Below, piece after piece: positions 1 to 64,000 of a stretch of 64,000 bases of DNA; position 1 is the stretch's first letter, and each line of letters starts with the position of its first letter. The DNA comes from Candidatus Latescibacterota bacterium. Its GTDB lineage: Bacteria; Latescibacterota; UBA2968. Position numbers and translations under genes: made by a program. Under the pieces are notes generated by a model that had not been told where the DNA came from, did no database searches, and saw only the letters and a program-made list of their open reading frames with translations. The stretch lies in assembly GCA_965204375.1 (NCBI GenBank), contig OZ241986.1, forward strand, positions 1,120,001-1,184,000, given 5' to 3'.

Positions 1-612
1 TCGCAGTCGATGCTGATTTTGTTCAATCGCAACGTGTTTTTGGGAGCCTCAATCCGAACGACCTGTCTGGCTGCTATTCCGCATATTTTTCGCATGTTTG
101 GCAATTCTCTACGCCGGCATCCGTGGATATGGGGGATGGTGCCGCTGGCGTATTTGGTCGGGTATATGAGTGCGGGTGGTTTTTATTTGTTCCGGTGTTA
201 TGACGAAGGCGGGTTGAATGGGCTGCTGGTGTCGTGGCCTATGGATTCACTCATTTCGCGGGTGCCCTATATTGAGGGCAGTAAAATATCGGTTTTTGAT
301 ACGCAAAAGCTCGGTGTGTGGTTGTTTGGGTTTGCAGAAGCGGGTGTTTTGACTTATTTGCGTTCGCAGTTTGCATGGTGGCCTTTCCATCCGGTCGCTA
401 TTGCGTTTCCGCCCGGGCGATATGCGTTTTGTTTGTTGCTCGTGTGGCTGGTGAAGGTGGCTGTGTTGCGATTTGGGGGCGTGCAGCTTTACAGGCGGTC
501 GCTGCCGTTCTGGTATGGCGCTATTGTCGGGTATTTGTTTGGCATTGCGCTGTCGAGTGTTGTGGATGCGATCTGGTTTCCAGATAGCAGGCATTTTGTT
601 CACGGTTGGTAA
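1..612 (+). CDS. DUF6785/DUF6784-type polytopic membrane protein, C-terminal part (5' truncated by window edge)
   Basis: Hydrophobic ORF with WWPFHPVA...LLVWLVKVAVLRFGG..LYRRSLPFWYG, matching the C-terminus of the paralog at 42307-44295 (WWPLHPVG...IAWLIKLVMLKVGG). Confidence 0.7.
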   Translation, partial: SQSMLILFNRNVFLGASIRTTCLAAIPHIFRMFGNSLRRHPWIWGMVPLAYLVGYMSAGGFYLFRCYDEGGLNGLLVSWPMDSLISRVPYIEGSKISVFDTQKLGVWLFGFAEAGVLTYLRSQFAWWPFHPVAIAFPPGRYAFCLLLVWLVKVAVLRFGGVQLYRRSLPFWYGAIVGYLFGIALSSVVDAIWFPDSRHFVHGW

Positions 613-626
613 AGGGGAGTGCGATT

Positions 627-2849
627 ATGTCTGATACAGAAGTAAAAAAGTTATATGGGAGTGCGACAGTGAGTCCAGCGGAAGATGTAGTGGCCGGGTC
701 CTGTGGCACATGGACGCTGACTTATACGGCGGGAGAAAAAGGGGTTGCAAGAGGAGGGACGATTCGGATTTATACGGATGCGGATTCAGACCGCGCAACC
801 CCTCAGATGGATGATCCCGCAGGTGAAGATTATTTGACGGTTGACGCGCCGAGAGAAGCGCGGGTGGGTGCTCTGGTGCAGAGTATGCTGTCGATTTTGC
901 TGACTGTAAATGGGCGCGCTTTGGCAGAGGGCGAGCAGGTTTCGGTGACTTATGGCGATACGACAGGTGGGGGACCGGGGTTTCGGTCGCAGACTTTTGT
1001 CGAGGCGCAGCACTTTTTCTGGGTGGCTGTCGATGCGGGGGATGGCGAGACTGCGATATTGCCCGATCCGCCGTCTTTGCGCATTGTGGGGGGCGAGGCT
1101 GTGAAGCTGGTGATCAATGCGCCGTCTATTGTCGAGTCAGGCAAACCGTTTCGCATTCAGGTCAAGGCCGAAGATGCATGGGGGAATCCAGCGGTCTCTT
1201 ATCGCGGGGATGTGGCACTCAATGGCAATGATGTGCGCGTGCCACAAACCGCGAGCTTTGGCGATGCAGATGGGGGTGTGCGGTGGGTGGATGAGTGTGT
1301 GGTAGAGCGCGGGGGGATTCACCGTATCGATGCCGAAGATGGTACACTGGTTGCGCAGAGCAATCCGATTGCGTGCCGCAATGCAGCACCGCAATTCGCG
1401 CTGTATTGGGGAGACTCACACGGCGGTCAGGTGGCTATGGCGGAGAAGATTCCCGATTTTTTCAGGTATGCGCGAGATGTTGCAGCTATCCACTTTGCGG
1501 GGTATCAGCGCAATGATCACGTTTTGAGCAAACGCGATTGGGTGTTGCAGCAAGAGACGGAACGCGCGTATAATCAGCCGGGGCAATTTGTCGCTTTGCC
1601 GGGCTTTGAGTGGTCGGCACAAACCACGCGGGGCGGGCATCACAACGTGTATTTTCGGCGGCACGATCAGCCGGTCCGTCGATCTGGACATGAGGGATTG
1701 GATGACAAGTCAGACGAAGATACGGATTTGAGGCATATTACCGAGGTCTATGAAGCGTATCGCGGGACGGATACGGTGATTACGGCTCATGTGGGCGGCG
1801 AGCATTCCGATTTGCAATACCACGATCCCTATCTGGAACCCGCTGTGGAAGTGACGTCGGATCACGGGACATTTGAGTGGATTTTGCAGGAGACATTTGA
1901 GCGCAATTATCGCATGGGATTTTTCGGCGGGAGTGATAGCCACAATGGGCGACCGGGTGGCGATACGCCGGGTTTTCAGCACCGGCGTTATGCCAAGGCG
2001 GGATTGGCCGCGGTTTATGCGCCCGAGTTGACGATTGATAGTGTTCTGGACGCGTATAAAGCAAGGCGCATTTACGCGACGACAGGTGCGAGGATTTTGC
2101 TGCATACCGCGTGCGAAGACCATTTGATGGGGGAGGAGTTCACAACGGGAACTACACCGCATATCTCGGCTTTTGTGGCGGGTACTGCGCCGTATGAATC
2201 TGTGGAATTGTACCGCGGTTTGGAGCGGATTTACAGCCATCCGATTGAAGGAGAGAAAGACCGCAATCGCGTGCGTATTTTGTGGGAGGGCGCAAGTCGC
2301 AAGAGCAGTTATTCCGGCGTGATTTGGGAGGGGATTCTGAGGGTTTCGGGGCGCGCGATTAATGGCGTTGAAAAGATTCGGTTTGACAGTCCGCGCTCTC
2401 GCGTTTTCGACGTGACCGAGGAGGGGTTGCGCTGGTATTCTGTGGCGTGTGGGTATCGCAGTGGTATTATTCTCGATCTGCCGGGCGATGGTGATGTGGA
2501 TATCGAATGCGTGGTGAATACTTCGGTTATTACCGGTCCCTTATTCGGCGATCAGGGTATCGAACCGCCGAGGCGCATGTCTTATGCACCTGCTGAAAAG
2601 GTCGGGTTTCACATTGGGTCAAGTGATCTGGAAAATGGTCCGGTGACAATGGAACTCGGTCGATTGAATCGGCGCGTGACCGTTGATTTCGCGCCCGAGG
2701 CACAGGCTGCGGGTGAGGTGTCGTTCGAGTTTACCGATGAAAACGCAAAGCCGGGCATCAATCCGTATTATGTTCGCGTGGTGCAAACCGATATGGAGAT
2801 GGCCTGGAGCAGTCCAATTTTTGTAGATTATGCCGTGGAGGAGGATTGA
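627..2849 (+). CDS. DUF3604-family PHP-like metallohydrolase
   Basis: Motifs YWGDSHG, GHHNVYF, AHVGG, VEVTSDHGTFEW, GGSDSHNGRPG, C-terminal YYVRVVQ..MAWSSPIF; ATG at 627 after GGGGAG RBS. Confidence 0.75.
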   Translation: MSDTEVKKLYGSATVSPAEDVVAGSCGTWTLTYTAGEKGVARGGTIRIYTDADSDRATPQMDDPAGEDYLTVDAPREARVGALVQSMLSILLTVNGRALAEGEQVSVTYGDTTGGGPGFRSQTFVEAQHFFWVAVDAGDGETAILPDPPSLRIVGGEAVKLVINAPSIVESGKPFRIQVKAEDAWGNPAVSYRGDVALNGNDVRVPQTASFGDADGGVRWVDECVVERGGIHRIDAEDGTLVAQSNPIACRNAAPQFALYWGDSHGGQVAMAEKIPDFFRYARDVAAIHFAGYQRNDHVLSKRDWVLQQETERAYNQPGQFVALPGFEWSAQTTRGGHHNVYFRRHDQPVRRSGHEGLDDKSDEDTDLRHITEVYEAYRGTDTVITAHVGGEHSDLQYHDPYLEPAVEVTSDHGTFEWILQETFERNYRMGFFGGSDSHNGRPGGDTPGFQHRRYAKAGLAAVYAPELTIDSVLDAYKARRIYATTGARILLHTACEDHLMGEEFTTGTTPHISAFVAGTAPYESVELYRGLERIYSHPIEGEKDRNRVRILWEGASRKSSYSGVIWEGILRVSGRAINGVEKIRFDSPRSRVFDVTEEGLRWYSVACGYRSGIILDLPGDGDVDIECVVNTSVITGPLFGDQGIEPPRRMSYAPAEKVGFHIGSSDLENGPVTMELGRLNRRVTVDFAPEAQAAGEVSFEFTDENAKPGINPYYVRVVQTDMEMAWSSPIFVDYAVEED

Positions 2850-2850
2850 A

Positions 2851-3645
2851 ATGGATGTGACGCGCATTTCAGCGTGTAGTTTTCCGCTTCGGGAAAGGGA
2901 TCTGGATTATACGTTTAAGGTGATTTCCGAAGCGGGGTTTGACAAAATTGATCTGGTGGGGCGCATGCCGCATTTTTCGGTGACGGACCCCGATTACGAT
3001 ATGGACGAATTGCGTCGGGTATGCGATAGGTACGGCGTGGTGTTGGCAAATATCGGGTCGTACTGTGGGCGAGATTTTATTGCTGCTTCAGAGGGTGAGA
3101 GACAGGCGGCAATGGATGAGATGAAAAGGACACTGGATGTGGGGAAGGCGTTTGGTTCAAAGTCCATTCGCATTATGCCAGGTGATGGTAAGCGCGCTTC
3201 GATTGATACGCTGGTGCCCTATTTTCAGAAATCTGCGGAATATGCCGAAAAATTGGGTATTTATATGGGGATTGAGAATCACGGCACTGAAATTTCTGGC
3301 AATCCAGAGGCGTGTCAGGAGATTTGCGAGAAGGTCGATTCAGAGTATTTTGGGATTTTGTACGAGCCGTGCAATTTGATGGCTGCGGGTGCAGATTACA
3401 AGTCCGCTTTTGAGGTGTTTAAGGATTATATCGTGCATGTGCATATCAAGGATGGCGATTACAACTCGGAAGGGAAGTGGGAGCGCTGTATGCTCGGTGA
3501 CGGTATTATCGATTATCACTGGGTGTGGGATCAGGTTGAAGCACTGGGCTATGACCGGGACTATGCACTGGAGTTTGAGGTGGGCGATATCGAACCCGTG
3601 GAGACGGGGTACCGGAAGTGGTATGAGACTTGGGAAAGAACGTGA
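2851..3645 (+). CDS. Sugar phosphate isomerase/epimerase (xylose isomerase-like TIM barrel)
   Basis: GIENHG, HVHIKDG, LGDGIIDY, ALEFE motifs; GGAGGA RBS. Confidence 0.85.
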   Translation: MDVTRISACSFPLRERDLDYTFKVISEAGFDKIDLVGRMPHFSVTDPDYDMDELRRVCDRYGVVLANIGSYCGRDFIAASEGERQAAMDEMKRTLDVGKAFGSKSIRIMPGDGKRASIDTLVPYFQKSAEYAEKLGIYMGIENHGTEISGNPEACQEICEKVDSEYFGILYEPCNLMAAGADYKSAFEVFKDYIVHVHIKDGDYNSEGKWERCMLGDGIIDYHWVWDQVEALGYDRDYALEFEVGDIEPVETGYRKWYETWERT

Positions 3646-3670
3646 GAAGTGTGAAGTAGGAAGTGTGAAG
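3642..3670 (+). repeat. 7-bp periodic tandem repeat (GTGAGAA GTGTGAA GTAGGAA GTGTGAA) overlapping the stop codon
   Basis: Read directly from sequence. Confidence 0.85.
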
Positions 3671-3710
3671 GCCGCTCAACACCGCCCCAAAGGCGGTAAG
3701 AGGTGAGGTG

Positions 3711-3764
3711 GTAGGGGCGAAAAATCTTTCGCCTGTCGTGTAGGGGCAACCCTTGTGGTTGCCC
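3711..3764 (+). repeat. Two GTAG-type REP palindromes
   Basis: GTAGGGGCGAAAAATCTTTCGCC (3711-3733) and GTAGGGGCAACCCTTGTGGTTGCCC (3740-3764): GTAG tetranucleotide followed by an imperfect hairpin, between convergent genes. Confidence 0.75.
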
Positions 3765-3766
3765 GC

Positions 3767-4441
3767 TTACAATACCGCAATTGCCGCGTTGAGGCGTGGG
3801 AGTATGCGGTCGGCGTTGTCGTGGTTTTGATGTGCGGTGAAGAAATTGGGCACGGCGAAGACGGTCATGCCAGCGGCTTTTCCAGATTGTACGCCAGCCT
3901 CACTGTCTTCAAATACAACGCAGGCTTCGGGTGGGACATCGAGTTTTGCAGCGGTTTTGAGGTAGATTTCCGGGTCGGGTTTGGTGCGGGTAACGTCGCT
4001 GCCCGAAAAAATAGCACCAAAAATGTCGTGGAGTGCGTTGGCATTTATATGGGGCAAGACGCCATTTTGAAGTGTCGTCCGCATGCGCTGGCGCGGCGTG
4101 GATGACGCAATGCCGAGTTTGTAGTGTTTGTTTTGAAGGTGTGATAGCAGGTCGAGGAAGCCGGGCATGAGGTCAATTTGATCGGGGTCTGATATCGCGG
4201 TTTCAAACCGGGTCATCCACGCTTCGTGGAAGTCTTCAGGACGGATCGGCAAGTCGTAGCGTTCGACGGCATCTGCGCTGTTGCTTTCCACGGGATGTCC
4301 AACACAGCGCACATAACCTTCGCGCGGTATGTCAATCCCCAGTTCGTTGAGTGTCTGGTTATAGGTGTTGTAATAAATATTTTCCGTATCAACAATCAGG
4401 CCGTCCATATCAAATATGACGGCCCGGTATGGTTTAGGCAT
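3767..4441 (-). CDS. HAD-superfamily phosphatase (beta-PGM/CbbY-like)
   Basis: IFDMDGLIVDTE motif I, ASST, KPDPEIY, VFEDSEAG. Confidence 0.9.
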   Translation of the reverse strand: MPKPYRAVIFDMDGLIVDTENIYYNTYNQTLNELGIDIPREGYVRCVGHPVESNSADAVERYDLPIRPEDFHEAWMTRFETAISDPDQIDLMPGFLDLLSHLQNKHYKLGIASSTPRQRMRTTLQNGVLPHINANALHDIFGAIFSGSDVTRTKPDPEIYLKTAAKLDVPPEACVVFEDSEAGVQSGKAAGMTVFAVPNFFTAHQNHDNADRILPRLNAAIAVL

Positions 4442-5693
4442 GATTTTGTCCTTCGGAAAAATCCTGAGCAGCGCGGATGTGTTGCGGCGTCAGATCTGGA
4501 AAATCAACTAACAGTTCATCTTCAGTCATCCCCCCAGCCAAGTATTCCAATACGTCATAGACGGTAATTCGAGTGCCTTTGAAGCAAGGCTTGCCACTAC
4601 GGACAAAAGGTCGAGGCTCAATATAGTCTTCAAAGCTCATTTTACGATACTTTGCAGCACTTTCTTTTATCCAATTCCAGTCTTCAGCCTGTGTAGCCTT
4701 AATGTAGTCTTCGAAGCTCATTTTGCGATACTTTGCGGCATCACGCATGATGTGATACCTTGCAGCATTCTCCTCTGGACTATTCCAGTCTTTAGACTGT
4801 GCGGTTTTATTGAGTCCATACTTGCGTATCCTCTGGGAGAAACCTGCGGTATCCGCGAGGGCACTCCATTTCTTCTCATTGGTAGCCACGACGTGGTCAT
4901 CATCAGTTGAGTAAAGAAAGAAATCAATATCTCCACTATCGTTTTTTTTCGGCAAAAGCCCTTCCGTCATGAGGCGGATCAAGTAGTATGTGTACATGTG
5001 GGCGTAGAACTCTATCCTGGTAATAGCATCGGTTAATTTATTTACTTTATGTTTGGTGACCACACGGATATCTTTATTGTCTGCCTTAAAGAAAGCACGC
5101 ATCTGGCAGGCGGATATAACCTGGGAAAACCATTCTCTCGATTTCATTGCGTAGAGGAACTTTTTCTTTTTTTCGCCTCGCAATTTAGGCACAGAAGAAG
5201 ACCGATTTTTTGGATCTTTTGCGTACCACTTTTGAAATCCGGGGATATTCTCCTCCATCAGGGAGATGAGAGAATCCACCCATTCTTGCTCGGCCTTCTC
5301 GCGCCATGTCGCTGTAAACGGTACATGCAAACTATGTCGGACAAGGGCCTCGTCGTCCGGTACGCCTCTGCGAACCTCCTCAAGGCTCTGACCTGTTGCC
5401 AGGGCGCGAACAGCATCGGAGTATGAGGGCGCAGGTTCCGCCAACTTGTAGCCAAATAACATCGTCAGATATGATTCAGGGTCGGGAAGTTCGTCTATCC
5501 GGTGCTTGAGAATGACGTTAGCCGCTGCCTTTCGATCTTCAAAAGACCGCTCATTGAGTTTGGATACCAACTCAATAATTGAGATGGGAGAGTAACAGAG
5601 GTGCTCTCCGGGTTGTCTGACATCCTCAATGCGGATGCGATTCAGTCCTATATCGTAAAGCACATTCGTTTCAAGAATCACTGTCTTAGCCAT
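4434..5693 (-). CDS. PIN-like domain protein fused to a C-terminal DUF433 domain
   Basis: N-terminal TVILETNVL, SIIEL, later GDIDF..VVATNEK (PIN-like); C-terminal RSGKPCFKGTRITVYDVLEYLAGGMTEDELLVDFPDLT (DUF433). Confidence 0.6.
   Translation of the reverse strand: MAKTVILETNVLYDIGLNRIRIEDVRQPGEHLCYSPISIIELVSKLNERSFEDRKAAANVILKHRIDELPDPESYLTMLFGYKLAEPAPSYSDAVRALATGQSLEEVRRGVPDDEALVRHSLHVPFTATWREKAEQEWVDSLISLMEENIPGFQKWYAKDPKNRSSSVPKLRGEKKKKFLYAMKSREWFSQVISACQMRAFFKADNKDIRVVTKHKVNKLTDAITRIEFYAHMYTYYLIRLMTEGLLPKKNDSGDIDFFLYSTDDDHVVATNEKKWSALADTAGFSQRIRKYGLNKTAQSKDWNSPEENAARYHIMRDAAKYRKMSFEDYIKATQAEDWNWIKESAAKYRKMSFEDYIEPRPFVRSGKPCFKGTRITVYDVLEYLAGGMTEDELLVDFPDLTPQHIRAAQDFSEGQNHA
4624..4740. repeat. 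Intragenic direct repeat (about 36 bp, 81 bp apart) encoding AAKYRKMSFEDYI twice
   Basis: tagtcttcaaagctcattttacgatactttgcagca vs tagtcttcgaagctcattttgcgatactttgcggca. Confidence 0.9.
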
Positions 5694-5706
5694 GTTGTGC
5701 TCCTTT

Positions 5707-5883
5707 TCATTCCCCTTCACGACGCAGGTTTTTTTGAGGAGAGACAGTACTTACCAGACGACTGCGATCTTGTATTTCAGCGGCTTTATAGCGGGCCATC
5801 AATTGGTTGAGATCGCCGCTGCACTCTTCCAGGAGTTTCAGCCTTGTCTGGTGAATTTCTTCAACAATGGGATCGCGTTTCAT
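5707..5883 (-). CDS. Small 'DPIVEEI' protein, putative antitoxin-like
   Basis: MKRDPIVEEIHQTR...; GGAGGAG RBS; paralog of 10008-10196. Confidence 0.6.
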   Translation of the reverse strand: MKRDPIVEEIHQTRLKLLEECSGDLNQLMARYKAAEIQDRSRLVSTVSPQKNLRREGE

Positions 5884-6045
5884 AGCTCTCCTCCGATCCA
5901 ATCCTCATGTCCCAACGGGATTATAGTGTGGATCAACTGACTTGACGTGATTTTCTATAATCGCAAAATGTACCCGGGCAAATCTAAGCGTGTGTCTTGT
6001 TTCTTTTTTAGGAAAAAGACTCAAGTACTGCGATTTGGTTGCGGC

Positions 6046-6250
6046 TTAACCCAATCGTCGATACGCTTCTTCTGCCCATGTCTCAAAACAGGGTACACTT
6101 ATACTGTTATAAAGACCTCCCTGTTGGTTGGGGTGATAGGGAGCGAACCACAATACGTCTTTCCCATTCATTTGGATGAGATGATAATTACAATGGTCAC
6201 TGATTCTTTGATACTCCTCCCCATGGTGGTCACAGGCTGGATCAATCTCA
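6046..6250 (-). pseudogene. Probable headless C-terminal gene fragment
   Basis: Open frame (...DVLWFAPYHPNQQGGLYNS...FETWAEEAYRRLG) overlapping the end of the upstream gene, no convincing RBS. Confidence 0.3.
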
Positions 6251-6745
6251 ATCCGGGAGATTGTAGTAACTCGGCTGGCGATGCGCCTTGCTCTCATCAT
6301 CAGCGCGAAGATGTTCAGCCAAAATGTGTACCTGAATTTCTGTTAATGATAGCAACAAATCCAGAAAACGATCATCGAAAGGCGTACTTTTGGCATACTG
6401 CAATCGACCTGCGAGTACTGCTGCCAGCTTTCTCCGTTTTTCCTCCGCTTTGGTCTTGGCGGCTCGTATTAAGACATCCTCCAGGAAATCGACAAATTCT
6501 TCGCTTTTAATATACGCGGTATCAATCTTGTCGGATTCAAGGGCTCGGAGGTTACGATCTAACTCCTCTACGAATTTCTCGAGACGCACCTGTTTAAGAC
6601 GGGCAGGTAAGTCAAAAATAGCCTCATTTAATGCTGTCCCGACTAATGGAATTGCTCCGAATAGCGAGCGAAAGAGTGTTTCAATAGCTTTCAGGTCATA
6701 AGCCTTTTGGAGGTGAATTTCGTCAACATTAGGATTGCGTTTCAT
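6248..6745 (-). CDS. Hypothetical helical protein, possibly C-terminally truncated
   Basis: GAIPLVGTAL...RLEKFVEEL...SEEFVDFLE..EEKRR pattern; AGGA RBS. Confidence 0.6.
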   Translation of the reverse strand: MKRNPNVDEIHLQKAYDLKAIETLFRSLFGAIPLVGTALNEAIFDLPARLKQVRLEKFVEELDRNLRALESDKIDTAYIKSEEFVDFLEDVLIRAAKTKAEEKRRKLAAVLAGRLQYAKSTPFDDRFLDLLLSLTEIQVHILAEHLRADDESKAHRQPSYYNLPD

Positions 6746-6804
6746 AGTTGCTTTCCTGGAGTTTCCAAGAGTTCTTCAGTATTATGTGCTGTTTTTCTGT
6801 ATGG

Positions 6805-9800
6805 TCATTCAGTCGGGATGGTCACCAGATTTTGCTCGACATCGGGATACACTGTGGCAAGCTCTTGTTGTATTCCCATCGTGATCCCAATGGCTGTTAC
6901 CATTCGGCAATAGGTGCGTATGTCATCGAGTTCGAGGGGGCGGTCTTTGCGGTCTTTTAACCATTTGTCGCAGACTTGATAGCCGCCGATACGGTATGCG
7001 TGAATTTCTGGAGAGATGGGGCCGAAATACTGCGTTTTGTTGATGTACATGCGGCATTCATCGGGGTCATAGCAGAAGCCTTGCGCTTTTGTCCGCATAA
7101 CGACCGAGTCGCCTTCGCCCTCGAAGCGGCAAGCGGGTGGATTGAGTTCTGGCGATGTGAGGAGATGGAGGTCGGATAATCGCTTGCCCAAAGATGCGAG
7201 TTGGGCAAACAATGCTTTGTCAGATGTGAAGGGTATGCGCGGAAAGTCAATCCGCAGGGACTCGGCGTATTTCTCTCGGTAGGTCGGGGCATGGAGGATG
7301 GCGTAGATATAATAGAAGATCGCCTCGGGCGATGGCTCGCTACCATGCGCGCTTTCCAGTGCCTCAAACAGATTCGGATTGAGGTTGGGTTGTCGCTCTG
7401 TTGGTTCGAGTTGCGCGAAGAGGTCATTGCGGTCAGCGGTGGGGTAGATGTAGAGGGGGAAGATATAATCAATGGTTTTAAGCGAAACAGCAACGTGTCC
7501 AGGGATGGTGTCTGAAATGAAGGCATGTTGCCAACTTCCTACATGCTCAACGCGCTTCGGCGTCATCAGTGCCAAATTCTCTCCAGCCAGCAGGTGTTGC
7601 ATAACTTCTGAGCGAGGCCGGCAGATAAAACCCCGTGACCGGCCCGTGTAATACGTGTGGCGCGTGTCAAATGGTCGATACGACACAGGGACAATCTTTT
7701 CATGTGAAGGACCAGAGTTCAGTAAGTCCTTTTGCGCCCATTCAACCTTCCAATCTTGTGCATCTTTGCCAAGCTGGTAAGCCTGTCGCGCCAGTTCTGG
7801 GTCCATCCCCGAAAAAGCGCGTACCGTATCCCACGCCTCTTGTTCTGACCAGCGAATCGTCAAGCGGTCGCGTGCGGTTACGATGCCGACGCTGTTGATT
7901 GGGAATATATCGGAAATAGAAGGGAACAGGCGATATTCGGCTTCGCGTGCGTCGTCGCGGGGGATGAACATATAGAATGGCGAGTGCGGGGTTATTTTTT
8001 GCCATTCCGTGCTACCGAGGTCATAATCGTCCAGATAGTCATATTTGTTTTCGCGTGTGCCGTAGCGTTCGGCGTGATGAATTATTGCATCGCGCTTTTT
8101 CTTTGCGCCGCGCTTGACGAAAAAAGCGATTGCCACACCTTGTCGGATATCGAAGACATTTTTATCGGGACTGCCGTCCGGAGCCGTCTCTTTTTTCAAC
8201 GAGTTGCCGTGCAGGTCGAGGATATAGATGTCGTCGAAGGTGCGCATCAGGCTTTGGCGCATGCCGCGAAAGGTGGGGTTGTCGAGGTAGCTGTGGTTGG
8301 TGATCATGCCGACGACGCCCCGCCCGGCTTGCTCAATTTTCCATTGGGCAAAACGGAGGAATTTGACGTAGTCGTCTTGAAGCCATTTCGGATTTTTCTC
8401 ACCCAACGGCTCGCCATCTACCTGTTTGTACCCGCCGATCAATTCGCCTTCCACCATCTTGCCATCAATCAATTCTCGTATCCAAGCGCCGGTGTTGCTC
8501 GAATGCCCCGAATAGGGTGGATTGCCCAAGATGAGGAGGATCGGAGTTTGCTTTTTGACCGCGCCAGCCAGACGCGATTCCTCTGCCAGCGCAGAGAGGC
8601 CGGGCAAGCGGCTCTGTTCCAGTTCCTCTGTGTCGAGGGTGTTGGTGAGATAGAAGGGTACGCGCTCGTTGTCGTCAAGGCGGTGGCCGAGTTCTTCGAG
8701 GAAAAAGCTCATCTTGAGATGCCCGACGGCATAAGGCGCCATCATCAATTCAAGGGCGTAGAAATTTTTGAGAATGTGGGAGCGGATGAAGTCTGTGCGT
8801 CCGCCGCTGCCGTATTTGTCCTCGAACTCGGCGACCGCTTGTTGCGCGGCGCGAGCCACAAAGGTCATCGTGCCGGCTGCGGGATCGAGCAGAGTGACGC
8901 CATCGGAGGCAAGGCCATCGCGTTTCTCAAATTCTGTCTTGAGCAGGTTGTGGAGGGATCGTACGATATAGCCGACGACGGGTTCGGGTGTGTAATAAAC
9001 GCCTCGTCGCTCGCGCTCGTTGGGATCGTATTGTGCCAGAAAGGTTTCGTAAAAATGCACGATGGGGTCGCTACCTTTGCCTTCGCGGTAGTAGTGTCCG
9101 AGGATACCGGGCGCGTCGGCTACGGCCAGAACTTCGGCGAGGTCATCCACGCACCATGCGAGAGGATCGGGTAAGTCGTCGAGTGAGATGTACCGGAACA
9201 GGTCTCGCAAGACGCCGATGGTATGTGGGATATTATCAAATGCCACGCGCCGATTGAAGCCATCGCCAGATCGGGTGCGGGCGGCGAACAGGCCGTAGGT
9301 GATGGTCTGCGCGAACAGGTCGGCGAAATCGTCGGGTGTCAATGATCCGATGAGGTAGGTTTGAAATGCTTCGAAGAAACCGGCGATTCTGCTGTCCTGT
9401 TCATCGCGTAACTGCTCGCCGATCACATCGCGGAGGAGGCGCGTGCGTTTCGCCAGTTCAACGGCGAGGGATTCAGCGGTAAATGTTTGGGGCAGCGCGA
9501 AGTCGAGGAATCGGTTGAGGAGGGCGTAGAGGTCGTTTTGATTTTCGAGCGGTGGCGTTGTGCCCAGTTTGTTGAGCACGATGGGACGGCCAGATAGGAC
9601 GGTTTCAACGCGCTCGCCGTTTCGATACAGGCGAAATTCGAGGAAGTTGGTGAGGATGAGATTCGGAAAGGTTTCGCGGTAGCGTTTGAGTTGTTCGGAA
9701 TTCTCGATTCTATCCAGTCGTTCGTCAGGCTTCTTGGCTTCAATATAGCCGATAATGCGGTCCTTCCCATTCCAGAGTCGGAAATCCGGGTTTCCGCCCT

Positions 9801-9972
9801 CGGTAGGTTTGGGAAGGGTGGTGACGTGTACCTGTGGCCGCTCGGTGACTCGGGCCATTTCCTTCAACATATCCGCCAGTGCCGGGTAGAAGCTCTCTTC
9901 CCGTGCGTCACCTTGCCGGGCTATGGCGGTGAGGTTCTTCAGATATCTTGAGAAGATGGTTTTCTGGTTCAT
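6805..9972 (-). CDS. Single-chain type IIG / type ISP-like restriction-modification enzyme (PD-ExK nuclease + N6-adenine MTase + specificity domain)
   Basis: PDFRLW...IGYIEAK nuclease motif; GVYYTPEPVV; LDPAAGT motif I; GNPPYS motif IV; C-terminal YRPFD and IGGYQVCDKWLKDRK; no helicase motifs. Confidence 0.88.
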   Translation of the reverse strand: MNQKTIFSRYLKNLTAIARQGDAREESFYPALADMLKEMARVTERPQVHVTTLPKPTEGGNPDFRLWNGKDRIIGYIEAKKPDERLDRIENSEQLKRYRETFPNLILTNFLEFRLYRNGERVETVLSGRPIVLNKLGTTPPLENQNDLYALLNRFLDFALPQTFTAESLAVELAKRTRLLRDVIGEQLRDEQDSRIAGFFEAFQTYLIGSLTPDDFADLFAQTITYGLFAARTRSGDGFNRRVAFDNIPHTIGVLRDLFRYISLDDLPDPLAWCVDDLAEVLAVADAPGILGHYYREGKGSDPIVHFYETFLAQYDPNERERRGVYYTPEPVVGYIVRSLHNLLKTEFEKRDGLASDGVTLLDPAAGTMTFVARAAQQAVAEFEDKYGSGGRTDFIRSHILKNFYALELMMAPYAVGHLKMSFFLEELGHRLDDNERVPFYLTNTLDTEELEQSRLPGLSALAEESRLAGAVKKQTPILLILGNPPYSGHSSNTGAWIRELIDGKMVEGELIGGYKQVDGEPLGEKNPKWLQDDYVKFLRFAQWKIEQAGRGVVGMITNHSYLDNPTFRGMRQSLMRTFDDIYILDLHGNSLKKETAPDGSPDKNVFDIRQGVAIAFFVKRGAKKKRDAIIHHAERYGTRENKYDYLDDYDLGSTEWQKITPHSPFYMFIPRDDAREAEYRLFPSISDIFPINSVGIVTARDRLTIRWSEQEAWDTVRAFSGMDPELARQAYQLGKDAQDWKVEWAQKDLLNSGPSHEKIVPVSYRPFDTRHTYYTGRSRGFICRPRSEVMQHLLAGENLALMTPKRVEHVGSWQHAFISDTIPGHVAVSLKTIDYIFPLYIYPTADRNDLFAQLEPTERQPNLNPNLFEALESAHGSEPSPEAIFYYIYAILHAPTYREKYAESLRIDFPRIPFTSDKALFAQLASLGKRLSDLHLLTSPELNPPACRFEGEGDSVVMRTKAQGFCYDPDECRMYINKTQYFGPISPEIHAYRIGGYQVCDKWLKDRKDRPLELDDIRTYCRMVTAIGITMGIQQELATVYPDVEQNLVTIPTE

Positions 9973-10007
9973 AGATCTATTCGCTTGCCACATACTATTT
10001 TCGGTGG

Positions 10008-10196
10008 TTACCTGGTGAGACGATCGACTTTCATAGCTGTTGTGACGGATCTGGGTGGCAATAAAACAATTTTGTGACCATTTTTTTTTTGTTGCTCGCG
10101 GGCGGCACGGCAGATCGTTTTGATGTCATGCTGAAACCTCGCTGCATACACCTGGCGATTGCGACGAATTTCTTCAACGATGGGATCACGCCACAT
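10008..10196 (-). CDS. Small 'DPIVEEI' protein, putative antitoxin-like
   Basis: MWRDPIVEEIRRNRQVYAARFQHDI; GGAG RBS. Confidence 0.65.
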   Translation of the reverse strand: MWRDPIVEEIRRNRQVYAARFQHDIKTICRAAREQQKKNGHKIVLLPPRSVTTAMKVDRLTR

Positions 10197-10212
10197 GATG
10201 TTATATCTCCAG

Positions 10213-10713
10213 TTATCCTACGTAAGCATCAGGTTCTGTGTCCGGTTCATAGGCTTTCAGGGCTTTGTCCTTAGTCCAGATATGCACTCGCCACCCCGGC
10301 CCTCGATATGTGGTGTCCTTGAGCCTGCGGGCTTCGTCGATTAAGGTGCTGTCGCTTAAACCAATGCTTTGGATGACGTGATTATCGACAAAGCTCACGA
10401 TCAGTTTTTTGAAGATATTGAGTTGTCGAGAGGGGATGACCGTCCACGGCCTTCCCTGGTCAAGGCTTGATAGAACATCATCTCGTACCCGTTCAGCCAA
10501 TGACCGCCGTTTGTTGCCATCAGAGACATGAGAAATGTGATTAGTCAATTCGTATATGGCTGGTACAGTGACGTACAGCCGTGCGTCACTCTTGACAGCG
10601 GTAGTGAGGCGGCCTTTTATTTTTTTTCCTGCTTCTTTGTTAGAGTGACCAGGAACTTCAAATATCTCCAGCAAATAACTCGTGTCAATCACATACACTC
10701 GCAACGAGTTCAT
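10213..10713 (-). CDS. PIN-domain nuclease
   Basis: VIDTSYL, AIYEL, GLSDSTLI, IWTKDKAL acidic tetrad; 4-bp overlap with the upstream ATPase. Confidence 0.75.
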   Translation of the reverse strand: MNSLRVYVIDTSYLLEIFEVPGHSNKEAGKKIKGRLTTAVKSDARLYVTVPAIYELTNHISHVSDGNKRRSLAERVRDDVLSSLDQGRPWTVIPSRQLNIFKKLIVSFVDNHVIQSIGLSDSTLIDEARRLKDTTYRGPGWRVHIWTKDKALKAYEPDTEPDAYVG

Positions 10714-11990
10714 GGTAGAGCCTCAACCCACTCCAGCATCTTTTTGCGATGCTGTTCCTCAAACTCAGGCGCGAGATATTGCTCTATGACACGGCGCGAT
10801 ACGAGATCTCCCAATGGTCCGCGCTCAAGCAATTCATCGGATCTCGGCAGGCTGTTTAACTCGACAAGATCGGCGGCTTGTTTTTCCCCGCTCCAGGTAC
10901 AAAGAACGACCCCTTCCATCTGTTCAGGGGTCAAATTGTTCATGGTAGCGGGATTATGCGTCGTAACAAGTACACGCAGATTCCGTCGTTCGGTCGCTTC
11001 CTCTATTGCAGAGGTCAGGACGCCTACGCGACTCGGATGAAGTCCATTATCAAACTCTTCTACAATAACATGCGAACCCTCCTGGACAGTCTCCAGGGCT
11101 GTCAGGATGGCAAGTGTTCGCAATGTACCATCTGATAATGAACGGGCATCGACTGTGTAACCCGTTCTTTCGCGCAGGCTGAAAATCACATCGCCGAGAT
11201 TCGTTGTCGTGAAGTCGAACTCTTCATAAGGCTCGTTGGGGAGTTGGCTTATTTTAGAGAGCAACCGATCTAAAGATGCTTTTTGGGTCTCATCACCAGT
11301 GGAAAGCGAGTAAAGCACTGCCGATAGATTTGCGCCATCTTTAGAGAGAACACTATTGCCAATTCTCTCGTAGCCGTGCATTAATTTTGGATTTGGATCG
11401 AAGACAAATGAAGCTTGCAAGTGGTCCATAATTATATGCACCAACTGCATGCACTGTCTGAGGTTGCGATTTTTTTGCGCGATGTCTCGATACTGAGAAA
11501 GGACCGAACGCTCTGACGAAGCCGCTGTTCGAGGTTTTCTCCCACTGTGTACAAAGTTGTCATATTCCACCTCTACGCCACGCGATGCTGATCCTGGATT
11601 ACTGCACAGTGCTTCGTAGATTACGCGGTCATCTAATTCCAAATGCTCTTTCAGTATCTGAGGGTACGATTTGGTGCCAATATTTAGCCTATAGGCGACT
11701 GGTTTAGACGTACCATCTAACTTTACGCTAGCCGAGAAACCTATGAAGAAATTGTCCCTACTCGTACGACCGCAAGTCTGAAGTCCACCGCGAATCTGGA
11801 GACCTGTTTCCGTGCGACCGACATCGGCAATCTCATAGAGGGGTTGACCCCGTGCGATAAAGGAAAGCAATTCGATAGCTTCGATGACGTTGGTCTTGCC
11901 CGAGCCATTTGGCCCGATCAGCAGTGTGAACGGTCGCATCAGGTCAATACTGACGTCTTTGAATCCTTTGAAGTCTTTGAAGTGATGCAT
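10710..11990 (-). CDS. AAA_21/ABC-type (AbiEii/OLD-like) ATPase
   Basis: Walker A GPNGSGKT, signature LSDGTLR, Walker B/D-loop IVEEFDNGLHP, H-loop TTHNP. Confidence 0.88.
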   Translation of the reverse strand: MHHFKDFKGFKDVSIDLMRPFTLLIGPNGSGKTNVIEAIELLSFIARGQPLYEIADVGRTETGLQIRGGLQTCGRTSRDNFFIGFSASVKLDGTSKPVAYRLNIGTKSYPQILKEHLELDDRVIYEALCSNPGSASRGVEVEYDNFVHSGRKPRTAASSERSVLSQYRDIAQKNRNLRQCMQLVHIIMDHLQASFVFDPNPKLMHGYERIGNSVLSKDGANLSAVLYSLSTGDETQKASLDRLLSKISQLPNEPYEEFDFTTTNLGDVIFSLRERTGYTVDARSLSDGTLRTLAILTALETVQEGSHVIVEEFDNGLHPSRVGVLTSAIEEATERRNLRVLVTTHNPATMNNLTPEQMEGVVLCTWSGEKQAADLVELNSLPRSDELLERGPLGDLVSRRVIEQYLAPEFEEQHRKKMLEWVEALP

Positions 11991-12017
11991 CGTGTAGCCT
12001 TTTGGTATGCATAACGC

Positions 12018-13943
12018 TCAATATTCAACGGGTTCTCGTGCGACAACGCGCTGGGCAGTTGCGGCAATTGCTTCGGGTGAGATGCCTGCTTCGTCGCGCA
12101 GTGCGCCCTGTGAGCCGTGTTGGAAAAAGCGATCGGGTATGCCCAGGGTGTGTACGCGCTGGCCCTCTCGCATCTGGTCGCTCAAATAACGCGCAACGCC
12201 CGATCCAAATCCTCCTTCAATGGTATTTTCTTCAACGGTAATCAGCACCTGATAGTGGTCGGCGAGATCGTCGAGCATTTCCAGATCCATGGGTTTGACG
12301 AATCGGCAATTGATCACTGCGGCAGAAATGCCAGCTTCCAGGAGTTTTTCGCGCGCCTGACAGGCGTGATCTACCATTGTGCCCACTGCGAGGAATACCA
12401 GATCCTCACCATCGGCCAATGCTTCCCAGGAACCGATTTTCAAGACTTCGGGATCGCGCCCTGTAAGCGGGGTATGGACGTTGCCGCGGGGATACCGAAT
12501 GGCAAAGGGATTATCGACTTGTTGCACTGCCGTGTATAACAAATCGCGCAGTTCATCGCCGTCTTTTGGCGCGGTTACGATCATATTGGGCACGCAGGTT
12601 AAATAGGACAGATCAAAATCGCCGTGATGCGTGGGCCCATCTGCGCCTACCAGCCCGGCGCGATCCATACAGAAAATCACCGGTGCCGATTGCAGGGCGA
12701 CATCGTGGATGATCTGGTCGTAAGCCCGTTGCAAAAATGTGGAATAAATCGCTGCGACGGGGCGCATGCCCTCGAGTGCCATTCCGGTTGAAAACGTCAC
12801 GGCGTGCTGTTCGGCAATGCCCACATCAAAAAAGCGGTCGGGATGCGCTTCGGAAAAAATATCCAGACTCGTGCCCTCAGACATTGCGGCTGTCACGCCT
12901 ACAATGCGGCTGTCATTATTGGCAAGCTCGATCATTGCCTCTCCAAAAACGGTCTGGTATTTGGGTAGCGGCGTCTTGGGCGACGGCGGACTGATTGAAT
13001 GATATTTTATCGAAGCGGCACCATACGGGTCTTCCTCGTCTTCTTGAATCGCGCCCTTGCCCTTGATGGTGTGTACGTGTAAGAGCACAGGACCCTTCAG
13101 ATCCCGCACATTCTTCAGGGTTTTTACCATCTCTTCCAGATTATTGCCATCTAAAGGTCCCAGGTACAGAAATCCCAGTTCTTCAAAAAGAATGCCCGGT
13201 ACCAGTAGTCCCTTTAATCCTTCTTCGAATCCACTCAGCGCGCGGCGCAGATTTTCGCCTACGACGGGAATGCGCCCGGCCAAATTCCAGACTTCTCTTT
13301 TGATTTTTTTGTAAAGCGGATCATTTGTGATCCGATCTCTCACGCGATTGTAAATCGGATCGGTGATAATGCGCGTCAAATAATGCGAAATAGCACCGAC
13401 ATTGGGCGAGATTGACATGCGATTGTCATTGAGAATGACGAGCAGGTCGCGATTGGATGCACCGGCATTATTCAATCCCTCAAGCGCGATTCCACTCGTT
13501 ATGGCACCGTCGCCAATAACGGCGACTACTTTGTGTTTTTCGCCCATCAAATCGCGCTGTGTCGCAAATCCCAGTGCTGCGGAGATCGATGTGCCCGCAT
13601 GTCCTACGGCAAATGTGTCGTACGGACTCTCTGTTCGCATCGGAAACCCACTGATGCCGCCCGGCTGACGAATAGTTTTGAGTGCTTCGCGCCGCCCGGT
13701 AAGCACTTTGTGCCCGTAAGCCTGATGTCCTACATCCCACACAATTTTGTCCTGAGGCGTATTGTATAGATGATGCAGTGCCACTGTCAATTCCGCCGCC
13801 CCCAGGCTGGATCCAAAATGTCCACCAATCTCTGTCACCACGTCAATGATATATTGCCGCAGTTCTGTACAGACCTGGTGCAATTCTTCCGTTGACAGGG
13901 ATTTTAAGTCGTCAGGTGAATCGATTGTTTCGAGAAGAGACAT
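12018..13943 (-). CDS. dxs: 1-deoxy-D-xylulose-5-phosphate synthase
   Basis: GGHFGSSLG, WDVGHQAYGHK, GDGAITSG, LNDNRMSIS, DVGIAEQHAV, DRAGLVGADGPTH. Confidence 0.97.
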   Translation of the reverse strand: MSLLETIDSPDDLKSLSTEELHQVCTELRQYIIDVVTEIGGHFGSSLGAAELTVALHHLYNTPQDKIVWDVGHQAYGHKVLTGRREALKTIRQPGGISGFPMRTESPYDTFAVGHAGTSISAALGFATQRDLMGEKHKVVAVIGDGAITSGIALEGLNNAGASNRDLLVILNDNRMSISPNVGAISHYLTRIITDPIYNRVRDRITNDPLYKKIKREVWNLAGRIPVVGENLRRALSGFEEGLKGLLVPGILFEELGFLYLGPLDGNNLEEMVKTLKNVRDLKGPVLLHVHTIKGKGAIQEDEEDPYGAASIKYHSISPPSPKTPLPKYQTVFGEAMIELANNDSRIVGVTAAMSEGTSLDIFSEAHPDRFFDVGIAEQHAVTFSTGMALEGMRPVAAIYSTFLQRAYDQIIHDVALQSAPVIFCMDRAGLVGADGPTHHGDFDLSYLTCVPNMIVTAPKDGDELRDLLYTAVQQVDNPFAIRYPRGNVHTPLTGRDPEVLKIGSWEALADGEDLVFLAVGTMVDHACQAREKLLEAGISAAVINCRFVKPMDLEMLDDLADHYQVLITVEENTIEGGFGSGVARYLSDQMREGQRVHTLGIPDRFFQHGSQGALRDEAGISPEAIAATAQRVVAREPVEY

Positions 13944-14049
13944 GATGTCTTTCCTTGTGACAGGGTCAGAAATGCTATCCACAACATATATTTAATATAA
14001 GCAACACCTGAAAAATCACAAAGTTCTAAAAAAACAAGCCGTAGATACA

Positions 14050-14086
14050 AAATCGGGCATGCCGAGTCATTCGATATGCCCGATTT
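14050..14086. terminator. Stem-loop downstream of the SDR gene
   Basis: aaatcgggcat...atgcccgattt 11-bp inverted repeat. Confidence 0.5.
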
Positions 14087-14111
14087 ATCATTGTGCAACA
14101 GATTATTGCGC

Positions 14112-14891
14112 TCAAAAAGCCGTGGGTCTTCCCTGTGCGCCATCTACGGGAATGGATGCGCCATTGATCCAGTTCGCGCGGTCTGATGAGAGAAATACGA
14201 CGACATCGGCGACTTCAAAGTCCGTGCCGAGTCGCTGTGCGGGAAATTCGCGCGTGCGGAATATTTCGTATTCTTCCGGCGTTTCGTTTTGAAAGCGTTC
14301 CCAACCGCCGCCGGGGAAAAGGAGCGAGCCTGGGCAGACGGTGTTGACGCGGATGTTGTGCGTTGCCAATTCCCACGCGAGCGCGCCCGCGAGAAATATT
14401 TCACCCGCTTTGGTCGCGCCGTATTGCGCGCCCCGGTTTGCGGGTTTCCAGCCGGAGATGGAAGAGATGGTGACAATACTGCCGCCATTTCTTTTTGTCA
14501 TGTGGGGAACTGCCACGCGGCTGGCGCGAACCGCGTGAAAAAGGTTGAGGTCAAAGGTTTGTTGCCAGTCGGCGTCTGTGGAGGAGAGGAGTTCGCGCGA
14601 TCCGGCTGTGCCGCCCACGTTGTTGACGAGGATATCAACGCCGCCGAGTGTATCTGCGGCTGCATTGACAAATCGCTCGGTTTCTCCGGGTTCGGCTACA
14701 TCGAGCGCGAGTCCAAATGCCTCGACGCCGTGTGCGCGAATTTCTTCGAGTGTTTTGTCTATGCCCGCTTGCCCGCGCGCGCACAAGGCGATGTTGCAAC
14801 CTTCTGCGGCAAATCGCAATGCGGTTGCGCGACCAATGCCGCGGCTGCCCCCGGTGATGAGGGCGACTTTATTGGTGAGATTGAGGTCCAT
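14112..14891 (-). CDS. SDR family oxidoreductase
   Basis: TGGSRGIG, NNVG, YGATK, VNTVCPG. Confidence 0.92.
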   Translation of the reverse strand: MDLNLTNKVALITGGSRGIGRATALRFAAEGCNIALCARGQAGIDKTLEEIRAHGVEAFGLALDVAEPGETERFVNAAADTLGGVDILVNNVGGTAGSRELLSSTDADWQQTFDLNLFHAVRASRVAVPHMTKRNGGSIVTISSISGWKPANRGAQYGATKAGEIFLAGALAWELATHNIRVNTVCPGSLLFPGGGWERFQNETPEEYEIFRTREFPAQRLGTDFEVADVVVFLSSDRANWINGASIPVDGAQGRPTAF

Positions 14892-15009
14892 CCTTTAATC
14901 CTTTAATCCCGATCAGGATTTTCAGGATTTAAGGATTTCCAGGATGCCCTGCCCCAGAGTTTTGGGAGGTGGGGTTATCCTGATCATCCTTTCATCCTTT
15001 AATCTTGAT
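14890..15009. repeat. AGGAT/ATCCT 8-9-bp periodic inverted-repeat element
   Basis: caggattttcaggatttaaggatttccaggatg facing atcctgatcatcctttcatcctttaatcttg; overlaps the stop of the DUF6807 gene and the start of the SDR gene. Confidence 0.8.
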
Positions 15010-16168
15010 CAATTTTTGGTGGGTGGGCGAAGTCGTGATACCGCTCCCGGATATTGCCATCGGTGGCGTCGCCTTTGTGAAAATAATAGCGATAAATGCC
15101 GACGAGCGACTCGCCCTGCGAGAGTGTGTGATGCCCGCGCCGGCTTTCATCGCCGTAAAAATACGAGTGTCCAAAAGGATTGGCTGTCATCAGCCCGTAA
15201 TTGCGTACGTGCCAGTGCGTGGGATGCCGAAAGCTGTTGGGGTGATCCATGATGGCAACGCCTGTTATATTGCCGTTTACTGGACCTGAATAATGGCACC
15301 ACGGCGCGCGTTTTCCCCAGGTCTCGTCTTCATCAATGCCGCCAATGCCATTCTCAATTTTGCCGCCCAGGTCGCGTTTTACTTCCATTGTTTCTTCTAC
15401 GCGAATAGACGCCAGACCGCCTTCTTTGGTGTCACCGAATAACACATCCATATTTCGGGCGGTGAGCGTGAGATGCAAGTCCATGATTCGCACGGAAGAG
15501 GGCGTGTTGTACACAACCCACTCAGCGCGCTGATCCAAGATCTCGCGATTTCTACCCGGAGGACCCGTCCAACCATCCATGCCCACCCAATCGCTATTCG
15601 ATACAATCCGCCCTAATACGGGTCCGCTTTCGAGCGATTCAAAGTCCCGATGCAAAATCCGTCCGTGAGATTCGCCTTCTGACCAGTTGTCCGCGCCGTT
15701 CACTTCTCCGTGTGCAATCCAGATGGAGCGATGGTGATGGTGATCCATTTCCCGGCCGTCTGCTGGCGTAGCCAACCGCCGCGTTACCGGATCGCCATAA
15801 GGTCCGTTGACGGGATACAAAAGTGGTCGCGCGAGTTCTTTGCCGTAACGATAGGTCGTAAAATGCTGACCATCAATCGAGACAGATACTTCATTTTCAC
15901 CTTGTGTGATTTCCACACCGCGCCCGCGGTCTTCGGAATCTTTTCCTATTGCGAGTTCGTACTCAGCGGTTTGTCCCGCTTCGAGATTATCGACTATGAA
16001 ATTGACCTGCAAACCGTCGCTTACGGGCGTTACTTGACAGGGAACTTCGCCATCTCCCGCGCTCAAGGTCGCCGTTGTCGCGCTTTCCGGTGTTTCGACC
16101 ACCGTTGAAACCGGACAGTTGATCCGATTGTGAGGGCCTGCGTGAACGGTTAGTTTTACTGTTGCCAT
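14999..16168 (-). CDS. DUF6807 (PmoA-like Pfam) family protein
   Basis: RPLLYPVNGP, DHHHHRSIWIAHG, FGDTKEGG, WGKRAPWC, DHPNSFRHPTHWHVRNYGL; ATG 16168 after GGAG. Confidence 0.75.
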   Translation of the reverse strand: MATVKLTVHAGPHNRINCPVSTVVETPESATTATLSAGDGEVPCQVTPVSDGLQVNFIVDNLEAGQTAEYELAIGKDSEDRGRGVEITQGENEVSVSIDGQHFTTYRYGKELARPLLYPVNGPYGDPVTRRLATPADGREMDHHHHRSIWIAHGEVNGADNWSEGESHGRILHRDFESLESGPVLGRIVSNSDWVGMDGWTGPPGRNREILDQRAEWVVYNTPSSVRIMDLHLTLTARNMDVLFGDTKEGGLASIRVEETMEVKRDLGGKIENGIGGIDEDETWGKRAPWCHYSGPVNGNITGVAIMDHPNSFRHPTHWHVRNYGLMTANPFGHSYFYGDESRRGHHTLSQGESLVGIYRYYFHKGDATDGNIRERYHDFAHPPKIDQD

Positions 16169-16328
16169 TGTTATTCTCCGAAATAGTGATATAGGAATAC
16201 ATGTCGCGTATGAGGTTACGAAATCTATTGTCAAAGTCAAGCCTTTCGCACAAAGCCGTTGACATCCCCCATGGGGGCAATTATCATAGGGCTGAAAACC
16301 GTTATTTTTAACCCATCTGGAGATTAAT

Positions 16329-17255
16329 ATGTCCATTCTCGTCACTGGCGGCTCTGGCTTTGTCGGTTCCTGGGTCGCCAAACTCCTCGCCGAAGAGGGC
16401 GAAGACGTCATCGCTTTTGATATGTTTGAGCGGCACGACGATTTTTTGTCCCCTGTGTCTGATCGCATCACGTTTGTGGAAGGCAATATTCTGGGCTTTG
16501 CACATATCAATGAGATTGTGCGCAATAATCCGGATCTCACGGGTATTGTCCATACTGCCGCGCTTTTGGGGGGAGATGTGCGCGATAACCCTCATTTTGC
16601 GACACAGGTCAATGTGGGGGGGACGCACAATATCCTCGAAGTTGCGCGACAGGTTGGTGGTCTGAAGGTCGTCTATGTATCCAGCGGCGCGGTTTATGGC
16701 AAGCAAGACGGACCGCTGACGGAAGACACGCCCATGATTCCCAGTGATCCCTATGGCGCGACCAAGGCTATGTCGGAACATCTTTGCCATCAGTATTACG
16801 CGACTTATGGCGTCGATGTTCTGTGCGCTCGCCTGTTTTTTCTATATGGTCCTCCCAATGCCCCCGGTCCGGATGCGGGTTTTAATACGCGCATTTTTGC
16901 CGGGTTGAGTGGGCAGGATGTAAGCCTGCCCAAAGGTCGCGATCAAAAGGCGGATTGGACTTATATCGAAGACGCCGCACGGGGTGTTTTGCTCATGCTC
17001 AGGGCGACAAATGCCGCCAGTCGATCTTTTAATATTGCGACGGGCACTTACAATCCCATTGACGAAATTATCGAAGTCGTGCGGCGGCATTCGCCGGGCA
17101 ATCCCCGGTATGAAGTTGGACCGGGTGTCAACCTCGAGCGCGGTGCGCCACTCGATATTACCCTTGCCCGAGACGAACTCGGTTACGAACCCAAATACGA
17201 TCTCGAATCCGGCGTGCGGACTTATCGCGCCTGGTTTGATCAACGGCGTGTGTAA
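16329..17255 (+). CDS. NAD-dependent epimerase/dehydratase
   Basis: TGGSGFVG, SSGAVYG, YGATK. Confidence 0.9.
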   Translation: MSILVTGGSGFVGSWVAKLLAEEGEDVIAFDMFERHDDFLSPVSDRITFVEGNILGFAHINEIVRNNPDLTGIVHTAALLGGDVRDNPHFATQVNVGGTHNILEVARQVGGLKVVYVSSGAVYGKQDGPLTEDTPMIPSDPYGATKAMSEHLCHQYYATYGVDVLCARLFFLYGPPNAPGPDAGFNTRIFAGLSGQDVSLPKGRDQKADWTYIEDAARGVLLMLRATNAASRSFNIATGTYNPIDEIIEVVRRHSPGNPRYEVGPGVNLERGAPLDITLARDELGYEPKYDLESGVRTYRAWFDQRRV

Positions 17256-17271
17256 ATAACAGGAGAAGACA

Positions 17272-18210
17272 ATGTCAAACAAAACACTTCGCTACTTAGA
17301 CGATGGCAGTATTGAACTGTTTGAAAGGGAAGTGACCGACCCGGGCACGGATGAAGTTCAAATTGAAGGCGGTGCGTGTGGGATATGTTCCTGGGATGTG
17401 GTTACGGCTAAACTCGGTAATCAGATGCACCCGATGGCACCACCGGGGCACGAAGGCGTTGGTTATGTCGCCAAAATAGGTGCTGGTGTCACGGGTTTCA
17501 AAGAGGGGGACCGGGTCGCCGGTGGCGGTTTTGCCAATGTCCGCAACTTATCCTCACAGCGCGTTTTCAAAATTCCAGAATCCGATTTGCCGGACGAATA
17601 CTGGATTGTCGAACCCGTGTCATGTGCTGTTACGGGTATTGACCATTGCCAGATTCAGTCCGGGAATCGCATTGTGGTCGTCGGCTGTGGATTTATGGGC
17701 TTGTTGATCCTGCAAGGGCTTCTGCGCTATCCCCTCGACGATTTGGTCGTTCTGGATATTGTTCAAAGCCGTCTGGACCTCGCGCAACAACTCGGCGTTG
17801 GCGAGGTGTATAACACGGCTGAGGCTGATCTACAAGAACTATCGCGCGAACTCAAGAGTAGAGAGATTGACGTGGTTGTCGATACCTCTGGCAGCCAGGC
17901 CGGGTTGGATCTATCCACCGATATTGTGAAACGCGGTGGGCGCATCAATCTCTTTGGCTGGCTCAAAGGTCAGACCGCCTCTTTTGATCCCACAAAGTGG
18001 CATTTGGGGGGATTTACCGTTGTCAATTCCGCGCCGGCTTCAAAATTGCGAGATACTTTTGGACCTGCGATTCGCCTCATTCACAAAGGTATTATCGATC
18101 TCAAACCACTGGTGACACATACGGCGGCGCTCGAAGATTATCCGGCTTTGATGGCGCAGATTTTGGCGGGTGATGAGAGTTATATCAAAGGGGTTGTGAC
18201 GCTGAAATGA
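17272..18210 (+). CDS. Zinc-binding (MDR) dehydrogenase
   Basis: CGICSWD, GHEG, VEPVSC, GCGFMG. Confidence 0.88.
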   Translation: MSNKTLRYLDDGSIELFEREVTDPGTDEVQIEGGACGICSWDVVTAKLGNQMHPMAPPGHEGVGYVAKIGAGVTGFKEGDRVAGGGFANVRNLSSQRVFKIPESDLPDEYWIVEPVSCAVTGIDHCQIQSGNRIVVVGCGFMGLLILQGLLRYPLDDLVVLDIVQSRLDLAQQLGVGEVYNTAEADLQELSRELKSREIDVVVDTSGSQAGLDLSTDIVKRGGRINLFGWLKGQTASFDPTKWHLGGFTVVNSAPASKLRDTFGPAIRLIHKGIIDLKPLVTHTAALEDYPALMAQILAGDESYIKGVVTLK

Positions 18211-18239
18211 CGAATAGACGAATAGACGAATAGACGAAT
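18205..18239 (+). repeat. 8-bp tandem repeat (GACGAATA) x4 starting at the stop codon
   Basis: aaatgacgaatagacgaatagacgaatagacgaat. Confidence 0.9.
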
Positions 18240-18283
18240 GGTATAATACATACTGATTTTGGGAGGATGGGCGGGGTTCGTTG

Positions 18284-18323
18284 ATTCGTTGATGAACTGC
18301 TGGCGCAGTTGTACCCCGTTCCG
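18284..18323 (-). repeat. 40-bp dispersed repeat, copy 1
   Basis: Exact reverse complement of 37369-37408; internal hairpin aactgc-tggc-gcagtt. Confidence 0.9.
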
Positions 18324-18349
18324 TAGATTCGCTGGCATGGGATGAGATT

Positions 18350-19975
18350 ATGAATGCATCAGGTGAAATGCTGTACAATGGGATTGTCTTGCCAGAGGTT
18401 TGGCCGCCTCGCGATGTGGATGAAGGCGGCACGGTACCTCTTCCCGTTCCCTATTTGGACGATCCGCCAGCGGTGATTTGCATCGATCTGGGCAGGCAGT
18501 TGTTTGTAGATGATTTTTTGATTGCATCTACCTCTCTGACAAGGGTTTTTGGCGAGTCAAAAATCCATGAGGCGAGTCCCGTTCTGAGTCCTGAGACGGA
18601 TGACGAGATGGACAATGGCTATTGTCCAATGGCTGCACCGTTTAATGACGGCGCGTGGTACGATCCCGAAGATGGGTTGTTTAAGCTGTGGTACATGCCG
18701 GGCTGGTTTCACAGTACGGCACTGGCAATAAGCCGGGATGGCATCCACTGGGAGCGTCCGGACCTCGATGTTGTGCGCGGCACAAATCTCGTATGGCCCA
18801 ATCTGGATGGATACGATAGAGACGGGTGTCTGGTGTGGCTGGATCACGATGCGGAAAGGCCCGAAGAACGTTTTAAGATGTTTCAATATTATCGGTATGA
18901 TACAGGAGGAAACGCGACTGCCTCAGAAGGCTGGTTGCACACATCGCCCGATGGGATTCACTGGTCCGACCCCGTTGTGACAACACCCGTGGGCGATAAT
19001 ACGTCATTTTTTTACAATCCATTTCGCAAAAAGTGGTGTATGAGTATTCGGCGACAGAGTGCCAATTTGCGCGCGCGATTTTATCGGGAGTGCGATGATT
19101 TTTTGCCTACATGGGATCAGGGTCGAGACGAGGTTCTCTGGCAGCGCATTGACAGTCTCGCTTTACCCGATCCCGCACTGCCCGATCACCGGGTCGCACT
19201 TTACGATGTGAATGCAACGCCTTATGAGAGTTTAATGCTGGGGCTGTTCGCAATTTTTCGCGGGCCTGAAAATGATATTTGTGCGGAAAAGGGCGTGCCC
19301 AAAACAATGGATTTGGAATTGGGGTATAGTCGCGATGGGTTTCATTTTAGCCGCCCAAACCGCACGCCTTTTCTCGCGTCGTCGCGCCGTATTGGCGATT
19401 GGAATCGGGCGTATTTGCACGCGGTGGGCGGCGTTTGTCTGGTGGTGGGGGATGAAGTGTGGATTTATTTTACGGGCTTTTCCGGTCAGTCGCCAAAGCT
19501 CGGCAAGACAGATGTGGGGGCGATCGGGCGAAGTCGGCGCGTGATGTATGCAGGCGCGAGTACGGGGTTGGCAACTATTCGGAGAGACGGTTTTGCATCT
19601 ATGGATGCAGGTGCCAGTGGTGGTGTGCTGACTACGCGCCCTGTGGTTTTTAAGGGGCGTCGGTTATTTGTGAATGTGGAGACGCCGGGCGGTGAATTGC
19701 GGGTAGAAGTATTAGAAGAAAATGGGCGACCGGTCGAAGGTTTAACTGCGGACCAGTGTGTGCCGCTTCGCGTGGATCGCACCTGTTGCGAGGTTTTGTG
19801 GACTTCTGGAAAAAATTTATCTTCGATTGCTGGGCGTCCTGTAGCGTTCAGGTTTTATTTGCGTTCGGGGCGATTATTTTCGTTTTGGGTTACGGATGAT
19901 CCCAATGGAGCGAGTTCTGGATATCTGGCAGCCGGTGGACCCGGTTGTATAAATGGCCGGGATTTGCCTGGGTGA
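18350..19975 (+). CDS. Five-bladed beta-propeller glycoside hydrolase (GH32/GH43-clan-like)
   Basis: RQLFVDD, FKLWY, repeated S.DG.HW motifs, RRDGFASMD C-terminal domain. Confidence 0.7.
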   Translation: MNASGEMLYNGIVLPEVWPPRDVDEGGTVPLPVPYLDDPPAVICIDLGRQLFVDDFLIASTSLTRVFGESKIHEASPVLSPETDDEMDNGYCPMAAPFNDGAWYDPEDGLFKLWYMPGWFHSTALAISRDGIHWERPDLDVVRGTNLVWPNLDGYDRDGCLVWLDHDAERPEERFKMFQYYRYDTGGNATASEGWLHTSPDGIHWSDPVVTTPVGDNTSFFYNPFRKKWCMSIRRQSANLRARFYRECDDFLPTWDQGRDEVLWQRIDSLALPDPALPDHRVALYDVNATPYESLMLGLFAIFRGPENDICAEKGVPKTMDLELGYSRDGFHFSRPNRTPFLASSRRIGDWNRAYLHAVGGVCLVVGDEVWIYFTGFSGQSPKLGKTDVGAIGRSRRVMYAGASTGLATIRRDGFASMDAGASGGVLTTRPVVFKGRRLFVNVETPGGELRVEVLEENGRPVEGLTADQCVPLRVDRTCCEVLWTSGKNLSSIAGRPVAFRFYLRSGRLFSFWVTDDPNGASSGYLAAGGPGCINGRDLPG

Positions 19976-19993
19976 TGAATATAGGAGAAAAAA

Positions 19994-20998
19994 ATGAGTC
20001 GAGAAATGGGTGTTGGTATTGTCGGGTATGGAAAAGTTGCTACGGGGGCACACAGGAACTGGATTAACAATCGAGCAGATACGCGGTTGGCAGCCGTGTG
20101 CGATATGACCGAGGTGCGACGTCAGGCGGCTGCAAAGGATAATCCCGAGGCGGCGATTTACGAGCATTTTGGCGACTTGCTATCGGATGATGACGTTCAA
20201 CTGGTTGTTGTGACCACACCGCCGAATACGCATTGCGAACTGGCAGTGCAGGCTGCTGAGGCGGGTAAGCATGTGTTTGTGGATAAGCCGTTTGCGATGA
20301 CGCGCGCCGAAGCCGAACAGATGATTGATGCTGCCGAGCAGGCCAGTGTGGTGATTCATTGCCATCAGTCGCGGCGATATGACGGGGAGTATCGGGCGAT
20401 TGTGAAGTGTGTGGAAAGTGGGCGCATCGGGGAGGTACAGCACGTGCGCCGGGTGTGGTCGCAATACGGCGAAGGATGGACTAAGTGGGGGATTGAGGGC
20501 TTTAATCCGACGTGGCGCATTCAGCGCGATTACGGCGGTGGAATGGTGTACGATTACGCACCGCACTGTGGCGATCAGGTGCTCCGGCTCGTCGATCGTT
20601 CGTTAAAAGCCGTGTCGGCAGATGCGCGTGGTATTGTGTTCAGCGATGAGGTAGATGACCATTTTTCATGTTTGATGCGGTTTGAAGGGGGTGCAACAGC
20701 GTATCTGGAGGCGAGCAATATGACGATACTGCCCGCACCTCACTGGTATGTGGTGGGTACAAAAGGGTGTATTACCGCGCAGGGGGTCAATAGCCAAATC
20801 ACTGTGCAGACGGAAGATATGGATGCTGCCGAGACAATGGAGGCGGTCCACGAACGCGATCAGCTCTATGAAAATTTGATCGCCGCGTGCCGGGGGGAGG
20901 CAAAGCCCAATGTGACGCCCGATCAGTTGCGCGCCTCGATGGGTTTGATTGACGCGATTTTTGAATCGGCAAAGACGGGACAGCAGGTGACGATTTAG
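19994..20998 (+). CDS. Gfo/Idh/MocA oxidoreductase
   Basis: GIVGYG, TPPNTH, GKHVFVDKP, GGGMVYDYAPH. Confidence 0.9.
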   Translation: MSREMGVGIVGYGKVATGAHRNWINNRADTRLAAVCDMTEVRRQAAAKDNPEAAIYEHFGDLLSDDDVQLVVVTTPPNTHCELAVQAAEAGKHVFVDKPFAMTRAEAEQMIDAAEQASVVIHCHQSRRYDGEYRAIVKCVESGRIGEVQHVRRVWSQYGEGWTKWGIEGFNPTWRIQRDYGGGMVYDYAPHCGDQVLRLVDRSLKAVSADARGIVFSDEVDDHFSCLMRFEGGATAYLEASNMTILPAPHWYVVGTKGCITAQGVNSQITVQTEDMDAAETMEAVHERDQLYENLIAACRGEAKPNVTPDQLRASMGLIDAIFESAKTGQQVTI

Positions 20999-21720
20999 GT
21001 AGGCTTTGTCCAGTAGGGTTCGAGTCTGTCCTGGGGTTCAAAGCCGAGTATTGTGCGTGCGCGCGCGTTTGGGAAGCGATTGTGCGGCAGGTCTGTGGTG
21101 ACGAAGAAGACTTCAAAGCGCGATGGGAGCGTTTGAAGATCGACTTCTATGGCGCACTTAACGGCTTGTGCGGCATCTCTGGCCGATATGCTGAGGGTGC
21201 TGTCATCGGTGTTATGTGGATCGGCTGTGGGGTTTCGAAAGCGCGAGAAGATGAGCGAGAGGATGTGTAGCGAATGGTGTTCGCTGAAGAGTCGGCAGAT
21301 TTCGAGGCCGAGTCCTTTGCTCATCGCATAGAGTTCCGTGCCGGATTGTGGGGGAATTTTTTCAGTAATGGTATGGTCGTAATCGAGATAGGAAGGGCCG
21401 ACGAGTGAAAAGCGCGGTCCCGTGTTGATAAAGCGTTTCATGCCACAGGCAACTGCGGCGCGGAGTGCGTTGTGCGTTCCCATTGTGTTCACGCCAAAAG
21501 CAATTTTGCGATGGGTGCGCTGAACAGAGCAGTTGATGATGACGTCCATACCCTCCGCAGCGGACATGACTTGAGCAAAATCGGATACATTGACCTGCCG
21601 CATGTCGTGCGGTGTATCGATGGGCATGAGGTCGGTGACGCGAAGCTGGTGGTGGTCTTCGAGTGCTTTGACGACATAAGGACCGAGAAAACCATTGCCA
21701 CCGAGGATAAGGATTTTCAT
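20995..21720 (-). CDS. NAD-dependent epimerase/uronate dehydrogenase-like SDR
   Basis: MKILILGGNGFLG, YAMSK. Confidence 0.8.
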   Translation of the reverse strand: MKILILGGNGFLGPYVVKALEDHHQLRVTDLMPIDTPHDMRQVNVSDFAQVMSAAEGMDVIINCSVQRTHRKIAFGVNTMGTHNALRAAVACGMKRFINTGPRFSLVGPSYLDYDHTITEKIPPQSGTELYAMSKGLGLEICRLFSEHHSLHILSLIFSRFRNPTADPHNTDDSTLSISARDAAQAVKCAIEVDLQTLPSRFEVFFVTTDLPHNRFPNARARTILGFEPQDRLEPYWTKPT

Positions 21721-21724
21721 GGGA

Positions 21725-22531
21725 TTATTGGGTGACGCGCGGGCGATTTGTGCGGTAGGGTGGCTCGAGCAGGGCGCGTTGTGTGGGTGTAAATTCGTCG
21801 AGCGCGTTTTCAACATCTGGTGGCAAATACCGCGCTGAATAGGTCAGGGTGCCAGGCGAATATTTGTAGAGAATGGATCTGCGTTGATGATCGGCTGTCC
21901 AGGGGAGCGTGCCGTGTGCGAGTGCTTCTGTGAAGATGATGGCCGACCCCGCCTTTGCCGGGATTTGCTTTACTACACCCATATCTCGATCTACACGTGC
22001 GACATCGCGGGGTGTTTTGTAATTGGATTTGTGGCTGCCGGGAATGCAGGCAAATCCGCCCTCGCCGGGGTTGCAATCGGTGAGTACCCACGAGACTACG
22101 GTGAGGCCACAGCGCATGCGTCCGTTGTGAAATTGATAGAAGTGCGTGAGGTCGTCGGCCGTGCCTCCGCCGTGTATGACATGGCCTTCGGCCCCTTTTT
22201 CCATGATGATGCCATAGAGGTGGTCGAGACGGCAGTCTTCGCGCAGCAATTCGGCGAGGTAGGGTACGATGTTTGGATGGGCGAGTAAATCGCGGAAGGG
22301 TTGGCACCAGGGTTTGGGCCAGGTGAGCATGCCACCCAGATCGGTGCGCCCGTGTTTGCCCTTGAGTGTTTTGGACTCGCCGGAGAGGGATTGCTCTGGC
22401 GGGCGAATGCGCATCCTGTCGGGGTTGTTGTCAATGGCTTTGTTACACGCGGCAATTTCTTCGGGTGTTAAAGCGTTTTCGACGACGAGGTAGCCGTTGA
22501 GGTCAAAGAAGAATTTTTCGTGTTCGTCCAT
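21725..22531 (-). CDS. Phytanoyl-CoA dioxygenase (PhyH) family protein
   Basis: FFFDLNGYLV, IPGSHK, FTEALAHG, RRSILYKY. Confidence 0.85.
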   Translation of the reverse strand: MDEHEKFFFDLNGYLVVENALTPEEIAACNKAIDNNPDRMRIRPPEQSLSGESKTLKGKHGRTDLGGMLTWPKPWCQPFRDLLAHPNIVPYLAELLREDCRLDHLYGIIMEKGAEGHVIHGGGTADDLTHFYQFHNGRMRCGLTVVSWVLTDCNPGEGGFACIPGSHKSNYKTPRDVARVDRDMGVVKQIPAKAGSAIIFTEALAHGTLPWTADHQRRSILYKYSPGTLTYSARYLPPDVENALDEFTPTQRALLEPPYRTNRPRVTQ

Positions 22532-22567
22532 GTTCGGGAGTCCTATTTGGTTTGGTGAGAAGGTCTC

Positions 22568-22774
22568 TTAATCGTCATCACCCTCATCCCGTCTCATCCG
22601 ATAGCGACCAATCCGCCGTATCAAAATCCACACGAGTCCAATGAGTGCGATATATTGCACCATATCCCAGATCCAGCCCTGCCAGCCCAGGATGCCCGGC
22701 CAGAGTGCCCCGATGCACAGGATGATAAATGCGTCTTCCAGAATTAGCCACAGCGGTCGCTCATTCATTTCCAT
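22568..22774 (-). CDS. Small two-TM membrane protein
   Basis: Two hydrophobic segments; overlaps the upstream stop. Confidence 0.6.
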   Translation of the reverse strand: MEMNERPLWLILEDAFIILCIGALWPGILGWQGWIWDMVQYIALIGLVWILIRRIGRYRMRRDEGDDD

Positions 22775-24938
22775 ATCCCAATGATATTTCTACCTCTGAC
22801 TGCGCATTATTGAGGTAAGAATAAACGCGATAATTTCGATATACGAGTTTCACATAATTGCGGGTTTCTTTATAGGGAATGCGCTCTATAAATTCATCGA
22901 CATCGCGTTTTGTCAGGGTGTTTGCCCACCGTTTTGCAGCATCCAGACCCGCGTTGTAAGCCGATAGTGCCAAACTAAGTTGCCTGTGTTTATCTTTTCG
23001 AAATGCCCTCATGTGGTCGGAGAGATGTTTTCCGCCCAATAAAATTGACGTTTGGGGATCGTGGAGGTCTTCGGTTGAAAAATTTTTGAGCTTGACAAGT
23101 CGGGCCATGTCCCGTCCCGTTTGTGGCATTACTTGCATCAGTCCACGTGCGCCAGCGCGAGATACAGCGGTTGTATTAAACGCGCTTTCCTGTCGCATGA
23201 TGGCGATCATGAGATTGGGATCCAGATTCATTTTTCGCGCTATCTGGTTGATCTCGCCCCAATAATACGTTGGATACAATCGACGGAATGAGGCCCGCGT
23301 CATGGATATCCCCTGTGCGCGTTCCAGCATTACAATCTGTGCGGAAATTTGAAGTGCCTTGTGCATGGCGCGAACGCGCTCATAGCGCGGCTTCAAATCA
23401 TCCAGCGCGAATAAATTGCGCCCGAGAATCCGCCGAGCGCGGTCGTATTCTCGCTCGGCATCTCGATATAACCCGATAGACGCCAATATATCTCCTTTTG
23501 GGATATACTTCGAAGGCGTATAGGATTGACCAACTGACAAGTGTTCGCCCGGTTGGGGCACTTCAATATAGGCATTTTCTGTTTTGCCCAGGACCGCATG
23601 GGCGCGTGTTGAGTAATAAGAGGTGGGAAACCCTTCTGAGGCGCGTTCAATCCAGAATCGCGCTTCTGCTTTTTGTCCCAATTTTTGATAACTTTTGCCC
23701 GCCCAGTAATACCCCTGATCGCGTAGATGACTCGCAGTGGTCTGGCGCGATAGGCGCAAAAAGGCTTTGGACGCAGCCGTGTATTGCCGCGTTTGATAAA
23801 GCGCGAATCCCGCACGCCACGCCGCCTGGTCGGCATAAGTGCTTTTGGGATAGGCTTTTGCCAGTGCTATAAATAGTTTGCGCGCATCGCTGTGACGTCC
23901 CCGCCGCTCATAGGCCATGGCCGCTTGCCAGAGTGCTTCGGGTGCGGTCCTTGCATTGGGATAGCGGCGCACAAATTCTCGAAACCGCGTTGTTCCCGTC
24001 AAATCGTGCCCGCGCTTGATGGCACATCGGCCCAGATAAAAAAGTGCTTCGGGCACATGATACACTTTGAAGGCGCGGTCAAACGCGCTTTCGGCTTTGA
24101 GATATTTTCGACTGCGATAATATACATGGCCCAGTTCATATTGCGCTTTCCCCCGCCATGTGACATCTTGGGATTCATCGATCACGCGGCGCAATAAAAC
24201 GATAGCCTGTTGATATTTTCCGGCGTGCATACAGGCCACACCCGCGTAAAACAATTCTTCAGCACCGCGCATATCACTGAGCGTGGGGAGCATTTTGTAA
24301 GCGGCCGGATGTTTGGGATAGTTTTTGATCAATTTCAAGCGCATCTCGCGCGCAGCAACAGAATCGCCTAGAGCCGTCCTTGCCTCGACCATTCCGGCAA
24401 GTGCATCGCCTTCGCGCGGATGCTTGCCAATAAGTGTTTGATAATATGCGATAGCACCTTCTGCATTGCCCTGGGCAAGCGCGGCCCTCGCGGCATTGAG
24501 TGTCGCCTGATCTCCGAGCAAACTCACTGGTTTCATGTGCAGGATTTTTGCATAATGATTTTCAGCGTCTTTAGCTTGTCCCAAAGCCTCGGCGCATTGT
24601 CCCATCCAAAAAGCCACATAATCGGCAATTTCTGGGCGCGTGGTGCCTGGAGACTGAAAAATTGTCAGTGCGTCTGAGTATTTGCCCTGGTGCATTAGAC
24701 AAATTGCGCGTTGTAACGCGGCGGTGTGCGTATCCCAGGCATCGCGCTGGGTAGTATCCATATTGTCGAGTGCAGATAATGCTTCGGTGAATTTTTGCTG
24801 TGCAATTAGTTCTGCAACCCGAAAAATGGGATCGCGTTGTTCTCCCATCCCCAAATAGCCAACTATTACAAATACGGCGATAAAGGGGAAGGCGAATAAC
24901 GCGATACGACTCACTAATTCGTTTTTGAAAAATGGCAT
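22761..24938 (-). CDS. TPR-repeat soluble lytic murein transglycosylase (Slt-like)
   Basis: IMRQESAF, GARGLMQVMP, AYNAG, ETRNYV; TPR repeats; N-terminal TM anchor. Confidence 0.9.
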   Translation of the reverse strand: MPFFKNELVSRIALFAFPFIAVFVIVGYLGMGEQRDPIFRVAELIAQQKFTEALSALDNMDTTQRDAWDTHTAALQRAICLMHQGKYSDALTIFQSPGTTRPEIADYVAFWMGQCAEALGQAKDAENHYAKILHMKPVSLLGDQATLNAARAALAQGNAEGAIAYYQTLIGKHPREGDALAGMVEARTALGDSVAAREMRLKLIKNYPKHPAAYKMLPTLSDMRGAEELFYAGVACMHAGKYQQAIVLLRRVIDESQDVTWRGKAQYELGHVYYRSRKYLKAESAFDRAFKVYHVPEALFYLGRCAIKRGHDLTGTTRFREFVRRYPNARTAPEALWQAAMAYERRGRHSDARKLFIALAKAYPKSTYADQAAWRAGFALYQTRQYTAASKAFLRLSRQTTASHLRDQGYYWAGKSYQKLGQKAEARFWIERASEGFPTSYYSTRAHAVLGKTENAYIEVPQPGEHLSVGQSYTPSKYIPKGDILASIGLYRDAEREYDRARRILGRNLFALDDLKPRYERVRAMHKALQISAQIVMLERAQGISMTRASFRRLYPTYYWGEINQIARKMNLDPNLMIAIMRQESAFNTTAVSRAGARGLMQVMPQTGRDMARLVKLKNFSTEDLHDPQTSILLGGKHLSDHMRAFRKDKHRQLSLALSAYNAGLDAAKRWANTLTKRDVDEFIERIPYKETRNYVKLVYRNYRVYSYLNNAQSEVEISLGYGNE

Positions 24939-24971
24939 TGTGAAAGCCTTTGCGATGAGGTTCTTAAAAAA

Positions 24972-25000
24972 ATTGTAGTCCATAATGCACGCAATGTCAA
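24972..25000 (-). promoter_or_regulatory. sigma70-type promoter for the Slt gene
   Basis: TTGACA-N17-TACAAT on the minus strand. Confidence 0.65.
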
Positions 25001-25011
25001 GATACAAAAGC

Positions 25012-25160
25012 ATCCGCAGATGACGCAGAAAAAAACGCGAGTAATTTGAGCGTTTTTCGCAGATAAAAACAAAGTGACAGGCGGGGTGGGGTTGGGCGGG
25101 CTGACTTCTGATAGCTGATTGCTTGGACTGGGCTGAGGGGACTGGCTACTGACAACTGAT
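25012..25160. repeat. CGCAGAT and CTGA-type periodic repeat remnants
   Basis: atccgcagatgacgcaga is identical to 53929-53946; gactgg..ctgac..ctgat resembles 38350-38393. Confidence 0.6.
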
Positions 25161-25177
25161 TTTAAATAGGAGTTTTT

Positions 25178-26551
25178 ATGAAAGCACTGATTCTCGCGGC
25201 AGGAAAAGGCGAGCGGTTTTTTCCATTTAATGTCTTTCGCCCCAAGCCGATGTTTCCAATATGCAATCGCCCGCTTTTGGAGTGGACGGTTTCGCGTCTG
25301 GTCGATGCGGGTATTACGGATGTTGGCATTGTGGTGGGGCATCGAGGCGGTCGAGCGCGCAATTATTTTGGCAGTGGACAGCGATTTGGCTGTCAAATGA
25401 CTTATATTGAGCAACCGCAGCCAAAAGGCACGGCGCATGCGGTGGGACTGGCGTCTGATTTTATTGGTGCTGATGATGTTCTGGTTATTTTCGGAGATGT
25501 TTTTTTTGGTGCGAATGCAATCCCACATCTGTTAGATGTGTTTAGAGATAGAAACTGTTCTGGAGTCGCTGGTATTGTGCAGGTTGACGATCTCACATCT
25601 CATATACGCGCACATGTCGAAAAGGACCAGAGCTTGTCTTCTTACACCTATAAACCCCGCGGTGGATCGGGACAGGCACTGTCTGGTCTCTATGTTTTCA
25701 AAAATGAACTTTTGTCCGATCTGGACAATACTTCCGATTTTGTGCCGCGAACCCAATATGGTATCTTTCCGCCTGAAGGGAAGGAAATTTGCGATGTTAT
25801 CCCATTGCTTTACGGCGAAGGACGTGCGCTTGTTGCGGTCGATTTGCCCGGACCGTGGTTCGATATGGATCTGCCCTGGCATCCGAAAAATGTCTCGCTT
25901 ATGGCACTTGCAGAAATGGCTGATGCACTCACAGAGTCCGTTGTTGCGCCAACGGCTACGGTCGATCCCGACGCCCGCATTCGCGGTCCCGTCTTTGTCG
26001 ATGAAAATGCCACGATTGCCCGAGATGCCTATATTGAAGGTCCGGTCTGGATCGGGAAAGATACGGAGATATTGGAAGGATCTCATATCGCATCCCGTAC
26101 TGTGATCGGCGATCGCTGCAAAATTGGTCCTTTTGCCAAGGTATCGGGTACGGTAGATACCAACTGCCACATTACCTATTTGGGTGAGTTTGGCGGTATT
26201 ATGCTCGAAGAAGGTCGCGTGACCCATCAGATTCAGCTTTCGGGTATTTTTGGCGAGCGTGCAGAAATAGGTGCGGGTACACAGGTGGGCACGCTGCGCT
26301 TTGACGATGCGGAGATTGAGGTCGAAGTTCAGGGTATTCGCCGAAAAGCACCCGGTTTTACCGGCGTGTTGTTTGGGGATTACTCGCGTACGGGTATTGG
26401 CGCGATGATTATGCCCGGCCGCATTGTGGGGCCATGTGCGATGGTGGGCGCGGGCGTGGTGCTGATGAAAAACGCGCCGCCGTACAAAGCCGTGCTCGTC
26501 AAGCAGGAACTCGATGTCGTTGACTGGTCGCCCGAGATATATGACCGATAA
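25178..26551 (+). CDS. Bifunctional sugar-1-phosphate nucleotidyltransferase / hexapeptide acyltransferase (GlmU-like)
   Basis: LAAGKGER, PKPMFPI, QPQPKGTAHA; C-terminal left-handed beta-helix repeats. Confidence 0.85.
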   Translation: MKALILAAGKGERFFPFNVFRPKPMFPICNRPLLEWTVSRLVDAGITDVGIVVGHRGGRARNYFGSGQRFGCQMTYIEQPQPKGTAHAVGLASDFIGADDVLVIFGDVFFGANAIPHLLDVFRDRNCSGVAGIVQVDDLTSHIRAHVEKDQSLSSYTYKPRGGSGQALSGLYVFKNELLSDLDNTSDFVPRTQYGIFPPEGKEICDVIPLLYGEGRALVAVDLPGPWFDMDLPWHPKNVSLMALAEMADALTESVVAPTATVDPDARIRGPVFVDENATIARDAYIEGPVWIGKDTEILEGSHIASRTVIGDRCKIGPFAKVSGTVDTNCHITYLGEFGGIMLEEGRVTHQIQLSGIFGERAEIGAGTQVGTLRFDDAEIEVEVQGIRRKAPGFTGVLFGDYSRTGIGAMIMPGRIVGPCAMVGAGVVLMKNAPPYKAVLVKQELDVVDWSPEIYDR

Positions 26552-26563
26552 CTGCTGTTACCG

Positions 26564-26592
26564 TTGACAGGCGATGCAAACATTTGTATTGT
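26564..26592 (+). promoter_or_regulatory. sigma70-type promoter
   Basis: TTGACA-N17-TATTGT, followed by the palindrome ctgactt-ggtgt-aagtcag. Confidence 0.5.
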
Positions 26593-26653
26593 AAAGCATG
26601 TGCTGACTTGGTGTAAGTCAGTGGCGTGACATTACTTTTTGGAGAATCTTACA

Positions 26654-27043
26654 ATGGATAAACCTCTGTTCCATAATCCTGTATCTCCTTATGTGAAAGG
26701 TACTTCTACAATTTTTGGAAGGTGTGTCAGAGTGGGTGGGGCCGAACCCAAAGTCGACGTCAGATTGCCAAACCGATCAAGACTTTTGCAGGTGGAAGTG
26801 ACCGAGGAGATGGCGAGAAGCCTTGCGAGAAATTTGTATGACAATGTTGCAATGACAGGTGAAGCAACCTGGGAACGAGATACCTGGTTTATTGTCAATT
26901 TTAGAGCGACGTCTGTAGTGAACATCCAGAGCGGGTCACCACTGCAAGCATTTAAGGAACTCGGCGAGGTGGTTGGAGAAAAATGGAAAGGCATAGACGT
27001 TGAGCGATTTGTGGAAGAAATGAGGTCGGGAGAGCGAGAATAG
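26654..27043 (+). CDS. Hypothetical protein (possible antitoxin partner of the adjacent PIN remnant)
   Basis: GGAG RBS; stop overlaps the GTG of the PIN-like fragment. Confidence 0.55.
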   Translation: MDKPLFHNPVSPYVKGTSTIFGRCVRVGGAEPKVDVRLPNRSRLLQVEVTEEMARSLARNLYDNVAMTGEATWERDTWFIVNFRATSVVNIQSGSPLQAFKELGEVVGEKWKGIDVERFVEEMRSGERE

Positions 27044-27162
27044 TGATCTGTTTCGACACACAGCCCGTGCTTTGGGGATTCAGGCATCGTGCAGAACTGG
27101 ATCCAATACCGGCGTTACTGCCCAAATACATAGGCGGTCGAATGTACAACAGATGCACCTAA
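27043..27162 (+). pseudogene. Truncated/frameshifted PIN toxin remnant
   Basis: GTG-ICFDTQPVLWG PIN-type N-terminus; the frame after the G4 run continues GIQASCRTG; ends after 39 codons. Confidence 0.45.
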
Positions 27163-27202
27163 ATTTTATTTCGCACAACCAGTTATGCAATTTAGTTCAT
27201 TG

Positions 27203-27237
27203 TAAAAAGCCACGTCCTTTGGGCGTGGCTTTTTACC
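27203..27237. terminator. Bidirectional intrinsic terminator-like hairpin
   Basis: gtaaaaagccacgtcc-ttt-gggcgtggctttttac. Confidence 0.7.
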
Positions 27238-27266
27238 CCAGTTTTTTCAAGAGAGGAGTGTGTCAA

Positions 27267-27602
27267 ATGTGGTTTGTTTTTTCTTTATTCGTGCCACTTT
27301 TCTGTGCTTGGACAGGAGGGAGTACTTATTCCTTTGAACTTTTCCTAACTCTCACAGGCGCATTGTTATACGTGCCAATCGCATTTGTTGCCGATAGAAT
27401 AGAAAAAATAAAAATAGCAAAGTTAAAGGCGGCAGCAGAAGGTCAAATACTATTTCAGTTCGACCCGGATGAAATAGAGCCAGGAACTTTCGTGCCACGA
27501 CCACTTGCTGTTATCGGACAAATTGGATTAGGATGGATGCTTTCCGGAATTATTACAATCATTCTGATTTGGGTTGGATTTATAGAGAGGATGACGTCAT
27601 GA
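27267..27602 (+). CDS. Small membrane protein
   Basis: GAGGAG RBS; three hydrophobic segments. Confidence 0.6.
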   Translation: MWFVFSLFVPLFCAWTGGSTYSFELFLTLTGALLYVPIAFVADRIEKIKIAKLKAAAEGQILFQFDPDEIEPGTFVPRPLAVIGQIGLGWMLSGIITIILIWVGFIERMTS

Positions 27603-27663
27603 CCGTCGGAATATCGACCCTACACAGAAATGGCGTTTGTGAGTATAATATTCACAACGGAGG

Positions 27664-28800
27664 ATGAAAATGGCAATGTCAAAGTTTGTAAATAAGTACA
27701 AATGCTGGTTCTTAGCAAGCGTTTTTTTATACACTGTTGGCTGTGCGACAACGCGTTATCAACCGCCGAGTGCTGATGAGATCGCATTAAAAGCGGAGCG
27801 TGTCCGACAAGAGGAAATAAAGAACAGGGCAAAAAAAGAACGATACCGAGAATGGCTGAGGGATACCAAAACTCGTCACGCCCGTTTAATTGACTTGGCG
27901 TATCCGATTAGACGGGCGGGTGTGCAGTTGAGTGAGGATGAACAAGTGACAATCGATTTTGGTTTTTACTCGGTTGGATTTGAGTCTTTGGAAATATATG
28001 ATGAACCCTACAAACGGGAAGTGGTACTTGAAGAAGACAACATAAAGAACACGAATGGATATTCTAAGTCCGTTTGGCATGTTGCATCGGGGTCGCCAGC
28101 AGAAAGAGCCGGTATGCGAGCCGGAGATCGTATTGTTGCCGTCCACAACGAATCCTTTGTGTCCTCAAAAGATTTTTGGAGTAAAGTGCAGCCAGATGAT
28201 GAAGGGAAGCTAAGTTTTGTTATCAAGCGCGATGCGGATAATACCTATTTGACTGTGAAATTTGCCCCTGAGCGTCTTTCAAAATACGAGATTGAATACT
28301 CAGACCTTGACCACTTCAACGCTTATGCCGACGGGGAAAAGATGTACATCATGAAGGGACTGATGGATTTCGTCGAATCAGACAGAGAGTTGCAGTACAT
28401 CATTGCCCACGAATTGGCGCACAATATAGAAAGACACGTTGACAAAATGTTGACCAACGCAGCATTAGGGGGATTATTCGGCTTGGCTCTTGATGCTCTT
28501 ATAGCTGGTAAGGCTGGCATCAAAGCTGGCGGGTTGAGGAATGCAGGTGCAAAAATAGGTGTAGAAGCATACAGCAAGAACTTTGAACGAGAGGCAGATT
28601 ATTTAGCCTTGTACCTATTGGCAAATGCAGGGATACCGATCGATGGTATCGCAGACTTCTGGCGAAAAATGAGTGTCTTCGGTTTGGGATACAACAAAAC
28701 ACATCCGAGTAACCCGGAACGATTCATCAACCTCGAGGCGATTGAAAAAGAGATTCGACAGAAAAAAACATTCGGTTGGGTATTAGTGCCCAATCAGTAA
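27664..28800 (+). CDS. M48-family Zn metallopeptidase with PDZ domain, probable lipoprotein
   Basis: Lipobox-like TVGC; PDZ GSPAERAGMRAGD; NAYA, HELAH, EREADY, THPSNPER. Confidence 0.88.
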   Translation: MKMAMSKFVNKYKCWFLASVFLYTVGCATTRYQPPSADEIALKAERVRQEEIKNRAKKERYREWLRDTKTRHARLIDLAYPIRRAGVQLSEDEQVTIDFGFYSVGFESLEIYDEPYKREVVLEEDNIKNTNGYSKSVWHVASGSPAERAGMRAGDRIVAVHNESFVSSKDFWSKVQPDDEGKLSFVIKRDADNTYLTVKFAPERLSKYEIEYSDLDHFNAYADGEKMYIMKGLMDFVESDRELQYIIAHELAHNIERHVDKMLTNAALGGLFGLALDALIAGKAGIKAGGLRNAGAKIGVEAYSKNFEREADYLALYLLANAGIPIDGIADFWRKMSVFGLGYNKTHPSNPERFINLEAIEKEIRQKKTFGWVLVPNQ

Positions 28801-28810
28801 GGAGGAAATC

Positions 28811-29437
28811 ATGATACGCATGATATGGATAACACTGTGCCTATGTCTTGTCGCGCCCTCTTATGGCGAAGGAGATAATGAATACTTTAAGAAAGGTATT
28901 CTGGCGTATGAACAGGGAGATTATCAAACAGCCTTTCAGGTGTTTTCATCACTCGCCAAGCAAGGATATATTGCGCCTCTAATAAGACTCGGAGACATGT
29001 GTTTTTACGGTAAAGGGTTCGAGAGAGACTATGCGTTAGCCGCACAGTTCTATCGCACAGCAGCCGAACAAGGCGATGGTTTTGCTCAGTACGACCTTGC
29101 CAAAATGTATGCCAAAGGCTTAGGTGTAGAACAAAATTATATGGAAGCACTGAAATGGTACGGCAAATCAGCCGAGCAAGGCAATGTGAAGGCAATGTTC
29201 AGAATGGCTTTCATATATTGCGAATTTGAAGAAAAAGGGCTTCACCAGAATCAAGAGAATCCAATCTTAGCTCATATGTGGTTTTGTTTAGCTTCTGCAC
29301 ACGATGAGGAAGACATAGTGCTCATGAAAGACGGAGAATCTATAGTCGTTTTCCATGCAAGTTTTCTGAATAACAAACAGATCGCCGAAGCACAACGGCG
29401 CGCACTTGAATGGATGGAAAAAAGAAGCAAAAATTAG
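28811..29437 (+). CDS. Secreted Sel1-repeat protein
   Basis: Signal peptide; AAEQG..AQYDLAKMYAKGLGV repeats; AHMWF. Confidence 0.88.
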   Translation: MIRMIWITLCLCLVAPSYGEGDNEYFKKGILAYEQGDYQTAFQVFSSLAKQGYIAPLIRLGDMCFYGKGFERDYALAAQFYRTAAEQGDGFAQYDLAKMYAKGLGVEQNYMEALKWYGKSAEQGNVKAMFRMAFIYCEFEEKGLHQNQENPILAHMWFCLASAHDEEDIVLMKDGESIVVFHASFLNNKQIAEAQRRALEWMEKRSKN

Positions 29438-29592
29438 TCCCAACGCAATACGGTCTCGTTTTCTTGCAGAATATGCCACTTCGCAGATGGTGCTTGACCA
29501 AGAATAGGCTCTTTCTGTGTTGCCTTATCAGTGTCTTTCTTCTCCTGCCCCTGATGCTTGACAGACTGCTCTTGCTTAGGTAGATTATTCAT
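29434..29592 (-). CDS. 52-aa small ORF (MNNLPKQEQSVK...ETVLRWD), not in the ORF track
   Basis: Translated by hand; RBS TAGGAG 7 nt upstream of ATG; directly downstream of the IS1595 transposase. Confidence 0.45.
   Translation of the reverse strand: MNNLPKQEQSVKHQGQEKKDTDKATQKEPILGQAPSAKWHILQENETVLRWD
29558..29586 (+). promoter_or_regulatory. sigma70-type promoter antisense to the small ORF
   Basis: TTGACA-N17-TAGATT. Confidence 0.6.
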
Positions 29593-29664
29593 GTTCAATC
29601 TCCTATAGGATTTGGCGATTATGGTTTTGAAAGGTCACGTTTGGCGCGTGGCCTTTCGCTTATT
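29592..29664 (+). ncRNA. Putative ~70-nt cis-antisense RNA
   Basis: Lies between the promoter above and the hairpin gaaaggtcacg-N7-cgtggcctttc (29629-29657); complementary to the RBS of 29434-29592. Confidence 0.4.
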
Positions 29665-29683
29665 GTGGGTAAATCTACAAGAT

Positions 29684-30634
29684 TCAGGAGATATTGGCAA
29701 TCAGTTCTCTATACCTAAGTCTTTTCCCTTCAAAGCATTCTGCAACCAGAGTCATTTGGTCGATGGTATCTCGTGCTCTCATATTTTGCCGTGCCACAAA
29801 CTCAGCGATGTACCTCCACAGGTGTTTCTTGCTGATTTTGTGGTACACCCCCATAATGGCGCGTTTTATCATCGACCAAAAAGATTCAATCCCGTTTGTC
29901 CATGCGTCCCCACGTACGTATTCCCCGCGCGAATGAATGACCTTTTCGTGTTCATACCCCCCCAGTCCATTATAGACGTGTGACCCATCCGTGTACACAG
30001 TCGCCCCTTCTTCGACACGATCTGAGATAAATGCCTGTAAGGTTTCTTCGTCAGGTTCATCCATCACGACGGCCTGAACCTGTTTCGATTCTCTCATCTT
30101 CACACCAACAACCGGAATTTTGCCCGCCGTGCCTCTACCAGCACGTAGCTTGTCTTTCGCGTGTTTGTTGCCTTCCTTCCCCCCGATATACGTCTCATCG
30201 ACCTCTACTGTGCCCTCAAACAGTTCAGTCTGCTCTGGCGTCATTGCGTGTCTGATGCGATGCAGGAGAAACCACGCGGTTCTCTGCGTTACATCTATGT
30301 CACGGTGTAGTTTCATCGAAGAAACCCCCTTCAGGCTGGTATCCCAAAGGTACATAGCGATGATCCAAGCCTGATAACCGAGATTTGAGCACTCCATAAC
30401 TGTGCCCGTTTTGGCAGAGAAGAATCTGCGGCAATCTCTGCACCGGTGGGGCATCGTCTTATGTGTCGTCTTCTCCTGAATGTTGGTACTCCCACAGCGC
30501 GGGCAGGCCATACCGTCCGGCCAGCGTGTGTGAATAAACCACTTCTCGGCAGCCTCATCATCCGGGAACATCCGAAATAGCTGAATGAGAGACATACCTT
30601 TGCGGAAATGCATGCCTGGTGCATTGTTAGCCAT
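29684..30634 (-). CDS. IS1595-family (ISXO2-like) DDE transposase
   Basis: Zn ribbon CPRC...CRDC, VEVDETYIGG, VYTDG, TNGIESFWS, YHKISKKHL..Y..EF. Confidence 0.93.
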   Translation of the reverse strand: MANNAPGMHFRKGMSLIQLFRMFPDDEAAEKWFIHTRWPDGMACPRCGSTNIQEKTTHKTMPHRCRDCRRFFSAKTGTVMECSNLGYQAWIIAMYLWDTSLKGVSSMKLHRDIDVTQRTAWFLLHRIRHAMTPEQTELFEGTVEVDETYIGGKEGNKHAKDKLRAGRGTAGKIPVVGVKMRESKQVQAVVMDEPDEETLQAFISDRVEEGATVYTDGSHVYNGLGGYEHEKVIHSRGEYVRGDAWTNGIESFWSMIKRAIMGVYHKISKKHLWRYIAEFVARQNMRARDTIDQMTLVAECFEGKRLRYRELIANIS

Positions 30635-30734
30635 AGCACACCACCTTGCAATTTATGGTTGCATATCGACTCAACACACCTTATATTTGAATTAACCCGC
30701 TGATCACAATCATCCACTGGAAGGAAGAATGTTT

Positions 30735-30840
30735 AGGGGGTTATGAGTTACTGGGGCTTATGCGACAACATAAGCCCCCTTTTTTTATAACCCATCAAAA
30801 ATAAGGGAGTTATGGCAATAAGATAACACCATAACTCCCT
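30735..30840. repeat. Cluster of related palindromes with GGG(G/A)(G/C)TTATG half-sites
   Basis: ggggcttatg-N6-cataagcccc (30753-30778) and agggagttatgg-N13-ccataactccct (30804-30840), plus gggttat...ataaccc. Confidence 0.85.
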
Positions 30841-30921
30841 GAAATCAACCGTTTTTTACTGCTCACATGGTCACTATCCTACATAATCCCCGAATCAATA
30901 TCCGATGCAAGTAGATATACG

Positions 30922-31092
30922 TTATCGCCAATCAGTGGTCGTACTGGTGGCACAGGTTTTACAAACTATTCAAATAAACCTGCGATTCAATACCTTGAGC
31001 CACCTGACCAAGACAAAAAAATTAGTGTTCCACCGGACGTTATAGACGCATACAACCGCACGAAAGCTATGTTGGATGCACAAATCCAATGA
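30922..31092 (+). pseudogene. Headless C-terminal gene fragment
   Basis: Open frame LSPISGRTGGTGFTNY...AMLDAQIQ* with no start codon found, beginning at the candidate IS end. Confidence 0.35.
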
Positions 31093-31223
31093 TATTATCT
31101 GCCAAATTGAAAAAGAGAATTTTTTTGAATATTGGGCTGTATTACGACTACTTCAAGGACATTTTCAGACCGAGATGATATTACAGCTATTGCGGAAGCC
31201 AGTGGTGCCATCAGGAGAGTAAG

Positions 31224-33014
31224 ATGTTATTCACAATCTTCATACTTCAAGTGTCTCTTATAGGCACACCGATACTGGCGGACGAAAAACCGCCTCACGG
31301 TATTGAAAGTGTGTTATATGATATTTATCAGGACTGGAACACTGACAACCGTCCGAGGGCAAAACGCACGGTTGCACAATACCATGCACAGATGGTTGGG
31401 GCCGACCGTGTTGTTGTGATTTTGGAACCGATATCCGAATCTGATGATTCTTATGGACTCGCAGCTAAAATTGATCGGCAGGGTCTTCAAGAAGTTCAAG
31501 CCGAGATTTTGGCGGTGTCCCAAAGTCTTATGAGAGTGTCTATACCTGTGGTAAACCTTGTGGCGTTGTCAAAAGTTTCAGGCGTTCGGTTTGTCAGGAC
31601 GCCGATGCGTCCTATTACCCATGCTGTAGCGAGCGAAGGCGTACAGACGATGAAAGCCGATGTGTGGCACAACCAAAATATCAAAGGGCAAGGCGTGAGT
31701 GTTGCAATATTAGATTCAGGGTTTCAAAGATTGTTGGCTACACAACAAAGCGGGGATTTACCTTCGAATCTTCAAATCGAATACCCTGGAGGGTATCACA
31801 CATCTTCACATGAGCATGGGACGGGATGTGCCGAAATAGTCTATGACGTTGCACCAGAAGCAAGATTACATCTATACTTATATAATGATGGTTTGGATTT
31901 TGAAAATTCGGTAGATCGGGCAATCCAAAACGAGATAGATATTATCTCTTATTCTGGTGGTTTTATATCTTCATGGGGTGATGGCAAGGGGCCTATTTGT
32001 GATATAGCTAATAGAGCGTATAACAATGGGATATTATTTGTCAATTCTACGGGAAATGAAGCTCAGAGTACGATTCATGGGTATTTTACGGACTCTGATG
32101 GGGATGGTTTTCATGACTTCGGAGATTTTAGTGTTGTCAATTTAGAAAATGTAAATTCCGACGACGATATATCTGTATATCTCTTGTGGGATGATTTTCC
32201 TTTCACATCAGAAGATTACGACCTTCTTTTGTATCGCTCTACTGGACTATCAACAACGGCAAGTTATGTTACGTCTGATAGGACTGCTGAACGAAATAGT
32301 CGCCCCGTAGCGTCTATTGAGTATTCAAATTATCTTTCATCGGCAAGGTATCATGTAGCCATCAAAAAATCTACTACTGCAAGGTCTATGAATTTTAGAT
32401 TGATTAGCAACAATCACAGGTTTCACTCAAAGTATGTTACGTCAAGCAGGAGCATTTCTGAACCGTCAGATGCCGAGGGTGTAGTCGCGGTAGGGGCTGT
32501 CAGGTCGAGTCGATATATCTATGGGCCTCAAGAAGATTACAGTTCTCAAGGACCTACAATGGATGGCAGAATAAAGCCTGATATTATGGGTCCGACAGGC
32601 GTAAAAACGTATGCTTACGGCTCACAAGATTTTCATGGCACATCCGCTGCTGCCCCGCATGTTGCTGGCGCAGCAGCATTGATACTCTCGGCTAATCCTG
32701 AATTAAGTGCTTCAGAACTTCGCAACAAATTATTTGAGGCTACGATTGACATGGGAAGTCCGGGGAAGGATAATATTTATGGTCATGGCCGATTGGATTT
32801 GTCACAGATAGATATAACGCCTTCTATCTTTCATGCAGGAGATTTTGACGGTGATTTGGATGTAGATATTTTAGATTTGTTGGCTTTTTCAGAGGTCTAT
32901 GGGCTTACGTCGTCAGACCCGAATTACGATGCCCGTATGGATATGGATAACGATGGTGTCATTGGTGTGTTAGACCTTCTGCTGTTTGCGGAAGTTTATG
33001 GGAAAACGTACTAA
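31224..33014 (+). CDS. Secreted S8 (subtilase) serine peptidase with dockerin-like double EF-hand C-terminus
   Basis: AILDSG, HGTGCAE, GTSAAAPHVAG catalytic triad; GDFDGDLDVDILD and DMDNDGVIGVLD. Confidence 0.92.
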   Translation: MLFTIFILQVSLIGTPILADEKPPHGIESVLYDIYQDWNTDNRPRAKRTVAQYHAQMVGADRVVVILEPISESDDSYGLAAKIDRQGLQEVQAEILAVSQSLMRVSIPVVNLVALSKVSGVRFVRTPMRPITHAVASEGVQTMKADVWHNQNIKGQGVSVAILDSGFQRLLATQQSGDLPSNLQIEYPGGYHTSSHEHGTGCAEIVYDVAPEARLHLYLYNDGLDFENSVDRAIQNEIDIISYSGGFISSWGDGKGPICDIANRAYNNGILFVNSTGNEAQSTIHGYFTDSDGDGFHDFGDFSVVNLENVNSDDDISVYLLWDDFPFTSEDYDLLLYRSTGLSTTASYVTSDRTAERNSRPVASIEYSNYLSSARYHVAIKKSTTARSMNFRLISNNHRFHSKYVTSSRSISEPSDAEGVVAVGAVRSSRYIYGPQEDYSSQGPTMDGRIKPDIMGPTGVKTYAYGSQDFHGTSAAAPHVAGAAALILSANPELSASELRNKLFEATIDMGSPGKDNIYGHGRLDLSQIDITPSIFHAGDFDGDLDVDILDLLAFSEVYGLTSSDPNYDARMDMDNDGVIGVLDLLLFAEVYGKTY

Positions 33015-33037
33015 GGATCGCCCGATGTTCACCAATC

Positions 33038-33076
33038 ACAACCCCCTGTCTGATCATTTTGGACAGGGGGTTGTGT
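33038..33076. terminator. Hairpin between convergent genes
   Basis: cacaaccccctgtc...gacagggggttgtg. Confidence 0.7.
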
Positions 33077-33159
33077 TTGCCTGTCTGCTGACAGGCAGCA
33101 GGCGGGCGTGATGGCGCGATCACAGATCGTCCGTTTCAATTTATCTTATTAGCTCGCCT

Positions 33160-33978
33160 CTATTTTTTGCCATTTTCCTCTTTCAATACAGCACGAATGG
33201 CTTTCATGTCAATATCTGGATACGCCTCTTGAATGGCGGCAAAAATTTCTCTATGTCCCTCTTCTCTGCCTTCCACTCTGCCTTCTTCTCTGGCTTGTTT
33301 CATGATGTATTGTGCAAAAGATGATTCGCGCATTATAGCATCCATGAGACCCTCCTGAGTGATTATTCTATTGATGATGTCTGATTCATACCTCAACCCA
33401 CTCAATATCGTCAACCCACCCAAAATGTCAACTTTTATTGATTCTTCCAATGGCAAGGCTTTGGTCGCATCAATACACTCCTGTAACCACGCCTCTGAAT
33501 CTATCCCTTCAGGTTTCTTCATCAAAGGGGCAAACGGAAACAAGCCTGTATGTCTCTCATCGAGAATGTGCTGGCCTTCGATCTCGATGAGCCGAATCAC
33601 GCTGTATTGGGCGACAAGACGATGACCGGGCAGGTTTTGGATATAGTGTCCCGGATCGTTCTTCCCCGCATTGGGACGCAAGTAGATCACGCTGGAATAG
33701 ATCGGCAAGTGATGCGTCTCAATGGCTCTGATGATATAGCCAGCCATTCGGATGGGCATTGTCGGATCGGTGGTGGTTTGAAATTCGTGATGTACCAATG
33801 CCTCTTCGCCTGCAATCTGAACTTTGATGAGGCTGTCCAGGTGGTGTGTTTGTGTTGTTGGTTGTTCTGTGTCGAGGGTGTCGAGAAATTGGACGTCGTC
33901 TCGTTGCAGAGAAAGTTGAATGAAGTCTTGAGGGTAGGTTTGGATGAAGTGTTTTGAGATGGTGTCGTATTGGGGCAT
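33160..33978 (-). CDS. Rpn-family recombination-promoting nuclease / putative transposase (PD-(D/E)xK)
   Basis: YDTISK, LDSLI, HHEFQT, MPIRMAGY, C-terminal REEGRVEGREEG repeats. Confidence 0.8.
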   Translation of the reverse strand: MPQYDTISKHFIQTYPQDFIQLSLQRDDVQFLDTLDTEQPTTQTHHLDSLIKVQIAGEEALVHHEFQTTTDPTMPIRMAGYIIRAIETHHLPIYSSVIYLRPNAGKNDPGHYIQNLPGHRLVAQYSVIRLIEIEGQHILDERHTGLFPFAPLMKKPEGIDSEAWLQECIDATKALPLEESIKVDILGGLTILSGLRYESDIINRIITQEGLMDAIMRESSFAQYIMKQAREEGRVEGREEGHREIFAAIQEAYPDIDMKAIRAVLKEENGKK

Positions 33979-34030
33979 GTGCTTGCCTTTGGTCTGTGTG
34001 TTTCTTTGATGATATAACACTCAGATCTTA

Positions 34031-34046
34031 TGCAAACCTTATGCCA
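34031..34046 (-). promoter_or_regulatory. sigma54 (-24/-12) promoter upstream of the Rpn gene
   Basis: TGGCAT-AAGGT-TTGCA matches TGGCAC-N5-TTGCW with one mismatch. Confidence 0.6.
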
Positions 34047-34400
34047 ATGGCCTGGAATTGGGCGATGAATGGCAGGATAAGACGCGCTAATCTCCTTATT
34101 TTTTTCCCAGTTATTAATCACTCAAATTTAAGAATTATCTGTTGAATCGGATCAGCCTCAGTGCAAATGTGAGGCAAAAAAGTGTACATTTTGAGCAATG
34201 AGTGAGTAGAGAAGTGAAAGATATGTGTTCGAATGTAGAACGAAAAATGCCAGCCTTTATTGATTCATATTGTGCCGATATAGCGCAATGGCCTGTTATT
34301 TTTTTTTATGACAATCGGGGTTATTTTTATTTGTTTATCATTATATACTCCACTGTTTGGACCAGGCCTCTTGTATCTCATATCTGCATTTTGACTCGCT

Positions 34401-37400
34401 ATGCCAGAATTTGATCCCATCACATTAAACGCACGCCAGCGCGAAGCCGTTACCGCGCCGATAGGTCCCGTCCTCGTACTGGCGGGACCGGGTACGGGGA
34501 AGACGCGGGTGCTGACCGAACGCATTGCGTATCTGGTATCGCGGCGCGGCATTCTTCCGGAAAATATCCTCGCACTTACATTTACAAATAAGGCGGCGGC
34601 AGAATTGCAAATCCGCTTGTCGCGCACGTTGAGTAAAGAATCGGCGGAGGCTGTTACCGCAGGTACATTTCACAGGTTTTGTATCTCAATTTTGCGCGAG
34701 CATCGAGAAACGGTTGGGTTGCCGCCGCATTTTGGCATTGCCGATGAAGACCTTCAGCGCACGTTGATCTATCGCGCATTTCCACGCCTGAATCCCAATG
34801 AAAGCAATTTGAATAATGTGATGCAAAATGTGAATCGCCTGAAGTGGCAACGGCGATACAAACCGCATGTCCCGATGAAAAAAGGGGATGCGGCATTGCT
34901 CGATCAGTACGAAGCCGAACTAAAGAAAAACCGATTGATCGATTTTGACGATCTCATCTTTCTCGCGCATGATTTGCTTCATTCGCATCGCCAGATTCTG
35001 GCGGATTATCGCGCGCAATTTCAACATATTCTCGTCGATGAGTTTCAAGATACCGATCCGGTTCAATACGCCCTCGTTTATTTATTGGGCGCGGCTCATC
35101 GGAGTGTTTTTGTGGTTGCAGATGACGAGCAGTCCATTTACGGATGGCGACATGCCAGGCCAGAACATATCGAACAATTTCGGGATGACTTTCTCAAAGG
35201 TCGTTCGCCCATTTTTTTGGAGGAAAATTACCGATCATCTGCAGAAATTTTGCGGCTGGCGCGCGTGTTTATCGCCAATAATGACGTATTGTTTGAACGC
35301 AGCATCCATACCCAGAGATCGGGACGCCGCGTGCGGGGGATGGCTTTTGATACGTTTGAGGAAGAAGGCCGGTTTATTGCGGGTGATATCTGGGATCGCA
35401 TCCGGGAAACGCCCGATTTGGTTCACCGGGATATTGCGGTGCTTTATCCCCAACACGCAATAGGCAGCGAGCTCGAGCGCATTTTTATGCGCGCCAATGT
35501 TCCCTGCCTGATGGCTCATCGCAGGGGCTTGTTCGACCAGCCCGTGATCCGTCGTGCCCTGTCCGTGTTGCGCTATGCCCTTGATGGCGCGAATGACGCG
35601 AGTCTCGAGTTGTTTTTGCGGCGCGAACTCGAAGCGGTGGATCCCAAATTATACCCGGCGGTGCGGGGATTTCAGAAACAAAAAAATATTGGGAGTTTCA
35701 AACAGGCGGCTTTTCTGTATCCGCGAACGGTTTCGGAAGAAGAGGGCGTGGATGTGGAACGCGCACTGGGTCTGGCAGGTGTGGTACACAATGCCGTGCA
35801 AAGAGGCGCGGTCGCATCTTTGCCCCATCTGGTGGATGATATTCTGGATCAATTGAATACATCGGAGTTGCCATCTCTCAAAAACCATCTCGATGACATT
35901 GTAGATCCTCTCGAACTTTCGGATCTCGATACCGCTCTGAATCGCGTGCTGCCGCTCTGGCGCAGGGGCGGCACCTTGTATGTGGCGTGTCGAGACGAGG
36001 TGCTGCGGCACATGCTCACAACTCTGGTCCGAGATGCACTGGCGCGGCCGGGTCTCATCATACGAGAGGCTGTGTCCGGTAGCCGATTGGATGTTTTATC
36101 CGATACTCTAATTTTGTCATTTGACGAAGACCCGCCGAAGACCCCCGAACACTTTTTACATTTGGGAGGCATGGCGTGTGGTGCGATGCTCGCTGCGCTC
36201 AAATTGTGTCAGGCAATCCGCTGTGCTGATTTGCCGGCGTATATGCCGGAATACACTGCATTTGCGCTGGAAACCACGGGTTGCGATTCCGAGCATGCAC
36301 AAATTACGGGTCTGGGTGCTGTACGCGTGCGAGACGGGCGCGTTGTCGATACATTTTATTCGCCCGTGCGCCTGCGAGAGGACAAAGGCACGGCGCCTAC
36401 ATTTCAGGAAATTTATCTCGCGTTTCAGGCATTTGTCGGTATTGATATTCTGGTCGCACACAATGGCTATGCTTTTGATTTTCAGGTTTTGCACCGCGAA
36501 GCCCGCCGCAATGGCAGATCTCGCATGCCCAATCCGACGGTTGATATATTGCCTATGGCGCGAAGCTATGGCGCGACTGCTACACGCGATTTGCGCCCTC
36601 TTTGCGAGCGGTATGATATTGCGTCAGATCCAAACGATCCACCGGCACTCGCGAGGGCATTGGCTTTGTATCGCGTGTTTGAAGCTATGAAGAAAGAACG
36701 CGCTTCTCGCTACCGGCGCATAACGCATGAACGCCTTTTGGATCAAGTTGCTCTGGGTTTGCTTTTTCGCACGCGCGATGGCGTAAGGGATACGGATTTT
36801 TCCCGCGAAGAACACGTGCATTTCAACCTGGGGGCGCAGCGTCTTTTGGGGCCGGCCAATTTGTGCATTCGCAATCTCGTGCAGCAATTCCCCCGATTGG
36901 ATGCCGACCGGCTGCGGGGACAGACACGGATGTTGCTCGGCGAAGATCCCCGTCCCGATGTGCTCGCGTTGCACGCTCCCGATCAGATTCAACGCTTTCG
37001 AGACCTTTGCGAACGCCACGGTGCTGCCGCGCCATCTCTTCAGGAGGGTATTCGCAATTTGCTCGATTTTGCCGATCTTTACAAAGTCGAATTGGATACC
37101 CCAGACCGCGATGCTGTGCATTTGCTGACGTTGCACGCGGCAAAGGGGCTTGAGTTTCGAGAGGTTTATATTTGCGGTCTCGAAGATCGCATTTTGCCCA
37201 ATGTCCGCGCCCTCAACAGCGCGGATTTAGCCGAACAGCGCAGGTTGTTGTACGTGGGGATCACCCGCGCAATGGATCGCCTCACGCTTTCCTGTGTGCG
37301 GCATCGTCCGGGCCGAAATATGGTGCCTTCTCGATTCTGGGATGAACTCGGATTAGAACGCGAAGGGGCGGAACGGGGTACAACTGCGCCAGCAGTTCAT

Positions 37401-37418
37401 CAACGAATAGACGAATAG
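34401..37418 (+). CDS. UvrD/PcrA-family SF1 helicase with inserted degenerate DEDDh exonuclease domain
   Basis: AGPGTGKT, DEFQD, QSIY, ENYRS, TLHAAKGLEF, RRLLYVGITRA; insert ALETTG...AHNGYAFD. Confidence 0.88.
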   Translation: MPEFDPITLNARQREAVTAPIGPVLVLAGPGTGKTRVLTERIAYLVSRRGILPENILALTFTNKAAAELQIRLSRTLSKESAEAVTAGTFHRFCISILREHRETVGLPPHFGIADEDLQRTLIYRAFPRLNPNESNLNNVMQNVNRLKWQRRYKPHVPMKKGDAALLDQYEAELKKNRLIDFDDLIFLAHDLLHSHRQILADYRAQFQHILVDEFQDTDPVQYALVYLLGAAHRSVFVVADDEQSIYGWRHARPEHIEQFRDDFLKGRSPIFLEENYRSSAEILRLARVFIANNDVLFERSIHTQRSGRRVRGMAFDTFEEEGRFIAGDIWDRIRETPDLVHRDIAVLYPQHAIGSELERIFMRANVPCLMAHRRGLFDQPVIRRALSVLRYALDGANDASLELFLRRELEAVDPKLYPAVRGFQKQKNIGSFKQAAFLYPRTVSEEEGVDVERALGLAGVVHNAVQRGAVASLPHLVDDILDQLNTSELPSLKNHLDDIVDPLELSDLDTALNRVLPLWRRGGTLYVACRDEVLRHMLTTLVRDALARPGLIIREAVSGSRLDVLSDTLILSFDEDPPKTPEHFLHLGGMACGAMLAALKLCQAIRCADLPAYMPEYTAFALETTGCDSEHAQITGLGAVRVRDGRVVDTFYSPVRLREDKGTAPTFQEIYLAFQAFVGIDILVAHNGYAFDFQVLHREARRNGRSRMPNPTVDILPMARSYGATATRDLRPLCERYDIASDPNDPPALARALALYRVFEAMKKERASRYRRITHERLLDQVALGLLFRTRDGVRDTDFSREEHVHFNLGAQRLLGPANLCIRNLVQQFPRLDADRLRGQTRMLLGEDPRPDVLALHAPDQIQRFRDLCERHGAAAPSLQEGIRNLLDFADLYKVELDTPDRDAVHLLTLHAAKGLEFREVYICGLEDRILPNVRALNSADLAEQRRLLYVGITRAMDRLTLSCVRHRPGRNMVPSRFWDELGLEREGAERGTTAPAVHQRIDE
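37369..37408 (+). repeat. 40-bp dispersed repeat, copy 2, inside the UvrD C-terminus
   Basis: cggaacggggtacaactgcgccagcagttcatcaacgaat, identical to the reverse complement of 18284-18323. Confidence 0.9.
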
Positions 37419-37420
37419 AT

Positions 37421-37457
37421 GGAGCGGGGATAGTCGCTGCGGGGATGCCGCTCCTAC
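37421..37457 (-). repeat. GTAG-type REP palindrome
   Basis: Minus strand GTAGGAGCGG...CCGCTCC. Confidence 0.65.
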
Positions 37458-37497
37458 AGTTGTGTTGTAAGAGGGAAATCCTTTTCCCGATTGGCTT

Positions 37498-38268
37498 ATG
37501 AAAAAAGACAAAGTTTATTTTATTTCTGACGCGCATATAGGTGGGGGCAAATATATCCGTCCACCGCGCGTTCGGGAAGATGCGCTGATCGATTTTCTAC
37601 GCGCCATTCGCAAAGATGCCAAATGTCTGTATATTGTGGGGGATTTGTTCGATTTTTGGTTTGAATATCGTTCTGTCGTTCCCGCACATGGCGCGCGCGT
37701 GATCTTTGAACTCTACCATCTCGTTCAAAGTGGAACGCGCGTCGTTTATCTGCCGGGTAACCACGATAGCTGGCTGGGGGACTATTTATCAGAGCAGGTG
37801 GGGGCGGAGCTTCCCGGGCCTTTTTGCGACGTCGTACATCAGAACCGCCGTCTGTATGTGACACACGGCGATATTTTTCAGCAAAATTGGAAATTTGAAC
37901 TGCGGCGGCGCATTTTGAATCATCCACTCTGCATCGCCCTGTTTCGGTGGTTACATCCAGATATCGGCGCTTATCTGGCGCGTATTGTGTCGCGGTCTTC
38001 GGATGCTGGTATGAAAAAAGGGACGCGAAAGACAAAGAGAACATATCTGCCTTTGTATTTTATTAAAAGTGCGGCAGAGAAATTTGCCGAGGGATTTGAT
38101 TTTGTGATTTGTGGACACTATCACGCGCTGAGTGTTGAGCCGATGAATGGCGGGACACTTGTTGTATTGGGCGATTGGATGAGATACGACGCTTATGCCG
38201 TGCTCGAAAATGGCGAGATTGCATTGAAGCACTGGCATACAGCACCGGAAAAACCGATCGCGGATTAA
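37498..38268 (+). CDS. lpxH: UDP-2,3-diacylglucosamine diphosphatase (LpxH-like metallophosphoesterase)
   Basis: FISDAHIG, GDLFDFW, GNHD, THGD, CGHYH, LGDW. Confidence 0.8.
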   Translation: MKKDKVYFISDAHIGGGKYIRPPRVREDALIDFLRAIRKDAKCLYIVGDLFDFWFEYRSVVPAHGARVIFELYHLVQSGTRVVYLPGNHDSWLGDYLSEQVGAELPGPFCDVVHQNRRLYVTHGDIFQQNWKFELRRRILNHPLCIALFRWLHPDIGAYLARIVSRSSDAGMKKGTRKTKRTYLPLYFIKSAAEKFAEGFDFVICGHYHALSVEPMNGGTLVVLGDWMRYDAYAVLENGEIALKHWHTAPEKPIAD

Positions 38269-38340
38269 ACGGATTTAAGGATTGCACGGATGAAAGGCGG
38301 ATCAGGATTTGCAGGATGAAAGGATGAGCAGGATGAAAGG
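38261..38340 (+). repeat. GGAT-core 8-9-bp periodic repeat starting at the lpxH stop
   Basis: cggattaaacggatttaaggattgcacggat...caggatttgcaggatgaaaggatgagcaggatg; same family as 14890-15009. Confidence 0.8.
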
Positions 38341-38407
38341 CAAGAGGCGAGGGACTGGGGGCTGGTTGGGTGGACTGGTCGCTGACCGCTGATACAGGAG
38401 ATTGCAA

Positions 38408-39886
38408 ATGATTTTGAGTATTGATCAGGGTACAACGGGGACAACTGCGTTGGTGTTGGATTCTCAGGGTGAAATTTTGGGGCGGGGATATTCGGAGTTT
38501 CGACAAATTTTTCCGCGTCCCGGGTGGGTATCGCACGACGCAACAGAAATATGGGATACGACACTGAAAGTTATTGGCATCGCAATCGCAGAGGCGGGGA
38601 TAGATGCCTCAGACTTAAAAGGCATTGGCATTGCCAATCAGCGCGAGACGACCGTCTTATGGGATTGGAGAACAGGTGAACCCGTACACGACGCGATTGT
38701 CTGGCAGTGCCGACGCACGGCGGATTTGTGTGCCCAATATCGCGCAGATGGTCTCGAAGACATGGTGCGTGAAAAGACGGGATTGGTTATTGATGCTTAT
38801 TTTTCTGCGAGTAAGATTGTGTGGTTACTCGACCGCGTCTATGGTCTGCGTGCGCGTGCGGAGCGGGGCGAGGTGTGTTTTGGCACTATGGATAGTTTTT
38901 TATTGTACAAACTCACGGGGGGGGCTGTTCACGCGACTGATTATACCAATGCGTCGCGCACGATGATTTACAATATCCACGGGAGGGCGTGGGATAGCGG
39001 ATTATTGGAAGTTTTTGACATTCCCGTGGGCATACTCCCCGAAGTGCGATCATCGGCTGGGGAATTTGGGGTTACTGCGGATTTGGACATCTTGCCTGCG
39101 GGTATTCCCATTGGAGGAATTGCGGGCGATCAGCAAGCCGCGCTTTTTGGGCAACGCGGCGTTTTCAAAGGTGATATTAAAAATACGTATGGCACGGGGT
39201 GTTTTACACTTTTTCAAACGGGTGATCGGGCTGTACAATCCGCGCATGGTCTGTTGACGACGCTTGCGTGTGGACCTTCTGGGCGCGTATCCCACGCGCT
39301 TGAGGGCGCGGTGTTCAGCGCGGGCGCAACTGTTCAATGGTTGCGCGATGGTTTGGGGATTGTTGATACAGTTGCTGAGACTGAGGCCTGGTCCCAGGCG
39401 ATTGACGATACGGGAGGTGTGTATTTTGTTCCCGCATTTACCGGTCTGGGTGCGCCGCATTGGGATGCGGATGCGAGGGGCGCGATTGTAGGGCTTACAC
39501 GCGGTACGGGGCGCGCCCATCTAGCACGCGCAGCCCTGGAGTCCATTGCCTATCAATCCGCCGATCTCGTCCATGCGATGGTCGCCGATTCCGGACAATC
39601 TGTGGCGAGTTTGCATGTGGATGGAGGGGCTGTGGTGAATGATTTTTTGATGCAGTTTCAAGCGGATATTCTGGATGTACCGGTGATTCGTCCAAAGTAC
39701 GTGGAGACGACTGCATTGGGGGCGGGGATGCTGGCGGGATTGGCGGTAGGCGTGTGGGATGATGCTGCCGCGCTTGCCGATATTAACCCACCGCAACGCA
39801 CCTTTGAGCCTGCGATGTCACAGGATCGCCGCGAGGCATTGCTGGCGGGCTGGCACAAAGCAGTAGAGCGAATCCTGTCGGCGTAA
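38408..39886 (+). CDS. glpK: Glycerol kinase
   Basis: IDQGTTGT, NQRETT, YFSASK, GDQQAALFG, KNTYGTGCF, ETTALGA. Confidence 0.96.
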   Translation: MILSIDQGTTGTTALVLDSQGEILGRGYSEFRQIFPRPGWVSHDATEIWDTTLKVIGIAIAEAGIDASDLKGIGIANQRETTVLWDWRTGEPVHDAIVWQCRRTADLCAQYRADGLEDMVREKTGLVIDAYFSASKIVWLLDRVYGLRARAERGEVCFGTMDSFLLYKLTGGAVHATDYTNASRTMIYNIHGRAWDSGLLEVFDIPVGILPEVRSSAGEFGVTADLDILPAGIPIGGIAGDQQAALFGQRGVFKGDIKNTYGTGCFTLFQTGDRAVQSAHGLLTTLACGPSGRVSHALEGAVFSAGATVQWLRDGLGIVDTVAETEAWSQAIDDTGGVYFVPAFTGLGAPHWDADARGAIVGLTRGTGRAHLARAALESIAYQSADLVHAMVADSGQSVASLHVDGGAVVNDFLMQFQADILDVPVIRPKYVETTALGAGMLAGLAVGVWDDAAALADINPPQRTFEPAMSQDRREALLAGWHKAVERILSA

Positions 39887-39899
39887 CCTATAGGCATTC

Positions 39900-41066
39900 T
39901 CACTGTATTTGTTCCAAATAGGCAAGATGGGTTTGGGCGGCTTTTTTTTGAGGATCAATGGCGAGCATATCGCGGTAGTGCTGACAAGCTACCGCGATAT
40001 CGTTTTTTTGTTCGGCAATGATGGCCAATCCGTGTAGAACGCGGGTATTTTCCGAACTCTGTTCTCGGATGTGCAGCAGCAGTATTTCAACATCATCAAT
40101 ATAGTCGGGATAATGCAGCGATTCCTTATTTTCTTGAGACAATACCAGGAGATTTAACAACGGATTCACACTGCCAGCAACGCCGCCACCTCGACGCGGT
40201 TTGAGATCAATTTTATCCCCAATTTCGGGAAGGCCGAGAATAATGGCTTCAATCAGGGATTCTGTCGCTTCATCTAACCGATCCAGTTCAATTAAAACAT
40301 TGCCTCGGTTATAGTGCACAGCGGGATTATCGGGTACCAGTTCAGATAAGATGTCGTAAATCCTCAGTTCCTGTTCAGAATTTTCTGTCTCGGCCAAATG
40401 TTCAGCCCGATCATAGAGTTGCTCAATTTTAGTATGATTTCTATCCGCGATTTCTTGCGCTTGTTTCTCATATTCTGGATGCACCAGCAAGACGAGTTGC
40501 CCTTTTTGATCTCGTGAAAACAGGGGTGTTTTGACTGTGTGCAGAATGTCGCCCAATTCCGAAATAATTTTGTTCAAAAACGCAGGGGATCGCGATTGAA
40601 AAATGGGTTTCCAGGTATTGAGATCATGCGATACATCAACGGTCCACAATTCGAGAGATAAAAAACTCCTGAGCGTTGACTTCAACTGTTCTGTGGTTTC
40701 AAAAAAAAACGATGTTGTGTAACCATCTTCTACATAGTGGTGAACGAGCCATCGACTGACTTCGCGCTGAATAACCCAGGCGTCCTCCATGCAATTGGTG
40801 ATTGTGAGAATTGACCAGAGCGGAATATCGGAATGTACTTTTGCAAGCGCCTGATCAATGGTACACGATTCACCTTCCTCATCATTCTGAGCCAGATGGA
40901 CATTGTCGAGAAAGTTTTCTATGGATAATGCGCGTTTTTCTCGTTCGCTTTCTGCGATCACGAGAAAAGGCTCCTGGAAATTTTCCCGGTCAACCGTCAG
41001 TGTACGCACAAGTTCCCGATCGCTCATCGCTGCGCACTGTTGTATAACTCGATCACTCATGTTCAT
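39900..41066 (-). CDS. TPR-containing hypothetical protein
   Basis: TPR-like PDNPAVHYNRGNVL and C-terminal repeat. Confidence 0.65.
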   Translation of the reverse strand: MNMSDRVIQQCAAMSDRELVRTLTVDRENFQEPFLVIAESEREKRALSIENFLDNVHLAQNDEEGESCTIDQALAKVHSDIPLWSILTITNCMEDAWVIQREVSRWLVHHYVEDGYTTSFFFETTEQLKSTLRSFLSLELWTVDVSHDLNTWKPIFQSRSPAFLNKIISELGDILHTVKTPLFSRDQKGQLVLLVHPEYEKQAQEIADRNHTKIEQLYDRAEHLAETENSEQELRIYDILSELVPDNPAVHYNRGNVLIELDRLDEATESLIEAIILGLPEIGDKIDLKPRRGGGVAGSVNPLLNLLVLSQENKESLHYPDYIDDVEILLLHIREQSSENTRVLHGLAIIAEQKNDIAVACQHYRDMLAIDPQKKAAQTHLAYLEQIQ

Positions 41067-41070
41067 AAAC

Positions 41071-41289
41071 TCAACGGTGATATTCGCGCAAAGACAAACG
41101 CTTTCGCGGTCGTTGGATGTCTATGGGGTCTTCTGGCACACTAACGTCATTGCGCATCTTGCGACCGAGCTTGCGAATCAGATGAACACCCCACCATATT
41201 AGTGCCCCGATCACAGCCATTACCATCCCAATGCTGCGACCACTGGCACTTTCAAGGCTCTTGAGCAAACTGTTAATCAGATCTTCCAC
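41071..41289 (-). CDS. Small single-TM protein
   Basis: Fills the gap in a co-directional run; one TM segment. Confidence 0.5.
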   Translation of the reverse strand: MEDLINSLLKSLESASGRSIGMVMAVIGALIWWGVHLIRKLGRKMRNDVSVPEDPIDIQRPRKRLSLREYHR

Positions 41290-41303
41290 CGTTAATCGCT
41301 TTT

Positions 41304-42269
41304 TTAAAAATACGGCTCGATATTTTTTTCGATGCGTTCGAGGATGGGGGTATCATCCACTTCGGTTTCAAATGGTTCACCTGTTACGCGCTCGAACAAA
41401 TCGATGTATCGCGCGGAAACTTGTGTGCGAATTTCGTCATCCAATTCGGGAATATTATCGTCGGAAATTCCCTTATCCACGAGCCAGAGGCGCAAAAATT
41501 CTTTGTCCAGACTTTCGGGTTCTTCGCCGCGCGCATGGAGGTCTTCATAAGAGTCCAGGATCCAGTAGCGCGAAGAGTCGGGCGTGTGAATCTCATCGGC
41601 GACGGTTAGATTGCCATCTGGGTCCAGTCCCATTTCGTATTTTGTATCCACGAGAATCAAACCGCGCTGTGCGGCCAGTTCTGTGCCGCGTGCGAACAAT
41701 TCCAGAGCCACTTTCTCGACTTCTGCCCATCTTTCTGCATCGACCAGACCGCGCTCGACAATTTCCTCCGGCGAGATCGATTCGTCGTGATCTTCTGCTT
41801 TTGTGGTCGGCGTGATAATCGGTTCGTCAAATTTCTGATTTTTTATCATGCCGTCGGGCAAATCAACGCCGCAGAATTTCCGTACACCATTATTGTAATT
41901 TGTCCATACTGAGGTGTCTGTGCTGCCGGTCAGGTATCGCCGTACGACGATTTCGACGAGTAGCATATCGAGTTCCCGCGCAACCGTCACATTGGGGTCC
42001 GGTACGTCAAGTACCTGATTGGGTACGATATCTGCGGTCTGATCAAACCAGTATTTTGCGGTTTTGTTCAATACCTGTCCCTTCAGGGGGATCGCACCGA
42101 GTACATGGTCAAACGCGCTTTGCCGGTCTGTGGTGATGAGAATGCGTTTGTCGTCGAGGAGATAGATGTCCCGCACTTTCCCTTTTTGGTATTGATTCGC
42201 CCAACGGTCAAATTTGGCTTCCAATAAACAGTTATTCAGTTGTGAACGGATTTGGTCTTGAGAAATCAT
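41304..42269 (-). CDS. purC: Phosphoribosylaminoimidazole-succinocarboxamide synthase
   Basis: GKVRDIY, TDRQSAFD, TPTTK, LVDTKYE, DEIHTPDSSRYW, DKEFLR. Confidence 0.96.
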   Translation of the reverse strand: MISQDQIRSQLNNCLLEAKFDRWANQYQKGKVRDIYLLDDKRILITTDRQSAFDHVLGAIPLKGQVLNKTAKYWFDQTADIVPNQVLDVPDPNVTVARELDMLLVEIVVRRYLTGSTDTSVWTNYNNGVRKFCGVDLPDGMIKNQKFDEPIITPTTKAEDHDESISPEEIVERGLVDAERWAEVEKVALELFARGTELAAQRGLILVDTKYEMGLDPDGNLTVADEIHTPDSSRYWILDSYEDLHARGEEPESLDKEFLRLWLVDKGISDDNIPELDDEIRTQVSARYIDLFERVTGEPFETEVDDTPILERIEKNIEPYF

Positions 42270-42306
42270 GGATATACACTCCTTAAAAAAATTATTTATG
42301 GTTGCT

Positions 42307-44295
42307 TTATGCCGCGCGGAAATGTACGGCGTGGCCCCTTTCTGGGAACCAGATTACGTCCAGCATCAGGGACAGGGCTACGCCGAGGACATAGCCGACG
42401 AGCAAACCGATGAAAAAGGGGCGGGATTTGTGATAGACAGAGGGGCCGCCCACTTTGAGCATCACCAGCTTAATCAGCCAGGCGATAAATAATGTGAAAC
42501 TGCTGGCGCGAATCAAGGGCGTTCCAGAAAGCGCGAGGCCCACCGGGTGCAGGGGCCACCACACAAACCGATGGCGCATAAAAATGAGGCCAATCATCGC
42601 CAGACCGCCTATGCCGAAAAAGACCAGATTTTCGGGATTATCCACGTAAAAGGGCGGATTGTCGGCATTCTTGACCGCGTTGGCGGAATTCCTGAAATAA
42701 TTGCGCGCGCTTCTGGGAATTTCGTGGACATTAAAATTAAACGCGCCCTCGTCATAGCCCAATTTCAAAGTGAGAAAAATACTCGTTACAAAACTCACCG
42801 CAAAAGCCATGTAAAGCGTGGCTATTAACTTGCGGCGGTTGTCGGTGATGCCCTCGGACAACTTGCCGACCTGTGCGGTCGCTGGCAAAAACAAGCCCTT
42901 GGCATTTCCCGTAATCAAATTGGCAAAGCGAAACGCCACATGCGTGGTGGGTGGAATCCCGACATTGCCGAAAAAGGGCGCTACGTAATTCCACGCAATT
43001 CCCGGTATCTGCGTGTAGGGCATGCCGGTGTCTGACAAAATTTTCGCCATTCCAATATATCCACAAACGCACGCCATTAGCAGAAGGGCACTGATGATGG
43101 GATCCATGTTCATCTGCATCATCCAGATAAACAAAAACGCGAGGCCCGCCACCACGCCGATCACAGCGGCGCGATAGGACAGTAGTTCATCGCGGTCATC
43201 CACGCTGTCGTCTTTGCCAAGAGCTTTCATTATCACATCCCGCAAATGCAGCCGCGCCACCCAGAACATCGAAATCACCAGCACGACGAACGCGCCGCGC
43301 GTCTGCCATTGGTACACGCCGCGATAGGCAACGGGAACCATGGATTTATATCCCAATTTATTGAGCCAGCCGCCTTCGACAATGAAGAGGAGATCGAATA
43401 CCCATAAGCTGAGCAACACATCGAGACTGGCAAAATAGGAAAAGAAGATGGAAAACAAGCCCACCGATGCCCGAATGCGCGGAAATTGTGGGTCAATGAT
43501 ATGCCATCTGCCCCCGTGAATGGGAAAGCGCGGGAAATTTGGCAAAAAATAATTGATACAATTCCAGGCGATCATGCCAAATGCCAGGGCGAATCCAACC
43601 CAGAACAGGCGATTGTACATAAAGCCGGGCAATGCGCGTTTGTCGCCTCCGGGTTCGGACACCATATTGATAAGGGGGGCCATGGCTGGATATGCCAGGC
43701 GTTCGTTTTGCACCCACTGTTTTCTAAAAATGACGCCTATACAGACCAGCACGACAAACGCTGCCGTAAAAGCCATAAACCACCAGAATAGCGGCAGTAC
43801 CCATATATCCCATGGGATAGCTGCGCCTTCGGGACGGCCTTCAAAAAACCATGCGATTCCATTGCCAGCATTGGTGGGAATCATAAAATCGGGCAGATGC
43901 GGGTGCAGTAATTCGGCCCAGTTGTTGTCTTCGGTCGCGTAAAAATAAGGTGCAGAAATATACCCGATCAAATACCCCGTGCTGCTCCAGCTCGGTATGG
44001 TTGCGCCCACGAGGCCCATCGACAAAATGGTGTGCCATTCTCCGGATTGAAGTGAGAATCGCGCAAGCCTGCCCATTATTGCGAGCGCAATCAGCATGGT
44101 AATAAATACGATGAGCATGGCCATTGGAATGTGCGATAGCACCATGCGCGAGCCGTGATAATGAAATCGCACATAGACCGCTATCACATCCAGTAGTACC
44201 ACCAGGAGCAGTCCCAATCCGATGGCCCGTGGCGTAATGCCCCCGCGAGGAGATTGTTCGGCCTCGCGGCCAATATTTGGTACTTGTGTTGCCAT
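42307..44295 (-). CDS. DUF6785/DUF6784-type polytopic membrane protein (putative transporter)
   Basis: Many TM segments; RKQWVQNERLAYP, WWPLHPVG. Confidence 0.72.
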   Translation of the reverse strand: MATQVPNIGREAEQSPRGGITPRAIGLGLLLVVLLDVIAVYVRFHYHGSRMVLSHIPMAMLIVFITMLIALAIMGRLARFSLQSGEWHTILSMGLVGATIPSWSSTGYLIGYISAPYFYATEDNNWAELLHPHLPDFMIPTNAGNGIAWFFEGRPEGAAIPWDIWVLPLFWWFMAFTAAFVVLVCIGVIFRKQWVQNERLAYPAMAPLINMVSEPGGDKRALPGFMYNRLFWVGFALAFGMIAWNCINYFLPNFPRFPIHGGRWHIIDPQFPRIRASVGLFSIFFSYFASLDVLLSLWVFDLLFIVEGGWLNKLGYKSMVPVAYRGVYQWQTRGAFVVLVISMFWVARLHLRDVIMKALGKDDSVDDRDELLSYRAAVIGVVAGLAFLFIWMMQMNMDPIISALLLMACVCGYIGMAKILSDTGMPYTQIPGIAWNYVAPFFGNVGIPPTTHVAFRFANLITGNAKGLFLPATAQVGKLSEGITDNRRKLIATLYMAFAVSFVTSIFLTLKLGYDEGAFNFNVHEIPRSARNYFRNSANAVKNADNPPFYVDNPENLVFFGIGGLAMIGLIFMRHRFVWWPLHPVGLALSGTPLIRASSFTLFIAWLIKLVMLKVGGPSVYHKSRPFFIGLLVGYVLGVALSLMLDVIWFPERGHAVHFRAA

Positions 44296-44326
44296 CCTCG
44301 ATGTTCCTTAAAGAAATTCAGCGAAT

Positions 44327-45061
44327 CTACAGTGCATGTCCGCGCAAAACTTCGCGGCACTGTCCCTCGCTATTGCCCGTCACATTGTAGGCAAAGGTAT
44401 TCATGCGGCGGTCTCGATGCGATGTATTTGGTCCCGATCCGTGGATGGTCAAGGCACTGAAAAACACACCATCGCCCGGTTCCATCGCCACGGGTACCGC
44501 GTCTTCTCGCTCGCGGTAGTGTCCCGGCAAAAATACGCCAAAACTCGTTTGTGCGCGTTCGTGTTCTTGTAGGCCCCATTTGTGGCTGCCGGGGATGAAT
44601 TGAATACATCCGTTTTCATCATCTGTCCCGTCAATGGCGAGTTGGCAATTCACCATCAAAGGCCGATTGTCTTCGCGTTTCCAATACGCGTAATCCTGAT
44701 GCCAGGGTATTGCCGTGCCATCGCGTGCGGCTTTCATCAATAGCTTGCTGTGATACAGTGAGATATTTGGTCCAATCAGTACCTCAATAATATCCAACAT
44801 GCCATCGCAGCGCAATGCGCGATTTAATCCCTCGCTGATTACTTCGCTGTGCATCAACTGTCGGATACGCCTGGGCAGGTGTTCATCCTCAAATTCTTCC
44901 CATGAGATCCCGACTCCACCGTGTGCGTTTTCTGCCATTCGCTCGTGCAAGCCCGCAATTTCGCGTTCGATATGGGAAATCTCTCCGGAGGTGATCAATC
45001 CCTTTTTTAACACATATCCATTCTGATCGTAGAATTTTTGTTCTGCATCTGTTAGTCCCAT
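44327..45061 (-). CDS. Phytanoyl-CoA dioxygenase (PhyH) family Fe(II)/2OG oxygenase
   Basis: WHQD facial-triad motif, IPGSHK, IHGSGPN. Confidence 0.9.
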   Translation of the reverse strand: MGLTDAEQKFYDQNGYVLKKGLITSGEISHIEREIAGLHERMAENAHGGVGISWEEFEDEHLPRRIRQLMHSEVISEGLNRALRCDGMLDIIEVLIGPNISLYHSKLLMKAARDGTAIPWHQDYAYWKREDNRPLMVNCQLAIDGTDDENGCIQFIPGSHKWGLQEHERAQTSFGVFLPGHYREREDAVPVAMEPGDGVFFSALTIHGSGPNTSHRDRRMNTFAYNVTGNSEGQCREVLRGHAL

Positions 45062-45266
45062 TGAACACTCCTTTGTTGTTTCACAGCATCTAATTTACAA
45101 ATTATGACGCGCTCTTGCAAAATCAATTATATTGTATAGCGTGCAAATTAGAAATAGGGAACAGAAATAGAGTGGTTAACGTCTTAAATTGATGCGTTAT
45201 GATTATTTTAGAGAAAAATCCGACCTTTTTTCACCGCCCAATTGGGCATAAAAATAAGGAAAGCCG

Positions 45267-47423
45267 ATGAAAATACGTATTCTTTTTTCTTTGTTATTTT
45301 GTAGTTCCCTTTTGGGAAGTATTTCCGAGGCGTCTGATTGGACACACTGGCGCGGTCCTATGCAAAATGGCGCTTCGCCGGAGACGGGGCTTATTTCTAC
45401 ATGGTCTCTGGAGGGCGAAAATCTGATCTGGCGTCGCGAGTTTATCGGCAGATCTACACCGATTATTGTAAATGGTCGGGTCTATGTTATCGGGCGAACC
45501 GGCAAAGACATAACCGAGCAGGAGCACATCGCGTGTTTTGATGCGGAAAAGGGCGATCTCATTTGGGAAAAAAAGTTCAATGTCTGGCACTCAACCATAA
45601 CCTTCAATCGTCTGGGATGGGCAAGCCTGGGGGCCGATGGCGAGACCGGTAATATTTACGCCCATCTCGTCAGTGGGTTATTGATCTGTTTTGATACCGA
45701 TGGCTATGTCCAGTGGCAGCGGTCTCTAACCGAAGAATTTAACCGATTCTCCGGTTATGGCGGGCGATTGCACACGCCCGTTGTCGATGGCGATCTGGTC
45801 ATCATCAGCATGGGCAATCGCGGATGGGCTGGCGCACCGCCTTCTCATCGGTATGTTGCCTTTAATAAACACACGGGTGAAACCGCGTGGATGGCTCGTC
45901 CGGGCGGCGGTGGGCAGGTTGATTTAACCGTTTACTCTACGCCTGTTGTCACGACAATTGACGGGCAGCGCGTGTTGGTTGCTGGCAATGGCAATGGCGG
46001 TATTTTTGCCTTCAAAGTCGCAACGGGCGAAAAAGTATGGGGTTTTCCATTCAGTAAGCGCGGCATCAACACTTCGCCTGTCGTGGCTGATAATCGCGTT
46101 TTTGTCGCACATAGCGAAGAAAATGTCGATAATACCTCTCTTGGTCGCGTTACATGTCTGGATGCGCGTACGGGCAAAGAAATCTGGCGACAAGACGGTA
46201 TGACCTCGGGCTATGCTTCGCCAGCGGTTCACGCGGGGCGCGTCTATGTGATCGACAATTCGGCCAATGTGCATTGTTTAGACGCCAAAACGGGAAAGCA
46301 ATATTGGGAACAAAATATCGGCACTGTGGGCAAGGGATCGCCGACCTGGGCCGATGGAAAACTCTATGTTACTGAGGTCAATGGCGGCTTCCAGATTCTC
46401 AAAACGAACAATATGGGCGCGGAAGTGCTCGACAAAAAGAAAATCGCAATGCCCGAAGGTGGGCATGCCGAGATCTACGGGTCAGTCGCTGTTGCGTATC
46501 GCCGCATCTATTTTGCGACCGAAGCCGGGTTGTTTTGTCTGGGCGATAAAAACGCGCGATTTGAAGTCACGCCTTCTCCTCATACAAAGCACGAAAGCGC
46601 GCCTTCGAGTGCCGAACCAGCATCTATTCTTTCTATTCCGGCTGAGGCGACCATACAACAGGGCGAGGTACTGCCCCTGCGGGCAGAGGCTTATGACGAG
46701 AAGGGGCGCTTGATCGGCAATGCCGACGCCGAGTGGTCGTTGAATGGCCTGGATGGAGAAATAAAGAATAATCAGTTTGTACCATCCCGACCGGGACAGG
46801 GCGGCTGGATCACGGCCAAACTGGGTGAATTAACCCGACAAACCTGGGTGCGCGTGGTGCCCGATGTGCCCTGGACAGAGGATTTTGAAAATGTCGAAGT
46901 CGGCACAAATCCATTGCACTGGGTGTGGGGGGGAAGGGGTTTTGCGGTGGAGGAAAAAGATGGCAACAAGGTTCTGGCAAAACCACCGGCTGCACGCGGC
47001 TTAGATCGCTCAAATCTCTATGTGGCGCCGTACAAACTCAGTGGCTATACTATTCAGGCCGATCTTATGGGTACGCAAAACAAGCGGCGTCGTCCCGATA
47101 TGGGTCTTATCGCGCATCGCTATATCCTCGATCTTCAAGGCATTCACCAGCGCCTCGAGATTCGGTCGTGGTCGTCGGATTTGCGTATGGCAAAACGCAT
47201 TGATTTCCACTGGGATATGGGGGTGTGGTACACCATGAAAATGAGAGTTGATATCGAAGGCGGCAAAGCTATCGTTCGGGGCAAAGTCTGGAAAAAAGGC
47301 GATCCCGAACCCGATGCGTGGAGTATTGAAGTAGAGGATCCCCTGCCGATAGAAGAGGGCAGCCCCGCGCTTTACGGCTATTCACCCGCCACGATTTACT
47401 ACGATAATGTGAAACTGTGGTAA
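45267..47423 (+). CDS. Secreted PQQ-like (BamB-type) beta-propeller with C-terminal beta-sandwich domains
   Basis: Signal peptide, DWTHWRGP, repeated A.TG...W Trp-docking motifs. Confidence 0.85.
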   Translation: MKIRILFSLLFCSSLLGSISEASDWTHWRGPMQNGASPETGLISTWSLEGENLIWRREFIGRSTPIIVNGRVYVIGRTGKDITEQEHIACFDAEKGDLIWEKKFNVWHSTITFNRLGWASLGADGETGNIYAHLVSGLLICFDTDGYVQWQRSLTEEFNRFSGYGGRLHTPVVDGDLVIISMGNRGWAGAPPSHRYVAFNKHTGETAWMARPGGGGQVDLTVYSTPVVTTIDGQRVLVAGNGNGGIFAFKVATGEKVWGFPFSKRGINTSPVVADNRVFVAHSEENVDNTSLGRVTCLDARTGKEIWRQDGMTSGYASPAVHAGRVYVIDNSANVHCLDAKTGKQYWEQNIGTVGKGSPTWADGKLYVTEVNGGFQILKTNNMGAEVLDKKKIAMPEGGHAEIYGSVAVAYRRIYFATEAGLFCLGDKNARFEVTPSPHTKHESAPSSAEPASILSIPAEATIQQGEVLPLRAEAYDEKGRLIGNADAEWSLNGLDGEIKNNQFVPSRPGQGGWITAKLGELTRQTWVRVVPDVPWTEDFENVEVGTNPLHWVWGGRGFAVEEKDGNKVLAKPPAARGLDRSNLYVAPYKLSGYTIQADLMGTQNKRRRPDMGLIAHRYILDLQGIHQRLEIRSWSSDLRMAKRIDFHWDMGVWYTMKMRVDIEGGKAIVRGKVWKKGDPEPDAWSIEVEDPLPIEEGSPALYGYSPATIYYDNVKLW

Positions 47424-47455
47424 TCTTTATAACCCCTTACAGGTAAAGGAATAAA

Positions 47456-48883
47456 ATGAAATTGAAACGACTTTTTAGCGGATGTGTCATCGTTGGTTTG
47501 ATCGTATCGACTGGTATTGCTGAAGAGGTTATGTGGGGATTTACTCCAGATCGCAACCTCGTGTCAGACGCAAAAAATTTGCCGATGAACTGGAATGTAG
47601 AAACGGGTGAAAATATCGTCTGGAAAGCAGATCTCGGTTCGCAGTCCTACGCCGGTCCCATCAGGATTGGTGGGAAAATATTCATGGGCACAAATAACCA
47701 GATTGAGCGCAATCCCAAAGTTACGGGTGACAAGGGCGTGATCATGGCTTTTCAGGAATCCGATGGAAAATTTCTCTGGCAAGCAGCGCATCCCAAGCTG
47801 CCCGCGGGGCGCGTCAATGACTGGCCACAACAGGGCATTTGCTCCACGCCTTATATTCGCGGAGATCGGATGTATTATATCTCGAATCAATGTCGCGTGG
47901 TGAGTGCGGATACAGAGGGGTTTTTGGATGGGGAAAATGACGGTCCATATACCGGGGAAGAGGATACGAGCGACATCGGTGTGGATATTATCTGGGAATA
48001 CGACATGATGGAAGAACTGGATGTGTTCCCTCACAATTTGGCGACCTGTTCGCCCGTGGGGGCGGGCAATCTCCTGTTTGTCATCACCGCCAATGGTGTT
48101 GACGAGGGTCACATTGCCATCCCTTCACCTCTATCGCCCAGCTTTATTGCGGTCGATCTCAATACGGGGGAACTGGTATGGGAAAAAGCCTATCCGGGTG
48201 AAAGTATCTTGCACGGGCAGTGGTCCAATCCCGCTTATGGCGTTATCAATGGCAAGCCGCAGGTGATCTGCCCTGGGGGCGATGGCTGGGTTTATTCGCT
48301 GGAAGCCGAGACCGGGGACTTGATCTGGAAATTTGACTGCAATCCAAAAGACTCTGTGTGGGAATTGGGTGGACGGGGCACGCGCAATGCGATTATCTCC
48401 ACTCCAGTTATTTACGATAACAAGGTTTTTATCGGCGTTGGGCAAGATCCGGAGCACGGCGAGGGCATTGGTCATTTGTGGGCTATTGATGCAACGGGTA
48501 CAGGAGATGTGACGGGAAGCCATGCAGTTTGGCACTTTGGCAATGAAAATTACAACCGGACTATTTCTACGGTGGGCATCAGCGATGGCCTGCTCTATGC
48601 GGCAGATCTGAGTGGGTTTGTCTATTGTCTCGACGTAAAAACTGGCAAACAGCACTGGAAATACGATACATTTGCCGCGATATGGGGATCGCCTTTTGTC
48701 GCTGATGGGAAGGTATATATCGGCGATGAAGATGGCGATGTGGCGATTTTGAAAGCTGGAACACAATTTGAACTGATCAACGAAATCAACATGGGCAGTG
48801 CCGTATATACCACGCCTATTGCAAAAGATGGCATGCTCTACATTGGCACGCGCAATACGCTGTATGCGATTAAGGGCGAGTAG
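47456..48883 (+). CDS. Secreted PQQ-like beta-propeller protein
   Basis: Signal peptide; D..TG...W repeats. Confidence 0.85.
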   Translation: MKLKRLFSGCVIVGLIVSTGIAEEVMWGFTPDRNLVSDAKNLPMNWNVETGENIVWKADLGSQSYAGPIRIGGKIFMGTNNQIERNPKVTGDKGVIMAFQESDGKFLWQAAHPKLPAGRVNDWPQQGICSTPYIRGDRMYYISNQCRVVSADTEGFLDGENDGPYTGEEDTSDIGVDIIWEYDMMEELDVFPHNLATCSPVGAGNLLFVITANGVDEGHIAIPSPLSPSFIAVDLNTGELVWEKAYPGESILHGQWSNPAYGVINGKPQVICPGGDGWVYSLEAETGDLIWKFDCNPKDSVWELGGRGTRNAIISTPVIYDNKVFIGVGQDPEHGEGIGHLWAIDATGTGDVTGSHAVWHFGNENYNRTISTVGISDGLLYAADLSGFVYCLDVKTGKQHWKYDTFAAIWGSPFVADGKVYIGDEDGDVAILKAGTQFELINEINMGSAVYTTPIAKDGMLYIGTRNTLYAIKGE

Positions 48884-48896
48884 GAGAGGTCACAAT

Positions 48897-49985
48897 ATGG
48901 AAGTTCTGGCAACACCTATTGTCGATAAGGTCAAAGAAGCGCGCGATACCCTCGATGCCCATGTGCGAGATATGGTCGCCTGGCATTTTAATCCCACTAC
49001 GGGGTGTCCATTCTGGCTGGAATTTGCAGGGGAATTGGATTTTGATCCACGTCGAGAGATCGGTGGGTACAGTGATTTGAAATATCTCGGGCATTTCCAG
49101 GATGAATGGCTGCGCGGCGGTCCCGTGCGGCGATGGATCCCGAGGGGAAGCGAGGGGCAGCGGACTTATGTATTTGAAACGGGTGGCTCAACCGGTGTGC
49201 CCAAATATCGGATTAGTCAAAACGATTTTCAAATCGACTACGAGATGTTCAGTGAGCACCTTTCTGAAGAAACATTTCCAAAGGGTGCGGACTGGTTGAT
49301 GCTGGGACCCACAGGTCCCCGGCGATTGCGCCTGGCTGTCGAATATCTCTGTCAGATTCGCGGTGGGATTTGCTTTCTCGTGGATCTCGATCCCCGATGG
49401 GTCAACAAGCTGATCAAGCGCGGCGCCCTCCAGGAATTGGAACTCTACAAAGCCCATGTCATCGATCAGGCACTCACGATTCTGCGCGCCAATGACAATG
49501 TGAAATGCATGTTCACGACTCCCAAGCTTCTCGAAGAATTATGCGAAAAAATTTCTCTGCAAAAAGCCGGGATTAGCGGCATTTTCTGCGGGGGAACAGA
49601 GATGAACGCACAATTCAATCGCTTTGCGAGAGAAGAGCTTATCCCGGGCATTGATTTTGTTCCTACCTACGGCAATACCCTAATGGGACTGGCTTATTCC
49701 AAGCCGCTCGAATCCGGAGATAACTACGCGATTACGTATTATCCGCCCGTACCCCGCGCGTTTATCGAACTGGTAAAGCCGAACAATCCCGATGAAGTGG
49801 TCGATTACGACGAAGTCGGGCGCGTGATGCTGACGACGCTTACAAAAGAATTTTTTATGCCCCGCTTTCTCGAACGCGATGAGGCCGAACGCGCCAAACC
49901 GATTGAAGCCTATCCCTGGGATGGCGTGAGAAACCTGGGTCTGCTCTCTGAGTTGCAGGAATCCGTGGTCGTTGGGGTGTATTAA
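48897..49985 (+). CDS. GriC/EhpF-like short adenylate-forming enzyme
   Basis: FETGGSTGVPK P-loop, GGTE, YGNTLMG, ERD; 362 aa, lacking the usual ANL C-terminal subdomain. Confidence 0.7.
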   Translation: MEVLATPIVDKVKEARDTLDAHVRDMVAWHFNPTTGCPFWLEFAGELDFDPRREIGGYSDLKYLGHFQDEWLRGGPVRRWIPRGSEGQRTYVFETGGSTGVPKYRISQNDFQIDYEMFSEHLSEETFPKGADWLMLGPTGPRRLRLAVEYLCQIRGGICFLVDLDPRWVNKLIKRGALQELELYKAHVIDQALTILRANDNVKCMFTTPKLLEELCEKISLQKAGISGIFCGGTEMNAQFNRFAREELIPGIDFVPTYGNTLMGLAYSKPLESGDNYAITYYPPVPRAFIELVKPNNPDEVVDYDEVGRVMLTTLTKEFFMPRFLERDEAERAKPIEAYPWDGVRNLGLLSELQESVVVGVY

Positions 49986-50004
49986 ATCGGGTGGATCGTA
50001 TCAC

Positions 50005-51144
50005 TCAAGGCAGTTCCACCTCACGGCAAAAGGTAGAAAAGGGCAACACGCGGGTGTTGTCTGTTGCGTTGCCAAAATCTTTTGTACCCAGGTGTACCTG
50101 GTAAAATCGCGGAATATCTGTTCGCTCTCTGAAGTACTTGCAGGCGGGCGAATTACCGCGCTCACCGGTTTTGCACTCGACGGCAAATTCAGCATATCCA
50201 TCGCGTAGAACGACAAAATCTACCTCGCGCTTGTCGGTATCTCGGATAAAGCGCAATTCCATGTCATATCCTTCCGTATCTTCGATATAGTGGCAGTACT
50301 TCAGTAAGTGTCCGGCCACCATGTTCTCAAACCGGGCACCGCGATCTGTTACGCGCGACCAGTCCCAGAAATACAGTTTTTTCTCCTTGCGCACAGCTCT
50401 GATCCTTTTCGCACCAAATGGTGGAATGCGATAGCACAGGTATAGCCTTTCAAAGATCGCGAGCCAGCGTTCGACGGTTTCGTGAGCCACTTGCAAGAGT
50501 TTGCTGAGGCTGTTGACCGAAAGCGGGGATCCCACACAGGCGGGCAGGTGAGATAGCAAGAGGTCTAACATGGATACCTCGCGCACATTTTCCAGATCGC
50601 GGAGGTCTTCATAGATGACTCTTGCGGAATGCTCGCGTAGCCACCTGCGGTGAAATCGCGTCTCCCCCCTGAGAAAAGGCTCCGGAAAACCGCCAAATCT
50701 GAGCAGTTGTGCCACGAGCGTGTTATCTGACTCCCGTCCGCATTCCATCAGCGTGAAGGGATGCAGGCGGTAGTAGTGATATCGCCCCTGCAAGGAGTCG
50801 CCGCCTTTGCGGTAGTAATCCAGCCGTGCCGAGCCAGTGACAATAAAAGAAACGGATGTCTTGTTTTTGTCGAATAGTCCTTTCATTAGATTTCGCCATT
50901 GTGCGTACTTGTGAATTTCATCGAAAATGATGCGGGTCTGTCCAGAAGGTAGTCGTCCCGCCAGAATGTCCTCGCGGTCGGCCAGTACATCCCAGTTCAG
51001 GTAGGCGGGTGATGACTCATTCTGATCTTGCCCCAACAGTGAGATTGCGAGTGTTGTTTTTCCAACCTGGCGCGGACCGCCGATGAATATCATTCTGTCT
51101 GCGATATCTGCTTCAATATGATCCGTGATGTAGCGGGGTTCCAT
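50005..51144 (-). CDS. AAA_14 ATPase with DUF4143 C-terminus
   Basis: GPRQVGKTT, FDEIH, TGSA, SLQGR, GGFPE, FENMV, REVDFV..AVECK. Confidence 0.9.
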   Translation of the reverse strand: MEPRYITDHIEADIADRMIFIGGPRQVGKTTLAISLLGQDQNESSPAYLNWDVLADREDILAGRLPSGQTRIIFDEIHKYAQWRNLMKGLFDKNKTSVSFIVTGSARLDYYRKGGDSLQGRYHYYRLHPFTLMECGRESDNTLVAQLLRFGGFPEPFLRGETRFHRRWLREHSARVIYEDLRDLENVREVSMLDLLLSHLPACVGSPLSVNSLSKLLQVAHETVERWLAIFERLYLCYRIPPFGAKRIRAVRKEKKLYFWDWSRVTDRGARFENMVAGHLLKYCHYIEDTEGYDMELRFIRDTDKREVDFVVLRDGYAEFAVECKTGERGNSPACKYFRERTDIPRFYQVHLGTKDFGNATDNTRVLPFSTFCREVELP

Positions 51145-51165
51145 ACTTATTACCTTTCTTGCATG

Positions 51166-51233
51166 TCGTGAGTATTTTAGACTAAACCACAATATACTCG
51201 TGAGTATTTTAGAGTCAATATGAAAATACTCAC
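51166..51233. promoter_or_regulatory. Direct plus inverted repeat operator upstream of the AAA_14 gene
   Basis: tcgtgagtattttaga at 51166 and 51198; inverted aaaatactcac at 51223. Confidence 0.6.
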
Positions 51234-51243
51234 ATTATTGCGC

Positions 51244-51272
51244 TTGCTTTTATTTGGGTGAAAAGCTACTTT
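51244..51272 (+). promoter_or_regulatory. Possible sigma70-type promoter for the downstream cluster genes
   Basis: TTGCTT-N17-TACTTT. Confidence 0.35.
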
Positions 51273-51385
51273 TTATGTTCTACAACGCAGTTTAAAACTA
51301 CACTTGTGCCTAATTTTATGACTATAAATCCCTTCCCAAAATGTTGCAGAGAGGCGATAATTAGTCTTTCAAAGAGGCGAGATAT

Positions 51386-52810
51386 ATGATTCACTTACCC
51401 ATTTTACGCGCGGGGGAACCGTACACGAGCTTGAGCGTTCAGGAAGTGTCGCATATTCAAACTGGCGAGCCACTCGTTCAGGTCAGTCAGGCAAACCGGG
51501 GGCTGGTAGCTAAAGACTTGAATGCAGCGGCGGCGAACAAACACGCGCTCGACAGGCTGAGTGTATCCGAACTCGTGGGCATAACCCGCGAAGCCGCGCG
51601 CTTATTTGCAGAAGCCGATTTGCCCATTGGCGATCATATCCAGACGCCCGATGATTATGTCAAACAGGTGTCTGGCACAACGGGTATGCCCGAAGCGCTC
51701 TGCCGCGCGAATATGGAAAAAATTCAGCTCGTATGCACGGAGATCGAAGCTGTTTTAGGAGGTCTCACGCGCGGGTTAGATCTCGCTGTGCTCGATGAGG
51801 GCTGGCACGATCAGGATGGTCGTTCTCTCAGCTATATTTGCCAGGCCGATGCCCTCGGGGCTATATTGCCGAGCAATTCACCGGGGGTGCACGCGCTGTG
51901 GGTTCCAGCCATACCACTCAAGGTACCACTCGTTCTAAAACCCGGACGCGAAGAGCCCTGGACGCCTTTCCGAATTGCACAGGCGTTTATAGAAGCGGGG
52001 TGCCCGCCAGAAGCGTTTGGGTTTTATCCCACAGATCACGGTGGTGCCACTGAAATTTTGCTTCGCTGCGGTCGCTCTATGCTCTTTGGGGGCGGGGCGA
52101 CGGTCGCGCCTTGGCTGAGCGATCCCCGCGTGGAAATTCACGGGCCTGGGCAGAGTAAGGTCATTATTGGCGAAGATGTGATAGACCGCTGGGAAGACTA
52201 TCTCGACATCGCGGTTGCTTCAATTACTGCAAATGGCGGTCGCTCCTGTATCAACGCGTCGGGGGTGTGGGTTCCCGCGCATGGTCGAGAAATTGCCGAA
52301 GCACTCGCAGAGCGATTGGCAAAAGTTGTCGGGAGACCTCTTGATGATCCAGAAGCGCAGATCGCGGCATTTACCAACCCCGCATTCGCCGATCAAATTT
52401 CGCTGGCTATAGATATCAACCTGAAAACGCCAGGGGCCGAAGAACTGACCGAGAAATTGCGCGGTGATCGGCTGGTCGAGATCGATGGGTTGAAATTCTT
52501 AAATCCCACAGTTGTCTGGTGTGACGATTTTGAACATCCTCTTGCAAATACCGAATATTTGTTCCCATACGCGAGCGTAGTCGAGGTTTCTCAGTCGGAA
52601 ATTTTGGACAAGATTGGACCAAGCCTTGTGGTGACAGCCATAACAGAAGACCGTGTATTTATCGATAAATTGCTCAATTCTCCCCATGTAGAAAGACTGA
52701 ATGTGGGTGCGATTCCCACGCATCAGATATCATGGGATCAACCACACGAGGGCAACTTGTTCGAGCACCTGTACCGGCAGCGCGCGCTGCAATGGGCGAA
52801 ACAGGCTTAG
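51386..52810 (+). CDS. GriD/EhpG-like aldehyde dehydrogenase-fold acyl reductase
   Basis: PSNSP, LKPG, catalytic Cys in GGRSCINAS; HGPGQSK in place of ELGGK; EYLFP. Confidence 0.75.
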   Translation: MIHLPILRAGEPYTSLSVQEVSHIQTGEPLVQVSQANRGLVAKDLNAAAANKHALDRLSVSELVGITREAARLFAEADLPIGDHIQTPDDYVKQVSGTTGMPEALCRANMEKIQLVCTEIEAVLGGLTRGLDLAVLDEGWHDQDGRSLSYICQADALGAILPSNSPGVHALWVPAIPLKVPLVLKPGREEPWTPFRIAQAFIEAGCPPEAFGFYPTDHGGATEILLRCGRSMLFGGGATVAPWLSDPRVEIHGPGQSKVIIGEDVIDRWEDYLDIAVASITANGGRSCINASGVWVPAHGREIAEALAERLAKVVGRPLDDPEAQIAAFTNPAFADQISLAIDINLKTPGAEELTEKLRGDRLVEIDGLKFLNPTVVWCDDFEHPLANTEYLFPYASVVEVSQSEILDKIGPSLVVTAITEDRVFIDKLLNSPHVERLNVGAIPTHQISWDQPHEGNLFEHLYRQRALQWAKQA

Positions 52811-52813
52811 GAG

Positions 52814-53929
52814 ATGAAAGCATTTGATTTTTGTCCTACTACGCGCGTGGTGTTTGGGGAGGGCACACTCGCGCAATTGGGGAAATTATCAGAAACATTG
52901 GGCGGTAGCCGTATTCTTTTTGTGACCGATCCAGGGATTGTAAGTGCCGGGCTTGCAGACCGTGCGATTGCGGTGCTTCAACGCGCTTCCCTGGATTTTT
53001 TTGTGTTTGATAGAGTGGGCGAAAATCCTACGACCACGCATTTAGAGGCCGGTGTTGCGTTTGCAAAAGCGCGTGGAAATATTGATCTGATCGTCGGTAT
53101 GGGCGGGGGTAGCGCGATGGATTGTGCCAAGGGGATCAATTTTATCCTGACCAACGGCGGCCAGATGGCAGATTATTGGGGTATGGGCCATGCGGCAAAA
53201 CCCATGTTGCCTTCTATCGGGATTCCAACGACTGCGGGCACAGGGAGCGAAGCGCAGTCCTACGCGCTTATTTCCGATGCAAAAACGCATGTCAAGATGG
53301 CCTGCGGCGATCTGAAAGCGCGATTCCGAAGTGTTATTCTCGATCCGTCACTGGTTGAAAGTGCGCCGAAAGATGTCGCAGCAGCAGCGGGTATAGATGC
53401 CATCGCACATGCCATTGAGAGTTATGTTTGCACACGCCGCAATGCTATTTCTATGATGTTTGCGCAAAAGGCGTGGGAATTGCTTTCATCGAGTTTTGAA
53501 AGCGTGCTGAAGGATGCTTCCGATAGCGAGGCGAGGAGCAAAATGCTTTTGGGCGCGCACTTCGCTGGCGCGGCTATTGAGAATGCCATGTTGGGGGCAG
53601 CCCATGCGTGTGCCAATCCATTGACCGCGCATTTTGGTATTGTACATGGCGTTGCTGTGGCACTTTTGCTGCCCGCTGTCGTCCAATTTAATGGCGAAAC
53701 CGAAAGTACGCGTTATCGCGGACTCGGAGTTGATGTTGATGAACTCGTCGAGAAGGTCGTTTTTTTGAAAGAATGTGCGAATCTGCCTTCTCGATTGCGC
53801 GACCTCGGCGTAGCGCGTGACAGGCTCCCAATACTGGCAAAAGATGCAACCGAACAATGGACGGGTACTTTTAATCCGAGACCCGTGGATGAAGATGATT
53901 TTCTCGCCCTTTACGAATCTGTGTATTGA
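52814..53929 (+). CDS. Iron-containing alcohol dehydrogenase
   Basis: GGGSAMDCAK, PTTAGTGSE, DAIAHAIE, AHACANP..HG. Confidence 0.92.
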   Translation: MKAFDFCPTTRVVFGEGTLAQLGKLSETLGGSRILFVTDPGIVSAGLADRAIAVLQRASLDFFVFDRVGENPTTTHLEAGVAFAKARGNIDLIVGMGGGSAMDCAKGINFILTNGGQMADYWGMGHAAKPMLPSIGIPTTAGTGSEAQSYALISDAKTHVKMACGDLKARFRSVILDPSLVESAPKDVAAAAGIDAIAHAIESYVCTRRNAISMMFAQKAWELLSSSFESVLKDASDSEARSKMLLGAHFAGAAIENAMLGAAHACANPLTAHFGIVHGVAVALLLPAVVQFNGETESTRYRGLGVDVDELVEKVVFLKECANLPSRLRDLGVARDRLPILAKDATEQWTGTFNPRPVDEDDFLALYESVY

Positions 53930-53930
53930 T

Positions 53931-54032
53931 CCGCAGATGACGCAGATGGGCGCAGATGAAAGGCTTTTATGCACATACATGATGAAACAGGTAACAATGT
54001 AACCCTCTGTGTTCATCTGTGTTTATCTGTGG
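53931..54032. repeat. C(A/G)CAGAT periodic imperfect inverted-repeat element overlapping a gene start
   Basis: ccgcagatgacgcagatgggcgcagatg ... ctctgtgttcatctgtgtttatctgtgg. Confidence 0.8.
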
Positions 54033-55114
54033 TTGCTTTTTTTAGTTTATTTTTAATTCCCATCCATGCAGAAGAATGGAGCCGATTCCGCGGGGATGCA
54101 CAATCTACGGGTGTTGCAAATAGTAGCCTGCCGGCTGAACTGGATGTGTTGTGGACGGCACAGATCGAAATAGGGATTGAATCCACCGCCGCAATTTGGC
54201 AAGACGTGGTGTATGTGGGCGGGTTGGATGAAAAGCTATACGCTTTTGATTTTGATAGTGGTGCGATCAAGTGGACCTATTCGGCTACGGGTGAGATCAA
54301 ATCGTCGCCATTGGTTTTTGAAAAAACCGTGTATTTCGGCGATGGCAATGGCGTTTTTCACGCTGTTGATGCCCAGACAGGTAACGCACTTTGGACGTTT
54401 CAAACGGATGGGGAGATTATCTCGTCGGCAAATGCAACCGGGGGCCGCGTCCTGTTTGGGTCTTATGATCAGTTCTTATACTGCCTCGCGCCGGACGACG
54501 GGTCTTTGTTGTGGAAAATAGAAACGGATGGTTATGTTCACGGTATGCCGGCTATCGCACAAGCGCATACGCTGATCGCGGGGTGTGATGGTCTCTTGCG
54601 CGTTATCGATATTGCCAGTGGAAAAGAACAATCGCAAATTGAACTCGGTGCTTATGTGGGAGCCAGTGCAGCCGTTCATCAGACGCGCGCTTATGTGGGG
54701 ACTTATGAGAGCCAGGTTTTGTGCATTGATTTAAATGCAAAAGAGATTGCCTGGAGATACGAACACCCACAGCGGAAATTTCCCTATGTTGCATCGCCAT
54801 CCACGACCCGCGAGCGGGTTATTGTTGCGGGGCGCGATAAGATGGTTCACGCGCTTGATCCCGATACGGGGGATGTTTTGTGGACCTACACATCTCGCTC
54901 TCGATTTGAAGCGTCTCCCGTTGTGGTGGGCGATCGCGTTTTTGCAGGTACAATGGATGGAAAAATTGTGGCATTAAATCTCGATACGGGTGAATCCGAG
55001 TGGGAATTTGTAACCGGGTCGGGATTTGTCGCCTCGCCGAGTGTGGCGCGCAAGCGGCTGATTATTGGCACAACAGATGGTACGTTATATTGTTTTGGAA
55101 AGGCGGAAGAATGA
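53969..55114 (+). CDS. Secreted PQQ-like beta-propeller protein
   Basis: EWSRFRGD, about eight SSP.V / D..TG...W blades. Confidence 0.85.
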   Translation: MHIHDETGNNVTLCVHLCLSVVAFFSLFLIPIHAEEWSRFRGDAQSTGVANSSLPAELDVLWTAQIEIGIESTAAIWQDVVYVGGLDEKLYAFDFDSGAIKWTYSATGEIKSSPLVFEKTVYFGDGNGVFHAVDAQTGNALWTFQTDGEIISSANATGGRVLFGSYDQFLYCLAPDDGSLLWKIETDGYVHGMPAIAQAHTLIAGCDGLLRVIDIASGKEQSQIELGAYVGASAAVHQTRAYVGTYESQVLCIDLNAKEIAWRYEHPQRKFPYVASPSTTRERVIVAGRDKMVHALDPDTGDVLWTYTSRSRFEASPVVVGDRVFAGTMDGKIVALNLDTGESEWEFVTGSGFVASPSVARKRLIIGTTDGTLYCFGKAEE

Positions 55115-56457
55115 GCGAGCAAATTCAGATTCCAGAGCCAGCGACAACCCGCAAAGTGTGGAAGGAGACAGATGTTGGTAGCGTGTTTGTCTCCAATTAT
55201 CCGCCTTACTCTTTCTGGCGCGATGAAAATACAGCGCGGATTGAAGAGATGTTGCACACATCTGATTCGGGAGAGAGAGAAGTACCACTGGGCCTTTACA
55301 TGCATATTCCATTTTGCCGAAAACGGTGTAAGTTCTGTTATTTTCGGGTTTATACAGATCGCAATAGCACGGAAATTCAGACGTATTTAGATGCTCTGGC
55401 AAAAGAAGTGGAAACTTATAGCACGTTGCCGCGTATTGCAGGTCGAAAATTGAACTTTGTTTATTTTGGTGGTGGTACGCCGTCTTATATTGGTGTCAAA
55501 CACTTGAAGGTATTGGTTGACCGGGTCAAGGCTGTGATGCCCTGGGACGATGCGGAAGAGGTGGCATTTGAATGCGAACCGGGTACGCTGTCAAAATCCA
55601 AAGTTGAGGCTGTTCGGGAAATTGGCGTCACGCGCTTGAGCCTGGGTTTGGAGAACTTAAATGACGATATTTTGCGGGAGAATGGTCGCGCACACGTCAG
55701 CAAAGAAATTTACAGGGCTATGCCCTGGGTCAAGGCGCAGGAATTTGCACAGGTCAATGTGGATTTAATCTCCGGTATGGTGGGGGAATCGTGGGAGACG
55801 TGGCGAGATACAGTGCAGGGCACCATTGATCTCGATGCGGATAGCGTTACTATTTATCAGATGGAGTTGCCGTTTAATACGACGTATTCAAAGGCGATAC
55901 GCGATGGGGGAGGTTTACAGGTCGCAGATTGGGAAACCAAGCGCGCATGGCACAATTATGCGATTGAAGAGTTTGCCAAAGCGGGCTATGAAACATCGAG
56001 TGCTTATACGCTGGTCAAAAAAGGGCGCTTGAACAAATTTGTCTATCGAGATGCCCTGTGGCGTAGCGCGGATCTCGTCGGTACGGGTGTGGCTTCTTTT
56101 TCTCATGTGGGCGGCATGCATTTTCAAAATCAGACGCACTGGGATCCCTATATCGAAACCGTTGAGAAAGGCCAACTTCCGATCAATCGATCTTTTGTGC
56201 CGACAAAAGAAGAGCGGCTGATCAGAGAGATGATTTTGCAACTCAAGCTGGGGCGGATTGAGACAGCGTATTTTCAGGATAAATTTGGTGTCAATATTTT
56301 GCAGCAATTTGGTGATGCCTATCAGAAGCTCAGGGAATACGAGATGCTGGATTTCGATTCGCAGAGTATCACTCTGAGCCGGGAGGGACTTTTGCGCGTC
56401 GATCAGTTGCTGCCCGAATTTTACCACGAAAAATATCGCAATTCGCGTTATACATAA
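55111..56457 (+). CDS. HemN-like (class C) radical SAM enzyme
   Basis: LYMHIPFCRKRCKFCYF (CxxxCxxC), YFGGGTPS, RLSLG, NVDLISG. Confidence 0.88.
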   Translation: MSEQIQIPEPATTRKVWKETDVGSVFVSNYPPYSFWRDENTARIEEMLHTSDSGEREVPLGLYMHIPFCRKRCKFCYFRVYTDRNSTEIQTYLDALAKEVETYSTLPRIAGRKLNFVYFGGGTPSYIGVKHLKVLVDRVKAVMPWDDAEEVAFECEPGTLSKSKVEAVREIGVTRLSLGLENLNDDILRENGRAHVSKEIYRAMPWVKAQEFAQVNVDLISGMVGESWETWRDTVQGTIDLDADSVTIYQMELPFNTTYSKAIRDGGGLQVADWETKRAWHNYAIEEFAKAGYETSSAYTLVKKGRLNKFVYRDALWRSADLVGTGVASFSHVGGMHFQNQTHWDPYIETVEKGQLPINRSFVPTKEERLIREMILQLKLGRIETAYFQDKFGVNILQQFGDAYQKLREYEMLDFDSQSITLSREGLLRVDQLLPEFYHEKYRNSRYT

Positions 56458-56488
56458 GCGCTCAATTTCCACTAACTATGGAGGATAT

Positions 56489-57730
56489 ATGACATACAGG
56501 TATTATTTGTTAATCGCCGTTGTGCTGTGTTTTTCTTCCGCACACGCGGATTGGCCCCAATGGCTGGGTCCCAATCGAACGGGTATTTCTTCTGAAACGG
56601 GGTTGGTGACAACCTGGACAAAAGATGGGCCAACGGTTGTGTGGCAACAAGAACTCGGTGAGGGGTTTTCCGGTATCTCGGTCGCGGATGGCCGGGTCTA
56701 TACGATGTTCTCTGCTGGGGAAGACGAATTTGTCATTTGTCTGAATGAAGAAACAGGCAAGGAAATCTGGCGTTTCAGGACTGGTGCCAAATTTTATGAG
56801 CGTCAAGGTGGGAACGGTCCCCGTTCTCAGCCTACTGTGGATGGCGAGCGGGTTTTTGTGCTGAGTGCCGAAGGCTGGTTGTACGCGCTCAATGCAAAAG
56901 ATGGGAAAAAACTTTGGCTGGTTGATCTTTACGATGGATTGGGCAGTCGCGTGCCAAAATTCGGGTTTTCGACGTCGCCGCTGGTCGAAGGCGATTTGTT
57001 GCTCTTAGAAGTGGGCACACGGCAAGGGACGTTTATCGCTTTGGATAAGACAAATGGCGCTGTCAAGTGGGCGTCTCAACGAGATGTCGTGTCTTATTCA
57101 TCGCCTATTGCTGCAGATATTGCGGGTATTCGCCAGGTGGTTTTTGTTTCGGGCGAAGCCGCGGTTGGGCTTTCTCCCACAGATGGCTCGCTCTACTGGC
57201 GATTTCCCTGGTCCACGTCTTATGATCTGAATGTTGCCACGCCAATTTTAGTGCCCCCAGATCACATATTTATTTCTTCGGGTTATGACCACGGGGCAGC
57301 TCTGTTGCAAATCTCCCCGGAGGGAGATGGTCTGAGCGTTAAAAAGGTGTGGGAAAGCCGCGGTATGAAAAATCATTTTGGCACATCGCTTCTGATCGGC
57401 GACTATATCTATGGTTTTGACAATGCGATCTTGAAATGTATTGAGGCAAAGACCGGCAAGGAACAGTGGAAACGCCGGGGGTATGGCAAAGGGACGCTTA
57501 TTTATGCCGATGGACAGTTGATCATTTTGAGCGATAAAGGTAAGCTCGCATTGGCAGATGCGTCGCCCACAGGTTTTCGTGAAAAGGCCAGCACACAAGT
57601 GCTGTCGGGCAAGTGCTGGACGCCACCAACGCTTGCCAATGGTAAAATTTTTGTGCGCGATATGCACAGGATTGTATGCATGGATGTATCGGGCACGCAG
57701 GCGAAACCTGCGGACACGGAGAGCGAATAA
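56489..57730 (+). CDS. Secreted PQQ-like beta-propeller protein
   Basis: Signal peptide AHA, DWPQWLGPNR, GPRSQPTVDG, YSSP. Confidence 0.85.
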   Translation: MTYRYYLLIAVVLCFSSAHADWPQWLGPNRTGISSETGLVTTWTKDGPTVVWQQELGEGFSGISVADGRVYTMFSAGEDEFVICLNEETGKEIWRFRTGAKFYERQGGNGPRSQPTVDGERVFVLSAEGWLYALNAKDGKKLWLVDLYDGLGSRVPKFGFSTSPLVEGDLLLLEVGTRQGTFIALDKTNGAVKWASQRDVVSYSSPIAADIAGIRQVVFVSGEAAVGLSPTDGSLYWRFPWSTSYDLNVATPILVPPDHIFISSGYDHGAALLQISPEGDGLSVKKVWESRGMKNHFGTSLLIGDYIYGFDNAILKCIEAKTGKEQWKRRGYGKGTLIYADGQLIILSDKGKLALADASPTGFREKASTQVLSGKCWTPPTLANGKIFVRDMHRIVCMDVSGTQAKPADTESE

Positions 57731-57779
57731 TAATCGGAAAAGGCCGGGGGACTGAGATCTGACAATTGGAGAAGTCACT

Positions 57780-59903
57780 ATGCGTTATTTTAGACAGTTT
57801 TTGATTTTTACCTGTATTCTGGGCCTGACGAGTAATTTTATTTTTGCGCAAAATACAGAAGAGGAGAAGAAGGAGGAGGAAGAACTGCCCGTTTATGCGG
57901 GAGAAGAGATCGTGGTGACGGAGAGCAAGGAAAAAGTGCCTACCGTGAGTACTATCGCGATGAAGGTTCCCGTCCCAATCCGTTTGACACCGGCGAGTAT
58001 CGGAGTTGTCAATCACGGGTTGTTTCAACATCAAAGCGGCGTGGTTTTGGGGGATGCACTGCGAAATGTGAGCGGGGTCAATATTCAGACCGTATTTGGC
58101 GTTACGGATTTCTTCGTCATTCGCGGGTTCGATTCGCTTTCCAGCGGGCTGGTGCTCACCGATGGGGCGTCAGAGCCGGAAGCCACGTTTTACAATCTTT
58201 ACAATTTGGATCGCGTGGAGGTACTCAAGGGACCGGGGGCATTTTTGTACGGCGGCAACCCGCTTTCTGGATCGGTGAATCTGAGTCGCAAACAACCGAT
58301 TTTTTCAAATGCTTTCCAGGTCGGAGGGTCTTACGGTCCGTACAATACGGTTCGTGGAACAGTAGATGCAAATTGGGCAGATGTCGATCAGGGTGTTGCC
58401 GTGCGCATCAATGCACTGCGGCAGGTGTCTGATAGTTATAGAGACGATAAAGACAGCGGTTTGTGGGCTGTGAATCCCGCGGCGACATGGCGGCCCAGTG
58501 ACAAAACCACAGTGACTGCCAATTTCGAATATGTCACCAGCAGGTACAAATCAGATGCGGGTATTCCCATTATCAATGGGGTGGTCGCAGATGTGCCGCG
58601 CACGCAATCGTATCAATCGCCTTTTGATGCGTCAGATCAAGATATTTATCGGGCGCGCGTCGATCTTCACTCTCGCTTGTCGAGACAGGTCACGCTTCGC
58701 AATAAGCTCTATTATACCGATTTTTCATGGGTATCTCAGGGTACATTGTTCAGTGGCGTTTTCCCCAATGCTCAGGGTAGCCTGGATATTCTGCGCTCAC
58801 TTGTTCTTTTGGACGACCGTCAGAAAGTGTTGGGCAATCAGTTTGAGTTTTTATCCACATTCCGCACGGGACATGTAGAACACACGCTGCTTACCGGGTT
58901 GGAATTGATGCAGTGGAAAGACAAATTTACCTTAGATGTGGCGGCTTTGCCCAATATCGACGTTTTCAATCCCATGGAAACCGCGAGCCAGCCGTTTTTT
59001 ATTATTCCGGGGCAATCGCAGGGGGCGGATTCAAAAAGCCGCGTTGTCGCGCCTTATGTCGTGGATCGCATTGTCTTTTGTCCCTGCTATGAGGCATTTG
59101 TAGGTGTGCGATATGACCGCATCGATTACGATGATCCCGTGACTTCTACTTCTCGCAATTACAACAAACTGAGTCCTATGGCCGGCATGGTGGTTTCATT
59201 TAAGGATGTTCTCTCGTTGTACGCCAATGTGGGTAAAGCATTTGCGCCTCCTTCGAGCCTGGTCGCAGGTCCGCGAGAGACCGAAGAGAGTTTTCAGATG
59301 GAAGTGGGCGCGAAAAAATTCCTGTTGGATGACCGCCTGCACGCGAGTCTCGCTGTTTATCATTTGGCAAAAGACAACATCGGAATTCCCGATGCGACGG
59401 GTGTCACACAGCAAGATGGAGATCAACGGTCTCGCGGTGTCGAGTTTGAGATGATGGTGCGCCCCGTGAGAAATTGGCACACGTTTTTATCCTACTCATT
59501 TTCCAATGCCACACTCACGCGCTTTGCCGAGTTTGTTCCCGTGTTCACGCAAACGGGTATTACATACCAGCTTATGGATCGTTCGGGAAATAGGGCGGCT
59601 TTTTCGCCGCGCCATATTTTCAATGTGTGGACGGCGAGAGGATTTGACAATGGGTTGGAATTTGGGATTGGCGCGCGCTATGTCACCAACCAGTTTATTG
59701 CTGCAGATAATCAATTTCAGATTGGGGATGTGATGACGCTGGATGCATCCGCGTCTTATACGTACAAGCAGATGAAATTTCGCATCAATGCTAAAAATTT
59801 GACCAATCAGGAATACGAAACGCAGGGTAGCCTTGGCGCCCCTACCTCAGTTATTCCGGCCAATCCATTTGGCCTGTACTGTGCTTTTGAAGTTAATATT
59901 TGA
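57780..59903 (+). CDS. TonB-dependent outer membrane receptor
   Basis: EEIVVT TonB-box-like segment, FVIRGF, RVEVLKGPGAFLYG plug, NAKNLTNQEY. Confidence 0.92.
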   Translation: MRYFRQFLIFTCILGLTSNFIFAQNTEEEKKEEEELPVYAGEEIVVTESKEKVPTVSTIAMKVPVPIRLTPASIGVVNHGLFQHQSGVVLGDALRNVSGVNIQTVFGVTDFFVIRGFDSLSSGLVLTDGASEPEATFYNLYNLDRVEVLKGPGAFLYGGNPLSGSVNLSRKQPIFSNAFQVGGSYGPYNTVRGTVDANWADVDQGVAVRINALRQVSDSYRDDKDSGLWAVNPAATWRPSDKTTVTANFEYVTSRYKSDAGIPIINGVVADVPRTQSYQSPFDASDQDIYRARVDLHSRLSRQVTLRNKLYYTDFSWVSQGTLFSGVFPNAQGSLDILRSLVLLDDRQKVLGNQFEFLSTFRTGHVEHTLLTGLELMQWKDKFTLDVAALPNIDVFNPMETASQPFFIIPGQSQGADSKSRVVAPYVVDRIVFCPCYEAFVGVRYDRIDYDDPVTSTSRNYNKLSPMAGMVVSFKDVLSLYANVGKAFAPPSSLVAGPRETEESFQMEVGAKKFLLDDRLHASLAVYHLAKDNIGIPDATGVTQQDGDQRSRGVEFEMMVRPVRNWHTFLSYSFSNATLTRFAEFVPVFTQTGITYQLMDRSGNRAAFSPRHIFNVWTARGFDNGLEFGIGARYVTNQFIAADNQFQIGDVMTLDASASYTYKQMKFRINAKNLTNQEYETQGSLGAPTSVIPANPFGLYCAFEVNI

Positions 59904-59906
59904 ACT

Positions 59907-61175
59907 ATGCCTGACTTGACTACAGACCGAAACGCGCTCTGGCAACGGCAGTTAAAGCGGTTGCGAGGTATGCTGTCTCCAGTGCTGGATGGCAATGATT
60001 TTTATCGCAATAAGTTGAATCGGGCGGGTATTTATCGACCCGAGGATATTCAGACGCGCGATGATTACAGGCTGTTGCCCTTCACGACTAAAGAGGAATT
60101 ATCGGCTGATCAGATGGCGTATCCCCCTTATGGCAGCAATGTGACTTTTCCGCCAGATCACTATATCCGCGTCCATCAAACATCGGGGACTACGGGAGAG
60201 CCTTTGAACTGGTTGGATACGGTAGAGAGTTGGGATTGGTTTGCGCGTTGCTGGACTTATGTGTATCGCGGGGCGGGCGTGACGGCAAATGACAGATTGT
60301 TTTTTGCCTTTTCTTTTGGTCCTTTTATTGGATTCTGGAGCGGGCATGAAGGTGCGCGTTTAATGGGGACAATGGCCATCCCCGGGGGGGCCATGTCCTC
60401 AATTCAGCGTTTGCAAGCGATTCGGGATCATGAGGCTACTGTTCTTGTCTGTACGCCGACGTATGCCCTGCATCTGGCAGAGGTGGCTGAGGCAGAAGGT
60501 ATAGATATTGCAAACGGAAGTGTTCAGACCACGATTCACGCGGGCGAACCCGGTGCGGGATTACCTGCGACCAGACAGCGCATTGAACAGGCATGGGGAG
60601 CGCGTTGTTATGATCACGCTGGGGCGACTGAGGTAGGTGCGTGGGGATTTGAATGTGCTTTTCGAGATGGCATGCATATCAACGAAGCCGAATTTATTTC
60701 TGAAGTGATCGATCCCGATACGGGCGAACAAGCGAGAGAGGGAGAGTTGGTACTCACCAATTTGGGACGCGCTGGCATGCCCGTTATTCGCTATCGCACG
60801 GGAGATCGCGTAAAGCTGAATACAGAAATTTATGATTACGGTTCGAGTTTCTCGCGTCTTGAAGGAGGCGTGATTGGACGTATCGACGATGCGTTGATTG
60901 TCCGCGGCGTCAATTTTTATCCCAGCGCGATTGAAAATATCGTGCGAGAATTTCCCGAAGTGACCGAGTTTGCGGTGGATATTTATCGGCAAGGCGAAAT
61001 GGATGATATGCAAATTCGCATCGAGTTAAATGGCGGGGAGTCGGGTCCGATTTCCAATGCCATAGCCAGAGAAGTGCGACATATTCTGGGCATACGCGCT
61101 GGCGTTCAAACCGTGCCACACAATACTTTGCCGCGATTTGAGTTGAAAGCGAGACGGTTTATGGATCACCGTTAA
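59907..61175 (+). CDS. Phenylacetate-CoA ligase (PaaK)-family AMP-dependent ligase
   Basis: PFTTK, TSGTTG, AGEPG, GATEVG, RYRTGD, GRIDD..IVRGVNFYPSAIE. Confidence 0.88.
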   Translation: MPDLTTDRNALWQRQLKRLRGMLSPVLDGNDFYRNKLNRAGIYRPEDIQTRDDYRLLPFTTKEELSADQMAYPPYGSNVTFPPDHYIRVHQTSGTTGEPLNWLDTVESWDWFARCWTYVYRGAGVTANDRLFFAFSFGPFIGFWSGHEGARLMGTMAIPGGAMSSIQRLQAIRDHEATVLVCTPTYALHLAEVAEAEGIDIANGSVQTTIHAGEPGAGLPATRQRIEQAWGARCYDHAGATEVGAWGFECAFRDGMHINEAEFISEVIDPDTGEQAREGELVLTNLGRAGMPVIRYRTGDRVKLNTEIYDYGSSFSRLEGGVIGRIDDALIVRGVNFYPSAIENIVREFPEVTEFAVDIYRQGEMDDMQIRIELNGGESGPISNAIAREVRHILGIRAGVQTVPHNTLPRFELKARRFMDHR

Positions 61176-61253
61176 AAATCAGCTATAGATAAAAGGAGTA
61201 CATCTGCCTTCATAACACAGGTAGATCAGTTTAAAAAGAAAGGAGATAGCGAT

Positions 61254-61472
61254 ATGACAGACCTTCTTACTAAAGCCTTTGAAGAAGCGCAAAAACTTCC
61301 CGAAAAATCACAGGATGCGCTTGCCGAGCAATTGCTAAAAGATATTGAGGAAGAGGTTCGATGGGATGAATCCCTAGCAAAATCTCCCGATGTGCTTGCC
61401 GCACTCGCAGATAAGGCCAGAGAGGAATATAGAGCAGGGCGTACAAAAGAAATGGGTTTTGATGAACTGTGA
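61254..61472 (+). CDS. Type II antitoxin
   Basis: 72-aa acidic protein overlapping the toxin start (GTGA). Confidence 0.75.
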   Translation: MTDLLTKAFEEAQKLPEKSQDALAEQLLKDIEEEVRWDESLAKSPDVLAALADKAREEYRAGRTKEMGFDEL

Positions 61473-61738
61473 CTTCCCAACTAACACGAGACTTCATCCG
61501 GTGTTTCCAAAAATTACCCGACAGAGTCAAGGTAATTGCGCGAAAAAATTACAAACTTTGGAAAGAAAATAGGGCGCATCCTAGCCTTGAGTTTAAGCGG
61601 GTGCATCCAACGCAAACAATCTACTCTATAAGGATAGGAAGAGGTTGGCGAGCTCTGGGCATTTTGGAAAATGATATTATCCTGTGGTTCTGGATTGGGC
61701 CACATAGTGAATACGACATATTAGTGAAAAACTTTTAG
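61469..61738 (+). CDS. RelE/ParE-like toxin
   Basis: HPSLEFKRV, YSIRIG..WRALG, WFWIGPHSEYD. Confidence 0.8.
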   Translation: MTSQLTRDFIRCFQKLPDRVKVIARKNYKLWKENRAHPSLEFKRVHPTQTIYSIRIGRGWRALGILENDIILWFWIGPHSEYDILVKNF

Positions 61739-61748
61739 GACCTATTTC

Positions 61749-62993
61749 ATGATCAATCATTACGATGTCATTGTCATTGGTGGAGGACCTGCGGGAAGCA
61801 CGACAGCCGCGCTTGTCGCTGAATATGGGCACCGCGTGCTGCTGTTGGAAAGGGAGGAGTTTCCCAGATTCCAGATTGGCGAATCTCTGATGCCGGGTAC
61901 GTACTGGTCGTTTAAGCGACTGGGGCTGCTGGATAAGCTGAAAAAAAGTGCGTTTGTCAAAAAATACAGTGTTCAGTTTTTTAGCGGATCGGGAAAAGGC
62001 TCTGCACCATTTTATTTTCACTTACACGATCCCCACGAAAGTTCTATCACATATCAGGTATTGCGCAGCGAATTTGATCTTATGATGATGGACAATGCCC
62101 GTGAGAAAGGTGCTGAGGTCGAGCAGGGGGCGAGTGTGCATCAGGTGCATTTTTCCGGGGATAAGGCAACGGGTGTTCAGGTGAGATACCGCGATGGACA
62201 AATTAAAGATGTGTTTGCCAGTGTTATCGTAGATGCGACGGGGCGAAGCGCGCTTATTTCGAGAAGGCTAAAGACCAAGACGATTGAGCCGAAGCTCAAA
62301 AAGGCGTCCATTTTCACGCACTACAAAGGCGCGTTTCGCGATGAGGGTATTGACGAAGGTGCAACGCTGATTTTACATACGCGAGACAAGGACTCCTGGT
62401 TCTGGTACATCCCGCTGGCAGATGATGTGGCCAGCGTGGGCGTTGTTGGGGGATTGGATTATTTGCTACAAAACCGCAAGAGAACCCCTCAGGAAATTTT
62501 TGAAGAAGAGCTGGATAAGTGTATCCGCATGCAAGAACGGCTCGCAGGGGCCGAGCAGTTGTTTCCCATGAAAGTCACGCAGGACTTTTCATACCGATCC
62601 AATACTGTCGCGGGTGAGGGATGGGTGCTGGTGGGCGATGCTTTTGGTTTTATCGATCCCGTTTATTCCTCGGGTGTGTTCCTCGCGCTCAAATCGGGCG
62701 AGATGGCCGCCGATGCGATACACGAAGCCATTGAGAAGCGCGATTTCTCAGCCGAGCAACTCGGCAAATGGGGGCCAGAATTTCTCCCGGGCATGGAGGC
62801 GATTCGCAAATTGGTCTATGCTTTTTATACCAAAGATTTCAGTTTTGCCAGATTTTTAAAAGCACATCCAGAATGTATAGATGGCATTATCAATATCTTA
62901 AAAGGCAATGTCTATCGCGAGGATGTCACCCCTATTTTTGAACCTATGGGGCAAATGTGCGATCTGCCCGAGACTGTGGATCACTATTCCTAA
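61749..62993 (+). CDS. FAD-dependent halogenase-family flavoprotein
   Basis: GGGPAG, FPRFQIGES, FVKK, WFWYIP, GDAFGFIDPVYSSG. Confidence 0.8.
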   Translation: MINHYDVIVIGGGPAGSTTAALVAEYGHRVLLLEREEFPRFQIGESLMPGTYWSFKRLGLLDKLKKSAFVKKYSVQFFSGSGKGSAPFYFHLHDPHESSITYQVLRSEFDLMMMDNAREKGAEVEQGASVHQVHFSGDKATGVQVRYRDGQIKDVFASVIVDATGRSALISRRLKTKTIEPKLKKASIFTHYKGAFRDEGIDEGATLILHTRDKDSWFWYIPLADDVASVGVVGGLDYLLQNRKRTPQEIFEEELDKCIRMQERLAGAEQLFPMKVTQDFSYRSNTVAGEGWVLVGDAFGFIDPVYSSGVFLALKSGEMAADAIHEAIEKRDFSAEQLGKWGPEFLPGMEAIRKLVYAFYTKDFSFARFLKAHPECIDGIINILKGNVYREDVTPIFEPMGQMCDLPETVDHYS

Positions 62994-63005
62994 TTCTTAA
63001 TTCCT

Positions 63006-64000
63006 ATGCGAATTGCTTATATTGCCGCGGGTGCGGCGGGTATGTATTGTGGCAGTTGTATTCACGATAATGCGCTGGCCTCTGCGCTTCAGCGCAAGGG
63101 AATAGATTTCGCGCTTATTCCGACGTACACGCCCCTGCGTACCGATGAACCGGGCGCGAGTATTGATCGGGTGTTTTACGGCGGCATAAATGTTTATCTC
63201 CAGCAGAAAATGGGGATTTTTCGGCACATGCCCTCTTTTGTCGATAGATTATTGAATGGCCGAATACTGCTCAATAGTCTCGCCCGTTTTAGTGGATCAA
63301 CCCGCGCGGAAGATCTCGGCGCGCTTACCGTGTCGGTTTTAGAGGGGGAAGATGGGGCGCAAAAAAAAGAACTCGCAAAGCTGGTGTACTGGTTAAAAGA
63401 GGATTTCCAGCCAGACCTCGTGCAATTGACCAATTCGATGTTTTTGGGCATGGCGAGAGAAATGAAACGGGAACTCGGTATTCCCGTTTTGTGTTCTCTG
63501 CAAGGCGAAGATATCTTTCTCGAAGGATTGATAGAACCGTATAAATCGGAGGCGCGGCAGTGCTTACGAGATCGAGCAAGGGATGTCGATGGGTTTGTAG
63601 CTACTTGTGACTATTATGCCGATTTTATGGCTGATTATCTCGATGTCCCGCGCAATCGGATTCACGTCGCGCCTTTGGGCATCAAATTAGACGGACATGG
63701 AGAAAGCGATGTAAAGCCAGATTCGCTGCCTTTTGCGATTGGTTATCTCGCTCGAATATGTCCCGAGAAGGGGTTGCATGCGCTGGTAGATGCGTTTCAT
63801 CAACTGGCTGAGCAAGTCGGTAAGGAGAATCTAAGACTCAGTGTTGCCGGTTATCTCGGACAAAGAGATACGCCATATTTTCAGCACGTATGCGAACAAA
63901 TCGCATCCCGGGGACTTTCCGATGTTTTTGATTATCGCGGGGAAGTCAATCGAGAAGAAAAAATTGCATTCCTGAATAGCATCCATATCTTATCCGTGCC
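63006..64000 (+). CDS. GT4-family glycosyltransferase (3' truncated by window edge; not in the ORF track)
   Basis: Hand translation MRIAYIAAGAAGMYCGSCIHDN...IGYLARICPEKGL... Confidence 0.85.
   Translation, partial: MRIAYIAAGAAGMYCGSCIHDNALASALQRKGIDFALIPTYTPLRTDEPGASIDRVFYGGINVYLQQKMGIFRHMPSFVDRLLNGRILLNSLARFSGSTRAEDLGALTVSVLEGEDGAQKKELAKLVYWLKEDFQPDLVQLTNSMFLGMAREMKRELGIPVLCSLQGEDIFLEGLIEPYKSEARQCLRDRARDVDGFVATCDYYADFMADYLDVPRNRIHVAPLGIKLDGHGESDVKPDSLPFAIGYLARICPEKGLHALVDAFHQLAEQVGKENLRLSVAGYLGQRDTPYFQHVCEQIASRGLSDVFDYRGEVNREEKIAFLNSIHILSV

Follow-up and report, generated by a model that had tools for sequence, protein, structure and literature searches.

A cluster of closely spaced genes in a Latescibacterota genome keeps its order across several phyla, which is more than chance, and most likely makes, sugar-tags and exports a small molecule that is handled outside the cytoplasm by unusual secreted propellers. 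Tentatively, we favour an operon-like, co-inherited system that comprises some 19 genes (g01-g18, in many cases together with g19/g20). It would build a small molecule derived from a carboxylic acid in the cytoplasm, glycosylate it and pass it to the envelope, where dedicated secreted propellers would handle the product. The original prediction, made on a 64,000-nucleotide stretch of DNA (the window), called the system undescribed. The cluster is indeed uncharacterised, but it is not wholly unnoticed and the term has to be softened, because a preprint (Loureiro et al., bioRxiv 10.64898/2026.08.03.742642, 2026) lists, in its available text, an orphan halogenase and AMP-binding class with similar gene content.

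Gene organisation of the cluster

An ORF and profile search of window positions 45267-64000 found the 11 predicted plus-strand genes, with the same positions, order and families, interrupted by an AAA_14 gene and a toxin-antitoxin pair (Table 1). Consecutive plus-strand genes are separated by -16 to 78 nt; only the gap behind the AAA_14 insert is larger, at 193 nt. The g03 start is likelier to be the ATG at 48897, which gives the length of its relatives, than that of a longer GTG frame, and for g08 the ATG at 55111, with a 4-nt overlap with the g07 stop, is likewise preferred over a longer GTG frame. Extension of the contig past 64 kb, as had been proposed, completed the GT4 gene and added g15-g18, so that at least five further co-oriented genes reach window-equivalent position 69256 on the genome contig, with g19 and g20 continuing to 72258.

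Table 1. Features of the cluster. Positions are those of the window or, where prefixed, of the genome locus L001.
Feature	Position	Strand	Assignment
g01	45267-47423	+	PQQ_2 propeller, 718 aa; Pfam PQQ_2 124 bits
g02	47456-48883	+	PQQ_2 propeller, 8-bladed; Pfam PQQ_2
g03	48897-49985	+	EhpF/GriC-like adenylating enzyme, 362 aa, without ANL C-terminal domain; AMP-binding match weak
AAA_14/DUF4143 gene	50005-51192	-	ATPase; Pfam
g05	51386-52810	+	ALDH-superfamily reductase partner, EhpG/GriD-like; Pfam Aldedh 58.8 bits
g06	52814-53929	+	Iron-containing alcohol dehydrogenase; Pfam Fe-ADH and ADH_Fe_C
g07	53969-55114	+	Propeller; Pfam Beta-prop_ACSF4 206.9 bits (cut-off 133) and PQQ_2
g08	55111-56457	+	HemN-like (class C type) radical SAM enzyme, 448 aa; Pfam Radical_SAM and HemN_C
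g09	56489-57730	+	PQQ_2 propeller; Pfam PQQ_2 158 bits
g10	57780-59903	+	TonB-dependent receptor, siderophore-receptor subfamily; plug and barrel
g11	59907-61175	+	PaaK-like aryl/acyl-CoA ligase
Toxin-antitoxin pair	61254-61738	+	72-aa ORF (61254-61472); ParE-like 89-aa ORF (61469-61738)
g13	61749-62993	+	Trp_halogenase/FAD protein, 414 aa, with WFWYIP
g14	63006-64000 (cut by window end); L001:3006-4298	+	GT4 glycosyltransferase; 430 aa in genome
g15	L001:4320-4811		DMT/EamA-like small membrane protein; named from Atlas only
g16	L001:4808-5263		4HBT thioesterase
g17	L001:5322-5975		LolD-like ATPase
g18	L001:5960-9256		1098-aa double FtsX/MacB_PCD permease
g19	L001:9263-10798	-	Propeller
g20	L001:10945-12258		Propeller

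The AAA_14/DUF4143 gene is an insertion outside the conserved system: by tblastn it is restricted to the closest relatives (L003-L008, 6 of 80 loci), and its ORF family (f29) occurs at 5 loci. The toxin-antitoxin pair is likewise an insertion, as g11 is directly followed by g13 in relatives that do not carry it and a contig from another sample joins 61168 to 61756, skipping the pair.

Consistent with the predicted lack of PKS and NRPS genes, domain searches of the window detected no PP-binding, ketosynthase or condensation domains. Genome matches to PP-binding and ketosynthase domains all lie at 1.83, 3.0, 3.7-3.8 and 4.63 Mb, while the condensation domain had no match anywhere in the genome. 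No phenazine genes (phz/ehpA-E) are present among the cluster genes and no scaffold-forming enzyme was identified in the cluster. Neither a riboswitch nor a Fur-box-like signal above chance was found, so a regulatory clue is absent. Contigs from a coral metatranscriptome library cover 30/30 bins and span the g01/g02, g07/g08 and g13/g14 junctions, although this is weak evidence, as such libraries may contain DNA.

Conservation and synteny

Scattering of homologues had been set beforehand as the result that would count against the cluster, and they are not scattered. Across 80 loci from several phyla, g03 relatives share 66-97% identity, and g05 adjoins g03 in 59 of the 65 loci that extend more than 3 kb downstream. 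Orthologues of g02 occur in 59 of 78 loci and those of g01 in 55 of 71 with more than 4 kb upstream, and nearly all ortholog-level hits in the 80 loci share the strand of g03 (g05, 64/64; g02, 58/59; g01, 56/57). Where more than 8 kb is available downstream (59 loci), g06 has an orthologue in 38 and g07 in 32, and g09 orthologues occur in part of the lineages. Within the phylum, 98 of 168 genomes have one copy of g03, and these all belong to 4 of 14 families. A set of 12 Latescibacterota genomes, which represent 11 genera in 4 families, always has g03 and g05, with g11 and g13 in 11 of them and the GT4 gene in 10; of the two exceptions, one contig ends earlier and one genome has no GT4.

The order from g01 to g18 is colinear in Latescibacterota genomes of 11 genera, Acidobacteria bacterium Mor1 has this block in one piece, and one Poribacteria genome carries it as two conserved halves that lie far apart; the g14 to g18 order is common to Latescibacterota, Mor1 and the second Poribacteria locus. 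Sulfidibacter corallicola has the first half of the block. The phyla with conserved synteny (Latescibacterota, Poribacteria, Calditrichota and Acidobacteriota) are named as labelled by submitters. A minimal form, consisting of adenylase, reductase, GT4, ABC, FtsX and propeller, is found in soil Acidobacteriota (Blastocatellia and Bryobacteraceae loci). Sulfatase, M19 peptidase, creatininase, TPP-enzyme and PhyH genes lie within the block in Poribacteria variants, and GH127-like genes adjoin some cluster versions.

It is very improbable that two or more unrelated operons (g01-g08, g09-g13 and g14-g18) merely lie side by side. The two distant loci in Poribacteria would fit such an arrangement, as would a distant FtsX homologue in Sulfidibacter, the unlinking of g01/g02 from g03 in one Latescibacterota genus and the many selfish genes inserted between members. 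However, one gene order is repeated in genomes that carry the labels of different phyla, intergenic gaps are small or overlapping, and the soil Acidobacteriota join g03-g05 directly to GT4-ABC-FtsX-propeller, which bridges the supposed halves.

From these comparisons, the core kept everywhere is only the adenylase, reductase, GT4, ABC/FtsX and propeller, with the halogenase, PaaK-like ligase, radical SAM enzyme and TonB receptor as lineage-restricted additions; the second Poribacteria locus likewise has neither halogenase nor ligase. Since all four additions are missing from the minimal form, the 'halo-aryl' part cannot be the core function.

A predicted two-protein carboxylate reductase

Assignment of g03 and g05 as a GriC/GriD- or EhpF/EhpG-type carboxylate reductase, as originally predicted, is well supported by sequence and structure prediction. 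g03 matches EhpF (PDB 3l2k/3hgu) over its full length (residues 11-362, E 5e-44) with a mean column identity of 82% among its relatives, and g05 carries an invariant Cys288 within NGGRSC. The two proteins are predicted to form a complex that runs through invariant residues. Its score was 0.76, compared with 0.00 for the best control, at least 70% of contacts agreed between runs and partner pLDDT was at least 90. Among solved complexes, 58 of 80 attained a score of 0.76, as did 2 of 110 mismatched pairs; these counts are only approximate here because our own alignments were used. EhpF/EhpG reduce a phenazine dicarboxylate. The same reduction is carried out by GriC/GriD on 3,4-AHBA via acyl-AMP, according to the available text of PMC10179220.

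Lineage-restricted genes with putative tailoring and uptake roles

g13 is a predicted flavin-dependent halogenase of the PltA/CndH/CmlS/Bmp2/Mpy16 clade, with every sequence signature present. Its closest solved matches are PDB 8zop (225 bits), CndH (187 bits) and PltA (183 bits), within a range of 168-225 bits in the clade. It features GGGPAGS (GxGxxG), WFWYIP (WxWxIP) and GDAFGFIDPVYSSG (GDAxxFxDPxxSxG), and Lys72 aligns with the lysine in FPIKRGG (CndH), FPKKFG (PltA) and YVKKPS (CmlS), which we take to be the catalytic halogenase lysine. All of these signatures, including Lys72, are kept in 15/15 distinct orthologues. PltA, CndH and Bmp2 act on carrier-bound substrates. As the cluster has no carrier protein and the solved relatives are carrier-dependent, it is a guess that CoA takes the place of the carrier.

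The neighbouring ligase g11 matches PaaK (PDB 2y4o, 2e-57), with NCBIfam scores of 261 for PaaK (cut-off 700) and 160 for FlxY (cut-off 520). The radical SAM protein g08 carries CRKRCKFC and GGGTP motifs and matches HemN (PDB 1olt, 4e-31) and the NocN methyltransferase (9e-25), while falling under every NCBIfam cut-off. The receptor g10 scores 236.2 bits on the TIGR01783 siderophore-receptor family, above its cut-off of 223.5.

Putative glycosylation and export genes

The GT4 protein g14 falls under all curated family cut-offs. g17 scores best on LolD (244 bits, cut-off 308) and also matches the MacB, FtsE and DevA (heterocyst-glycolipid exporter) families. g18 has FtsX and MacB periplasmic-core domains and falls under all curated cut-offs (ADOP, 40 bits against 622).

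These genes are relevant to an alternative that we consider unlikely, namely an envelope glycolipid system in which a fatty acid would be reduced to a fatty aldehyde by LuxE/LuxC-like g03/g05 and to a fatty alcohol by g06, converted to an alkyl glycoside by the GT4 and moved to the outer membrane by a Lol/Dev-like ABC-FtsX pump, with propellers as periplasmic carriers or assembly factors. An adenylase of about 360 aa with no ANL C-terminal domain and an ALDH-like reductase of about 475 aa with a catalytic cysteine fit this scheme, as do the LolD and DevA scores of g17 and a YbgC/FadM-like thioesterase (g16), and an acid from primary metabolism suffices for the minimal form. In the available text of the preprint, BrtI, from a glycolipid exporter cassette, is also a frequent best hit (10.64898/2026.08.03.742642). 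However, Pfam LuxE and LuxC do not match g03 or g05 at E 0.01, the PaaK-like ligase and phenol/pyrrole-type halogenase suit aromatic chemistry better, and no membrane-fusion, LolA/B or TolC gene was seen beside g17-g18. EhpF, which acts on aromatic acids, is the sole solved relative of g03. GriC also acts on an aromatic acid, as described in the available text of PMC10179220.

Propellers associated with the cluster

Six of the 11 PQQ_2 genes in the 6.34-Mb genome fall within the 27 kb of the cluster, where 4-7 propeller paralogues are kept. Pfam PQQ_2 matches all of them, and N-terminal hydrophobic signal-like segments, read by eye, suggest that g01, g02, g07 and g09 are putatively secreted. 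Fold matches are limited to BamB, PQQ dehydrogenases, tetrathionate hydrolase and YxaL. In g01, the signal-like N-terminus is followed by an 8-bladed PQQ_2 propeller, an Ig-like domain and a ConA-like lectin/CBM66-like domain (C-terminal part, residues 431-718). The C-terminal model (pLDDT 92) has CBM66, Big_2-CBM56 and legume lectins as its best Foldseek hits, which marks the domain as lectin/CBM-like. The g02 model (pLDDT 81) resembles BamB (Foldseek E 4e-22), PQQ-ADH and tetrathionate hydrolase. Compared with the window copy, g02 shows 58-89% identity in 20 sequences whose labels are Latescibacterota, Poribacteria, Calditrichia and Acidobacteriota. Mean column identity is 70% over 21 sequences, with many invariant H/D/E/W/C residues, and genomes in which g02 does not adjoin g03 still retain it at another site.

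The number of propellers, the enzyme-like conservation of g02 and its retention when unlinked could also reflect a redox-active or metal-binding aromatic cofactor that is exported and used by the secreted propellers as apo-enzymes, on the model of quinoproteins with PQQ; the TonB receptor would then recover it, just as PqqU salvages PQQ. We regard this as rather improbable. In its favour, the propellers weakly match the 'acido-empty-quinoprotein' and PQQ dehydrogenase families, and g13 reaches 136 bits on QhpG and 122 bits on LodB, both of them quinone-cofactor maturases. However, the PQQ-enzyme scores are 36-89 bits against a cut-off of 480, the propellers are BamB-sized and have no PQQ dehydrogenase insertions, g13 fits halogenases better (225 bits) and retains their lysine, and a glycosyltransferase and thioesterase are atypical of cofactor routes.

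The opposite direction of transport is quite improbable: in a PUL-like or detoxification system, an external compound, glycosylated or aromatic, would first be captured or cleaved by propellers, one of them lectin-like, then enter through the TonB receptor and be processed by the ligase, thioesterase, reductases and radical SAM enzyme. Secreted binding or enzyme proteins with a TonB-dependent receptor follow the logic of polysaccharide-utilisation loci, and the g01 lectin-like domain, the additional genes of Poribacteria variants and the GH127-like neighbours agree with this. Against it, the minimal form has no receptor and just 7 of 12 Latescibacterota clusters carry one, ATP/NADPH-consuming acid reduction, a halogenase, GT4 and exporter are anabolic features, and no PUL-typical regulator or inner-membrane importer was seen among the cluster genes.

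Proposed biosynthesis and export

The favoured system is best read as one in which an aryl acid would be activated, halogenated, reduced, glycosylated and exported. As in the original prediction, we infer an ordered chemistry from aromatic acid to aldehyde and alcohol, with methylation, halogenation and glycosylation. In the full (marine) form, g11 would generate an aryl-CoA, for example from a hydroxybenzoate-type acid, the thioester-bound ring would be halogenated by g13 and the acid released by g16, after which g08 might catalyse a methylation or rearrangement. The carboxylate would then be reduced to an aldehyde by g03 and g05 with ATP and NAD(P)H, and to an alcohol by g06, before glycosylation by g14 and removal from the cytoplasmic membrane by g15 and the LolD/FtsX pump (g17-g18). 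The propellers g01, g02, g07 and g09 would then bind or convert the product, either in the periplasm or outside, and g10, where present, could re-import it or its metal complex. The universal minimal form (g03, g05, GT4, ABC, FtsX and one propeller) would only reduce, glycosylate, export and handle.

Comparison with known systems

The only publication found on such clusters describes the 'Halo_AMP' orphan pseudoclass of sponge microbiomes, which pairs an FADH2-dependent halogenase with an AMP-binding enzyme (10.64898/2026.08.03.742642). In its available text, Latescibacterota account for 9% of families, Poribacteria for 8% and Acidobacteriota for 16%; PQQ-like domains, TonB transporters and TA, GT, TE, rSAM and ABC (BrtI-like) genes are frequent; the best gene hits are BagE and Bmp2, with no MIBiG match, in line with the prediction that no characterised pathway would correspond. 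The member followed there, CC A of 20 components in all, is different and has P450s, and an aldehyde-dehydrogenase-like reductase, alcohol dehydrogenase and EhpF have 0 occurrences in that text. The core described here, in contrast, also occurs where there is no halogenase, and it is not confined to sponges.

EhpF/EhpG (Pantoea agglomerans D-alanylgriseoluteic acid pathway) and GriC/GriD (Streptomyces griseus grixazone pathway) are two-protein ATP/NAD(P)H carboxylate reductases, and g03/g05 are likewise adjacent and predicted to bind; EhpF, like g03, has about 365 aa and no ANL C-terminal domain. Unlike in those pathways, the g03/g05 pair sits among propellers, a GT4 and an ABC/FtsX pump, and g03 is far more conserved. 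LuxC/LuxE of bacterial luminescence also combine an adenylating subunit that has no ANL C-terminal domain with an ALDH-like reductase with an active-site cysteine, and thus share the two-protein logic and similar sizes, but the cluster has no LuxD-type transferase or lux genes.

Compared with PltA, CndH, CmlS, Bmp2 and Mpy16, g13 is a short form and its cluster has no carrier protein or NRPS/PKS partner. The exporter resembles MacB, LolCDE and DevBCA in its ATPase scores and FtsX/MacB domains, but g18 is a duplicated permease of 1098 aa. The propellers score 65-190 bits on the BamB equivalog against a cut-off of 285 and, in contrast to BamB and the PQQ-dependent dehydrogenases, the cluster copies form their own orthologous groups, 42-97% conserved across loci.

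Gene content and extent of the cluster

The window spans positions 1120001-1184000 of a single 6.34-Mb contig. From position 45267 on, the cluster genes share the plus strand and are separated by intergenic gaps of about -4 to 78 nt. The original prediction had described 11 plus-strand genes here in a defined order, interrupted by an AAA_14 gene and a TA pair; domain and family matches, together with translations, bear out this list and order, and both interruptions are real. Its statement that the window holds no PKS or NRPS genes also stands, as matches to the ketosynthase (PF00109), condensation (PF00668) and carrier-protein (PF00550) domains were absent from both the window and the 27-kb cluster. 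When the contig was followed past 64 kb, as it had advised, the cluster continued with a complete GT4 gene, g15-g18 and then two propellers, for a length of approximately 24 kb (g01-g18), or 27 kb including g19 and g20. The likely start codons of g03 and g08 were taken from translation; 362 aa is the length of nearly all g03 relatives, and the g08 start overlaps the g07 stop. ESM Atlas returned generic names alone for g03 (AMP-binding) and g15, which were treated as leads.

Cluster genes, interruptions and neighboring features. Positions refer to the window unless prefixed by the handle of a fetched locus from a relative (L) or of the source genome (G000).
Feature	Position	Strand	Assignment
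g01		+	PQQ_2 propeller, 718 aa
g02		+	PQQ_2 propeller, 475 aa
g03	likely start ATG 48897	+	weak AMP-binding match, 362 aa
g05		+	Aldedh-like
g06		+	Fe-ADH
g07		+	propeller
g08	likely start ATG 55111	+	Radical_SAM/HemN_C
g09		+	propeller
g10		+	TonB-dependent receptor, plug and barrel
g11		+	PaaK-like ligase
g13		+	Trp_halogenase/FAD protein
g14	cut at window end	+	GT4, 430 aa complete in genome
g15	downstream of g14	same as g14	163-aa multi-pass membrane protein, DMT/EamA-like by ESM Atlas alone
g16	downstream of g14	same as g14	YbgC/4HBT thioesterase
g17	downstream of g14	same as g14	LolD-like ABC ATPase
g18	downstream of g14	same as g14	1098-aa permease, two FtsX domains and MacB periplasmic core domain
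g19, g20	beyond g18		two further PQQ_2 propellers
AAA_14/DUF4143 gene	50005-51192	-	insertion
TA pair	61254-61472, 61469-61738		insertion; 72-aa ORF and ParE-like ORF
PhyH-family dioxygenase	44327-45061	-	divergent, just upstream of g01
DUF6785 + DUF6784 protein	42307-44295	-	662 aa (315 and 77 bits)
IS1595-family transposase	29684-30634	-	DDE_Tnp_IS1595 and zinc ribbon
PhyH-family gene, Poribacteria	e.g. L022:8975-9850		different PhyH-family gene, between g02 and g03 in 7 loci
Genes upstream of g03, genus with unlinked g01/g02	L012:5160-9974		PcRGLX/GH127-like protein and two GFO/IDH/MocA oxidoreductases
Genes 3' of GT4-g15-4HBT-ABC-FtsX, second Poribacteria locus	L085:2658-7319		second ABC ATPase, 855-aa FtsX/MacB_PCD permease, CrtC/lipocalin-like protein
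Extra in-block genes, Poribacteria	L022:13844-15592, L022:18058-18798, L034:16857-17942, L038:15006-16502, L019:11211-11912		TPP-dependent enzyme (9 loci), creatininase-family protein (8), M19 dipeptidase (10), sulfatase (7), short Vgb-lyase-like propeller fragment (14)
Inserts between cluster genes, other lineages	L020:5616-7588, L071:13909-14628, L081:18395-18787, L022:11364-12815, L085:10766-12376		selfish/defence-like genes
PQQ_2 propeller gene outside the cluster	G000:C1:4623057-4623809		about 6 kb from the 3365-aa open frame
3365-aa open frame	G000:C1:4629439-4639796		two ketosynthase domains and carrier domains

Conservation of the gene neighborhood

A scan for g03 with one genome per species confirmed at least 588 loci; the best 80, with 10-kb flanks, were scored for orthologues around g03 by tblastn with the window proteins. 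Among these best 80, g05 lies downstream of g03 at orthologue level in 59 of the 65 loci with more than 3 kb of downstream sequence, while g02 and g01 are found upstream in 59/78 and 55/71 loci, respectively. Where more than 8 kb was available downstream (59 loci), g06 was present in 38, g07 in 32 and g08 in 27. Counting all orthologue-level hits in the 80 loci, the g03 strand is used in 64/64 cases for g05, 58/59 for g02 and 56/57 for g01. All-against-all clustering of crude ORF calls, which is independent of tblastn, gave the same ranking (g03 in 72 loci, g05 in 59, g01 in 55, g02 in 54, g06 in 44, g07 in 35 and g08 in 26).

The 10-kb flanks cut off the distal half of the cluster, so 40-kb stretches were taken from 12 Latescibacterota genomes representing 11 genera and four families. 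All 12 carry g03 and g05, and 11 carry g06, g07 and g08; g11 and g13 likewise occur together in 11. The GT4 gene is present in ten; one contig stops immediately upstream of it, and genome G106 carries just g02-g03-g05 at the locus and no GT4. Genes g15-g18 follow in all eight stretches that reach that far, and the receptor gene g10 is found in seven of the 12. Beyond this group, the whole block is contiguous in Acidobacteria bacterium Mor1, and a minimal g03-g05-GT4-(ABC-FtsX)-propeller arrangement occurs in loci titled Blastocatellia, Bryobacteraceae and Paludibaculum. A Poribacteria genome has the block split, with g01-g08 at one place and GT4-g15-g16-ABC-FtsX 3.8 Mb away, and one genus in which g01 and g02 are not beside g03 keeps a 76%-identical g02 elsewhere in the genome. 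Within the phylum of the window, 98 of 168 genomes carry g03, always as a single copy, and these carriers all belong to four of 14 families (97/131 genomes there, 0/36 elsewhere).

The co-localization that the original prediction had proposed to examine is therefore conserved, both as g05 beside g03 and as a block recurring in the Latescibacterota stretches and Mor1. Independent operons that are merely adjacent would be an alternative; the split block in Poribacteria is to be set beside the shared strand and recurrent order elsewhere, and we consider this alternative very improbable. The evidence supports the cluster as one functional unit with an invariant core: the carboxylate reductase pair, the GT4, the ABC/FtsX machinery and one or more secreted propellers dedicated to the system. 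Marine lineages have extended this core with a halogenase, another enzyme for acid activation, a thioesterase, a radical SAM protein of class C type, an alcohol dehydrogenase, further propellers and often a TonB receptor. Some lineages hold further genes in or next to the block, as listed in the table.

A quick tree of 63 g03 sequences, with SH-aLRT support only, splits into two clades, one holding nine Acidobacteriota rows and the other all remaining rows. The nine-row clade comprises Blastocatellia, Bryobacteraceae, Paludibaculum, Pyrinomonadaceae and two rows labelled to phylum alone, most of which carry the minimal cluster. Phylum labels, which are imperfect submitter labels, are clustered on this tree (eight changes versus 27.5 in shuffles). 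Latescibacterota needs at least three changes, so some exchange with Poribacteria-like lineages is likely. Two loci (L012 and L013) come from bins titled 'Gemmatimonadota' and have g03 proteins 86-87% identical to that of the window; the L012 contig also belongs to a genome (G051) assigned to the order that includes the window, and L013 groups with Latescibacterota rows on the g03 tree. Their Gemmatimonadota label is probably wrong.

A predicted two-protein carboxylate reductase

Of all single functions assigned to the cluster, that of g03 and g05 has the best support. The 362-aa g03 protein is an EhpF/GriC-type adenylating subunit that lacks the ANL C-terminal domain; residues 11-362 align with EhpF residues 13-366 (E 5e-44), and EhpF chains are its sole solved relatives. 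Its P-loop-like motif, FETGGSTGVPK, is invariant, and no NCBIfam model matched it. The g05 protein is a distant member of the ALDH superfamily (Pfam Aldedh, 58.8 bits versus a cut-off of 23), in which Cys288 of the NGGRSC motif is invariant in 15/15 sequences.

Structure prediction of the two proteins together gave a complex score of 0.76 (0.75-0.78 across runs), compared with 0.00 for the best of three controls, with at least 70% of contacts agreeing between runs and partner pLDDT values of at least 90. In calibration, the mark applied was reached by 58/80 solved complexes and 2/110 mismatched pairs, counts that hold roughly here given the use of our own alignments. The predicted interface includes residues invariant in both families: S15, Q35, N37 and G39 of g05, and K210, E213, E217, Q239, F240, R242 and F243 of g03. 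The two proteins are encoded together and, according to these models, would act as a complex. Collectively, the EhpF match, the invariant g05 cysteine, the predicted complex with its invariant interface and the GriC/GriD carboxylate-reductase mechanism, as described in PMC10179220, point to a predicted ATP/NAD(P)H two-protein carboxylate reductase.

Apparent g03-g05 gene fusions in four genomes, with open frames 833-835 aa long, were rejected as stop-free alternative frames in high-GC DNA, where the genes are separate. Longer g03 proteins were also found (15, all but one of them single-sequence) and were not counted as evidence. In the seven that were aligned, g03 is joined to g02 or to g05, and in one of the g05 cases the precomputed Pfam label adds an Fe-ADH domain. 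The final 20-30 residues of g03 are missing at the joint in most of these seven, which look like frameshift read-throughs.

Accessory enzymes and the receptor

The g13 protein falls in the PltA/CndH/CmlS/Bmp2/Mpy16 halogenase clade (168-225 bits) and is predicted to be a flavin-dependent halogenase. It carries the motifs of these enzymes, namely GGGPAGS (the GxGxxG FAD motif), WFWYIP (WxWxIP) and GDAFGFIDPVYSSG. Lys72 aligns with the lysine in FPIKRGG of CndH, FPKKFG of PltA and YVKKPS of CmlS, which we take to be the catalytic lysine of those halogenases. These signatures are kept in 15/15 distinct orthologues, including Lys72 (15/15) and WFW[Y/S/F]IP (15/15).

The g11 protein belongs to the PaaK-like family (PDB 2y4o, 2e-57) and scores below the PaaK equivalog cut-offs (261 versus 700 and 230 versus 646). 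Class C HemN-like features are present in g08, which carries CRKRCKFC (CxxxCxxC) and the GGGTP second-SAM motif, scores 68.6 bits for Radical_SAM and 24.1 bits for HemN_C (cut-off 24), and matches HemN and the methyltransferase NocN in the PDB. It is below every curated NCBIfam cut-off (HutW, 185 versus 400; hemN, 182 versus 325; HemW, 170 versus 205). The receptor g10 has plug (61 bits) and barrel (149 bits) domains and belongs to the TonB-dependent siderophore receptor subfamily (TIGR01783, 236.2 versus 223.5). A receptor of this kind could be read as part of an uptake and conversion system; the minimal cluster comprises g03, g05, GT4, ABC, FtsX and propeller genes, and we regard uptake and conversion as highly unlikely.

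Secreted propellers

Six of the 11 PQQ_2 genes in the whole genome lie inside the 27-kb cluster, and each of the four propellers in the window starts, by inspection, with a hydrophobic stretch resembling a signal sequence, suggesting putative secretion. Conservation is pronounced in g02: over 21 sequences, whose labels are Latescibacterota, Poribacteria, Calditrichia and Acidobacteriota, mean column identity is 70%, and clusters of His/Asp/Glu/Trp/Cys residues, FPHNLA, NGVDEGH, GQDPEHG and GDEDGD among them, are invariant. As judged from this alignment, such conservation is unusual among BamB-like proteins. The g02 model (pLDDT 81) is an eight-bladed propeller; among solved structures its fold is closest to those of BamB, PQQ and lanthanide alcohol dehydrogenases, tetrathionate hydrolase and YxaL, and the fold search returned generic eight-bladed propellers and nothing more specific. 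All six cluster propellers score below the BamB cut-off (TIGR03300, 285 bits: g01 117, g02 65, g07 190, g09 77, g19 55 and g20 38) and below those for PQQ-dependent dehydrogenases (TIGR03075/TIGR03074, 26-89 bits versus 480). The C-terminal 288 residues of g01 were modelled (pLDDT 92) as an Ig-like domain and a ConA-type jelly roll, with CBM66, Big_2-CBM56 and legume lectins as best matches, so the model indicates a carbohydrate-binding-like module.

That the cluster makes a cofactor for its propellers is a further reading; the number of propellers in the cluster stands on one side and their domains, which are BamB-sized and not PQQ-enzyme-sized, on the other, and we judge it distinctly unlikely. 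Elsewhere in the genome, another PQQ_2 gene lies near an open frame with ketosynthase domains, a second case of this type of propeller occurring near a biosynthetic gene.

Insertions and flanking genes

The AAA_14 gene is confined to the closest relatives (6/80 loci by tblastn among the best 80 of at least 588; five loci in ORF clustering). The TA pair is absent from other genomes, in which g11 abuts g13, and in a contig from another sample 61168 is followed immediately by 61756, without the pair. Other lineages have AAA_21/DUF4276, DNA methylase, DUF433/DUF5615, PIN or AAA_35 inserts between cluster genes. The cluster has thus been invaded repeatedly by selfish or defence-like genes at junctions that differ per lineage, with its own genes intact throughout. 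Such inserts would account for the TA and 'nucleotide-binding' genes reported in a recent preprint (bioRxiv 10.64898/2026.08.03.742642) for clusters of this kind.

The divergent PhyH-family gene upstream of g01 is conserved within the genus and may encode an accessory oxygenase of the system. The adjacent DUF6785/DUF6784 protein gave no NCBIfam match and is beside the cluster within the genus alone. This gene and the upstream FGGY kinase, UvrD-like helicase, IS1595 transposase, S8 and M48 peptidases and SAICAR synthase were set aside as unrelated, as their conservation beside the cluster does not extend past the genus. The transposase lies in a lower-GC stretch (26-34 kb, GC 0.45-0.47).

Expression and regulation

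Parts of the stretch occur in contigs from 20 public sequencing runs in 12 studies, which include six RNA libraries as well as metagenomes of coral, sponge, biofilm and coral reef. In one coral metatranscriptome library, contigs cover 30/30 cluster bins and span the g01/g02, g07/g08 and g13/g14 junctions, which is compatible with expression as long transcripts; DNA may occur in such libraries, and contigs of sequencing runs show no transcript ends, strand or level. In two sponge RNA libraries (X16 and X18), uncovered parts carry no meaning. No Rfam family reached its gathering score in the window or its continuation (L001). A Fur-box-like 7-1-7 pattern matched four times versus 3.5 expected, with no match upstream of g01 or g10, so iron regulation finds no support. 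Promoter-like sites numbered 26, close to the mean of shuffled sequence (22.0, sd 3.9), and terminator-like sites 35, more than in shuffles (19.8, sd 4.3); no strong terminator-like site was seen between cluster genes, and neither scan entered the interpretation.

Proposed function

The original prediction had an aromatic acid activated, reduced, modified and glycosylated. The enzyme families are real, the cluster is conserved as a unit and no matching characterized pathway was found, but the ordered chemistry has far less support than the general statement that this is a dedicated system to make, glycosylate and export a compound, to which we give a little under an even chance; the specific order of steps is held much less firmly. 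In the route that would engage all the cytoplasmic enzymes, g11 would convert an aryl acid to aryl-CoA, which g13 would halogenate before hydrolysis by g16, with optional C-methylation by g08. The acid would then be reduced to the aldehyde by g03/g05 and to the alcohol by g06, glycosylated by g14 and exported by g15 and g17/g18. With a LolD-like ATPase, an FtsX/MacB-type permease and a thioesterase beside the GT4, the product might instead be a fatty-acid-derived envelope glycolipid; the PaaK-like ligase and the predicted halogenase fit aromatic chemistry better, and this alternative seems to us unlikely.

Returning to a make-glycosylate-export system, a distinctly unlikely extension is that the secreted propellers, above all the g02 family, form a new class of periplasmic enzymes whose substrate or cofactor is an exported small glycosylated (halo)aromatic from the neighboring cytoplasmic genes. 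If true, this would be a self-contained 'make inside, use outside' system with a logic like that of PQQ and quinoproteins, and it would span Latescibacterota, Poribacteria, Calditrichota and Acidobacteriota, so far with no characterized member.

The cluster is genuine, widely conserved and functionally uncharacterized, with known enzyme families in an arrangement for which our literature search gave no matching characterized pathway. It is single-copy and keeps its order in lineages whose labels span several phyla; these phyla have few cultured members and are common in sponges, corals, sediments and soils, and the cluster probably does something important for its carriers. Standard genome mining largely overlooks clusters that have no PKS, NRPS, terpene or RiPP core. 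Identification of the product would assign a function to hundreds of 'BamB-like/PQQ-like' proteins, and carriers with complete genomes include Acidobacteria bacterium Mor1 and Sulfidibacter corallicola M133.

Comparison with known systems

The preprint noted above (bioRxiv 10.64898/2026.08.03.742642) defines a Halo_AMP pseudoclass by a halogenase together with an AMP-binding enzyme, comprising 840 clusters from sponge and seawater metagenomes, none of which group with MIBiG references. Its families are 9% Latescibacterota, 8% Poribacteria and 16% Acidobacteriota, PQQ-like domains are highly frequent, TonB transporter, TA, GT, TE, rSAM and ABC genes occur, and BagE, Bmp2 and BrtI are frequent best hits. 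By this definition the window cluster is a Halo_AMP cluster, with g13 alongside g11 and g03. The preprint pursues a different, P450-containing member, and its available text makes no mention of an aldehyde-dehydrogenase-like reductase, an alcohol dehydrogenase or EhpF. The original description of the cluster as undescribed therefore holds in part: no characterized pathway matching the arrangement was found in our literature search or in the preprint's MIBiG comparison, as far as its available text goes, but halogenase-bearing forms had already been noticed there as an orphan class. The product might bear on the origin of small halogenated sponge-holobiont metabolites, a question raised in the same preprint (10.64898/2026.08.03.742642).

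The cluster offers a predicted halogenase without a carrier protein and a strongly conserved secreted propeller family and, in one line of genes, what would be a naturally occurring carboxylate reductase of two proteins, together with an alcohol dehydrogenase and a glycosyltransferase. Engineered CAR-ADH-glycosyltransferase routes reportedly give benzyl-alcohol glucosides, and the route proposed for this cluster would run parallel to them.
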